NCBI GenBank assembly: GCA_024137785.1
Contig: JAHRHZ010000038.1
Span: 6,693,887-6,757,886, forward strand
DNA from: Ginglymostoma cirratum
Taxonomy: Eukaryota
Direction: 5' to 3'
DNA length: 64,000 nt
Shown here: piece by piece, positions 1 to 64,000 of the stretch
Layout: each line of letters opens with the position of its first letter
Numbering within the stretch: position 1 is the stretch's first letter
Translations under genes and position numbers: made by a program
Notes under the pieces: model-generated
Told to the model about the DNA's origin: nothing
The model's input: only the letters and a program-made list of their open reading frames with translations
Databases searched by the model: none

Positions 1-689
1 GGGAAATGTGTCCATTTGTCATTTAAAAAAACAATTAGTGCAACAATTTTGAAATTATTATTAAACAATTATTTATGTCCCTTACATTTTGCATTAAGGA
101 ACATAATATGTTTAACAGCCGTTTAAGTTTTTGACTTATTGGACGTGAACAGTTTTAAGGAACTTTATTACATGGATTTGCTTGCGTCGTGACCATATTT
201 TGTGACTCTTTAATAGAATACCTTGTGTTAATTTTATCTACTTTACTTGCTATTGTTTCCTTTTGAAATTTTATTCAATTATAATCAAACTTCATAGCAG
301 TAAGAAACCAATGAATAAAAGAGACCATAAACTATCTGCCAAAACAGGAATAAGTAAGCACTAAAATAGCTGAGTGCCAGGCAGTTTTAGTAAAGTGTTC
401 CTAGCTGCTACAGATCACTGCATCACAAGCCTGATGTCAGCTCCAAAATGTACCACAGGAGACTCATTATGAAAAGCAAATATTATTTCACAGAGAAATG
501 ATTTATAACAGAGAAAGATTTTTTCTGCTTTTTGTATGAGTGTTATTTACAATCTAGACATATGGCAAGTTGTGGTGATGAAGCATAGTCAAAAGATTCT
601 TGATTCTGCCTGTGTATTTCTCTGTCTTTTTTGTGTCAGAAACTCTGTCTCTTGCTTTTATTACAGAATGAATACAGTATGGGTTGCGT

Positions 690-1120
690 TCTGGAATGCA
701 ACATAATTTGGGCTTTACAATGGAAAACTCCAAGATAAAAGCAGTTACACTAAGATATGGTTCTATTCCAGTTTCACTATAATATTGCAGCCTGCAATTA
801 TCTACCATTACTTCCCATTACTTTATGCTCTTGTCCTTGCCAACACACAAAATTCAAAATTGTCATCACCAATTTCAAATCTCTCCATAGATACATCAGT
901 GCCTATCTCAGCAGTCTCCTCCATCCTACATCTAAATGGTACTGCTCTTCATACCCTGGTTTCCTTTGCATTCCTGACCTGTCTCCGTTTTATTGTCAGT
1001 GGCAAACCTTTACATTATCCAGACATGGCACTCTGGAATTCATTCCTTAAATCCTTCAAACTTGCTTCTTCCCATCCATCTTCAAATACCTGCTTCCAAT
1101 TTGTTTGTCTTTGAATATAC
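690..1120 (+). mobile_element. Decayed L2-clade LINE, 3' part of ORF2
   Basis: ORF 757..1050 contains FKIVITNFKSLHRYISAYLSSLLHP, resembling the L2 C-terminal FKILLLxFKSLHGxAPxYLSxLL motif. Confidence 0.6.
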
Positions 1121-1309
1121 ATTTGCACACTCATGTGCAATCAACGACAAATCAGCATCCTACTTTTACTGACACAATTAAAGCAACAATGTAAGGAACG
1201 TTTTATGTTAATTTGATACAGAGATAACATAATAATATAGTAAAATCCTTCTATAGTTTCTTTTATATTCCCTTTTACACTTCTAAAAAATCCCTTTATT
1301 GTTTTCATC

Positions 1310-1482
1310 AATGGAAACAATCAATGATTTCAAAAGGAAATTGGATAGACACTTGCAAGGAACAAAGTTGTAAGGCTTTGGATAGAAAGCATGGAAACAG
1401 GAATGGCTGTCTAATCCTACACAAAGCCAGCATGAACTTGACAAAAGAAATGCCCTCTTTCTGTTCCAATATGACTTTATGG
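1310..1482 (+). mobile_element. CR1 LINE 3' tail fragment
   Basis: TTCAAAAGGAAATTGGATAGACACTTG (FKRKLDRHL) followed by a CR1-type 3' UTR ending ATGACTTTATG. Confidence 0.6.
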
Positions 1483-1849
1483 TACCATCGAAACCACAAG
1501 TCCAGACTGATAAAAATGAAGTGAATTAGTGCAGAACTTCCAATGTTTCTAATGTGATTATTCATGTTGTTCTCACTTTCATTAGGCTTTAACATTGTTC
1601 AATTTAAGAAGGTAGTTAAGGCATCCTTACCCCAACACTGTGTTGCTAGGGATTTGACTCCAAGGATGTAGATTTTGAAATTTACCAGCAATACTTGAGA
1701 TCCGTTGTGTACCTTTATGGTAAAGCCATCCATGCTTTGGGAAACATATTGCAATGCTTGTGATTCCTACCATTTTAAATGTTAATGAATTAAATCCAAA
1801 CTTTCCCACGCATACTAACATTAACACTAAAAGACACCCCAAAGCACTT

Positions 1850-2126
1850 GATAACAAGCATGGGGCTGGATGAACACAGCAGGTCAAGCAGCATCNNNNN
1901 NNNNNNNNNNNNNNNNNNNNNNNNNNNNNNNNNNNNNNNNNNNNNNNNNNNNNNNNNNNNNNNNNNNNNNNNNNNNNNNNNNNNNNNNNNNNNNNTGATA
2001 ACAAGCATGGGGCTGGATGAACACAGCAGGTCAAGCAGCATCCTATGATGCTGCTTGACCTGCTGTGTTCATCCAGCCCCATGCTTGTTATCTCGGATTC
2101 TCTAGCATCTGCAGTACCTTTTATCT
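1850..2126. mobile_element. Fold-back Penelope terminal-repeat (pLTR) insertion spanning an assembly gap
   Basis: Perfect 46-bp inverted arms at 1997-2042 and 2047-2092. TSD CCAAAGCACTTGATAA at 1839-1854 and 2127-2142. Same family as the copies at 25734 and 42032. Confidence 0.85.
1896..1995. other. Assembly gap (100 N)
   Basis: Run of 100 N with the same 47 nt on both sides. Confidence 0.99.
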
Positions 2127-2619
2127 CCAAAGCACTTGATAAACAGGATGGAAGAAAATGGATGCAAAACCTGAAGAAGTAGATTAGAAGGGATACCTGG
2201 AAGCTAGGTTGACCAGATAAATCTTGCGAATCTTGTTATAAAGGAAAATCTTAAGCCAGCAGTCACAAAGCATAGACGTGAGATGACGAAACGCGCTACC
2301 ATAACTGTTGGGTTGAAGAGAACGCATGATGCCTAGCAGACTAAAATTGAAGAAATGGAACATTTGGGATTATTCAATGAAATCACAAGAATAGGATGGT
2401 ATAGGGACATATGGCAATTTATAAATGAGGAAAAAATGATAAATTTAATATGCTGATTTTCTAGAAACATGGTGTAGATCAGCAAGGGTGGATGACGAGC
2501 ATATAGCAATTAGTATGGAACAGGATACATATGTCTGTGGTGGAGTTTTAGACAGGAGGTTGATCAAGGCCTTGGTGTTTGGATAGTTGAGTCTGCAAAG
2601 AATAATGGATTTTGGGAGT

Positions 2620-2845
2620 TGTGTAGCTGAGAAAAATTGTAGAAGTTTCCAATATTAGGGAGGTGAAAATTAGCTGTCTTGGTGATGTGGGCTTAAAGTT
2701 CAGTTCAGTGGAATAAGAAACTCAGATTGCCAGTGGCCTGGTTCAACTTGACGCAGTACCTATGGAGGAGAATGAATTGTGTATCAGGGAACTAAGGTTT
2801 GTGGATGGAGCCAGTGACAGTGGTTTTGGTTTTGCCAATGTAGAT
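2620..2845 (-). mobile_element. Decayed L2-clade LINE fragment
   Basis: Similar in layout to the L2 RT-end fragment at 46180-46500. Confidence 0.4.
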
Positions 2846-3199
2846 TACAAATGCCTGAAGTGTTTACAGTCATTTTTCAGGCTACTATCTGTTATGATCT
2901 GTTTAAGGACGACTTGTTAAATAATGTAGATAAAGTGTTAAAAAAATACATATTTTCTTTCTATAAATTTGCAAACTTGGGAATATTATTTAGTCAAGTG
3001 GCTAAAACAAAATGAACTACAAAATATGAATTACAACTACAGTTCTGACTACTACATTCTAAAGAACTTACTTGTCAATTTGCTATCCTGGCTAAGATCA
3101 ACTCTGTGCTGTGAGAATTAAGTTGAATTTTCAGTTGATAACTATGTAGATTTAATTAGATGACTAGTGTAAGACTGTTCTTGTTATATGTACCCTGCA

Positions 3200-3425
3200 T
3201 AACAGCAACTTGTATTTGCATAGCTCCTTTAACTAGTAAACTGTCTCGAGGCAATTATAGGATTGGCATCAAGTAAACTTTTATACTGAAAAACACTATG
3301 AGATATCTGGATAGGCAGGCAAACGCTTGGTTAATAAGTTATATTTTAACAAGTTTATTAAAAGCTACGGGAGGTGAAGACATTTAGGAAAAAAAATTCC
3401 ACAGCTTTAGATCTTAACAGCATGA
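3200..3425 (-). mobile_element. L2-clade LINE 3' end
   Basis: AACAGCAACTTGTATTTGCATAGCTCCTTTAAC matches the reverse complement of the L2-type tail also seen at the end of the SINE at 24016-24492. Confidence 0.55.
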
Positions 3426-6304
3426 CAATCATTGATAGAGTGAATTAGTTGGAGATGCTGAATAGGCCTGAATTCAAGGAGCAAAGCTATCTCTGAGCAA
3501 AAACAGCAAACAAACAAATACTTTTTTCCCATATGATATGCCTGAAATTTAAACTTTATAGATTGTGTTTCTTTTAAAAGAAATTTGTGTAGCAAAGATA
3601 CTCTACATTATTGATTTTCTCCCCCTTTTTGTTAAAATTAAAGTCTTTTGCACACCATAGAATGTGACTGCTAAAGATGGGGTAAAAAAATTAAATTGGT
3701 TTTACATTGATAACTTAAGCTAAATGTGTTTCTGATTCCTAGTGAAATGATATTTGACCACTGCTCCCTTTATAGTTCCTTTTCAAAGCCTCAAACAATC
3801 CTGTGTGGGTTTCTATGGAGCTTGTAGTTAGGCATGGGTTAATGTCCTATGACACCTGCAGTGAGGATCGTTGGTGGTGCTATTGTCAGTTTTCCTGAGG
3901 ACTAGGTTGTTCTTTGTGTTGCTGGCAAATAAATGAAGAAGAGAAAGTGGTTCTTCCCTATCAGTTACGACAGATAGGTCAACATCTGTATGTGACATGA
4001 CAAATTGGGCCTCTTTGGCAATTATGGCAAAGGAGGGCAGCTGAGGGTTGTGTGGGTGGGAGGCAGCTGTGGGAGAAGCAAGGCTAAAGAAAGCTGAAAG
4101 ATTGGTTGATTATTTGCACTTTATTTCTCACCCAAAAACATAATTAAGCTAATTGCTGCACACCTTCTAAAGGGACAGTATACTGTCATTGCCTTTTTGG
4201 GTGTGTGTGCATATATGGGGAGAAGCTGGAACAGTTTCTTTGGCAACCATTGGAAAAAGATATGAAACACAGAGCAGTGCTTTGTTTCATCTCATGTCAT
4301 TTTCTTTGTAGCTGTTTACTATACTTGTTTGGTCAGCGGTGGTTGTAATGTTTAGACAAACTCCATGCCAAGCAATTAATGAAGGCTTATAGGAGCATTT
4401 TCACAGCAGCTAGTGAAACGAACCAATAATTACTGAGAAAAAGGAATGCGAGAAAGACAGAAACTCCAAGAGAAAAAGAGATAGCAGCTTAGAGAGTCTT
4501 CTCCGTGTCTCTGACAGCACACTTGCTGCAGCTCTCTAATTTTGACCATTATTTACCTAGAAATAATTGGTGATCTAGTTCTTTTTACCCCATTGGCCTG
4601 TCAAAACAAACATTTTATACACTCCTCATCCTGTGAAAAATTGGTGGAAACATATTGATTTTTGTCAGCCCACCTCCGGTCTCCGAGCTGATGACCTGAC
4701 AGCTGACTTAATGCTTAAACATACTACCTCAGGAGTGGCAGTCACTGACTGGCAGAGCATGACGCCTTGCTGAGAGGTAGATCCTGGCTCCTTACATACT
4801 GCCATCACTGAAGTGCGGTTTACAGCTACTTTCTGACACTGTAAATTAGCTGTGAGTTCCAATTTGCTGTCTGATCTATAACATGCTGTCGAGAAAAATC
4901 CAAAAGGCAGCTACTCAGGCTCTGGGTTCTTTGTTTATTGGCAGAGTTGTTTTTCTTGCTTCTGCTACTGGGAAGGGCTAGAAATTCTTCTCCTGCCTCA
5001 TTCAGTTATCTATTTATTCAGCTTGAGCAGCCGGCATACTGTCATTTTTGTATCACTCTGGGAACTATAAACTTAACTGAGAATATTTTTTTCATGCTGA
5101 AAGCTTTCATCTGTCTGGCCTTGTTTGCTTGCCAACAATAAGCAAAGAAAACATACAGATGAAAAAGGGAAGTTTATTTGTGATTAGTTTTTTTGTAATA
5201 TTTTCATCATATTCCTTCTCAGATTTTGGTTCTCAACAATGTTTATCATTTTGACTCTAAACTTAAGTGACTAGCCTACAGACGTTGCAACAATTTTGCT
5301 GAAGGCATGTTATTGTTATAGGATGAGTGATCCCAATCCAAGGTTTTTGATTTTCTCAATTTTCTGTTCACAACAAGTGGCCTGGCTCCTACTGGGCTGT
5401 GTTTCCACATGTATACCAGGCACCCAAGTGGTGCCTTCTCATAAGCAAGTGCAGACAGAAAAGCTTTAAATGTTATTCCACTGTGGGAGAGGACGCTGCA
5501 GTCTCATCTGTACCTGCCTTCATTCAAATGTAAGGATTTTCCAAGAAGGATGATTAGATCCTATTAGGAATGGAAATGCTAACTAGATTTTCTGAAAGAC
5601 CACAGATCCAACCTTTCAGGCCTCCAATGTACCTTGGACCTCCAATTGCCTCACCTAGCCAAACCTCTGATTCACTTTCCCTCCCAGGTCTCTGATTTCC
5701 CCACTTTTCCAGCATTACAATCATTGCCGCTCCTTCCGAAGACTCTGGGGTCTGACCATCCCAATCACCACTTCATATATTATTCAATGAAAGACTGTGA
5801 AATACACTGAGGATTTCCCATACCCAATAAATATTCAGAAGAAACACCTGCACAATCAACTTTGATGAACTAACCATTGTGCCTGTGTGATCAGAAACAG
5901 TTCTACCCATCAGGTTACAATCTCTCAGTTCTCAAATGGACGACATTCCAGAGGAGAATAAAGAAATTGCTTCAAAGTTGTTCTGTAAGCCTTCTTGAAG
6001 CGTGGCAGCATTGTTTTAAATGACTGGGAGGAGTGTTCTAACAATTGTTAAGGAAGGTGACAACTTGTTCATCAAGCTGATAATACTTTGAGTTCAAATG
6101 CTGGACAATGAGGCAGAGTGGTATCACTGAAGGAACAAAACAGAAGCACTGCACTGGATTGCATCAGCTTGCAACCTCCTTTTCTATTTGCCCAAACATT
6201 TGGAGTTAAGAATCCGTCTGCTCAGTCACAGGATTCACGAACTGTGAGCCATCCTTGAATCAAGAGATGGCCAACACTAATGACGACCCCCAGTGTTCCC
6301 TAAA

Positions 6305-7245
6305 AGTTCCATAGAACATACTCTGTACTGTAGCCTCCATCAAACTGCCACCCTTTGGTTCAACTCATCCATGCCGACCACATTTCCAAAACTAAACTAT
6401 TCTACTTGCCTGCATTTGGCCCATATTCTTCTAACCCCTTCCTATTCATGTACCTGTCCAAATGTCTTTTAAATGTTGTAACTGCACCTGCATCTACCAC
6501 TTCCTCTGGCAGTTCATTCCACACACAAACCAATCTCTGTATGAAAAAGTTGCCCCTTACACCCCATTTCAATCTTTCTCCTCTCACCTTAAAATTATGC
6601 CCTTTAGTTTTGAACTCTTCTACCCAAGGGAAAAGACCTTTGCCATTCACATTAACTATAACCCTCATGTTTTTATAAACTCTATGAGGTCACCCCTCAA
6701 CTTACTACACTCCAGCATATCCAGCCTGTCCTTATAACTCAAGCCCTCCATTCCCAGCAACATGCTGGTAAATCTTTTCTGAACTTTTCTCCAGGTTAAT
6801 AGTATCCTTCCTTTGGTAGGGTGACCAGAAATGTGCACAGTACTCCAAAAGTGTCTTCATGAACGTCCTCAACATGATGTCCCAACTCCTACACTCAAAG
6901 GCCTGAGCAATGGAAGCAAGTCTGCTAAATGTCTTCGTAACCACCCCTAGGTCTCTCTGTTTGACAGCATTAGCCAGGGCTGTGCCATTAACTGTATAAG
7001 TCCTGCTCATGTTCATTTTACCAAAATGCAATACCTTGCATTTATCCAAAGTAAACTCCATCTACCACTCCTTAACCCATTGGCCCAATTGATCAAGATC
7101 CCTTTGTAATCTTAGATAACCTTCTTCACTGTCCGCTATGCCACCAATTTTGGTGTCATCCGGAAACTTACTAACCATGCTTTCTATATTCTCATCTTGA
7201 ATCATTTATATAAATGACAAACAACAGTGGATCCAGCACTGCTGG
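6305..7245 (-). mobile_element. 5'-truncated CR1 LINE (RT C-terminus and 3' UTR)
   Basis: ORFs 6732..7061 (MEFTLDKCKVLHFG, LEYCAHFWSPY) and 6402..6668 (RGNFFIQRLVCVWNELP, FKRHLDRYM). Homologous to 44410-45310. Confidence 0.93.
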
Positions 7246-7764
7246 AAGCCAAACTGGACAATGAGGCTGGCTTCCAGGTGGCAACCACAGGTAATGTCAT
7301 ATGCAAGCTTAAAACTATACAATTTGAAGAGAACTACCTTCCAGGTTTCCCACAATTTACCAACAAGTATTTGCCGCCTCCCTTGCAAAGCCTTCTGGTC
7401 AGCTTAATGTTTGGAGAATGCACTTTAATATTAACCACTTTAATTTTGCTTTTGAAGAACATTACTTTTATAAAGATAAATTGTGAAGAGGAGAAAAACT
7501 TTTAGTGATAAGTAACTAGAAAGGACAAAACATGAAAATTACTAAACATTTAGAGATAAATTAGAGATTAATATTCGTTTATAGTATTTGCATTCTTTAC
7601 TATTCTTATTTCCTTGCAACATGTTTTTATTTACAATTCCAGCAATTGATCAAGGTATTTAAACTTAGGCAACCAACACCGACCATTCCTGGTTTGAAGA
7701 AACAGTGTGGTTTCAGATATAGAAAGCCAGTTTAAAGTTTGTGTTTCGGTAACAATTTGGACAG

Positions 7765-8712
7765 CATTTCAGCTCAAGGATATACCTCTGCAGGAGTTCC
7801 TCAAGGAAGTTTTCCTAGGCCCAACCATCTTCAGCTGTTTCATCAATGACCTTTCCTCCAACATACGGCCAGAAAAGGGAATGACTGCTGATAAATGCAT
7901 AATGTTCAGTTCCATTTGCTAAAGCAGTCTGAGTCCACATGCAACAAGACCAGGACAATATTCAAGCTTGGACTGATAAGTGGCAAGTAACGTGCATACA
8001 ACGAATGCCAGTTAATGACTACTTTCAACAAGAAAGAATCTAGCCATTCCTTCTTGACATTCAATGGTATTGCCACCAATGAACCTCATGCCATTAACAT
8101 GCTTGGAGTTACTATTGACCAGGAACTTCTAACCTGGATGAACCACATAAATACTTAATAACAGGAGCAGGTCAGAGGCCAAGAATTCTGCAGAACCCAT
8201 CTCTTGACTTTTCATAGCCTAACTACCAACTACAAGTTACAAGTTAGAATTTGGTGGGATTCTCCCCACTTACCTGGGTAAGTGTAACTTCAACTGCACT
8301 CAAGAAGCTTGACACAATTCAGGACAAAGCAGGTGCCTAATTGTGGACCATTCATTATTAACTCGGAATGGCAATGGTGTGTACTATCTGCAAGATGCAC
8401 TGCAGCAACCCATCAAGTCTCCTTCAGCAGCATCATCCAAACCCACATATTTATTGTCCAGAAAGACAAGGTTAGCAAGCTGATCGGAATACCACCGACT
8501 GGAAGTTCTGTTCCAAGCTTCACACCATTCTGACTTTGAATCATATTGCTGTTCTTTCACTGTCATGAATCAAAGTCCTGGAACCCCATTCCTAACAGCA
8601 CACTAGATGGACTGCAATAGTTCAAGAAGATGGTTGGTTATCGCCTTCTCAAGGGCAATTTGGAATGAACAACACATGTTGTAGCAAATACATCCCATGA
8701 AAGAATTTTAAA
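7765..8712 (+). mobile_element. Decayed CR1-type LINE of a second family (RT to 3' end)
   Basis: GVPQGS and LGPTIFSCFINDL motifs, DKWQV, and the 3' tail CATCCCATGAAAGAA followed by an A-rich end. Confidence 0.85.
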
Positions 8713-8924
8713 AATAAGCAGCAGACGAGAGAGTTAATTGAGGGATGTTGGAGAGATGTTTCAATTGTTATTATATTACTTAGCAGGGATGGTGGTGGTT
8801 GCACATACATTAGGTTAAATTGGACATGCTTACATAAAGGTGCGTTGAATTGATTTTTCCTCGTTCAATCAACATTGGCGTTTCAATAGTTTAAATTAAC
8901 AAAATTGGAAAAATGCATAGTATC

Positions 8925-9060
8925 TCCTGCTAGCTGAGCTGGTTAAAGCAATGAACAACTGAGTTGTACAAAACTAAAAAGGTCCCAGGTTTAATCTTAA
9001 ACCTATGCTGAATTAACTGAATTGATCTGAGTGGAATCCACTGGCCATTCCTCAAAATGC
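8925..9060 (+). mobile_element. Old tRNA-derived SINE-like head
   Basis: A-box-like TAGCTGAGCTGG and degenerate B-box GGTTTAATCTT. Related minus-strand remnants may lie near 29020-29130 and 30335-30420. Confidence 0.35.
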
Positions 9061-10047
9061 ACATGTGGACAAGGTACGATATCCCTCTGTGGTGGACCAA
9101 CCTGAAAATACACCGTCTAAGTTCAAATATCATCATGGTTCCTCAGTTGAAGTTCAAGATACTTGCTGCCTGCAAAAATATGCCTGCTAAAAATGGGAGA
9201 AATTGTTGAAGGAGATGTACAATTTACTTTAAGTGTTGTATTGAATCAACTGAAAATGTATAATAAAAGCATAGATTATTTGATGGTGATGTTATCTGTT
9301 TTGCTGTCAGACAGCTATTTGTACCATATATTTAAGCAGGCAATACCTTACACCCTTTCTCACTGTAGCGCAATGAAACATTACTTGAAGTGTCTCTGTC
9401 CCCGAGACAGAGGCTGTTTTTAAAGTATCACATCTTTTTTACCTCCAATTCAATCATCTGGTTTCAACAGGGTGGTCCCAGAGTTCATTCCATGGTTATA
9501 GCCATCAACTTGGGACTTGGAAACTATGCTGGAGCTATGATCTAGTCATTTTTAATATGCCTTTATTGTAAGACAAAGTATCAATTGAGTAACACGACAC
9601 ATATGTTACATGCAGCACGCAGGGCAGCCAGCTATCACCCTATTGCATGTGTTTTTCTCTTTAGAACTCTTAAAGAAAACATTTTGAACTTTCTTTTAAA
9701 CATGTGGGGAACTATGAGTAAATAAATTTAAGAAGGAAAAATAAACAGTTGAACACAGCTTGATGTAGGAACTGTTTAGAATTGGAGCTGGGGCATAGAT
9801 GAATTTTTTGGCTAATTCACTTCCCGTGGCAGTGAGCATTTTCACCTATTTTGGGACTATATTTTTCTAACCTGGTGAGCACATGGGATTTAGGTTCCAC
9901 GGTTTATTTTATATTGGATATCTTGCTGTTCACCTTGTTGGAAATCCCTTTCGGATTTCTCATTAATTTATTTCTTGAAAGTTTCAGGTCCAGGATCATC
10001 AACTTTATTCCGCTTTCCTTCTTTTCATAACTCACCTTCTATTGCAG

Positions 10048-10082
10048 CATGAAGTTCATCTGTACGTGAATGAGTAACAAAG
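10048..10082 (+). other. Candidate small exon (5' UTR or start-codon exon, MSNK, phase 1)
   Basis: Long pyrimidine tract plus TTGCAG acceptor, and a consensus AAG|GTGAGT donor. ATG at 10070. Confidence 0.35.
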
Positions 10083-10832
10083 GTGAGTGTTAAGTTTAGG
10101 GAGCTAATTTTTCAGCTTGGGTTTTGCATTGTTAAGAAATATTTTTATACAGATACATTGGAATTTCCAGCTTGCTGTGCTTGAACTTATATATGGGTAG
10201 GGAAAAGCATCTGGGGCAGTGAATTGTACCGGCTGAAATACTGGTGTACCTTGTGCTGTGATATTGATGGCAGGGGAAAGGAACCTTTCAGCGAAAGTGT
10301 GTCAGTTGTCTCTTGACATGTAAAACATTACTGAATAGGTCACCCTTCTCTAATGCTGGAATTGACTGTTCCCTACTTGCCTTGTGGGCTAAGCAGCTGT
10401 TGCATGATGTGGGAGAGAGGGGAACATGAATCAAAGTCAATAACAACAAATGCAACAAATAGGTGAAGGCTAAGATCTAAAACTAATGCATTATGCTTCC
10501 AGAGATAGCACATTTTTGGACATTTGTGATACTGTTTTTACTTACTTGGGAACAAAGCAGCTAGATTTAGGGAAGGGATGCTTGTGGCAATGGTATGAGA
10601 AGCCCTTGGGTAAGCTTACGGGTGTGGCCTGAAAATGGCATTTGCTGTGAAAAGATTTTTGTGAATGGAAATGGGTGATGCTGAATAAAACCAAAGGCTT
10701 GGGAACCAAATTGCAAACAGCAGAGTTTTGTGTCTGAACGTGATATGTTTAGCATTTTTGCATTAGTTCCTCTGTTTATTATTTTAATGATAAAGTTAAG
10801 TGTTTTTTAAAAAATGCTGCACAATGTTATTC

Positions 10833-11004
10833 AGAGATAGCAAGAACTGCAGATGCTGGAGTCAGAGATAACATAGTGTGGAGCTGGAGGAACACAGCAG
10901 GCCAGGCAACATCAGAGGAGCAGGAAAGTTGACGTTTTGAGAAGGGTCCCAACCCGAAACGTCAACTTTCCTGCTCCTCTGATGCTGCCTGGCTTGCTGT
11001 GTTC
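10833..11004. mobile_element. Fold-back Penelope pLTR insertion with partial hammerhead motif
   Basis: About 58-bp inverted arms around GAAGGGTCCCAACCCGAAACGTC. TSD CTGCACAATGT(T/C)ATTC at 10817-10832 and 11005-11020. Confidence 0.88.
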
Positions 11005-11094
11005 CTGCACAATGTCATTCGCAAGTATTAGTTTCACACTGACTCTTCCATTCTCAAATCATTTGACTTGTTTTGAAAAAAAAAAGCTCACTTT

Positions 11095-11406
11095 ATAGAA
11101 TCCCTACAGTGTGGAAACAGGCCTTTGGCCCAGCAAGTCCACACTGACCCTCGGAGCATCCCACACAGACCCATTCCCCTATAACCGACCTAATCTACAC
11201 ATCCCTGAAAACTATGGGCAATTTAGCATGGCCAATCCACCTAACCTACACATCTTTGGACTGTGGGAGGAAACCAGAGCACCTGGAGGAAACCCACGCA
11301 GACACCAGGAGAATGTGCAAACTGCACACAGACAGTCACCCGAGGGTGGAATCGAACCTGGGCCCCTGGCGCTGTGAGGCAGAAGTGCTCGCTACTGAAC
11401 CACCGT
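11095..11406 (-). mobile_element. HE1 SINE (elasmobranch tRNA-derived V-SINE), full length
   Basis: Minus-strand tRNA-like head with B box GGTTCGATTCC, central domain GGATTGGCCATGCTAAATTGCCC, and tail CTGTAGGGATTCTAT. Confidence 0.92.
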
Positions 11407-11612
11407 AATGGATCAAGATATTAACAGACTGGGTTTTAAACAATCCCATACCTACAACCCATGTCTAAATTATACTTGAATTATTTCACATTAAAATCTA
11501 TTTTTTCAACCAATGACATATCAAATTCATAAGGCAAATTCACCAATAGAATCCTTCCTGTTAAGCCCACATTTGAGTAAAGCTTTGATTGGTGAAAAAG
11601 CTACAATATTGT

Positions 11613-11812
11613 AAAGGTAAAGTCACCGTAGTCCTACACTGTCATTAGTGAAAGACAACTGAAGTGATTTAACATGAGGGCACTACATTTCAGGCGAAGG
11701 GGTAAGGTTTAGAAGGAGAGTTCTTCATGGTAACCTCAGCTAGTGCAAGAATTGAATCCACGCTGTTAGTGTCACTCTGTATTACAAACCAGACATCTAG
11801 CCAACTGAGCTA
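11613..11812 (-). mobile_element. tRNA-derived SINE of a different family
   Basis: Minus strand has A box TAGCTCAGTTGG, B-box-like GGATTCAATTC, and a CTTTACCTTTAC repeat tail. Confidence 0.75.
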
Positions 11813-13989
11813 CAACTTCAGTGATTACCCCAACACTATTTTGCTCCTTTTGAGCATGTCTTCCTATTGGAAGTGCAAAATTTGCAAATATTTCTCCATT
11901 ATAAGAAGTCCTCATATGAAAAAAAGCATTGTAAACAGAGGCCTTAAAATTACCATGTGTGTTATAAACATGCAGCTCTCAATACTTTTTTTTACATTAG
12001 GTCTCTGTTATAACCCCCTTCAAAATAAATGAGTTAAGATCTCAGACTCACCAGTGAGCCAATTCAAATAAACTCATCAAGTATTAGTAGTTTAGTATCC
12101 CGTAGATTTTTTTCATGATTATGTTGTTAATAACTATCTTGTATAATAATAAACTTTTATTCCATGAACATTGCATTAGAATGCTTGTTAAAAACCTTCT
12201 TTTACAAACTTACATTAAATTCTTAATCCAAGTCCTTGATTATTATCTGATTGTTCAAACATTACTGCATACAAGCTACCAATAAAATAAACTATTATCA
12301 TGAGATTTGTTGCAGATCTTGTGTTACCACATACTTTCAAATTAACTTTGCAATATTATAAAAATCATCAGTATAAATTTCATTTTATGACAATCATGTT
12401 ATCAAAGACATGTCTAAGTATTACGTATGTAAAAAGGAGTAAGAGAAATATGTAAGCATTACATAATCCATATAGTATTACTTTGGTACTTTATGGTAAG
12501 TAATGTAATGGCTCAGTGTATTTCACAAAACTTCAAATACCATGAATGACACTCTTTGAAAGAGTCATCCTTCTCTCGACCACCATGCAGCAGCATATGG
12601 TAGGATCTTTTAGGTGCACAGGCTAACAGATATGGCCTTGAGATCCTGGTGGAAGATGACCAGAGCATATCTTGTGCCCTCTGCTCCTCTCCCTAGCTTC
12701 TTGTTTTCCACCAGCTTTCACATCCAGATCAAGAGGCAGCCCTAGCAAGATGCCAATGATCAAACACTTCATTTGTCCTTGTGTCTAAGAATGTACAGTA
12801 CCTCAGCACCTTTCCATTTTCGATTAACTCCTCAGAGAATTTCAGATTAAGTGTTGTTGAAGTGTCAGCGAAGTCTTTACAAAGTGTTCCACTGTTGCAA
12901 TAATGAAGGTCACAAGATTATTGTATTTTGGTTGTGTCTCTTCCATTTAAGATAAAATGGAGAAATAAAAGAGGTGGTGTGTTGCTCAGAATTCTGTAGT
13001 GCCAAGCCTGCTGGGCTTGCTTGTTAAAAAATTCACATTATGAGGAAGAAAATGCTGGTGTTCACAGCTGTGGATAATGGTAAAAGCAGTTGTGATGACA
13101 ATGGGTTGACTGTTAGTCTTTAAGTCACATAGGGAGCTATTTGGAATGTCAAATTTTATCGTGGTTATATTTTGAACTATCTGTGTACTTCCAAGACAGA
13201 GTTAGGGACCTAGAACATTAACATTTCCAATTTTTACTTGGATACCCCTTTTTCTTTTCTTAGATAGCTTATTGAAATCAAAGATAACTTGCTTTGACGC
13301 AAGTTTGATGAGCTCTTAGATAGCTAATAAGACTAATGTGTGAGCTTTAAACCCTAGGTAGGTTGGGTAGACAGGTTATTTGGAGGTTTGTGGATTCTCC
13401 CTAATGTCTTCTCCTGTGCATATTCTCAACAAAGTCTCTCAGTGTATTTGTGCCTTCACAGATGAGCCTTCTCCAGTTTAGTTGGTTTTGAGCCCGGACT
13501 CCCATCAGTCAGTGGGGATGTATGACCTCTTCAGAAAAGAATTGAGAACATTCCCAAAGCATTCCCACTGATCCCTGGAGTCTCCAGACATGACCAAATT
13601 TTGACCAAGGACTCTGTGCCAGACGCATGACCCTATGGAAATGATCCTAAGTGATTAAGATTGTAGTGCTGGGCAAGTAAGCTTGTGAGAGGATGCTATT
13701 GTTGGAATGACTTTTTGTTGCTATCAGATTTGGAACTTGCATTGACTGAAAACTTCTTAGTGGCTCGAGAGAAAAACAGCAGTCCTACAGCTAGTTGAAG
13801 GCAGTGGTACAGCGTAAAATGTAGGATATAAAGAGCAAATGGCAGGTGAAAAGAAAGCAGGGGATCCAACAGCTTGCAAACACAAATAACATGTGTGGCT
13901 TATTCATTAACAACCATTGAAAAGACCATTTTGAAGGACCTTTCAGTTGAGTCTCTCTTGAACTTTAATATCCTAAACTTCCTTTCTCG

Positions 13990-15270
13990 GTACCCTGTGT
14001 GGGTCAGTCTTTACTTACCTCACCCAGAATGAGGCTGTAGAAACCAGTTAGTAACTGATAGACAGCTTGCTTTTGAAGAAGATGGAATCCCTGCTGAAAC
14101 TCTGAAGAATACGCTTCTGGCATTGGCTGCACAATCTCGTATCCTTCATTTGGGATGAAGACTATGCCAGGGGACTTCAGGGAAGCTATGATCTTGACTG
14201 CATTGAAGGTGGGAGAACAAGTCTTATTGTAGTAATGATGGAGGAGGCTGCCTGCTCTCTGCCACATTGAAGATCATCTCAAGGATCCTTCTCAATTGCC
14301 ACCTCCGAATGGCTGAGGAACTCCTCCAGAGTCACAGTCTGCTTTTTGTCCGTCGAGAGGCACCAAAGACATGCTCTTCATTGACTGACAAATTCAAGAA
14401 AAGTGCAACGAACAACACCAACCAGTGTGCATGCCCTTTCTCAACCTCACAAATGCTGTGGCACAGTTAACCATGAAAGCTTATACAGTATGCTCTTTGG
14501 ATTTGGCTGCAATATTTGTCACCATTATCAACCTACACCATGATGACATAAAAACTGTGATCCTCTCCAAGGGATTGCAACAAATATGATGACCTTAAAG
14601 ACTGGGCTAAAATAAGGCAATGTCATTGCACCAATTCTGTTCTTCATTTTCATTGCGGCAATGCAACACTGCATCTCAGCTCCAGCAAGTTAGCCGCAGG
14701 CCTGGAGATAACATACATAATAGACAGAAAACTGTTCAACCCATGTCACTTTCAATCCATGTCATCTTCAACCCCAAAACCAAAACCATCCACTCTCAGT
14801 CATAGCTTCAGTTTGCAGCTGAGTTTGTATGCGGCCTCACTTAGAAACTCCAGGTCACTGGGGGTTGACCTGTTCTCCAAAGCACATGAGAAAATGGGCA
14901 TTCCCCTAAACATTCAGGGAATGAAGGCCATCTTTCAGTCATGTTCTGCAGCACAATGACAACCTCACCTCCCACAAAATTAAAATCAACAGCAAACTCC
15001 TAGAAAATATGGACAATTTGCTGTACCTTTGAAGCTTCCCCTCAATAAAGGAAAACAGATGACAAAATTCATCATTGTCATTGATGTTCCAGTTCAGTCT
15101 TAAACCAACTTTGGAAGAGAATATCTGAAAACCATTATTTCAAACTTGTAACTAAAGTGATGGTTTATCCCAATGTAGACAAGCTGAAGCAGGCACCTCA
15201 AAGCACTGACGAACTGCCACTTGAAAACAACGTCCATGTGATTCATGTTACTATGGAGATGAACTTTGAA
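13990..15270 (+). mobile_element. Heavily decayed RTE-clade LINE RT region
   Basis: Remnants of FGC..FV..I..LHDD (about 14500), G.KQG.VIAP.LF (about 14605), LQFA (about 14805) and LNI..K in the expected order, with many frameshifts. Confidence 0.7.
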
Positions 15271-15309
15271 AGGGGGAAAAGTCCATAAAAAGCAATTATA
15301 ATTTTGGGT

Positions 15310-15491
15310 TAACAAGGTGTAGAGCTGGATGAACACAGCAGGCCAAGCAGCATCAGAGGAGCAGGAAGGCTGACGTTTCGGGCCTAGACCCTTCTTCAGA
15401 AAAGCTGAGGATTTAGGCCCGAAACGTCATGTTTTCCTGCTCCTATGATGCTGCTTGACCTGCTGTGTTCATCCAGCCCCACGCTTGTTAT
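15310..15491. mobile_element. Two head-to-head Penelope pLTR copies
   Basis: Left copy (minus strand) has an intact hammerhead core at 15372-15399. Right copy (plus strand) is flanked by CTGAGGATT at 15405-15413 and 15492-15500. Confidence 0.88.
15372..15399 (-). ncRNA. Minimal type I hammerhead ribozyme motif
   Basis: Reverse complement is CTGAAGA A GGGTCTAGGCCC GAAA CG TC: both core boxes, a pairable stem II and a GUC triplet. Stem I is weak. Confidence 0.7.
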
Positions 15492-15589
15492 CTGAGGATT
15501 GTTACTCTTTTTCAAATTAAAATGATAAAAATTTTCATAAACTCTCCGTCCATCTCTCTCTCCCTCTCCCTCTCTTTCTCTGCCTTTTA

Positions 15590-16480
15590 ACAGTCCCTTT
15601 GGATCAAGGATGACTTTCTTCCTCTCCAGTGTTGAGGTTCCTGTGGTGACTAGCTATCTAATACTGGATGTGAAAACCCTGCAACAAGTTGGGCACATGT
15701 TTGCTGACGTGGGTGGTTGGGATGCTTGACTCTCCAAATTCTCCTATCCCTGTTTGCATTTCACCTTCACCTTGGTCAATCTTTTAGAGACGTTTAAACT
15801 GGTTTGCTCCTTCACAGATGCCTTGTCTGCAGTTCGGAAAATCTCGGGCTAAAGTCGGGATAGTGCATCTTTTTCTGTGAGACTTTAATGATATCCATCA
15901 AGCATTTCCCCTGCCCTCTGGTAACTGCTTGCCGTAATAAAAGTCTGAGTACAGAATTTGCGAAAGTCTTGTATCAGGCATGCCTGACCTCGTGCTCCGG
16001 TTTCCTCTCACAGTCCAAAGATGTGCAAGCTGGGTGGATTGCTAAATTGCCCGTAGTGTTCAGGGATGTGTAGATTAGATGGGTTATAGGGGGATGGGTC
16101 AGTGTGGACTTGTTGGCCTGAAGGGCCTGTTTTCACACTGTAGGGATTCTATGAAATCTTGATACTGGGGATGTTGGCCTGAAAGAAGACACTGATATTG
16201 GAGTCCCTGTTCTCCTGGTGAATTTGCAAGATTTTACAAAGACACTACTAGTGATATTTCTCAAGAGTTTTGGGATGTATTCTGTACATTGCCCATGCCT
16301 CCAACATAAAAAGGAGGAATGGTAACATTGTTTCCTTGCAGACCCTGAGCTTGGTGTCGGGCTTGGGGTTTTTGTCATTGAACTCTGTGTTCGTCTGACA
16401 ATTGAAGGCTATGGTGGCATGCTGAATGCCATGTTGAACTTCATTGATGTTTGCCCTTCCTGTGGGAACTTCCTCTCAGC
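15590..16480 (-). mobile_element. RTE-clade LINE 3' end interrupted by an HE1 SINE
   Basis: Minus strand gives EAWAMY, LEKYH, KILQIH and QANIPSI, typical of the RTE C-terminal region. Confidence 0.75.
15991..16154 (+). mobile_element. 5'-truncated HE1 SINE
   Basis: CAGTCCAAAGATGTGCA...GCTAAATTGCCC...CTGTAGGGATTCTATGA matches the full copies. Confidence 0.88.
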
Positions 16481-19400
16481 AAAGGCAGGCATTGACAATG
16501 AAATTCTGTTTAGAATGAAAGTTGCCTCCCAAAATAGTGCTTAGTTATTGTTCCTTTTAGTTTGGTTGTTACAGTAAAAGGTTCAAAACATTAAATCTTG
16601 TGGTGCCATCCTTTCAATGTGTCATTGGAATTTAAATAACTGTTTAAAAATCTTTAGTCTCCGTGGGGATTTTAACCACGAATGTGTTTCAAGATCCACC
16701 TCACATGTCTAATATTAATATTAATAACAAGAAGTACTGAGTATCCTTACGACTTTTAATCAACATCACTGCTTCATTTCCTCCTGAACAGCTGGTTACT
16801 GTTAGGAGAGAGGGGTTTCTTGAGGTTGTAGTCACCTATATGCCATGCATCCCCTTGAATGAGCACTAGTAGCATTTTAAGTGGCATTCAACTGTTTTGC
16901 TGCCTTCAGACTGACTTTTAGAGCTGGCATTAGTTCCTTTATCAAGGTGTCATCTTGTGCTGAATGTAGGTTAAACTGGCATTCCAACTTAAGACCCCAT
17001 CTTGACTACCCTTTTAGCATCTAAAGTATTCTGTGAAAATCACCCACAATATGCTTGGCATGTTAATTTCTGTGATACTAGGAAAGCGTGGTGCTAAAGT
17101 TTATACAATGCCTTGGAATCAATAGTGTGACATCGGGGAACTACTGGGCAGGATACAGTTAAAAGAAAAGTCAAAACACAAGTTGTGTTCTGAAGAAAGA
17201 AATGTAAGATTTGTTGTGAAATATCTTCATTATTGTTTGAGGGGGTTACATGGCCTTAATGTTTCTAGAGCTGGAGAAAGCTGATTATGAGTGAAATATA
17301 AATAGATGAATATTTGAAATTTCTCAATCCTGCCTTTCAAGTTTTTTTTTCTCTTCTAAAGTTATGTCTGAAATCAAGGAAATAGGCTAGTCAGGATTAG
17401 TTGTCTGCTTTGTACAGGCGATTTCAAAATAAGCGCTCTTACTTTGGTGGCAACTGTGGTTAGTAATAGCCTGTGATGGAGTCAGTTGGAAAAGACTATA
17501 AAGATTGAGGTACTGTTGAGAAATGAGGATGGCCAGCCTGTTAAATTGTCTGTGCTTGCTATTCTTCACTCTGGGAGTAAATCTTGTACAATCCTCATAG
17601 TAATCAGAGTGATGAGTAGTATGCATGGCAGGAGGTGACCAATAAGAGGAAAAAAATGGAAAAAATCATAATTAATAAATATATAGATGTGATTTGACAA
17701 AGTAGACTGTTAGATAAACCAATTCACATTAGCTAGATATTTGCTTTGTGATAGAGGAGTGAGGACAAACATATTTTGAATTCCGGCATTATTCTGTTAT
17801 TGAAACACCCAGTCCCTTTATCAACCACTGTCCAGCGATTCATCAACATGTAATTTTGATACAACATATTCGTGACACATTTGCACTTCTTCAATCTACA
17901 TTCTTAGTGTGCCAGAGTCAAACAATAGACCAAAATTGTAACAGATGCTGCAGAATCTTTACCTGGCCAAAGTGAAGTTGCACAATTTAACCTATTATAG
18001 ATACCTGCCATATGAATACTATGAGCAATTTCCAGGTGCCTGAAACAGACAAGAACAACATTTTGTTTGTTGATCAAATTTTTAAGGCAAATTAATGAAG
18101 GACAGCCATTATCACATACAAGGACGTGAAACAACAACAACAATTGTGGGTACTTAGAATCCCCCCTTTTTTGTTTGTGTATATATTGTAGATTCAACTT
18201 CAAATTGAACATGACCTTAGTAACAACAGTGGCTGAAGTACAATCAAATTCCATAGGCCCTCAAGACTACCCAAACATTGCACAGCCATACAGCTATCCT
18301 TAGTGGTGGATCATACGTTTTACTGAAGCAATGATATTGCATGAACCATTGCAGATTTAAAACTGCTCTTATAGTTTTAATTTTTCTTTTTGTTCTGTAA
18401 AGGAGGGCTTCTTGCTGATGAGCAAAACCCTCTGAACAACATACAGCCTTAATCTTCGCTAACCATACACTGTGTGTCCTTCATTAGAGACAGTCACCTT
18501 TAAGATTGTCTGTCTATTCACTACAATTATTAGCTAATGCTAATATTTCAAAGCAATTATTTTCTGCTCTGTGTGTGAGCCCATGTGTTTACTGCAGAAT
18601 ACCTATCAGGTTGAGTGTTGGACCTACAGCACCACTGAAAATATGCAAACCTGTTTGAAATAATTTATTTTTCCTCAAAGTCTTTCCTTGTTAGGGTCAA
18701 GGGGGAGGCTTTGTTTTGATTACTGGTCCTATCAGTAGTGTTAGTCTTATCCAGCTGACTGCTCTCACAGCATTGTGTGGCTGGCTCCCACATCTGCTGT
18801 TCAATGATACAGATATTGTTTTTCCCTCCACGGTGGTTACTCCGAGGTAATGACTATTGACCCTTGCCCTCTCAAGTTGAGTTCTAATCTTGTTGTGACT
18901 GCATAGCAGGTGCCTAAACTGAAAGTTGAGGGGGTGGGGGGAAGTGCATGTTACAGATTAGTGGGAAGGTGGGCTTTTGGCTTGGAGGAGACATGTGTAA
19001 GTATGTGTGCATGTGTGTGCGATGGAAGTGTAGGAGGTTTGGATGGTCAGTCTGCAAGAACAATGGCCGCTGTTTTTTTGAAGCTGTCAATTTTTTCAGT
19101 CAGGCAGAAGGAAGCTAAGTCACATCAATGTGTACAATGTCAAATAATCAAACAACAACATTTCTTTCTTTTCTCCACTAAAAAAAACAAGCTGTGTGCA
19201 GTCAGCGGTAAGGAAAGAGGTTTTACTTAAGCCAGTGACACGGAATAATAAATAATTTGAATAGCTTTCATCTTATGGTCCTACCTTTAGCTCCACGTTC
19301 AGCATATTATAACCCTGTTGGCATTAGTTTGCAGTTCAAGAGGCTGTGGTTTGAGGTTTTGTTCCTTCAATGAGTCTAAAATTCTACTATTCCAAATCAA

Positions 19401-20442
19401 TGACATATGAAGAGTAGCCAAAGGAGCTCAATTTGGTGTTATAATTCCAGCTGATGTTACTACTGGAAAAGTTAGATCCTGGAATGAAATCTGGCCTAAT
19501 CATATTTTGTTTCTTTTCAATTTAACATGGCGGTCTGTCACTAAAACATAAGCATTCATGAGTGCAGAATTGTGAGGCCTTTTCTCTTGAATATGTGCAA
19601 AACTGAGAATTTAGACTTTCTCAGTTTTCTAATTATCTGCAGAGTTATAACCAAACACACCTAGTCCAGACGTTTCACAAGCTGCACACTTCCACTCTTA
19701 TTTCCTTAACTGCTCTGAACAATGTCCCTTTTTATTGAAGAGATTTTACTTACGTCTAATTTTAGTCAGGTCTTCTTCAAACTGCTCAACAGCTTTTGAA
19801 TTTTTTTTTAGAAAAGCTGCTCATTCTAGATTCTGCTAAACTGTTGATAGTGATCCTTTCTCTTTCTAGTCATAAATACCACAGTATAAACAAGCTTCCA
19901 TTAATACTCCGTAGGCACATAATAGTTTAAAGCAATGGTTCCGGACAGACTGGCCTAGTTAATTTTTAAACTCCTTCACAAAAATAAACCAACACCGTAC
20001 GCCACTTGTTCTAAATTCAAGCTCTTTTCTTAAAAAAATGAGATTAAATATAAATCACACACTTTTCATCACATTTTTCTTGTTACAATTAATATTGGTA
20101 GTGAACTGGTTATGGCAGGGAAAGGATGAGATACGCGAAGGTGTTTGAGATGGTTTCTCATTCGTCTGCTCTCGTATGTTGAAGGTTTTGATATACTGGG
20201 TTATGTTTATGTTGGCAGTGACTGCTGTCTGGTAATATTCCATTCTGTTGACATGCTATTCAAATATGTAGGCTCTACAATCAAAGCTGATTCTACCTCA
20301 CCAACAATACCAGATTCCATCTTCCTTAAATGTCTGTATAATGGATAATCATCAGGAGTGGGAAGTTTATTGGAGCAGGTAGCGTAAGCACCTCAACTGC
20401 TAGTATCAGCAAATTCTGCATGAACTGGAAGTCAACCGTGTA

Positions 20443-20530
20443 TTCTGATAGAAGGTCACTCACCCGAAATGTTAATTCTGTTTCTTTTCTCATTGAGATT
20501 ACTTGAGCTGCTGAGCAACTACAACTTTTT
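20443..20530 (+). mobile_element. Old Penelope pLTR fragment with degenerate hammerhead motif
   Basis: CTGATAGA AGGTCACTCACCC GAAATGTTA at 20445-20474, followed by TTCTGTTTC...CTGCTGAG as in the copies at 31880 and 55670. Confidence 0.65.
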
Positions 20531-20814
20531 TTTAACTGTCAAATCTTTTCAGTCTAAGTTCCACAATGCACATATTGATCAATTCTAGGAAGGAGGAGAA
20601 TAGGTGGGGGTGGAATGCAAGTTGAATAAACCAAATGTTAAACATAATTCAAACTGTAACAACTTGTTATGTTATTTTCAGTTTCAAATGAATATAATGA
20701 ATCATAAAAGATTAAGCTCATTTTCCAGTAACAATTGGCCTACATTATTGCATGCTCTTCAACTGGAGATGTTCATTTCTCTACCTGTTACCCTTCTCTT
20801 TTTCTACCTATCAG

Positions 20815-21018
20815 TTTAATGGTAATGTCACTGAACTAGTGATTCAGGACCCCAGGCTAATCCTGGCAGATGGTGAAATTTGAATTCAATAAAAATGCGA
20901 AACAAGGAAAAGATGGACTAATGGCAACCACATAACCATTGCCAATTGTTATGAAAACCCATCTGGTTCACAAATGTCCTTTAGGGAATGGTATCTGTCA
21001 TCTCTGCCTGGCCTACAT
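20815..21018 (+). mobile_element. SINE with probable Meta domain
   Basis: ACCCATCTGGTTCACAAATGTCCTTTAGGGAATGGTATCTG matches the MetaSINE central domain as I recall it. A second copy lies at 52330-52810. Confidence 0.7.
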
Positions 21019-21019
21019 T

Positions 21020-21385
21020 CTTCATTTCTGGCAGAATCTTTGTAAATATTTTCTGCACCCTCTCAAAAACCTTCGCGTCCATCCTAAAATGTGCTGCTCA
21101 GGTTTGGACATGGTTTCCCAGTTGAGGCTGAATCAGTTATATTCAAAGTTTATCATATCTGACTTGCTTTTATATTCAATGTGTCAATTCACAAAGCACT
21201 GTCTACTGCAGGCTTTTTTAGTCAAATTCTCAAACTGTCCTGTTGCCTTCAGCACAAATACTCCGCAGTATCTTTGTTTCTGCACCCGTTTTTGAGTTAT
21301 ACCCTTTACCTTACATTACCTTTCATACTGTTCTGTCCAAACTTTATTACTACACAATTCTCTGCATTAAATTATACCTGTCAAC
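21020..21385 (-). mobile_element. CR1 LINE RT fragment
   Basis: Minus strand gives QV.FNAENCVV and LERVQKIFTKI-like motifs. Confidence 0.7.
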
Positions 21386-22349
21386 ATAGGTTAGATTAGC
21401 CAACAGGCCTTTTCTAACTTCCGTTCTTATATTGTTACTGTACAAATGTCAGAAAAACCGACTGAAGTTCTCTTCATTTTATGCCACCACCAGAAATAAA
21501 AGTTGCTTTTCTGATACTCCTTAAATTCCTTCTCCTGTTAGAGACATTTTAACATTACTGATAAATTCATTCCATACTTTTCACCTTTCATTAACAACCA
21601 AACATCAGGCTAATAATTTCCTGAATTCTCAAATACTTAAAAATCTTTATAATCTGCACAAAATAAAGTGATAATATTAATTAGTAATGGTAAAGTATAT
21701 TGTGATTTGGCAGAGTCATTTATGCTACACTTGAATGCCTGGATTTTCCTCTGGCCAGATAGCCACTATGCCAGCGTAGTTAGGAGTTGCACATGAGGAT
21801 ACTGTGGAATCCCAATCACAGCATGCTCCAAATGAATTGCCAGAGAAATTGAATTTTCCTCTGGACAAATCTCTAACCCTGGAACCTTCTGAAAATCCCC
21901 ATTTAAGTCAGAGATATCAGAGGATTCCCATGAAATTAAGTAAAATAGTTACTCAGGAAAAGTTAAATTATGAAATACATAGTCTAAATCTTGGGTAACT
22001 ATTCAAGTGAATCCATACTTCCCTAACACATCCACAATTACACCTACCTCAGACTCCTTCTGCCACCCAACTCCACCCCCACCACCACCACAGGACCCAA
22101 TTCGACATCTTCCACTTTGCACCCAGGGGACCTGATCCCCTATCCCACTCCACTGCTGGACCTGACCTCACATGTGAACCCCCTGCTGGTAGATCCAACC
22201 AAACTCTTATCCACTGTTATTGGACCTGAATCTTGCCACAGAGGTTGGAGCCGAACTCCCCAAACCTGTCACCCATCCTTCCTGACCTCTTTCAGATCTG
22301 ATTTTCAATCATCCGTTCCAACCTACCTAAATAATGCATCATTTACTTT

Positions 22350-22722
22350 GAACTCTGGCACCGTGCCCACATGGCACTCTGCCCCCGACCTAGCTGGCAC
22401 CTTACTTACCTGAAACCCTATCATTGCTCATCTGGCATCCTATCCCTGTCACCTTATCTCCTCCCCAACTTTCCCAACTAGTACTTTATTTTTCAGTTGG
22501 CAGTCTATGTAATTGGCACCCTACCACCTACTCAAATGGCATTTTACCCATGGCACCCTATAATCTACACAGCTGGCACCCTACTTCTCTGGCAAACTAC
22601 TCACTTGGCATACTGTGCATTTGGTAACCTACCCCTACACATCTGGCATCCTACCCCTGGTACCCGATACATTCCTCAGCTGGCAGCCTTCTCATCTGGC
22701 AGCCTACCCTTCTGGCATACTA
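22350..22722 (+). repeat. Degenerate minisatellite with core CTGGCA(C/T)CCTAC
   Basis: Roughly 15-20 TGGCA/TGGTA cores spaced about 14-25 nt apart in C-rich sequence. Confidence 0.7.
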
Positions 22723-23244
22723 ACAAAAACACTTATGCACTTGCGGTTTGACAGTGGCTGTCAGGAACTTTATATGTCAGAATGCGGCAAGTGTCTGCGA
22801 TTAAAAGTGGGTATGGTTTGCCTTCCTCTGACAACACAACATCACAAAAGAAGCAGCCTTGCAAGTAGTCTTTTCTCAAAAATGCATAGCTCCCTTCTTT
22901 TGTAAAAATGAATGGCTATATTGGTAGTCTGCATGAGATTACCATTCCTTGGAAAGTCCATCTTGATATTCTTTTCCATTGGGAATTGGGAACAAACGAT
23001 TGACCAAGGTTTATGCAGCTGGTTTATTTGCGGTCATCCTGTTTTTGTGTTACTGGCATTGACAAATGCCATCCTAACATTTCTTCTCAAACTCAGTTTT
23101 AACTATCTCCACAAGATTCCTGTCCCAAAATATTTACATTCAAGTTCAAAAAAAATTTTGGAAAGTAGAAGTCTACTTGCAAATGGAGCTTTTATTGTAA
23201 GAGTAAAAAAAAAATTTACATTTTGAAAAGCAGAAGTCTATTAG

Positions 23245-23875
23245 TAAATTGAATGTTGGCTATTATTACAAGGGTACTGGAATACAAAAGTTGGGAAGTT
23301 TTACTGCAGCTAAACAGATCTCAGTGAGACCACATCTGGGTTAGTGCGTGCAGTTTTGATCTCCTTATTTGATGAGTGATATAATTGTGTTAGAAGCAGT
23401 TCAGAGAAAGTTCACTAAACTCACTCTTGAGATGAAGGGCTTATCTTATGAAAAGGTTTGTGTACTCACTGCAGTTTAGAAAAATGAGAGGTGATTTTAT
23501 TGAAAAGCATAAGGTCTTAAAGTGACTTGGTAGGGTGGATATAGGGAGGATGTTTCCTTTTGTGAGGAGATTAGAACCAGTGACACAGTTTAAGCATAAG
23601 GGGTTTCACTATAACACAGAGATGAGGATACATTTTTTCTCTCCAAGTTATTAGTCTTTGGAATGCTGTTACCCACAAAGCAATGAAGTCTTGATCGTTA
23701 AATTTATTTAAGGCTGAGTTAGGTTTTTGATAGACAAGGGCGTCAAGGATTATGGGGGCAGACAGGAAAGCATGAAAGTGAAATTGAGACCCACAAACAA
23801 ATCAGCCATAACCTTATAGAATGGCGGAGCAGGGTTGAAGGGCCAACTGGCATTCTCATGCTGCCAAGCCTATAT
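23245..23875 (+). mobile_element. CR1 LINE 3' fragment
   Basis: LEYKSWEVLLQL, VRPHL, LEAVQRKFTKL and RKMRGDFIE, followed by a CR1 3' UTR. Confidence 0.88.
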
Positions 23876-24015
23876 TGCTAAGTATCCTAGGAAGAGAGTT
23901 TTATAAGCTGTTTTTAACTTGGGAACTATAGGTACAATAAATACACTACTGAACCAAGAACTACACGTTTGATAGCTCTGATCATTATTTATTTTGTTTT
24001 CTGTTGTGGCAACAG

Positions 24016-24492
24016 ACTCAGTGAGTAGTCACATACCTTAGAGGTAAAAGTTCATGAATTCAAGCTCTTTTCCAGGAATTTGGATACAGTATAGGCTAAC
24101 ATCTCTTTGCTGCAATGTCAGAGGTGCTGTCCTTTGGTCATCAGTAACATTGAAATTGTAGCTGCCTGGATAAGCAGATATTAAAAAACATCGTGCAGTT
24201 GGGGTTCTTTGAAGAACAGAAGGGGAATTCTTCCAGTGTTTTGGCTAATATTTATTCCTCAATCAACAGCATTAAAAAACAAATTAACTGGTTAACACAT
24301 TTCCTGGTATTTATTATACTGCTGTTGGATAAATTGCTGTGTCCAAATTGGCTCCTGCATGTTCCTCTAAAACAGCATCCAAATTGGCTGCCATATATGT
24401 CTATATAATACTATTGATTTCTCTTCAAAAGTAATTAATTGAAGCACTTTTGAATTGTCTCAATGACATGAAAAGTGCTATATAAATGAAAG
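24016..24492 (+). mobile_element. DeuSINE (SacSINE1-like) with L2-type tail
   Basis: Degenerate tRNA head, Deu-domain-like GAAGAACAGAAGGGGAATTCTTCCAGTGTTTTGGCTAATATTTATTCCTCAA, and tail AAAAGTGCTATATAAATG. Confidence 0.7.
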
Positions 24493-24557
24493 ATCTTCCT
24501 ATATTTCGCGCTCTTTTTAAATAATTTATTCCTTTATAGATGGTTTCTATTTTGCAG

Positions 24558-24625
24558 CTCCCTGAACAAAGAGCAGCTGAATTAGTGCCCTGATATAAGG
24601 CTGACTGTTTAGTCCATCATTCAAG
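24558..24625 (+). other. Candidate non-coding exon (68 nt)
   Basis: TTTCTATTTTGCAG acceptor and AAG|GTAAGC donor. Stops occur in all three frames. Confidence 0.25.
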
Positions 24626-25733
24626 GTAAGCAAAAGCCCCAGGAATAGTTATTTTCTCCCTGTAGAGATCCACCTCTACTTGACACCTAATCCTCCTCAT
24701 TATTGAGGTTGAGGCTAAGGCTGAGACTCGAAACTAGCAGTTTGGAGAATCATAAAAATACATTTATCACCCACCACGTAGCCCATTAAACAGTTATCAG
24801 ATTTAAAAAGCAGAGCTTTTGTTAAATGCTTCATATGGTCTGCTGTTAGGTTGGTGATCTAGCGTGTATTGAGTGATGATGAAGTTTATGCACAGTTAGC
24901 ACTCAACATATTACAACAAAAGATTGAATTGCTTTACACAGTCTAGGGTTAATATATATTGGCAGAGGTTACTTTACATACAGAACAAGGTTCAAACATT
25001 TAACTTTCGAGGAATTTCATATTTTTGGAAGATGTGATCCTCGATTGAACTGCCCATATTAGACTCAATAGTAACTATAGAAATAATTATCGAAATAGTC
25101 TTTGTAACAATCTTTCCTCTTGTACTTTAGGCTTTTACATGCCTATCTAACGATCCATCACCCATATGGAAACATCTTAGAAGTGTTTCATCTCTATACC
25201 TTTTTTTTGTGTGAATCCATACTGGCTCTTTGCTGTTTTGTTCACATCGAGATGTCAAGATTGTTTTGCTGGGTTTATTATGTGTCTGCTGTCATACCGT
25301 TTGCTTTCCACTTCATTAAACCTGTAGTAGAGTCTGATAGAGTTGTTGCAGGTGGGGTAAGGAGCTGGGTACTCTGCAGGACATCAGCTCAATAGTTCAG
25401 TACAATGTGTGTATCCCACTTTCAAGTCAGCGTTTGTTTAATCTAAAAGGTTTAACTCTTCAGTGGGCAACTTCAGTGGCAGATATTTTTGCACTACATT
25501 TCAAAATATAGAATACAGATAATAGGGATGAGGATCTGCTTAAAAGAAATGCTAAACAATAAAAGGGTGTGTATGTGCGGATTTTATTGCTGTTGTTTGA
25601 TGTTATTTTAAAATTAATAGTAGACATGTAGTTTCCAATTAATATCTGCAGAGCAGATCTCAAAGCCATTTCTCAGGGAAGGTTCCAGTTATGACACTAT
25701 TACTGACACCAACTCAAGATCAACCTATATCTG

Positions 25734-26177
25734 AGATAACAAGGTGCAGAGCTGGATGAACACAGCAGGCCAAGCAGCATCAGAGGAGCAGGAAAGCTGA
25801 CGTTTTGGGCCTAGATCCTTCTTCAGAAATGGGGGAGGGGAAGGGGGTTCTGAAATAAATAGGGAGAGAGGGGGAGGCGGATAGAAGATGGATAGAGGAG
25901 AGGATAGGTGGAGAGGAGACAGACAGGTCAAAGAAGCGGGGATGGAGCCAGTAAAGGTGAGCGTAGATGGGGAGTTAGGGAGGATGGACAGGTCAAGGGG
26001 GCGGGATGAGGCTAGTAGGTAGGAGATGGGGGTGCGGCTTGGGGTGGGCGGAGGTGATAGCTGGGAGGAGGGGATAGGTGGGAGAAAGGACAGGTTAGGG
26101 AGGCGGGGACAAGCTGGGCTGGTTTTGGGATGCAGTTGGGGGAGGGGGGGAGGGGAGATTTTGAATCCTACTATCTG
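25734..26177 (-). mobile_element. Young Penelope pLTR (long form) with hammerhead motif
   Basis: Close match to 42032-42460. Core at 25799-25826 has GAAA changed to AAAA. TSD TCAACCTATATCTG at 25720-25733 and 26178-26191. Confidence 0.92.
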
Positions 26178-29100
26178 TCAACCTATATCTGGTCTTGTTT
26201 ACAGTGACATTGTTTTCAGCTTGTAATTCTGATCGTTTACCGGAGGGAATGGAAGTCAGATTTGTGGAGTTCATCCTCTTTTCTACCCACATAAATGGGA
26301 TATAACTGAAAGGTTCAGATGACGTATAAACCATAATAGCAAAGCTTGAGCAATTTATGCTTGTCATCCTAAACCCAAAGTCAGATTACAATCAATGTTA
26401 ATGCCCCTCCTCTCTATTAAATACATGTTAATAATAGTGATATATATTATCCTCCTTGTTTGGGGTGCTTTTTGTGCATATGCTAGTATCTATAGTTTGT
26501 TTGACCTCATACATGTTCCTAAAATGGTTTTACTGTCTTATGATATCGATATAAGGGTATTAACAAGAATTATTGTACAGTGGTTTACCAGGATTTAGCC
26601 TGCTCAATGTATCTTATAATGAAAGAACTGATAGCTTATAGGAACAGTTAACTCCGGGTTGCAACATTAAAGACACAGTTCTTGGTTCCTGTTGCATCTG
26701 ATCTATTATGGGATTAGTAGACCTAAGTGCTTCAAAGAAAAGCAATAGTCTCATTTGCATGTAGTTAACCAACGACTGTGACCCTCTGTGATGAGAGCTA
26801 ATTAGATTTTCTATCAACAGATAAAGTGGAACTTGTATGAATGCACTAGTTCTGCATAAATATCCTGCTATTGATGTTTAATACGCCAAAATCCATATAT
26901 TCAGGTTTATTAGTTTTACACCTTTTCTCAGTATAGACTGCTTTGAAACTGGGATGATGAATTTTATTCTCAAATAATTTCTGGTAATTCTTATGGCATC
27001 AGATTGAACTGTTGAAGAAGCTGTGCCTTCAATAGTCCTTCATTTAAAATGTGTATTGTTATAAAGAGAACACAAAATAATTATTGAACTTCAGTTGTTT
27101 TTGTCATCAACCTCATTACTATTATTTTTGATGATGAACAATGAACATTAATGATCACAAAGTAAATAGTTGAATGGAAATATGACTGGGCAGCAGGATC
27201 AGTGAATGACAAAAGTCAGAAACTATTGGTCTGTTAGTGTACATAACTGTTCCTTTATTCTAAGCAGGTCAGTATCCAGGAATTCCATACCCAGAACCAA
27301 TGTGAAGCACCATTACCACAAGGACTGAAATGGTTCATGCAGTAGATCTATGACCAGTTTCTCAGGGCAACTGAAGATGAGCAGCATATATATATTGCAC
27401 AATTGCAGCCACGTTCAAGAAAACAATTTCAGAAAAGACTAATTTACAACTAAATTTAAAAGAGAACCTATTAAGAAGTGGCAGATAACGTCAAGTTATC
27501 TTTCATGGGAGGCTGTCAGCATCCACTGTGTCTCCCCCACCACCACCCCTCCACACATTGCCTCTCCGCATCCTGCATATATATGAATACAGAAGTTTTC
27601 ACCTGGATTTTCTGACTTCTTTAGATATTTTGGTGCTCTGAATGCATCTCTATTGCTGTGGGTACTGCCTATGTACTTCACCCTGAAAATGTGCTCAGGA
27701 TCAATAACATAGGCTCCTTAGAGATGTTTTTTGGATCTTTAATTGAGATGTGCTTCTTATAGCTTTTCAGGATTATGCTTACCTCTTGGCTTTGGCGACT
27801 AATACACTGAGTTACTTTACAGCTACCACTGGAGTATCGACCAAAGTAGGTGTACTACTTTGGCATGAAAGAAGTAATTAAATTATGAATACTTAACTGT
27901 TTCCAGCAGTTGACATCACAATTAAGTGCAAGCTTTTAAAATGAATCTTATATATGGTTTGATTATCCACATCTATTTCTCTCTCTGCTGGCCATTATAT
28001 ACCTTTCAGACCTTCCTCTTTTCTGCCTGGGAAATCATCTTCAGTCACACAACCCTGCCCAAAGCCCCATGACTTTTGTAGACTGGATTACTCTTTATTC
28101 TCCATTCCTTCCATATCATGGAAGGTTGATCATTCAGTCAAATGCTTCACCTTTCTTCAAAGTTTTATCAAAACCATTTTGTCTTATTAACTATGTTGTT
28201 GCCTTCAAAAATCTCTTCCTTCTTGGCTGTGTTTTTGACTCCAGCTTTCTGACTATTTCTGTGCAGCATCTGCTCTAAGATGGTTTATTTTGCATTAGGA
28301 TTCCCTTATAAGTGTAAGTTGTTAGGTTGATTGTGGTGTCATAAGCATGGAACAACTACATTGTCATTTGCTTCCTTTTTTTTTCGTTCAATTGCCATAC
28401 TGTTTGGGGCTGTCATAATTTACTATTTCTCACCTCTAGAGAATAGAGTATAACTTCTGAGCTGTCTGCCTTTTCATTTGTGAGAATAAGTCATGTACCT
28501 TAAATAAAATTACGGTTGGGAAACTTCTCAGAGACCCCTCAGCTGTGAGTAATTCAGTGGAAATGAAACAGAGTGTACATTTTACATGCACAGCTAAGAT
28601 TTCTGCCACATTTTCACCAAAATAATATGGTTGGAGCAAGAACTCCTTGAGATTTTCCAGCTTCTGTAGTCTCTTATGTAGTGATTGAATACTTTTAAAA
28701 AATTAGTCTAACGTATATAATAAAGAAGTTAAAAGAAGGCTGTTAAAGTACCAAATTGTTATGAATGTCATATTAATTAGTTTGTCCATATTTTTCTTGC
28801 AGATATGATGTCATTGCATGTAGTGTTTATAGGCAACATACAGACTCTTAATTATAAGCATTGATTTTGTCATATTTTATTTATATAGGTTTCAGTCCTG
28901 CAGTTCTTTTAATATTACAGTGATATTGTGATGTTCTTACATATGAGCAGATTGTGATTTGAAAAATTGCTGATAATTCCAACACATTCTCACCCTCTGT
29001 TGTGCTCATTTTCAATCCTGAGGCTCAGTGATAGTCATAGAATAGCAGATCAGGCTTGAAATTAACACTGGTCTGCTAGGCCGAGACCAGCATGTTTGAC

Positions 29101-29697
29101 AATTGGTGAGTGTGATTGGCCCATTCAGTCAGAGTGTCTATTCCAACAGTAGTACAAGCTGAGAAATCATTTTATGCAAGCGTTTGCATAACAAACTACC
29201 TTCTGCAGTTCCTCCTGTTACAACCAGTGCACTTTCTGTTCTCAGTATGTTGGCGTACCAATGGTTATGGTTTTTGCCAACTGTTAATCCTGTTGTCAAC
29301 TGGCTCCATGACCTAAACTTTCACTGAGGGAGGGAAGCAAGTTACATCACCACAGCCTCTTATTTTTAAAAAGATCAGCTAAAATAGATCATCTGCTTTT
29401 TGTTTAACTTTATTTAAGTAGTGGGTGGTCAACAGGGGGATAAGTTTGGAAGAGTTCTTGAAGGGGTTCATCAGTGGTGGGGAGATGAATCAACGTTATT
29501 CAAAATAGTGATTCATTTAAGATGCTTCAGCAATCATGCCACATTCGCTCAGACTATTCACACTACCAAGCTCAGCAGGTCTCTCCATCAGCAACCTTTA
29601 ATGACATCCATAATGTTAAAATATTGGCATAAACTTTTTCTTCAATAGTAACACAAATATTTGGGCACAGATAACTTTTCCTATGAATATTCGATTA

Positions 29698-30025
29698 TCA
29701 TAGAATCCCTACAGTGTGGAAACAGGCCATTTGGCCCAACAAGTCCACACTGCCCCTCCGAAGAGCACCCCACCCAGACCCATTCCGCTACCCCTGCATT
29801 TCCCCATGTCTAACTCAAACAACACTGGACACTATGGGCAATTTAGCATGGCCAATCCACCTAGCCTGCACATCTTTTGGACTGTGGGAGGAAGCTGCAG
29901 CACCTGGAGGAAACCCATGCAGACACGGGAGAATGTGCAAACTCCACACAGGCAGTCGCCCGAGGGTGGAATTGAATCCGGGTCCCTGGCGCTGTGAGGC
30001 AACAGTGCTAACCACTCAGCCACCG
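29698..30025 (-). mobile_element. HE1 SINE, full length
   Basis: Colinear with 11095-11406. Head ACGGTGGCTGAGTGGTTAGCACT and B box GGATTCAATTCC. Confidence 0.92.
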
Positions 30026-31744
30026 TCGTTTATTATTTTAACAAATTGTGTAAAATTCATTTCTCTTTTCAGCTATTTACGATGATAACCAGGACTGGGA
30101 GTTCTAGCTGCTTCTATTACTGTAACCAAGTCTTCATTATTCCTGTGTGAAATGAGACAGAGATTGCTTAGATTAATAAATCATAAAGGACATCATATCC
30201 AAGCCTAATCAGACACCAACCAAAGACATGCTTTCTAATAATGAGCAATAATAATGAGCACTTTCAACTTTGGTTAATCTTATCCATTTTTAGATTAGGC
30301 ATGAACAAAATTTTAGCCTCCCTATCAATTTTACAGGTGAGATTAGCTAATTCAGAACAGGCTGAGAACAAAAGCTAAGGAGTTTAAGGGTACTTGGCAT
30401 TGTTCTATAATGAGTAATGTCGTTACAAGCTAATAGTTCACAGGAGACTTGGTTTCACTAAAATTGCAAACTTAAAATGAATTATCACATTTGAAATAAC
30501 CCATTCTAACAGAATAAATGCACAATGCGAGATCATAAAATTGCTCTGTAATATTGTACAGAATATGTTTTCGTCAAGCCTGACCAATTCAGTATTAATC
30601 TGTGCAGTTCATTTCTTACTGTTAAACTTATGAGAACTTGTTTCTAGGTTTGTTTGAAAATCCCAGGGAGACTTTTTTTCAGTTGTCAAAATCCCCTGGG
30701 TCAATAAAATGCTTTCCTTTTTTAAAAATATATTTACTTTTAATTTCTTTGCATCAGTCATGAGCTTGTCTGACTTTGCTGATGTTCAGTAAAGGAGTTG
30801 CAGTACATGTTGTGACTCATGACAATTCTTCCAATTTGCTCCGTTTGGTGAAAAGCTGAGAAGCAATTGATATTTCTTCCTTTAAGTTATTGAACCCCTG
30901 ACTTCTCTTACACTCTCGGAGGACCTTCTCTGATGCTGAGTGTAACAGCCATTGACTGCTGATGCTAAAAATGTGAAGTGGAAATTGATCAACCTTCTCA
31001 TATTTAACATGGTTACTGAATAATATTTTTACATCAGTTTCTTACAATTTTTTTTCCGGGCTTGGCTCATTGATTTGCTTACTGAAAATGGAGGAAGCAG
31101 TAACATGTTACACGCTCTCTCAGGATGAGATACATTCCATTAAATTGATCAATACACAAAACACAAAACCCTGAGTGTTGACAAAACTAAATAAATAAGG
31201 ATGGTCAAGAGAAAAGAAATTAGATTTATGCCAAAGAATTCTGACAAAACACATTTAACTCTTTCACCTTTACAGACTATGTTTACATGCTTTATAGGAA
31301 GAGGTGAAGATTGGAGCAAGGGGCATGGTGCAGTTATGAAGAGGGCTTAATACTGTCTTGTGCCTATATTATCCAGTTCTAAGGATAAATCTTTGGAGCG
31401 CAGTAACTGAATAAATGACTGTGAGGAATGCTGTTTGACTGAAACAATAATCTGTGTCAAATTTATATGTATTTATATGTCAGAATTGTTGCACTTTCAA
31501 ACTCTCACCTGTTTTAAACCTCCCTTTCTCGATCATCCAGTCACAGCTGAAACATATCCAGCACTGGTTTCTGTCTCTGCCCCACATAACTGACCTTTGG
31601 AATCTCACAAGGGACTCTTGGATCTCCCCTATTCCTCATCTACATTTGCAACGTCATCTGCAAAAGGGGGTCATCATTCATCATCAGCTATTGATACCTT
31701 GACACTGGCTCTCTCTAATCTTTAATTTCTCTTCTATCCAGTCC

Positions 31745-33290
31745 TGGAACATAGGAACACTCGTAGGCCATTCATGCTTTGCTCCATCATTCTAGATCAT
31801 GGCTGATTATTTACCTCACCACCATTTTCCCATGCTAACTCCATGTCCTTTGATATCATAACTAAGTAGAAATCCATCAGGAATTTAAGGAAGCATCACT
31901 CGACCTGAAACATTAACTCTGATTTCTCTCTACAGATGCTGCCAGACCTGCTGAGCTTTTCCAGCAATTTCTGTTTTGGTTATGTTAGCAATCATCAGCC
32001 TCTCTCTTGAACTTATTCAGAAGAGCTTCCACCCTCTGGTAGAGGGATTTTGAATTCACCATCTTCTGGATGAAGAGATTCCTCCTCATCTTAGTCTGAA
32101 ATCACTTGTGTTTTATTCAGAAAAGATAATCCGTGTCCTAGATTCCTTAGGCAGGGAATACATCCCTTCTGCTCCATCCTGTCTATTTCTTTAAGAATTT
32201 TGTAAGTTTCTGTTATCAAATCCCACCATTTGAGGAATCAGTCTGATGAACCTCCACTGCATTCCTCTATGGCAAGCCTATCTTTCCATTGGTAAAAGAA
32301 CTGGAACTGTACAAAGACTCAAGATGTACTCTTGCCAGTGTTCTGTACTTCTTTGCTCTTTTTTTCTTTGTTCCTGCACTCTCATACTCTTGGGATAAAG
32401 GCTAATGTATCATTTGCCTCCCAAACTGCTTGCTGCAACTGTCTGCTAGCTTCCAGTGATTTGTGAACAAAGTTCCTTTTGGATATCAGTACTTTCCAAA
32501 CTCTCACCATTTAAGAAATAGCCTGCATGTCCATTCTTCCTATTAAAGTGGATAACCTCACATTATGTTCCAGCTGTCAAGGTCTTGTCCACTCAACTAG
32601 ACTATCCAAATCTCCCAAAGCCCCCTTGTCTTCACAACTCTCATTTTAACCAAGTTTTGTATCATCCACAAACTTGTGAAATATTACAATTCATCTCCAA
32701 ATCAAATCATTGATATTTATCATAATCTTTTGAGCCCCAATCACTGGCCCTTGCAGTACTTCTTAAACATAGCCTGCCAACCTGAGCATTACCCATTTCT
32801 TCCTACTTCAATCTTCAATTCTTGCTAAGATATTACTCCAATCCAAATACTTTAGGCTTATTGACCAACTTCCTGTATGGCTTTTATTAACACCTTCTGA
32901 ACATCCAAATCTATCACATCCATTGGTTTTCCTTATTGACTCTGCTAGTAACATTATCAAAAATCTCCAACAGGTTTGAAAAACTTCCCTGTCAAATACC
33001 CACGTATCATTTTCAACACATCGAGTCATCACATTCTTATAATAGATTGTAGAATTTTCCCTACTGTTGCCATGGGGCTAACCTGCCTGTAGTTTCCCGT
33101 TTTCTCTCTCCCATCTTTCTTAAACAGTAGGGTTACATTTGTACACTTATAACCTGTAGGGAGCATTGCAGAATTAACTGAAATTTGAAAGATGATCACT
33201 AATGGATCCGTCATCTCTGTAGCCACCTTGTTTAGTACTTTAGGGTGAAGGCCATCGGGTCCTAATGATTTGTGAACTTTTAGTTGCGTC
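31745..33290 (-). mobile_element. Decayed CR1 LINE (RT to 3' end)
   Basis: ORF 33029..33226 PLVIIFQ...NVTLLFKKDGREKTGNYRQVS, KFVDDTK near 32660, and a CR1 tail GAACATAGGAAC at 31747. Confidence 0.9.
31880..31990 (+). mobile_element. Penelope pLTR fragment nested in CR1
   Basis: GACCTGAAACATTAACTCTG...CAGATGCTGCCAGACCTGCTGAG. Imperfect TSD AATC(C)ATCAG. Confidence 0.8.
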
Positions 33291-33319
33291 AGTTTGCATC
33301 TTAATCCAGTTCAACATCG

Positions 33320-33570
33320 GGGGACTAAAGCCATTCTTGGTGGCTCCAAACTATTCCCCTACCAGCCATGGCTCCATTATTTGAAGCTGTGCTTTCAACT
33401 ATCTTAGCCCTCAGTTCTGGAATTTATTTGAACTCCTTCACCTCCATCTCCTCTTTTATGACCCTCCATAAAATGCAGCTTTTGATGGTTAAGTTTTATG
33501 CTGCCATATTGTCAGGATTCAAAGTAATTTTTTGTTTGAAAATATTCTTGAAATTTTCTCAAGGGCTTCT
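33320..33570 (+). mobile_element. L2-clade LINE 3' end remnant
   Basis: TTCAACTATCTTAGCCCTCAGTTCTGGAAT (FSxxxPxLWN-like) and a degenerate tail. Confidence 0.45.
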
Positions 33571-34869
33571 ATTTGATTTTAGAGGATAATTTCTGTTTTC
33601 AGGGGATCTTTTCTCATTCTCATTAATGCATTCAGTGGGTGATGCAGTCACATAGTAACAATATCTTCTGTGCTTTTGTTGACATATGGGGTAGTTAGTT
33701 TTGCACAGAATCAGAATTAGACGAATTCATCAGTACCTTCAATAATTATCAAACCTCCAATAAACAAAGCCATAACACACAAGAAAAGCACTAATTTCCT
33801 AGACACCACAATATGTAGTTAACAATATATAAGTTATCCTTTCAAAATAACTGCTGCACACTTGTGTGCACAACGTATCTATAATCCTAAGCACACATTT
33901 TACAGACTGATGAGATCACAGCCAATGTATTTGCATTACATATACACAAAGCTGGAACATTTTAAACAGGCAGCCACTTCCTTCTTTGCTGCATCTCAAA
34001 TTTATATTAACAATGAACTTTGAAAATTTCAATAATATTCATTACCTCAGTGACTGCAAGTTTTCCATGCTCTTGGTCAGGTGAATATCTCTTTCTGTGC
34101 AGGTTTAAAACTGTTCCCTAACTTTTCCTTCCTTTGCAGCCTCCCTTTGCCCCATTACGTCACACAAGCTTCCTGTCTTCCTTCCATCTTTCAGTCTTTC
34201 TTTCTTCCATTCAGCTACAGATAGGAATGCAGTCAAATAATTGAGACTGTTGTGACAGCTAAGCGTGTAATGTGAAGGATATGGATTTGATTCCTCAAAG
34301 TTCCTCAGATCCCACATATTCCAATTTTGAGGTAGATTTGAAGTGAAGAGATTATCTGTGGTGGCAGATGTAATAATTCACAAATTTATGATACAGTGTA
34401 ATAATATCTAGATCTCATTGTAAGTACTTGTATTATAAATCCTATATAGATATCTGCTGCATGTAGAAATACTCATGTCATTTCTCAAATAAATTCAATG
34501 ATTTTATTTCTTCCTTTCTATAATACCCAATGCTTTAGTTTGACGAAAATACTGGCCAACACACAAGTGCTATACCTGGAAGTAAAAACATTCTGTATCA
34601 TAGTGTCCATTCTTGTTAGTTAATTGATTTAAACAGTAAATTTATGCTGAACACATGTATGTATGGTAATAGATGGCAGGCAGTAAGTTGAAAGGCAATA
34701 ATTCAAATTAGTGAGTCTGAGGCTGTTCAAAAACCACTTGCATTTGACTTTTGTAGTTTAGGAATGTCAGCGAAACCAAGAGATTAAACCAATCCATTAA
34801 TATATTGTACCTCGGATATTCTAGCCTGAAAGTCAGAGTTGAAAATTTAATGTGAATTTTTACTGTTTC

Positions 34870-35150
34870 TTTACTATTCATTCCAGCGATGTAGGTGTCA
34901 CTGACAAGGTGAGGTTTTTTGCTCAATACTGTTTGCCCTTGAGAATGGGTGCAAAGCTGCCTTCTTGAACTGCCTGTGGCCTGTGTAATATAGGTTCGTC
35001 GATAGTGTTGTTGGGAACAGTATACCAGGATTTTGACCCAGTGGCAGTGAAGGTACAGAGATATAGTTGCAAGTCAAGAGCGCTGAGTTCCCCACCTGTA
35101 CTTGTCTTCTAGGAGGTAAATATGTGGAAGGTGCTATTGAAGGCTAGAGG
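34870..35150 (-). mobile_element. CR1-type 3' end
   Basis: Reverse complement matches 8560-8710 (GGGTCAAAATCCTGG...GCAGTTCAAGAAGGCAGC...CTCAAGGGCAA). Confidence 0.8.
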
Positions 35151-36139
35151 TCGTGCAATTGTTGACAATCATATGGGCCACTACATAATTGAAAAAAAAT
35201 GATGAGATGGGATAAGACTGTGTAATGAGGCACATAACAAAAATATTTAGAAAAGGAATGTCAAACAAATTAAGGAAAAGAGAGTGGTATAGATATTTAC
35301 GGGCCTTTTAAAGGCTGCCTTTTTAAACGGGTGCAGGGGATGTTTGAAATGTAGGGAGAAACATCATGATCTTAGCTCTTTTGGCTTCCTTTTGAGAATT
35401 CATTCTGCAATTGGGACCCTGAACTTGGCATCATTTCTTGATCCTGGTCCGCATACTGTTGGCATCTGATGCCAAGAAAATGGACAGTTAGAGCATTCAT
35501 GGGCCAATTAAAAATGGCTGATGGGCTCCTGATGATACAGGCTATTAGCAGCAGCACCCCCCCCCCCCACCACACAACCCCACACACACAGCCAAGCACA
35601 TAAAAGTTGGCAGCTCCTCCATCAGAGCAGATTGTTGATGATTAAGGCAAAGAAAATGTACTTTGTATAACTTCAAGATGGTATGATAAGAAGTGACCAC
35701 AGCAATCAGACAGTCGTTGTGTGGTTACTTGTCATTTGGACAGTGGCCTGATAATTCCTTCAATTTGCTTAACTGGCTAACCTATGCTTGTTGGCAAATA
35801 GCTATCCCAGAGTAGCCTGTGCCATAGTGGCATGCTGATGAGAAGGTGCGGCAAATCAGAATAATGGCTAATGAAGAGACATTACTACCCTGCTTGCCTC
35901 AGGTCCTGCCTCGACAGCCAAATAAAAATTCAGCACTTGCTGTACCCACAGAGACAGGGGACAGCAATGGTCAATTTCCCTATTAAACATGAACCAATAA
36001 ATGTAAAGCCAGAAAAGTAACTTAAGCCACTTCTCAGAAGTTGCAATAAAATTGAGCCTTGACTGAAATTTGGGAGAGATTAGGCCATATGACCAATTGC
36101 TTTATCAAAGGAGTAGTTGTCAATGGTTGTGTTTGGTGG

Positions 36140-36345
36140 AGGTCAGTCATCTCACCTCCAGGATATCATTGCAGGAATTCCTGGGCCAAAATCTTGGAAC
36201 TCATTCCCAAGGGCATTGTGAGTGTACCGACACCAAATGAACTGGAGCAGTTCGAGAAGACAGTTTGCTACACCCTCTCAAGGGCAGTTAGTGATGTGCA
36301 GTAAATTGTGGTGCAGCCAGACTATCCCCTGAATGAATAAGGAAA
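36140..36345 (+). mobile_element. CR1-type 3' end
   Basis: GGGCCAAAATCTTGGAAC...GCAGTTCGAGAAGACAG...CTCAAGGGCAG...TGAATGAATAA, the same family as 8560-8710. Confidence 0.75.
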
Positions 36346-37666
36346 AGCCTATAGAAAAAATGATACTTGGAATGTATTGAGAAAAGAATTCCAGACTGGA
36401 AAAGAAAGAAACAGGCAGGATTAGCTTGATGGGCAAGGAAGATGGAAGAAAACAGTGGTGTCACTGGTATGGATGGCGTCCACTTGGTGGTGATTAAATC
36501 TATTTTCTCTCCCCATTTGTTGGACGTGACAATGGAGTGGACAGGGATTTAATGAGGCAGTTAGTAGTAAAGAAAATGCATTAGCATTATCTTACTGTCA
36601 GCAATGTTATGGAAGATATGCTGGTATAATTACTAACATACCTTTTAGTCTTGTTGAAAATACGCATCTTGATGTGTTGACAAACTAAATTGCACAGCTA
36701 CATTTTTCCACATCTCTAAAAGGAACATTGCACATTGTACCTTTCTGCTTCACATTATGGTTTCACATTATCCAGCGAATATAATTCCTTTTTGTCCATG
36801 CAGTTAGAAAAGAAACCCAGAGATTTTGCTATCAAATACATATGTCAATCCTTCTGAAGTATATTCTTCATAATTGGATACAGTTTGTGTTAAACAGCCC
36901 ATTTAATTACAAAGAACCGACATTACCTTTTCTTTTAAAAGCCTATAAAAGTGTTAGAGACTAATATTAAGGACAATATCAATGGGTCCATGTTATTTTT
37001 GGAATTGTCTCATCCACCAACAAGATGGCCTGACAAAATAATTGTATTTTACTTGCCTTTTGAGAAATGTATCATTATTTTTCTTGTTTGATGATATGGA
37101 TGTTCGGATAACATTGAGAAAACAGAGTCTGGAATTTAGATGTTTTTGAGCAGAGTTTGGCTGCAGACTCCAACGTCTGTTACACACATGGCCGTCTCAA
37201 CACGGCAGGTGGCTCAGTACAAATGTTTCCTAGACTGGGCACTACTAACTTGGCTTCTGTCTCCGAGGATCTAACATAGATTTAACCCTCTAGGGTCCTC
37301 TCCTTCCCTTAGTTCATTCATTAATGCAGCAGCAACAACACTAGGCATTTTAGCAACATCTGGCTAGTCTAACACCAGCACTCATGTGGTAGTGTAGGTC
37401 TAAAAACACATGACAAAAGGCAAAGCTAACACTTCTCTGAGCTTTTCTTTGTGAAAAACAAAACTTAAATTCAATTATAAATATAGATGATCAGTAGGCT
37501 ATCCAATTAGGCATTATTTCCTTTTTAACGTTACTTTCCAGTGTTTTAAATCTATACTTTTTCACACAAATTTAATTATATTAGTGTTAAACACAATTAA
37601 ACGCAAACTTCATTTTGAAAGGGAGTTGTAGAAATGTTACGTTCTTGATGTTTCCCCCTCCTTTAG

Positions 37667-37735
37667 TTTGGCTAACAATTGCATTTACAGAGCTTCTCTT
37701 GGCGGTCCCATTTAAGGGATTCTGGACTGTATTAG
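37667..37735 (+). CDS. Candidate 69-nt coding exon (phase 1-1), xWLTIAFTELLLAVPFKGFWTVL; gene unidentified
   Basis: TTTCCCCCTCCTTTAG acceptor, TAG|GTAAGA donor, length divisible by 3, and only one open frame. An alternative in-frame acceptor at 37690 gives 45 nt. Confidence 0.35.
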
Positions 37736-38885
37736 GTAAGATTTTTTGAATGGCTGTTTGATTTTTAAATGCATTATGATCAAGCTTTAATTCAGTTCAT
37801 AGTTTTTACAAGTCCTCAATAAAAGGTGCTTCTAATTTGGTACAAAATAGGTACTAAATGTAGAATTGCAGTCTCAAAGCTGGATGGGGTAAACAACAAT
37901 GCCAACTGATGCAGTTGAAAATGCTTTTATGAAATTGAAGGATGCTGATATGCATCAAATATGTGATATTTGTAATTCAGCAATGGGCGATGGTTCCATT
38001 GAATGGAAAAAGTGGAAAAATGTTTCATTTTTCCATATTGATGTTTTACTTTAGCAAGCAAAAGCAAAAATTTTAAAGCACTCATTACACACCAGGAAGG
38101 ATTTTGATGCAGTAAATCGGAATAAACAATGTTTTCTGGTTGTCCTGTTGGTTAGAGATCATAAATTTAAAATTCAGACCAAATTAATAAGGTGAGAGTT
38201 TAGTAAAAATTCTTAACATATAGGGTTGTTGGAATGCAGAATGCTTTGAAATTTCAAATGGTTGAGGCAAAGACCACCACATACTTTGAGGGAAATTTAT
38301 TTCAATAGGCAGTGAAAAAATGTTATGGAAGAAGCAGATAAATTGAATTATTTTGCTGTTGGAAAGAGCCATCAGGGCCATAAGGGACTGAGTGACATCC
38401 ATTTCTGCTGTAAACGTTAGTAATTGGAGAATTGTTAGTAAGAATTTGACTGTAGTGACAGTCAGCACGGGACAATAAGAACTGAATAGTGATACTGAAA
38501 GCAATATTAGGAACATTTCAAAGTGCTGACCTTAGCTATATGTTTGTTCCAGTGTTTAGCAGCCAAACTGGAGATTATATGCTCCTTAGAGAAATCCTGC
38601 AAGATGAATTAACTTATAAATAAATTAACCTTCCCACATATTTGTTTTTAGCAATACTAGTGGTGTAAATAATTTTACTTAAAATTCATGCATTCAACTT
38701 TGCTAGTACTCAAGAACTTCTATTTATGGTGCTGAAGTAACACTTAATGTGGTGAATTTCTCCCTAGATTGGAGTCTAGTCAACAGCTAGTAATCATTGC
38801 CAGGGGCCCAGTCCATTTTAAGGAGCAAGCCCCTTAAGTAAAAGGCTGGCAGGATGTGGTTGGAAACAGAGTTCCTGAGACTTCC

Positions 38886-38994
38886 CAGACTTCGACATTT
38901 TCTGATGAAGGGTCTAGGCCCAAAACGTCAAGCTTTCCTGCTCCTATGATGGTGCTTGGCCTGCTGTGTTCATCCAGCTCCACACCTTGTTATC
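38886..38994 (+). mobile_element. Short Penelope pLTR insertion with hammerhead motif
   Basis: CTGATGA AGGGTCTAGGCCC AAAA CGTC at 38902-38929. TSD TCCTGAGACTTCC at 38873-38885 and 38995-39007. Confidence 0.9.
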
Positions 38995-41900
38995 TCCTGA
39001 GACTTCCTCCTCCTCCAGGACACCACAGTATCAGTTGGCCCAGCTTGCCTATAGGCCAGGGAATGCTACAGTTTGTTGAACACCCAGTGAGGTAGATCTT
39101 GACTTTGCGTGAATGTGTAAAATGGATATTAGCAATTTGACAGTTCGTTTGGCATCTCTCCCAATTGAAAGTCCATCAAATTACAATAACAATTTCTGAA
39201 AGTGGTTTTAACTCCCTGTTTGCTGGCAAAATGAAACAACATCACCAAGCTAAGTATGGAAAAATTTTTTTTTTGTCACCTACTATTTCCGGCATCATTC
39301 CTTCAAAAGACAATGATCTTTGCCAATATACCTACAACAAGCAATATTCCACAGAAATAAAGGGGACAACTTCTTCAGCAGTTTCTCTTGATTTCTCTTT
39401 TATGCTTTTGTTTACGGTAGAACTGAACAATTGTCTGATTATGGTAAATGCGAAATACTGCAAATGCTGGAAATCTAAAATGAAAGCACAAAGTGCCGGA
39501 GAAACCCAGCAGAACTGGGAGCATTATTGGACAGATAAACAGAATTCACATTTCAAGTCCAGTATGACTCATCTTCAGAACTGAAAGCAGGTGAAAAATG
39601 GTGGTTTTAGTACTGTTGACCGAGGGGTAGGAGGAATGAATGGGACTAAATTAATTAAAAGGGAGTGTTAATGATGGTAAAGGAGAGATAAAGATGTAAA
39701 ATGTGTGTAAATGAAGTAGAGATCCATGCTCAGTGCCTTGTGCTATCACATGGACACTCTCAAGCTGTCACTCTGTCAGCACTGCCCCACACTATCTCAA
39801 AGCTGTCCTGGTTCCCAGTTCCATTTCATTTTTTGCCTCGTTCGAAGTTTTAACGAGAAACTTTTTTTCTTCCTTTCAGGTGTTAAAGAATGCAAGCTCC
39901 AAAATCTCTTAGGTAGTAATGCCCCTCATTCCTCCAATTCCATTCCTTCTTCTAATCCCATCCCTTTCTGTGAATTCAGTGTATCTTCTGACCTTTCCCC
40001 TCTCTGATGCTGAATGATCTGTGCTCAGAAAATGACTCAGTTTTATCCTTTTACACCCCCATAACAAATTCAATGACATGATGTTGAACTCTTTTTCTAT
40101 CGCCTTCACCTCCCTGCCTGCGTCTTTGGACAAGAATTCTGTCTCTGCTACCTTGACCCTTTCATCCATCTCCATTACTCTCCCTCTGCTTGCACCCCTC
40201 CCCCTGGCCTTTTGCCTCTACTTGGTCTCTTCTTCGAGAGCTGCTGGCATGATAGCAGCCATCTCAATTTCTCCGCTTCCCTCACCTGCTTTAACTTGTC
40301 TCCCTCTGAATTTGATGTATTCCATTCTCTCGGCTATAACCATGACTTTAACCTGCTGCTAAGGGTGGTGCTGTTGTCAGCTGGTTTGCTGATCTCTACC
40401 TTCCAGAGGCTGAACAACAAATCTCAGAAACTTCCTCCATGTCCCCCTGGATCATCACCCCACCACTGAACTTTAGGATTGTCACTGACCTCATCTCCTC
40501 TGGAGATCTCTCCACAATATCCCACCCATATTCGCCCAATAAAACCCCGTCCCCTTTGAATGCCTTCTCAAAATCCACAAACAGAATTGTCCTGGTTGTC
40601 TTAGCCCAGCTGGACTTGTCTCTTCATATTTTGACTCTATTCTATTCCCCCTTATTCAGTCTATTCTCACATACTTTTATGATTCTTCTGACATTTTATG
40701 TCGATTCCACGATTTCCAGTTTACTGACCCTAGCTGCCTTCACTTCACCATCACAATGGTCTGAAGGCTCTCGCATTCTTCCTTTGAAAAGTGGCCTGAA
40801 AAATTCCCAACCACTACCTCCCTCCTTCACTTGGCTGAGCTCATTCTCAATTTGAACAAATTTTCCATTAACTCCTCTCACTTTCTCCAGGTCAATAGTG
40901 TGGTAAAGGGTACGCAACAGACCCCAGCGATTTCCCCTCTCTATGTGGGCTATGTGGAACATTTCTTGTTCCAGTCCTACTCAGGCCCTCACTAACAGCT
41001 CTTTCTCCAAAACATTGATGTTTTCGGTGTTGCTTTTGTCTGGTATTGGAAAGATTAAGCAATTTTGCTCAGATTTCCGTACTTTTCTCACCTTCGCCTG
41101 GTCTATTTCTGACTTTTCCCTTCTCTTCCTTGACTTTACTGTTTTCATTTATGGCAATAGTCTGTCACCCAATATCCACTACAAACCCACTGACTGCACA
41201 GTTACCCTGACCACATTTCTCCATACCTGACTTCTCACAAGGATTTAATTCCCTTTTCCCAGTTTCTTCGTTTCCATCGCATCTGTTCCGATAATGACAC
41301 TTTCCGCTGGATTGTCTCCAAAGTGTTCTCCTTTATCTTTAACCAAGGTTTTCACCTCCCCTCTCCCCTCACAGCACCCTCTCCCCCACTCACCGTGGCT
41401 CATAGAGTGCTCAACTGTGTCTGAGTCAATTCTCACACTTCTGTCCTTACCCCTTACTCTCCTTCTCAGAACAAAAGGGTTCCCCTTGTCCTCACATTTC
41501 ACCCCACCATTCCACCATCCCATGCATTCACAGGAGGTGAAATGCTTGCCCATTAACCTCCTCCTTTCTCAGTGCCCAAAGTCTCAACCACACCTTCCAG
41601 GTGAAGCAGCATTTTACTTGTACTTCTTTCAATCCAGTCTACAGCATTTGCTGCTCACAATGTGATCTCTTTTATATTGGTAAGACCAAACACAGACTGG
41701 ATGACTACTTTGCAGAGCACCTCCACGCTATCTGTACAAATGACCCTAACTTTCTTAACTTGGCATTTCAATAAACCCCTTGCTGTCATGCCAACATTTC
41801 CATCTTTTACCTTGGCTTCCACAATGTTCCACTGAAGCACAATGCAAGATCGAGGAACAACACCCCATTTTCGATTGATGCACCCATGCGGTCTCTAGGA

Positions 41901-42098
41901 CTCAATATTGAGTTCCACACTTTCAGAGAATGACTCTGTTCTCAATTTTTCTTACATTTTTCACGCTCCCCACTTGTTTTTTTTTGACTTTGCTCTCAGT
42001 AGAACGGACCCATTTTCTCCATTTTGCGTTAAGAGATAACAAGGTGTAGAGCTGGATGAACACAGCAGGCCAAGCAGCATCAGAGGAGCAGGAAGGCT

Positions 42099-42126
42099 GA
42101 CGTTTCGGGCCTAGACCCTTCTTCAG
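42099..42126 (-). ncRNA. Minimal type I hammerhead ribozyme motif
   Basis: Identical 28-mer to 15372-15399: CTGAAGAAGGGTCTAGGCCCGAAACGTC. Confidence 0.7.
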
Positions 42127-42477
42127 AAATGGGGGAGGGGAAGGGGCTTCTGAAATAAATAGGTAGAGAGGGGAGGCGGATAGAAGATGGATAGAGGAGA
42201 AGATAGGCGGAGAGGAGACAGACAGGTCAAAGAGGCGGGGATGGAACCAGTAAAGGTGAGTGTAGGTGGGGAGGTAGGGAGGAGATAGGTCAGTCCAGGG
42301 AGGACGGACAGGTCGAGGGCGCGGGATGAGGTTGGTAGGTAGGAGATGGGGTTGGGGCTTGAGGTGGGAGGAGGGGATAGGTGAGAGGAAGGACAGGTTA
42401 GGGAGGCGGGGACGAGCTGGGCTGGTTTTGGGATGCGGTAGGGGGAGGGGAGATTTTTAAGCTTGTGAAATCCACAT

Positions 42478-42555
42478 TTGTCGGCTGTGGGCGGAGTTGC
42501 ATCGGCAGTGGTGGGCTTGTCGGCTGTGGGTGGAGTTGCGTTGGCGGTGGTGGGC
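42478..42555. repeat. Tandem 39-bp GC-rich repeat, two copies
   Basis: TTGTCGGCTGTGGGCGGAGTTGCATCGGCAGTGGTGGGC and TTGTCGGCTGTGGGTGGAGTTGCGTTGGCGGTGGTGGGC. Confidence 0.95.
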
Positions 42556-44409
42556 ATTTTGCTTCTTAATTTACACCTATTGTACATATTTATATGCCTT
42601 TATCACCATTAGCAGTCTCCTTGTCTTTTGTTCTTGGTATCCTTACAATCTGTTCCACTTGCACCTCCTCCCTCTCTGTCAACAGAATAAAAAAAATTTT
42701 CCAGCTCCTTTCAGTTCCAAAGAAGAGTCATGCTGAACTTGAAATATTAACTTTGCTTTTCTCTCCACAGACGTTACCAGATCCATTGAGTTTCTGCAGC
42801 AATTTCTGTTTTCATGTCGGTGTTTTTAATTGAAAAACACATTTCACATATTTAAAACAAAACTAGAATTGTAATATTTACAATGAAACAATAGAGACAA
42901 TGGATAATTTGTATATAGGTGCGATTAATGCATTAGATTTAACAATAATCTATTCATACTGCTGTTTTGGTTTAAATCAATACATCTTTGTATTTGTTAT
43001 GTACTCTGAATGAAATGCTCATTCAAATACAATTCAATAAAAATAGCGAAGGACAGTTCCAAATAATCAACTTGAAATGTGAATTTCAGCTATAGCTCTG
43101 GGATATTAGAACATGTATTAAACAGTGGTCGAGGTGATCTTCTTCAAATATGTATGTAATGTTACTACCTGTGTGCACTGGTATTCATGTCACTGTGCTT
43201 TACAAACAGGAGTTTTTGGTAACCAAAACTTTTTTCATTCCTTTAAAATTTAAAAGTGGGATTGATATGTACATATAGAGCAGGCATTCAGTTTCCTTTT
43301 GCATCACATTAATAATTGTTAGTTTTTCTCCCTGATAAGCTGGTGTTTTGTAGAACTAGAAAGAGTTAGGGTGAATACTTTTAACCAACCCTTATCTTCT
43401 GACTTCATCTGAACCCTTGTAAATTGGTGGGTCTGAAAGGATATAAAATATACAGTTCAGTGCTTTTTGGAGATATTTTACAACAGAGAATAAGATACAG
43501 TATGTTGCAAATGTTATGGGCTACTGAAGGAGTAAGTTTAACAGTGCATCTGAGAGCCTTAACAATTTTACAGAGTCATTTTTACTTACTTCACATAACA
43601 TGTCTTTTGAAAATTCCTCATGCTTTTGTATAGATCTGTTTGATCATATTGCCTTCAGTTTTTAATCCATTTTTAAAAATCTCTTCAATGTTTCTGGTCC
43701 ATGAGGTTCATTCACCATATTGCAAATTCCTTCATCTGGGCAGGGATTCTCTGTGACTGTCATCGATGCTACCACTTGATTGATTAAAAAGCAACCTGAG
43801 GGGGTTAAGTGTCTTATCTTTCTTATTTTTGATTCCACTCCAAAATATCCACCCAGAGTAAGTCCCTATTGCTTCAACAATTCGCTGATAAAATTCACTC
43901 TCAATAATCACAGGTAACCTTGAAAGTTAGGAAACACTTCAAATCAGGGTCATGACAGTCTTGTTAAAATTTAAGTACTATATCCATCTCGGGTGACCAA
44001 CTTCTGATATCTGGAACCTGGGTTTCTTACTTCCTTTTCCAAATTCACTTGTAGACAGAGTCTGGGAATGTAATATTATTTGGGAGCTGGTGCATGTGCA
44101 TTTAACTTCAAGACAAATTATAAAATTAGGGCATGAGTTGTCAATATACTGCTAGTGTGCTGCAGCTGCATTGCTGTAATGTCATTTTGAATTTAGTCTT
44201 TAGAGGTGAATTGAAGGTTTCCTGATGGGCATTGTTTTACCTTTTATTTGGACCTAGAAATAAGTGACCAGATCCATTTCTGTTATCTTGATTTTAGCAA
44301 CTTCAAGAAACCATTAAAAGGTACTTGGATAAAACACTTTAAGTGTCATAACATTCAAGGCTAGTGAGGGAAAGTGTAGGCAGTAGTGTATTTTTGGTGG
44401 TACAGACTT

Positions 44410-45310
44410 AGTTTCAAATTTGTCCATGCTGACCAAATATCGTATATAAATCTAGTCCCATTTGCCAGCATTTGGCCCATATCTCTCTAAATCTTTCCTA
44501 TTCATATACCCATTCAGATACCTTTTAAATGTTGTAGTCATTCCAGCCTCCACCACTTCCCCTGGCAGCTCCAAACATGCACCACTCTCTGTGTGAAAAA
44601 GTTGCCCCTTAGGTCCCTTTTAAATCTTTCCCCTCTCATCTTAAACCTATGCTCTCTAATTTTGGACTCCCTTATCCTGGGGAAAAGACTTTGTCTATTT
44701 GCCCTATCCATGCCACTCGTGATTTTATAAACCTCTATGAGGTCATCCCACAGCCCCCAACGCTCCATGGAAGATAGCCCTACTCTATTCAACCTCTCTC
44801 TATAGCTCAAACCCTCCAAACCTGGCACCATCCTCATAAATCTTTTCTGAACTCTTTCTAGTTTCATCACATTCTTCCTATAGGAGGGAGACCAGAATTG
44901 TATGTAATACTCCAAAAGTGGCTGAACTAATGTCCTGTACAGCCGCAATATGACCACCCAACTCCTATACTCAATGAACTGACCAATAAAGACAAGCATA
45001 CCAAACACCTTCTTCACTATCCTATCTACCTGTGACTCCACTCTCAAGGAACTATGAACCAGCACCCCAAGGTCTCTTTGTTCAGAAACAGTCCCCAGGA
45101 CCTTACCATTTACACTATAAGTCCTGCCCCAATTTGCCTTTCTGAAATGCAGCACCTCACATTTATTTAAATTAAACTCCATCTGCCACTCCTTGGCCCG
45201 TTGGCCCATCTGATCAAGATCCCATTGTACTTTGAGGTAACCTTCTTTGCTGTCCACGACACCTCTAATTTTAGTGTCATCTGCAAACTTACTAACCATA
45301 CCTCTCGTGT
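44410..45310 (-). mobile_element. Young 5'-truncated CR1 LINE with uninterrupted RT C-terminal frame
   Basis: ORF 44538..45332 (264 aa): SKFADDTK, WQMEFNLNKCEVLHF, LEYYIQFWSP, LERVQKRF, RGNFFTQRVV. Confidence 0.96.
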
Positions 45311-45899
45311 TTGATGGACTGAGGGGCCTCATATGTTCTGTATGATTCAGTGAAACTCTACTGGCTAATTTTCTGCGCTAATATAAATGTGAACCTTTAC
45401 CATAACTTAGTGAAGAGAATTTTTCATACCGATTTCTTTTAAAAGTAGAGTTGCTGTATGGGTTTGAAAAGAACACTGTTTCACCAACATGTTTAGAAAT
45501 GTTACTTATCTTTCTAATTTTAGCAGTTTGTCTATTGGGAATAGCTGGTATTTCTGTTTGTTGTGTTTCCAGATAGCACTTTTGAAGGCTGTGTAAATGC
45601 AATTGAGTAATTGACTGGGGGTATCTTAGGTTTTGGTACCATCTGTGCTGTGAAAGCTCAGCTAGGAGGGTGCTGAAATTGCCATTTGGGACGAGGAGAT
45701 GAGCCAGCAACAACATTTTAAAAGTGTTTCTCATGTAAGATCACCTCCGGGGTAGTGTGATATTTACAAAGTTAGAAGGAAACGAATTTAGTGTGGAAGA
45801 TCAAGTGCACAATGGAAGAGATTTTTTAGCAGACTTATAATAGCAGGCAGAAAGCAAAATGGAGTGTTTTTGAGAGAAAATCCTAGAAAGCTGGATATA

Positions 45900-46580
45900 A
45901 TGGCAGAAAGATCAGTCTTCACTTACAGAGTGGAGAAATTGAGAACAAACAGTAATCAGGAGTTCGAGGAACAGAGGTTTCAGGCTATAACATATAGTTG
46001 AAGATGATTGCTTAGATAGGTTGGAGAAAGGCTACAGAGAGATTTGAAGGATGAACATTTTGAAGTTGATTTTCTGGACCACACAGAGTCTGTGAAGCTT
46101 TACAAAGATGGAGTGATAGATTTGCAACATTTTGTGCAGGAGAGGACAAAAAATCAGAGTTCTAAGTTAGCCAAAGTTTTTGAGAAAAACAGGTGGAAGA
46201 ACCAAAAATTATTCTTTGGGATGAAGAAAAGTATTTCAGCAGGCAGAGGAAGGTAAAGATTTGTGCTGGTAATATTCCAGTATGTAATATTGGTGACAGA
46301 CAGTATATGAGGTAAGAAGATCAACTCATGATCATACACAATACTGTGTACCACTGGATTCAAACCAAATGGGCAACTTTGGAGGTTGATGGAGTCAGAT
46401 CCCTAGGAATATAGTTATTGATGGGAACCATAAAGTTGGCTTTTCTTTTGCTAAGATTGAGCTGAAGGAAATTACAACTTCTCCAGAACTTGCAGGCTGG
46501 CAGGTTGTTGGTTAAAATGGTGATGTAGTGTTGGTTGTCTTCAAAGTACATGGTGGAAATTAACATGTAAGGGTGGATGC
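45900..46580 (-). mobile_element. Decayed L2-clade LINE RT end
   Basis: ORF 46360..46566 contains MYFEDNQHY (YADDTQLY-like) and NFLQLNLSK. Confidence 0.65.
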
Positions 46581-48199
46581 CCAGGCTGATTCAAGGACGG
46601 AGTTAGGGAGTAAATAAGACACACAAATGAAGAAACTGAGGCAATGTATTCACTAAATTTGGTAGAGATGGAGAATATTTGGAGAATATTTGGAGATATT
46701 ATTTGGAGAATAATGAAAGGGCAATGAGTCCTGCTGGAAATGTGAGAATGGAATTGGATGACAACAACATCAGGCTATGACACGACTCCACCACATAGGA
46801 CAATAATTGTCAAATAATACATATTCATGAGTAGGCTCTTGCATAAGGTAAGATTGCAAAGCCGGAAACATCAAAATGTACCCTAGTATGGAACCAAAGG
46901 TGTAGATTTTCAAGTTATCTCACAACGTCTGAAAACAGCAACAACCCAATTTTCGTTTCCAATTATGTCAATGGAACATAAATTCAATTTTTTAATGATA
47001 GTCTGCCAGTCCACAATACCAGCTGCATGTCAGGTGATAAACTGAAAATCTATTGCAATGACTTTGAGAAGGGTGGATATATTTGTTGGAGGGAAAAGAA
47101 AGGAAGCCAGCCCTGCGCAAGAAATTAAAGGTGACAATTAAAGACAAATATAGATACAGAGATAAGAAGTAATGAAAGCATGGATATTCTACAATTATAG
47201 ACCATGATACAAATATAGACAAATATACCTGCATACGTACTATAAAAGATAAATATAGAATCTGAGCTATGTGCATTGAGTAGGACAGATATATTGATAA
47301 AACAATTTGGGAGCCCTATGTCGCAAGTATTTTACACAAATGTACTTGACTGTTTATCTAACTAGTCATGAAGCTACCTGTGTCAAATGTTGCTGCTGTG
47401 AAACTTGGATTCATGGTATCTGTTGTTTGAAAGCTCTTTGGGACCAAATTGGCATTCTCTGTCTGTGTCACACTTATGGGACAAACTGCACTGGTTCTGC
47501 CATTTTGATCAAGTTTTTCAGAGGTTGCACGCCAAATGGCCACTGGATGTATTCAGAACAGGCAGATCATGACTTCAGTTAGCATACGATGTTGATTTAA
47601 ATCAGATGTGCCATTTTAGACCGCAATACTCAATTTATTTCTCTCCGTCCTCTCACAGCTAAACAGGTGTTTAGCAGGAGAATGGACTTGCAAACTGCAG
47701 TATATAATGGATCATCAGCCACTTACAAGTTAGTTGCTGGCTGATATTTTTCCGGCCGTTGCTTCACATTTACAAGTGTTTAAGTTGTTTAACATAGCAC
47801 ATTCCACTATAATTCTGTAATGTTTGCAGTAGGTCTTTTTGCTGAGTTTAAGACCTTTGCGCAAACAGGTTGCTCCCAGGCAAGAGTACATAAATAGCCA
47901 TTCTCTTTGGAATACAGCATTACTTGTACAGAGTCATGCACAGCATTGAGGCTGTAGAAGAGAGAGGAGTAAGACAGAGTGAAGGGCTCCCAGTAGAAGG
48001 CTATATCTGCTCAGGTAGTTCAGAGAACAATTTTTCAACCTGATCCTGAGTGAATCATTGTGTGGTTGTGTCTGTGTTTCAGCATTCAGGTCCTTACTGA
48101 AGCATATGATTTCACAGAGTGCAGGCTACCTGATACTCAAAGCACATTGGCCACATGCATTCAGCTTTAGAACACTGCACACCAATTATGTCTTAAATT

Positions 48200-48480
48200 G
48201 GAACAAAAAGAGCTCCACTCCTTCAAAGTGCAGCTAATCTATCCAGGCAGCAAATTAAGCAGGTCAGTGCCCTATACCCTGACAGCCATCACGATGCCTT
48301 CGTTCTATGGCAGCCTGCTGTGCCATCTGCATTCAAACCACAATGGCAAACCAGCGGCTAACAAGGTTATCTACAAACAACATGGCCTATGACTCTGATG
48401 CACAATAGAGACACATGTGCACAAATACAGACAAAGAAATCCATGCTGTCACATGAAATGTGGCACAGCAAGCCTTTGAT
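48200..48480 (+). mobile_element. Possible RTE-clade 3' remnant
   Basis: Weak QL.., FYG.L and G.P...YK traces only. Confidence 0.3.
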
Positions 48481-48987
48481 GTATGGAAACGACGCTTCCT
48501 GGAGGAGCACTGCAGTATCACCAGAGAATGTGTCACAATTTCTGGTTGCCTCCTTTATGATGCATGATCTTACTGTTATGATTTTAAAAACTTCTTACAT
48601 GGGAAGTGAGGGGACTACCTGCTACCAGCTATCTGGCCATCAGCTCGGTGGAGGGTGAGCAGGAGGAATGTGAGCACAGAAGAGTAAGAAAAATAAATTA
48701 GAAGGCAACTTAGATCTCTTTTTGGTAGGCTGTCCATGAAAAATTCATCTGACTAAGATATCAGTAACTCCAAACCCAATTCCCTATTCACCGTTGCCCC
48801 TAATCCCACTTACTTTTCTTCTGTCATTAATGACTATAACATCTGTTCAGCCACAATGTAAACAATGAAAGCACGCCACATTAAATATTGCAAATCAAAC
48901 TGGTGTGAAACCATTCATATTGGGCACAAAAGTCAACTATCTACGTGCATTTCCTTAGTACCTGACATCCATATAGATATTTCTAAT

Positions 48988-49090
48988 CAACCTATTCAGC
49001 TATAAAATGACACACCTCTGGAGCAGGTAGGACTTGAATGTGAAACTCCAGGACCAGAGGTAGGGACTTCCCATTACATCACAAGAGCCT
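48988..49090 (-). mobile_element. Short tRNA-derived SINE
   Basis: Minus strand GCTCTTGTGATGTAATGG...TTCAAGTCCTACCTGCTCCAGAGGTGTGTCA has an A/B-box-like layout. Confidence 0.5.
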
Positions 49091-50099
49091 GTCTGACCTC
49101 TTATATATTTTTTCCCATCCTAGTGTTCCTGGAAGAATCGCCTTGTTGACTGCAGCCAAACAGGTGAAAAACAGCTGGTTTTCAGTGGGAAGACACAGAT
49201 GGCCTTACTGGATATGTTGATCAGTTCTGGGTCTGGGAAACCATGTTACAGTTTGTACCAATTTGATATGGGTGTCAGCAGTCTGAATGCTGGCTGCCAG
49301 ACAACAGCAAAAGCAATGGTAGAGCGAATGCTGTCTTCCTCAGACAGAGCAACATGTTCATGCTTTACAGAGTCACTGACAGATACCATGGCTCAGCAAT
49401 CCTAGTAATCCACTGGAGAACAGGTTAGTGGGCTGCTGTAATACCTACTAGCTCCTGTGAATACTAATTGACAACTATGATGACAGCAGTCTGAGTTTGC
49501 TTGGTTTCAGTTTGTGCTTCAAGTGGAAGCTACCTGTGCTGGAACATAAGTTAAGGCCATCAGATGCTCCATCAGACTTGGGTCCAGAAGTGTCCTGATG
49601 GAATTAGTTGTCATATTCAATGTTGAGCTTTCTTCCAGCTCATCTTCACAAGAAGGAAGGCTTGTAATGTTCCTGGATGCACACTAGTGCACCGACCAAG
49701 TAGCAAAGCACACCAGTGGAGAAGCATTTAAATACAGTGCAAAACACAGTAAACATGTGACCTGCAGTGCAATCTAAAGGATCAAATGATCAGGTCTGAA
49801 GAAGAGGAAGGAGAAGGAGGAGAAAGCAATGTAATTATTCTTTGTGCATTGATCCAATAGTTGACGACAAAAACTGCAGAAAGTTAAGGAATGAACCTCA
49901 TTGAGAAATAATAAGAAACAGTCAAAATAACAAGACGTAAACTGAGGTCTAGTTATAACTATTCGCTTATGTAGCATACAATTATAATATATCAAGCTAA
50001 TTCTCATTGTTAAGACTTCCTTAATAACAGATTCCAGCAGTTTCCTGCTGATTGATATTAGGCAACCAGCCCTTTTATCTCTCTCCCTTTTGTCTTTCA

Positions 50100-51780
50100 G
50101 TTTCTAAATTCCAAACTGCAGTAACTGTTCCAGAATCTAGGGAATTTTGGAAAATTATAGTATACATACCCATTGTATCAAGCTATCTCTTTTGGAACTC
50201 TAGAATTTAGGCCTTGAGAGATTTTGTCAGATTGTAGTCATTTGAGTTTAACCAGTAATTTTTTCTCTGCTGATGTTAATTACATTAATTTTGACATTCT
50301 TTTTAGTCCTTAGGTTATTCCTGGTATTCAACTTGACTGTGTCTTCACAGTAAAAGTCACAAAATATTTGTTTAAAGTCTCTGCTATTTCCTCATTTTCT
50401 ACAATGATTTCTCCTGTATTTGCTGCTAACAAATCAATATTTACTTTGTTACCCTCTGCCTTTTTATATAAGTGCCAATTTTTTTTTACAATCTTCTTTC
50501 TTATTTCCCAGCAAGCTTTAACTCTTATGTGCTTCCACGACAGGAAGCTGTCATATAAGCATTGAATAAACTCATTATCAAGACCACCTTTATCAGTTTG
50601 ATTGGTCCAGAGACAAAAAAAAACTGTAGATGCTAGAATCCAATGTAGATAAACAGGAGGCTGGAAGAACACAGCAATCCAGGCAGCATCTGCAGGAAAG
50701 GAGATGTCGATGTTTTGGGTATTACCTGAAATGTTGACTTCTCCTTTCCTCCGTATGCTGCCTGGCTTGCTGTGTTCTTCCAGCCTCCTGATTGGTCCAG
50801 TTGACATGTAGATTACAGCCCTCCACAACTGCTGCATTTCTTTTGATACAAACTTAAATAGTTTCTTGATTAGTACTCTTGGTTAGATATCACTTGGGGA
50901 GTGCATAAACTACCACCATAACATTTCTAACCATTGCTATTCACAATTTCCACCCCTACTCAATCTACCTCATCAAATCCAAGGTCCTTTCTCACAAATG
51001 ACATCTCTTGATATCAGGGTTACCACCCACATGTACCAGCCCCTTCCATTTGGCCTGTCTCACGACTTCATCTATCCTTTTGATGGTGCTTAACGCACCC
51101 ACATGAAGTATCTTTTAATATTTAGTCGAGACCTTGGTCTGTCGCGCACTGCTACAGTTAAATTCTTTTCCTTCCTGTCCCACTCAGCTTGTTGTTATCC
51201 ACATAGATATGCCTTTCTATTGCCTCTGCTTTTATTTTGGATTTCTAAATATCCCTTCACCTAAACCCTTTGTTAGTTAAATGACATTTCCTTTGCTCTG
51301 ACCATATTTGCTGGGCTCTTTTGATTGTATGCATTGTCTGTTCCTGTTTCATTCTGATTACTATTACCCACATTGCTAGTCTATATTATTTCCTTGTCCT
51401 TTCTCAACTTTCCAAATCTCACTCACCCCTTAGACTATTTAGCTTTAAACCCACTCTGCAAGCTTGGTTATATGACCTTCTAAAACACAGTTAAGATTAA
51501 GCATGGTTAAGGTGAAAACCATCCTAATGATACAGCTCCCTTTTGCCTTAGTACAGCTGGCAAAACCTCACGGATTGACCCCATTTCTCCAACACCAATC
51601 TAAAGCCATGCATTCAACTCTCTAACTTTGTTTACCTTATGCCAGTTTTACTTGTGCTTCTGATAGTAATCCAGACATTACCTTTGTGCTGCTGCTTTAA
51701 TTTAGACTGTAGCTGCTCATTTCCCTCAGTAGGACATGTTTCTTAGTCCTATCTATGTTGTTGGTACCTGAGTAACTCTC
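50100..51780 (-). mobile_element. Decayed CR1 LINE, 5' half (ORF1 esterase-like, endonuclease, linker)
   Basis: EEIAETLNKYFV (ORF 50328..50837), VVVYALPS (GVxYRPP-like, about 50900), and LKQQHKGNVWIT near 51680, which frameshifts into a KVxSGLL motif like that of the CR1 ORF1 esterase. Confidence 0.75.
50611..50788. mobile_element. Fold-back Penelope pLTR nested in CR1
   Basis: Inverted arms centred on GGGTATTACCT. TSD TGATTGGTCCAG at 50599-50610 and 50789-50800. Confidence 0.9.
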
Positions 51781-52329
51781 AAGTCACAACCAAATCCTTG
51801 TCTCTGTCAGCCCATAACAACTCAAAACAAGCAGCATGTATCTGCATGAACAGGGCAAGGCAGAGAAATTGGATCTGAAAACGTTAAGCTAGATGGCCAG
51901 TAGAATCAAACATCTTTATAGAAGTCCCATCAGAAGCCTCTAAGGATATTCAAAGAAGCCAATTTTCCACTTGTCTTCACCGGAGAATAACCAAAACAAT
52001 TTATGACACTCAAAAGAAATGAAGACCCTTGACACTCTCTACAAACTATGCATCTACATGTATAATGTTTTGATGGAATTTGTAGATCATTTGGACATTC
52101 ATCAACTCTTATCCATTTCTGTTGGTGAACCCATAAAGTATTGCATAGGTGCTTAAGTGGACCTATTTTGCAATCAATGCTGCCCCAAGTGCTGAGCAGA
52201 CGACCCAATCTAGAAGGAACTTGCTGGTCTCTGATGCTGTTGTTGCATACAGGTATCAAATGTAACATATTCACCAGCATAACTAAATAAGGTGATTGCA
52301 ATGCAATGGTGGATGTAAACTGATTGCAT

Positions 52330-52810
52330 TGTGTTATATTAATGGGCTAGTAATCCAGAAAGTCCCTGTCCCAAAGTGACAGCAATATGTTTTTCCCTTT
52401 TACCCAGTCACGTGTTCCAACACCTGGGGTGCTGTTGGAAAGTCTAGCATTTATTACCTAATTACTTAAGTCTTTGAATTCAGCTAATTAAGTAAAAGGT
52501 GAGTTTGGAATAAAGCACTGGTATCAGTATTGTTGACTATGACGTTAGCAGACTATCATAAAAACTGAACTTGTTCACTGATGGTAGGAACTGCCGATGC
52601 TGGAGTATCTGAGATAACAAGGTGTAGAGCTGGATGAACACAGCAGGCCAAACAGCATCAGAGGAGCAGGAAGGCTGATGTTTCGGGTCTGGATCCTTCT
52701 TCAGAAAATGGTTCACTAATGCTCTTTATGAAGAGAAATCTGTTATCCTTTCTCAAACTAGCCCACATGTGACACAACAATTGTCATTAACTGCCCTCTG
52801 AAATGGCGTA
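52330..52810 (+). mobile_element. Probable Meta-domain SINE split by a Penelope insertion
   Basis: CTAGTAATCCAG head, GTTCACT|AATGCTCTTTATGAAGAGAAATCTG domain, and TAACTGCCCTCTGAAATGGC. Confidence 0.65.
52584..52710 (-). mobile_element. Penelope pLTR insertion with hammerhead motif
   Basis: Core at 52677-52704 (reverse complement CTGAAGAAGGATCCAGACCCGAAACATC). TSD GTTCACT(G/A)ATG at 52573-52583 and 52711-52721. Confidence 0.88.
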
Positions 52811-52899
52811 ACAGTTTGCAGCAAAGCCACAACAAAAAAGAACAATGAGAATCAAACTGGATGGAAGAGGATATAAGTGACTCACCAAGAATCACCAAA

Positions 52900-53125
52900 G
52901 TCCTCTACAATCTACATGACACAAGTCACAAATGTGATGGAAATGCTTGTACTTCCTTGGAGTACAGCTCCAATAGCATTCAAGAAATTTGAGGCATTCC
53001 AGGATAAAGCAGTCCGTTTGACTACAATGTTCTAAGGTAGCAGTTCACCACCGTCTTTGAGGGCATTTGGAGAAGGGCAACTAATGCAGGCCTTATCAGC
53101 GATGCCCACATTGCATGAATGAATT
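52900..53125 (+). mobile_element. CR1-type 3' end with internal deletion
   Basis: Matches 8230-8330 and the tail GATGCCCACATTGCATGAATGAA. Confidence 0.7.
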
Positions 53126-54159
53126 GTCAGAAGTTGTGCATCTTTATCATTCTTGACTGGTATTAAAGCTGATTTTTTTTTTGCTCTTCAGTTGGTAGTC
53201 TGGCTCCTAGGAATGGCACAATTCATATCTTGTGTCCTTGTCCAGCATGGCTTTCTAACACTTCACTGCACAGTGAGGTCAGGTTAATTTTGCGGCTTCT
53301 GGTTGACAGATTGCAAACATGATAATAGGTTTTGGTAATCCTTCTAAAGTGGCCTCAAAATCCAATGGAATTTGTGTGCCAGTGTCCTTCTCAAAGCATT
53401 ATTTTATGTGTTTTGGTGCACATTGCTGCTGAGTGAAGTATTTTATGAAGCAGTTCACAGAGTTTGTGAGGACACTTGAACAGAGTGAAGTGATTGGTGA
53501 TTTACCACAGTTTCTTAATTTATTTACATCTGACCCAGTAAAATGTTGGCTTTTAAGTCTTTAAGAGTGAAATAAGGTGGATGATGTGAAGGTTGAAGAT
53601 TATAGGCTTAGAAATTGGATTGTGCAGCACCCTTATTTAGATGGTAAGGTGCACTGAAGGGTCCAATATAATACACACACATTCCATGTTGGTAGAATGC
53701 TACATGAACCAGTTAAGGGTATATGTTTCTTTCTGATGTAAAATAGCTAAATGGGTGGAAATGACCACAAAAGGCTGAAGTTTGCAAATTACTTTACTCT
53801 AAGCGTCCTTTAATCCCAGAAGTATTCCCGAATTCACATTGTAATTGTGATACATGCTGGTCACCTGTTGTGTCCCCTCTGCTCGTCCATCACCCAATGC
53901 ACAAACCCTTCCAGACTCTCAGTGGACTCTTTGTGTAGGCACTTCTGCTGAATGACTTTCCTCCTTTTCAAGGACACTGGTGACTTCCAACAGGCTTTTT
54001 TCAAAAAGTCCTCATCTCAACAGGAATAATTTTGCGTAGTCTTGTTGCATATTAGTTTAGACATGAAGCTTCCTGCCACTGCTGGGTTCATATTTGAAAT
54101 CTGATTCAAACCGCTTTCTTAGCCATAATATCTGGTGACTTGCCATTAATTTTATGGCA

Positions 54160-54202
54160 GTGGATTCTTCCTATTTGAGGTGGATTCTTCCTATTTGAGG
54201 TG
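54160..54202. repeat. Perfect 20-bp tandem duplication
   Basis: GTGGATTCTTCCTATTTGAG twice, then GTG. Confidence 0.95.
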
Positions 54203-55674
54203 AAACCTTGCGTCGTTAAGAATTATTGCCCTTAAAGCAAGATAATTCCTATCCAAGTGCAAATTCATGAATGGATATAAGTGTGCATATATGTGCCGAC
54301 TTGATAAACAGGAAGCTTCACATGAAAAATTACATAGCTTTCAAACTTGAAAAAAAATGTTTATTGTAGAATTACATACATCAGATTAGGAAAGGCAGAA
54401 TGGAAATCTCTACATCACAATTTTTGTTGCTATTACAATAATATCTTCTTGTAACCAGCTGGTCATGTTGTATCAGTGCATCTCAACAGTAATATCTTGT
54501 TGGCAAGCAAAGAATTCCTGAGACACAGAAGCTTTAAATGGCTACTCATGTTGCTGCATGGTGTAATCCAAATGAATTTTACTCTGTCAATAGTCTGGAG
54601 GTTAACTTCCAGCAACCCTGACATCTAATCCTGTAAAGTGAATGATACTAAGGAAATTCTGAAACAAGCACAACTGCCATAGGGTAAAAAATAGAATTTC
54701 AAGCTGTATGCAAGCAGGTTTAAACTTTCTCACTGACCAGAATGCTTAAGAAGATACACTTTTGCAAGCTTTTCCCTTTGGCAAGAGAAGCTGTGACAGC
54801 TGAAATGCTGAAGGAATAAAGTTTAATGTTGTGTGGAAGGGTTTTTCTTTGGTGGTAATGCACAAAAGGTAATTGAGAGTGGCTATTCTGGTGTAATGTA
54901 CAGCTCGGGGCTGCAGGGGTTGTGTCTCCACAAAGGGTCTTCATTGTACTCCGTTTGCAGTTGCTCAGGTTACTGGCTGCATTGTTCCTGCAATTTGTTC
55001 AAACAGTGTCTTAAAGGAATCTGATAGACCGAGTCATGACACCACACTTAGGAAAGCTGTCAGCTGCCAGAAAAGAGTGATGATTTACTGGCTATGAGGA
55101 GGACCATTCATATTACTGCCTCACTCTGATTGCAGCATTGTGACTGGGAAACAAAACCAGGAAAAAGAGAGTTTTAGAAAGAGGGAAAGAAAATGATTGA
55201 CTGAATGAATGACAGGGAGAACTAGAGAAATGCAAAAAGGTAAGAATGATAGGGAAGTATTCTGTGGAACTTTGATCAGCAGAGAAATGGAAATCTATTC
55301 AATATCTTGTTCTTAGAGGGTTTTTTGGTCAGTACTATAGGATCTTTCAAGTGGCTGTATAAGAGCAAGGTACAGAAGAAAAGAATAAAATAAAATGGCC
55401 TTCAAAAATATTCAACCTTTTATTCTTTTGTATTAAAGTCTAAGGATCTTGTGAGAATTTGGGTTTGCAAAGTGATGAGGCCAAGCACTACACAATTGGG
55501 TAATCAAATAATTTATGAATTATGATCAAAATATAACTGCAGGTAACTATAAGATTTCAATTCAACCGAGTACATATTTGAATCATATGTTACAGAATAT
55601 TAATACAAGATGAATTCACGTTTTAATAACATCACAAATGTGAGATATGAATGATATTTCCACAGGTTCCAGGC

Positions 55675-55855
55675 TAAAAATACAAAAGAAAGTGCTGAAG
55701 AAACACAGCAGATCTGGTAGCATCTGTGGACAGAATTTCCACTTGACTCCGAGCATTAACTTTGTTTATGTCCCTACAGATGCTGCCAGACCTGCTGAGT
55801 TTCTCCAGCAATTTCTGTTTTTGTTTCAGATCTCCAGCATCCACAGTTCTTTTTT
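55675..55855. mobile_element. Older fold-back Penelope pLTR
   Basis: CAGCAGATCTGGTAGCATCTGTGG pairs imperfectly with CTACAGATGCTGCCAGACCTGCTG. Confidence 0.8.
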
Positions 55856-58718
55856 TTTTAAGAAAAGAACTATAACAGACGGACAACTTAACAACAGTGG
55901 TAAGAGGCTGGGTATGAGTGCTTCGCATGATGTTCATAAGGTGTGAGCTGCAATTGTCACCTTAAAATAATTATATGATTATCACAGAGTGTACCACACT
56001 TTAGTGAATGGATAAAAATTACAATATTCAGTGTGTCATGAATCATTCAAGTCCAGAGCAGCAATGGAAAAGGCTTAAAATTTTTATGCCAGCATTATTT
56101 GTGGAAAAGCTTAAAAAAAGGAAGTTGAAGAAAACAAAGGAAGGTACACATAGATAACAGAAAAAATGTAATATTGATTAGTTTTTTTTACAGGTAGCTG
56201 TGGGATGTTGACTCAAACTGAAAAGGGAATGGTTCATAGAGTTTTGTGCATTCTGATTTCTATCTTTTTCAGTGAATTGGTCATATAACCAAGGGAACAG
56301 CCTATATGTGCTATATTGAACTTCATGAATGTAAACAAAATAAAAATCAAGCACTGGGCTTCATAAAGCTGATGTTATGCATCTCACCAAAAATGAAAAA
56401 TTCTTTTAATGTGTTGCAACAGCTACATTAATCTGGGAAACTGGAGGATGATTTCCTCTGTCTGCTGTGCATTTAATGAAATCATAAACTTACTCCTAAT
56501 GAACAAGGTCATAATTTAACAACATGTTGCTCACAGATAAAATCAGTCTCCCAAAAAGTATTGGAATATGGTTTTTGTTTTTACTGTTTTGGAACTGCAA
56601 ACGTGTTGTAAATAAATGAAATATAACAGTCAGCAGTATGATAGATTGCCACAAATGAGATGACCGAATAATTCGCAAGCAACAATGTGACAAGTGGATT
56701 ACAGTTAGTCTCACAAATGAGGATATTTATCATATCACACCAACACATTCTATTTAACAACACTTTCTGTACATTTTCAGCTGGGAAATAGAAATTCATT
56801 TTAATGAGTGTTTTGGCCATTTTGATTAAGCGAAAAAAATTGTCTAGTGATCTCATTTTGTCAGTGAAATCTGAGTGTTATAGATTGCTGGAAACTGCAA
56901 ATCCCATTATTAACAGAGAGGAACCAGAAAGGACATAACAAATGACTGATACACTCACAGAGAGTGAAACAGAAGTAATCTGAGAAGGAGCCAAAAGACT
57001 AAGAAAATCAACGAGAAAGACTTGGATAGGACGCTTTGCATGTGAAACCTGACAAACAAAAGGAAAATAACCTATTGAAGGGTATAAAAGAAATTTAAAA
57101 AAGAACACAGATAAGTACTTACATTCATAAGGATTGAATCTTCCTGTTTCAGGAGTGAAAGCAGCAATACAGTCATAATGTGTGCTTGGAGTGGGATGAC
57201 CAAGGCCAGCTAGATACTCAGCCTTGGGCCTCATTAATACAAATTTGGAGACCTATTGCTGCCTCTGCATGTAGATTGCCTAATGAATGAATTAATATTT
57301 CAGCTTGCTTTGCTGGCAGCAGCCTGAAGGTAAGTCCAGGTGAATAAAGCTAGAACAATAATGGCTAGGGTGGCAATTGGTATATTGTGAAGACAGTGTA
57401 GCACTCCTACACTTTCTGGTTCATTCATAATATTTAAATTTTTAAAAATATTTTCTCTTTTGTTAATGATAACTATTTAAGAATCCTGAATGGAGCTTAC
57501 TGTGGGATATCCACTGTAACAGAGTTGGGTGAAATTGATGTTGAACTCCCCATTTACATCTGTAAGTTGCCTAATGTTGCTCTCGATGGGTAGTAGCAAT
57601 GCCTGAAAAATGGCTCAGTCTAATATTGGTTTGGGCAGCCCATGGACACAAACCTTATATGTTGCCCTTAGTTGGTACTTTTTTTTTACTGTCTTTTTTT
57701 TACTGTTTTGCTTCTATGTGCCTACCTAACATTAAAACACCTAAAGCTCTCAAAATTGTAAAGAAAGCTGTTTATTTTAAAAATACTGCAACATTTAATG
57801 GATGATTAGTTTTTTGAGTGCAGGCAGAAGACAATGAGTCTTCTGTAGCCAGTGATTTTACTGTTAATTGGTAGCAAAGCAGCCGAGAAAAATGCTATTA
57901 ATGTTCAGTAATCACTGGGCCAAGTAATAGTAATCGCTGTTTAGGGGCAATCTTATTACTATGTAACTGAGGGCCTGATTACTCTATTAGCCTCTTCTAC
58001 CCATTCTCCTAAAGCTTGCACAAAAATCAAATTATGACATGAATGACAATGTAAATCATTCGCCTCTACCATAATGGACATAAAAAATTTGCCAAAGGGT
58101 CATGCAAAGTTCACACCAGTTAATGAAAGTGGCACTGAGGTAATAGCTTCAACAGGGGGGTGCATTTGGAGCCCAGTGTCTCAGCATCTGTGCTTGTTAA
58201 GGCCTCAGCTGTCTAGTCACTTGATTGACTGCATATTCAATATCTACTCATCTTTATGTGTCATACTGCAGATTCACCAAATAATGTATCTCATAAAAGA
58301 AGGTGAATGCTTCCCCAAACCTATGGAAGAGACAGGGGAGAGATTTTAATCAGTGTCACTCTTTTGACGACAGTGTTTCTCTGAGTTGACTCTTGCAGGG
58401 CCATCGTGCACGGTGTATTAAGCAGTGAGGGAAAGATTTTTTCTCCCCCTTTCTTCTTTCAATTCAGTTTTTCATTTATTTAGTTCCTTTTGCATTTTCA
58501 TCTTTTGCCTCAGACAGGGAAGGCTTCCTCAAAGACATTGATGGCTCTAGGCAGCTTGCTGCATCCTGTTTTTAACATGACAAATTACCTCAGGAAAAGA
58601 TCCAACAAGCTTTATTCTTTGCTTCTACCACCACCACCACCCCCCCTCACCCACCACCCCACTCAATTCCTACCATAAATTTGATTTTTGATTTGTTTTC
58701 TCTCCTCCTTTGTCAAAG

Positions 58719-58771
58719 CAAGTTTCTATTACTGTTTCTTATGCTGGGTCAGAACTGAATTACCAAGCAAG
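58719..58771 (+). other. Candidate small exon (53 nt)
   Basis: Long pyrimidine tract ending TGTCAAAG, and an AAG|GTAAGG donor. Two frames are open. Confidence 0.2.
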
Positions 58772-59814
58772 GTAAGGTTTACATATTACATATAACAAGG
58801 CGAAATATCAATAAAGAGATTCTTTAAACAAATGTCACCTGCTTGTGAACACAATTTCATCATACCTCAATTAATATTCCACCGTCTGCAGTGAACTTGC
58901 AGTCCCTTTGTAATGTTAAAGAGAGAAGATGCACTTTGGTCATGCCTGAAAGAGAATCAAGCTTCCTGCTTCAGATATCAGCAGTTGGTCACCTTTTATT
59001 GTGTCAGAAAATGGTTTTGTACTCATTAGAAACAAAACAGAGCTGATTATAAAGGTGGTGCTTGATATTGACCTGTTCAGCACTGGCTTTGATATTACCC
59101 ACGTTCTTTATTTGTCATCCTGGATTCCAAAATGTGTTTTAATCCATGTAGAAAGAGATGTACAGAATTCCAAGTAAACTTTTGGGTTGTTAAAAATTAC
59201 ATTAACCAAGTCTGTTTTTAAATGAGTCATAACACTTTTGCAGATCATTGCTTTATTTTTAAAAAATGCAGTAGTTTTATTTGTTAAATATTGAAGTGGC
59301 TTGAATTCTACTGGGATACAGTTTTCATGAAAGCTAGTTTTCTGATGTGGAATGCTGCAAGAATACATATTCCAGTTTTTTTTAGTAATTATCCAAAAAT
59401 AATTCGTTGTCTGTTGCAGAACAGGGAAGACTGGGTGATCTAATGGGTGGATTTGAACTGCATGTTTCAATGTCTCTGTTTATGGACTCACAGACAGGAA
59501 TGATACAATTGAGCCTTCTTGGCACTGTACTGAGACTGACTAAAAAACAATCTGTTTAAAGAGATTGAGGAGAAATTTTTAACCTAACTCTTTCTTTAGG
59601 CAACTGACTGGATTGAGGGCATGACTGAATTTATACCCCTCCCAGTTATACTGTCCACTGAAGTCAATGGAGATAGCTGATAGTGCCACCAACAACTAAT
59701 CTAATTTAACCAGTCCAGCTCATAATGTGACTCATTTGTACATTTGAGAAGCATGATGCATTGTCTTATGGAGGGATTCAATCTCTGTAAATGAAAGGAG
59801 TATGATGAAGTTTG

Positions 59815-59898
59815 AGAGGTAGTAGGAACTGCAGATGCTGGAGAATCTGAGATACCAAGGTGTAGAGCTGGATGAACACAGCAGGCCAAGCAGCATCA
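59815..59898 (-). mobile_element. Penelope pLTR 3' fragment
   Basis: GTAGGAACTGCAGATGCTGGAGAATCTGAGATACCAAGGTGTAGAGCTGG matches the copy at 52584. Confidence 0.88.
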
Positions 59899-60317
59899 CC
59901 TTTTTTGAATTACTTGGAAGCGTAGGTTGCCTACAGTTCTCTATTTTCTTCTGCCTGTGGTAATACCTTGGCCAATTCGAGTAACTTGCCAACTAATCAG
60001 CACCTTCTCTCTTGTATAAATTATTGTGATTACCTTGACATTATAAATTGTTATGTTTGGCCTGATGAGTGCAGCACAAAATGCTTCGTCAACAATTCCT
60101 CTCTTCAGCAATATTCAGGTAAAGGTCTGGTGGGGTCAAGACCAATGACATATCTGGCCATGTGGGTTTCCTACTTGGCTATGAATTAAAATTATCCCTA
60201 TTTTATCTACCTTTGCCTGAAAGAAAGTCTTTTGAGGTCAAATATGTTTTAAAATCTTAATTTAAGTCCAACTTACTATATACTATATACTTCTGTTTGT
60301 CTACCACAGAATCATAG

Positions 60318-61165
60318 AGTTGCGAACAAAGGAGTGGTGAAGGGAATGGTCCTTGTGGAAGGCAGAGAGGGGTGGTGAGTGGAAGGTAACCACCCTAACC
60401 CCTCCTGGTACCTCTCCTGTAACCATAAAAGATGCAACACCTGCCCACACACCACCTCCCTCACCTCCATCCTGGGCCCTAAACAGTCCTTCCAGCTGAG
60501 ACAGAGCTTCACCTGCATTTCCTTCAACCTAGTCTGTTGCAACCGGTGCTCCTGATGTGGTCTTCTCTACATCAATGAGACGAAACATAGACGAGGTGAC
60601 CATTTCGTCTTGCATCTTCCCCTGGCCTGTGACGGCCAGCCTAACTTCCCGGTCACTGTCCATTTCAATTCACCGCCCCATCCCCACTCCCCATCTGACG
60701 TGTCCATCCTCAGCCTCCTCCAGTGTTGCAGTGACTCAGAACACAAATTTGAAGAACAACACCTTATCTTCTGCCTGGGCACCCTACAGCCCAGAGGATT
60801 CAACATTGAGTTCTCCAATTTCAAATAACCTTCCCACCCATCCCCTGGCTCCCTTTCCAGCCCCATCTCCTTCATTCCATTCCACTTTCTGACCCTCCCT
60901 TCCAGCCACCAACCGGATTCATCCCTTCCATCGACCAACCAGGTCATACCTACTACCATGGTCCACCTATCACCCCCATTCTACTATCCACCTCCGTGCC
61001 TCTCTTTATTTGCAGCTCCCCCTACCCCACATCCAGTCTTGAAGAAGGGTAATACCCGAACCGTTGGTTTCTCCTTTCCTCCAGATGCTGCCAGGCTTGC
61101 TGTGTTCTTCTAGCCTCTTGTTTGTCTACTTTGGATTCCAACATCTGCAGCTGTTTTGTCTCTAA
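60318..61165 (+). mobile_element. 5'-truncated Penelope-like element: Cys-rich linker, GIY-YIG endonuclease and pLTR, with short 5' inversion
   Basis: PGTSPVT/RCNTC, FTCISFNLVCCNRCS*CGLLYINETK, and EEQHLIFCLGTLQPRGFNIEF. Hammerhead-like TTGAAGAAGGGTAATACCCGAACCGTT at 61039-61065. 60318-60386 is an inverted upstream piece. Confidence 0.92.
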
Positions 61166-61229
61166 CTATGATTCTGTGATTTTATTTGTCCAACATGCAT
61201 GTGTATGTGTTACATTAAGTAATTAAAGA

Positions 61230-61352
61230 TATATGAGGGAGATATGCCAAGAGCAGGCAGGTGGGTCTAGTTTAGTTTGGGATTATGGTTGGCATGGATG
61301 GTTGGACCAAAGGGTCTGTTTCCATCCTGTCTGACTATGACTCTGTGACTGT
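61230..61352 (+). mobile_element. CR1 3' UTR tail
   Basis: GGTTGGCATGGATGGTTGGACCAAAGGGTCTGTTTCC...CTATGACTCTGTGACT, homologous to the ends of the CR1 copies at 6350 and 44420. Confidence 0.8.
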
Positions 61353-61564
61353 GTATATGGCATCACACAACTATTACTGTTGTCAGTTTGACACAGATGT
61401 AGCATTTGTGCCTCAAAGGATCTTATATTCAAACTTCATTCCAAGAATTGAGTCTATAATGAGGCTAAGACTTTAATACAGTATTCAGTGAGTATGCATT
61501 GTCAGACTTCCCATCTTCTACATTACAATATAAATTTGTGGCTCGGCCTTCTTGATCAGTTAAA

Positions 61565-61700
61565 TTTAAAAGACTCCATAGCACTCTTTGAAAAAGAGCA
61601 GAAGAGCTTTCCCAGTTTAGTCAATAACATTCAGCCCTTGACTGTTTCACTGGATATTTATATTATTTTCTATTAGTGAGACCCTGTTGTAATTAATTGG
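61565..61700 (+). mobile_element. Deu-domain SINE fragment
   Basis: AAAGACTCCATAGCACTCTTTGAAAAAGAGCAGAAGAGCTTTCCCAG resembles 24190-24265. Confidence 0.5.
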
Positions 61701-64000
61701 ATAGATCACTATGAGCTTCCGCTTAGAACATGAAATATTCCGTATATTAGTATATAATACAATAGCATTCCCAACATTTGAATCAGTTTATGGTAAAATA
61801 TACTTCCATATACAGTAATCACGAACATATTAGCAATGTTGGTAAAGGAATTGCAATTTTCAGAAAAAAGGTGTGAAAATATTATTTAAATGTTTGTCTC
61901 AGCAAAAGTCTTAAGTTATGCAGTTGACTAGATAAAACAGAAGGCCCACAACCACTCAAGACCACCAGTTAACTAGTGGTGCATGACTTCTTTGAGTTTG
62001 TTATTTTGTATTGTCGTAGCTCATTAAGGAATCCCCAATAGTTTGTACAAATTTTCCACATTGTTTTGCATGGGGTTAGACAATGAGCTCATGAACCTAG
62101 TACCTTTCCTTCTACATCTCTGACCCCTGGCTTCTTCTGGAGGTTGCTGTACACCTCTTAATACTTCTGCTAGTTTTCTGGTTGCGTGCAGCATGATGTG
62201 AATGTTTTTGGTTCTTTGTGCCCACCCAGTCTTACTTTAAGTAAGTCACTGGAATGATGAGGGAAACCAACCAGCTGGACCAACTTTTGACAGCTGGCCA
62301 CCAAGAAGTGACAGTTTCATTTGAATCAACTCTCCCAGGCCTTGCAAACAGAAGGAACACATTCTGTTTTGGAGATGAACACTACAGAAGCTGATCAGGT
62401 GATTAGCAATAAAAAATTTAACAGGGATTCGTATGTGCATATTTCTGTCATTTTTATGAGGTCATTTACTCAAGTAGACACTGAAAGCCTCAGTAAATCC
62501 TCCTGGGCTTACAGTATTTTTTTACACCCAATCTTGTGGGGATATGATAGGCCATATTTTAGCCATACAGTAGTGAAAGCTTATCCCCCAACCCCTCCAA
62601 TTGTTCTACTGTAATGGAGTGTAGACTATGTATGTCAAAATGGTTAGCTTCAGAACTTAAACTCTCAGTAACAGAATTGTAGTTTGTATTTAGTCTTTTA
62701 TTTTCTCTTCTAAATTGTGCTTCAATAAATGTACTAATTTGGGTACATTCACAAAAGTTTTCTTGAAATGCTAATGCTTAGTTTGAATTATAACTTCTCT
62801 TCCAAATGCAAACCGTTAAAGTCACATGGATGACATATGCATGGTTCTTTCCTTTTAAAACAGGTGATTGGCTGTCATTCTTGTATAAAGTCTGATTCTG
62901 GAGTATCAAATTAATGTGGCCTCTTTCACATTGTAATTCCTTAGAACTGGATGTTCTATGGCTAGCTTTTGTCTTGACTTCATTTACCATATAGCAATGG
63001 GTATTTAATGTGTGCTATTCGAAATTGCCTCTTGAGATATCTCAGCAGTCTAGTTTCAGTCAACAACTGCAGCTGGAACTTTGAGTTAGCAAAAAACATA
63101 ACTGAGAAGGTTACATCAAAATCACTTTTAAGACTAGACGTATTACATTTCTGCAGAAATGCTGGATACTGATGCTTTTCCTTAAATTGTTTGTTTTCAC
63201 AATCAGTTGATCTATAATAATTCATTGTGCTAGCAAACTATGGATATTTAATAAGTGTTTCCAGTCATCTCAATTGAGAAAGGGACTCAAACATAGATAC
63301 GAGTGAGCTTCGTTTAGTATCATTCCCACTAGGTTCCAATTGCTGTGGTTCCTACCAGGTTTTTTAACATTCTCTTTTCACCAAACAATACAGATGGTTT
63401 CAACATTATGAAGATGTTTCAACTGTCAGTGAGTAACCTCATGTGCCATCACCATGCTTGGGGTTTGAGGCCTTTTTTAATTAACAAACTTCTTTTCTCT
63501 TTCTCACTTGATGATCTAAGCAACTGATGATTCTGGAACGAATTGATGATTTTGTCAGTTTGCCAGTACTGAATGTGTCTATAAAGCTCTTTGATGTCTT
63601 CACATAATGATTAATTGGTTGCACCCATGTGATTTGTTGAATTTGAATCTATACCATTCTACTTTGGCCAACTGATTTCTCAAATCTCTGTGTAATGTTC
63701 TGTATTTGCTTTTAATTGCTTCCACTTTCGTGTAGGTGTAGGTCAATACCTTCACTGACAATCATTGAAAGAAGCATTGCCAGACTTAACCCTTTCTTTG
63801 AAACAATTGTAGCTGTCTCCAAATTCACTACCTTTACTCAATGTTCTCTAATTGGGAACACTTGTTATTCAAGCAAAGGTAATCTTTATGTCTCAATCTT
63901 TAAGTAATGTACATTCTCAGAAACTTTGGTCAGCAGCTTTCTTGAGCACTTTTTGTAGCGTCTACTTCTTTATTTTCTAACAGTAGCAACTTTTTTTTAT

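Follow-up and report, generated by a model that had tools for sequence, protein, structure and literature searches.

A 64,000-nucleotide stretch of the Ginglymostoma cirratum genome (contig JAHRHZ010000038.1, positions 6,693,887 to 6,757,886; here called the window) carries short hammerhead-like motifs scattered over both strands. This raises the question of what the motifs are, whether they cleave RNA where they now lie, and how they came to be dispersed. They are a known entity: Penelope-like elements (PLEs) carry this minimal type I hammerhead at their ends. What is new is an example from a cartilaginous fish of a hammerhead class described in 2014; the 56-row alignment of Cervera and de la Pena, in the portion available, includes no cartilaginous fish (0 matches for shark, Callorhinchus or Leucoraja). 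Taken as a whole, a reading that combines endonuclease-type PLE ends with a hammerhead, short and mostly broken insertions, and a run-off proposal for their origin is held with high confidence. The record of where copying stops could bear on how PLE pseudo-LTRs (pLTRs) are rebuilt and on the role of their hammerhead.

Identification of the motifs

The motifs agree with the published consensus of Cervera and de la Pena. A consensus-pattern scan of the window gave five matches, two of them without stem II, against 0.30 expected, and none of 100 shuffles reached five. A profile built from the eight copies named in the original prediction, all of which lie at the positions and on the strands first given for them, found 22 matches (21 at E<1e-6), compared with one at E 0.75 in the reversed window. 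Profile searching also identified a hammerhead-plus-tail unit of ~100 nt common to about 15 insertions. The initial count of about ten motifs thus undercounted the repeat and overcounted intact cores. The attribution to minimal type I hammerheads of Penelope-like pLTRs stands, based on the consensus match and on PLE ORF remains that precede the motif on its own strand at two loci, and about three PLE subfamilies are present as proposed (families A, B and C).

An extra base between A9 and G10.1, a feature of the PLE minimal type I hammerhead, is found here, and the G10.1-C11.1 position is G-C in eight and G-U in four of 13 copies. Stem III, first described as reduced to the palindrome ACGT, is loop-less; the palindrome is intact in 6 of 14 aligned arms and altered by single CpG-type changes in most others. 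The hammerheads of Cervera and de la Pena share the extra base after A9, G10.1-C11.1, the palindromic loop-less stem III and a short stem I, together with many dispersed single copies and opposite-strand pairs; family A differs in its stem I of 2-3 bp and its 2-nt stem II loop. Rfam covariance models, proposed as a check, did not bear out the identification: no hammerhead family was among 12 matches at E<=5, and neither of two matches to 42060-42170 at E<=10 was to one. Minimal hammerheads would be expected to escape the Rfam hammerhead models. Rfam miRNA matches at 10883-11010 and 50660-50784 were discarded, since all fall below gathering score and reflect fold-back insertions only.

Core integrity and predicted activity

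All eight copies had been credited with a full CTGA-N-GA...GAAA core, which holds for those at 15372-15399, 42099-42126 and 52677-52704 (all minus strand) but not for the other five. The cores at 25799-25826 (minus) and 38902-38929 (plus) carry G12>A, the core at 39546-39578 (minus) has G at the cleavage position, that at 61039-61065 (plus) has C3>T and A15.1>C, and that at 20445-20474 (plus) is displaced. Across 14 aligned arms, the same three keep every core base, and the others have one to three changes or are truncated. Core, stem II and the ACGT palindrome are all intact in two of the 14, at 15372 and 42099; as predicted, these two have identical cores, matching at 93/93 positions over core and tail. 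Among the proposed partial copies, those at 31890 and 42717 are indeed decayed, but those at 10940 and 50717 are the centres of fold-back insertions and not simply decayed cores.

As for the claimed covariation of stem II, 87% of stem II cells in the 14 arms are paired, and two-sided change occurs in only one of four pairs, from G-C to A-U in three rows (two clear family C copies and one truncated arm), which amounts to about one compensatory event. These changes are not above shuffles, in which two-sided pairs were matched in 313/500 and two-sided cells in 67/500; the covariation score was matched in 5/500, a value that, per the tool, relatedness alone can yield. As anticipated, the youngest family has the weakest stem I, with 2 bp in four of five family A copies and 3 bp in the fifth, versus 4 bp in 61039. 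Two decayed copies have 1 bp; the range for the PLE hammerhead class is 2-5 bp.

None of nine segments folded better than shuffled sequence. The predicted fold of the intact copy is likewise no better than shuffles, and its core pairs with its own cleavage site. With a loop of 2 nt, family A stem II becomes a self-complementary 12-mer. Modelled with tertiary contacts left out, a hammerhead-compatible family A dimer reaches -13.3 kcal/mol without stem I and -1.9 kcal/mol with it, against -31.6 kcal/mol for an inactive dimer formed through the self-complementary stem II. The young family is predicted to favour inactive folds.

These results bear on the proposal of functional ribozymes dispersed at roughly one self-cleaving RNA per 6 kb, which would act as dimers to cleave transcripts of the host or the element. 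The two identical intact cores are in line with it, as are head-to-tail dimers of the unit in contigs of such genomes and source elements that varied N7 yet kept stem II pairing. However, breaks or truncation affect 12 of the 14 aligned arms, the window has no same-strand tandem cores, its paired arms face opposite ways, and the predicted dimer energies favour the inactive form. Published single minimal motifs are inactive and dimers low, 8/9 Xenopus dimers in the literature did not cleave, and cleavage of a published minimal motif required the element's protein in the available part of one study (PMC11167929). Working ribozymes are therefore unlikely, and the dispersed copies are likely to be inert at their present sites.

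Insertion structure and copy edges

The intact hammerhead at 42099-42126 (minus; C3 at 42126, predicted cut between 42099 and 42098) belongs to a family A PLE end at 42033-42450 (minus), which comprises ~320 nt of 3'UTR/pLTR, the hammerhead and a tail, and lies inside an older family C element. Another family A end with upstream pLTR, at 25728-26147 (minus), contains the G12>A core at 25799-25826. The arm that bears the intact core 15372-15399 (15310-15403, minus) begins 4 nt before C3 and faces, head-to-head, an inverted partner (15405-15496, plus) that starts within stem II. Family A solo units are found at 38896-38996 (plus; core 38902-38929), with a 13-nt flanking direct repeat, and at 52584-52710 (minus; core 52677-52704), which has a long tail, starts 6 nt before C3 and has an 11-nt flanking repeat with one mismatch. 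A tail-only family A stump at 59811-59898 (minus) starts at the ATG. In the intact copy this ATG lies at 42078-42080 (minus); it is in frame in families A and B and one C copy, where the peptide would open with ML-x-x-LL, and is the probable ORF start. Copies in the window are solitary or head-to-head, with no same-strand tandem of the unit. Flanking repeats of 12-18 nt occur at 4 of 14 loci tested and one of 11 nt at one more, against a background in which 9/400 reach 11 nt and 1/400 reaches 12 nt.

The usual starting point of short copies is the stem I 5' strand (42127-42130, minus), where both window arms and loose contig ends accumulate. In the window, three of the five family A arms that have a core start at -3 to -6, and family A in contigs of three runs (X2, X3 and X15) has a sharp end 3-6 nt upstream of the core rather than at the cleavage site. 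Loose ends at 42129 number 306, 1109 and 80 contigs, respectively, and another pile lies at the tail end (42032-42035), both among the 18 of 1511 rows listed, so that further piles, even at the cut site, are possible. The DNA beyond these ends is heterogeneous and T-rich (agreement 0.35-0.36). A depth step at the edge is partly expected, as other subfamilies align over the tail only; in X15, whose nature as RNA is a guess, the step comes later (about 42160). Among the 15 of 296 joints listed, head-to-tail joints run from 42125-42131 to 42032-42034, giving a unit of 93-99 nt in up to 18 contigs, and opposite-strand joints have one side at 42127/42129. For the inversion joint with the strongest support, the second side falls at 42094, which is 4 nt beyond the cut. 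Among the 40 of 140 variants listed, the free core position N7 is one of two variant sites in 42033-42129.

The consensus pattern had no matches in viral contigs and matched 29 stretches in metagenome contigs, none related to the window repeat. Ten of these represent one unrelated PLE family at eight distinct loci, with an endonuclease upstream in L021, and two more (L002, L010) are also hammerhead-like; the remaining 17 were dropped as chance-like. In the unrelated family, whose loci were chosen by a pattern requiring one whole core, 8 of 12 mappable arms start at -3 to -9, and head-to-tail and head-to-head arrangements occur as in family A. For four of those eight arms the meeting point is a CAGCTG palindrome, as microhomology would explain.

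The head-to-tail repeats of 93-99 nt would also suit a non-autonomous retrozyme of ~97 nt that moves as cleaved, circularised RNA. Non-LTR retrozymes are likewise short PLE-derived hammerhead units found as monomers and dimers, and the accessible portions of the sources (PMC7229834; bioRxiv 10.64898/2026.07.22.740005) report such derivatives from one chondrichthyan. The shark units differ: they are minimal, occur mostly singly and keep a connection to copies with an ORF, and their core lacks the loop contacts of the canonical type. In their repeats, the tail end is joined to the -3 edge at a junction that shifts by several nucleotides, which argues against a ribozyme-made circle, as this would join seamlessly at the cut site, and the window itself has no tandem of the unit. 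We regard a retrozyme as very unlikely. No tRNA was found in the window.

A proposed run-off origin for the short copies

The abrupt ends of many copies just before the motif likely mark the start of the element RNA; the short copies would then probably be run-off cDNA, made on uncleaved RNA with its start at the hammerhead. Cleaved RNA as the main template was rejected, as no window arm starts at the cut. A candidate promoter, the TATA-like TATTTAT at 42155-42161 (minus), is 35 nt upstream of C3, and its distance to the A in an initiator-like CCATTT is 31 nt; the box was noticed post hoc, with a chance of about 1.1% per 9-nt range. The strict TATA-like pattern is found in two of four families (A and the metagenome family) and is absent in decayed B and C copies. 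A TATA box plus initiator is noted in a rotifer pLTR in the consulted parts of PMC3846280 and the Craig 2021 preprint.

Under this proposal, the source RNA would begin about 4 nt before the core, ~31 nt past the TATA-like box, and as a result reverse transcription from the nearby tail would run off the RNA 5' end after about 97 nt. The short cDNA could then integrate alone as a solo unit, meet cDNA of the other target strand to give a head-to-head copy, or jump to a second tail to give a head-to-tail copy. The hammerhead would lie in the 5' leader, before the ATG, and might cut weakly, as a dimer or with element protein. A tentative extension, to which we give appreciable but less than even weight, is that this PLE 'strong-stop' cDNA, by its jump to a second tail, restores the partial tandem (pseudo-LTR) that the element requires, with the hammerhead acting as a cap-removing 5'-leader switch and not as a template cutter. 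According to the available text of PMC11167929, PLE reverse transcription is primed internally in the tail, both target strands are extended, the hammerhead cut is dispensable, and no RNA reads end at that cut.

The sharp 5' edge could instead arise at joining, if cDNA were trimmed and then annealed, either to itself or to AT-rich target DNA, at the first T-run or palindrome (by chance stem I or II), and the RNA started further upstream. As this would predict, stem II is at the centre of the junctions at 10940 and 50717, and a 6-nt palindrome marks where the arms of L019 and of L027 meet; in the literature as partly available, the enzyme favours ATT within AT-rich DNA (PMC11167929) and microhomology joins are known for PLEs. 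However, both arms of L007 start at -4/-5 with filler in between, the 52677 solo unit starts at -6 immediately past its flanking repeat, and in two unrelated families the TATA-like box has the spacing expected. Edge formation at joining remains a credible rival, though we judge it somewhat improbable.

A splice acceptor at the edge, with short copies derived from spliced RNA, would resemble D. virilis Penelope, whose intron stops where helix I begins, 5 nt before C3. Pyrimidines followed by AG directly precede the core in families B, C and the metagenome family. Yet family A, mapped genome-wide, has no AG there, the loose ends have no shared first exon (agreement 0.35), and the AG is retained in metagenome copies; splicing is very unlikely. 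As D. virilis Penelope starts 125 nt before C3, the edge and start geometry of the run-off proposal is not universal.

Canonical EN+ PLE insertions, as covered in parts of PMC3846280 and the Craig 2021 preprint, share 5' truncation, an inverted 5' arm, TSDs, an optional 30-40-nt tail and palindromes at inverted junctions; a fixed 5' edge at stem I is not mentioned in those parts. Poseidon of Anolis (PAc; Frangieh 2024, PMC11167929, in the portion available) likewise has its 3' ends fixed at one or two positions in the tail, a hammerhead that adjoins the ORF start, and copies that read across the cut site. The probable ATG is 17 nt past the cut here and at stem II in PAc, and 5' ends and the RNA start are not mapped in the available portion of that study. 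With a very high copy number and fixed 5' and 3' edges, the shark family would allow junctions and RNA starts to be mapped directly.

Incomplete copies and ORF-bearing remains

Several insertions lack a complete motif. Head-to-head insertions are centred in stem II at 10827-11009 (both arms without the 5' core; 16-nt TSD) and, in family B, on the stem II loop at 50609-50794 (12-nt TSD); another, an old one at 55684-55840, retains only the 3' half of the motif, and a tail-only one at 1850-2131 spans an assembly gap and has a TSD of at least 14 nt. An old solo unit at 20443-20539 (plus) contains the displaced core 20445-20474, and an old arm at 31888-31981 (plus) has lost its 5' core.

Decayed RT/GIY-YIG ORF remains lie beside the unit at two loci, upstream of the hammerhead and on its strand, with ray and skate as the best named relatives. 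The family C ORF at 40352-41930 (plus), which runs from RT to GIY-YIG with frameshifts and stops, was detected by tblastn of RT+GIY-YIG proteins (E to 2e-32); its Pfam GIY-YIG match (E 0.011) is below cut-off. It is followed by a 3' pLTR at 42664-42815 (plus) with a decayed hammerhead near 42717-42747, and an inverted 5' pLTR arm of family C lies at 39464-39634 (minus), with the hammerhead at 39546-39578. Word-indexed protein searches matched 0/146 and 0/32 candidates, and Pfam missed the raw PLE ORF pieces. The 5'-truncated family B element at 60379-61163 (plus) comprises GIY-YIG remains (60400-60825, one in-frame stop at 60553), a 3'UTR, the broken hammerhead at 61039-61065 and a tail. The features of EN+ PLEs are present: one ORF that precedes the pLTR and encodes RT followed by a C-terminal GIY-YIG, inverted or tandem pLTRs, a tail and a TSD. 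RVT_1 with a C-terminal GIY-YIG was found in five of eight long relatives scanned. A C-x4-C-x2-C precedes the endonuclease at 60418, matching the Cys-rich zinc finger in the RT-EN linker of the Neptune clade; the available descriptions of Neptune/Nematis place such a linker before GIY-YIG, which makes the shark element a candidate Neptune-like PLE.

Identity of the hammerhead repeats

All eight motif stretches named in the original prediction were found in place. The window holds 22 matches to a profile built from these copies, of which 21 have E<1e-6; they group into about 15 insertions. The reversed window has a single match (E 0.75). The published-consensus pattern matches five times versus 0.30 expected. 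The repeat is therefore real, as the profile matches exceed the reversed-window control and the consensus pattern exceeds expectation.

The proposed Penelope identity is upheld by consensus fit and by upstream coding remains. The motif matches the consensus that Cervera and de la Pena gave for metazoan Penelope-like elements (PLEs), with an extra base after core position A9 and a loop-less palindromic stem III. Same-strand PLE reading-frame remains lie upstream of two motifs: endonuclease at 60400-60825 before motif 61039, and RT-to-endonuclease at 40352-41930 before motif 42717. A search with the endonuclease piece found 1299 relatives (E<=0.001); among eight scanned for domains, all carry a C-terminal GIY-YIG and five carry RVT_1 (E<=0.01). 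The annotations of the two best relatives name a ray and a skate, so a cartilaginous-fish host is very probable; the best (P0001), labelled ‘mucin-2 isoform’ in ray, is apparently a misannotated PLE piece. A Cys-rich linker suggests the Neptune clade. None of the Rfam hammerhead models gives a match, at E<=5 or, on 42060-42170, at E<=10. We have little doubt that the motifs are hammerhead-bearing PLE ends. Such hammerheads are already known across animals, and a 2026 preprint counts hammerhead repeats in one chondrichthyan (bioRxiv 10.64898/2026.07.22.740005). The window's motifs extend this known class and provide one testable lead.

Core integrity and ribozyme activity

Fourteen arms (copies of the ~100-nt hammerhead and tail unit) were aligned, leaving out tail-only arms and some second arms. 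All core bases are intact in three. Of these, just 15372 and 42099 have also preserved stem II together with the palindrome of stem III. Most of the losses resemble CpG decay. Stem II is 87% paired, but its claimed covariation does not rise above shuffles: the one two-sided change, representing about one between-subfamily event, is equalled in 313 of 500 shuffles. The covariation score is reached in 5/500, a score that relatedness of copies can give.

The predicted scattering of self-cleaving RNAs was not borne out. No same-strand tandem of motifs occurs within the 64-kb window, and folds of family A, the youngest subfamily, favour inactive forms. Its lowest-energy monomer pairs the core to its own cleavage site. 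In energies computed without tertiary contacts, the best dimer (-31.6 kcal/mol) forms via self-complementary stem II, while the hammerhead-compatible dimer reaches -13.3 kcal/mol without stem I and -1.9 with it. At 42107-42118 (-), stem II and its 2-nt loop make a self-complementary 12-mer, G-U included, which allows dimerisation through stem II in place of stem III. Published minimal motifs are uncleaved as singles and cleave weakly as dimers. For the Anolis motif, PMC11167929 reports that the element's protein is required and that the cut is dispensable for insertion. The motifs are probably inactive at their present sites, and we expect most window copies to be inert. Among the best 40 of 140 variant rows, 38 sites lie upstream and two in 42033-42129; since core position N7 is one of the two, the pattern suggests that source elements held the motif under selection.

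A sharp 5' edge of short copies

Of four sequencing runs aligned to 41990-42470, which spans the family A end at 42033-42450 (minus strand), three gave matching contigs and one gave no match; counts are of contigs, not copies. Among the best 18 of 1511 loose-end rows, alignments give way to heterogeneous DNA at two places: 42032-42035, where the tail ends, and 42129, which lies three bases upstream of core position C3 and is seen in 306, 1109 and 80 contigs. Among the best 15 of 296 joints, some link opposite strands and have one end at 42127/42129, and others run head-to-tail and give 93-99 nt units. Within the window, three of the five core-bearing family A arms start 3 to 6 nt upstream of C3, and none starts at the cleavage site. 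No report of family A or of a fixed 5' edge was found in the literature searched, whose scope left out most subscription journals, Repbase and Dfam.

This edge could arise if the source RNA began at stem I; priming at the first tail would therefore yield a ~97-nt run-off cDNA, which might end solo, head-to-head or head-to-tail. We put the run-off step forward tentatively, as somewhat less than an even chance. PLE priming internal to the tail, on both target strands and with the RNA uncut, is described in PMC11167929. In family A, as in an unrelated metagenome PLE family, a TATA-like 7-mer is found 35-38 nt upstream of C3 (about 1.1% chance each, noticed post hoc); the copies of families B and C do not fit the strict pattern. 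An in-frame ATG lies 17 nt after the cut. A lesser rival takes the edge for a splice acceptor, the situation described in D. virilis.

The metagenome family is young and comprises ten contig stretches (L001, L004, L006, L007, L008, L016, L019, L021, L024, L027), selected by a pattern requiring one whole core, with one contig-edge locus dropped. Eight of its 12 mappable arms (seven loci) start at -3 to -9, like family A. Four of these eight meet at a palindrome, which favours the main rival to run-off, namely that the edge is made by joining at T-runs or palindromes. The family includes head-to-head insertions and has endonuclease remains upstream in L021. Its hammerhead is cleaner (stems I and II of 4 bp each, UACG loop) and is a better substrate for cleavage tests. 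L002 at 601-662 (-) and L010 at 601-661 (-) each carry another minimal hammerhead-like motif, in both cases with a longer stem II.

Insertion layouts and other repeats

The element at 39464-42815 has the textbook PLE layout of inverted 5' arm, truncated ORF and 3' pseudo-LTR (pLTR); nested within it is a younger copy of family A. Head-to-head pairs occur at five loci in the window. Flanking repeats of 12-18 nt were found at 4/14 loci tested, and of 11 nt at one further locus. Layouts with inverted arms, pLTRs and flanking repeats are already described for PLEs in PMC3846280 and the Craig 2021 preprint. At 1849-2042, a 100-N gap has on either side an identical 47-nt stretch from a palindromic insertion; this is probably an assembly artefact from fold-back, so the locus may be counted twice. 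A palindrome at 15310-15496 sits at the edge of decayed reading frames (14561-15250), which resemble an RTE-type LINE.

Two decayed LINE RT pieces (44423-45377 and 6334-7178), putatively CR1-like, are 68% alike, with a weak RVT_1 match (E 0.015). A SINE-like repeat, which may resemble a known shark SINE, has three copies (11095-11406, 15992-16158, 29700-30026). Short tandem arrays lie at 22513-22721 (period 107/16) and 42478-42555 (period 39/19).
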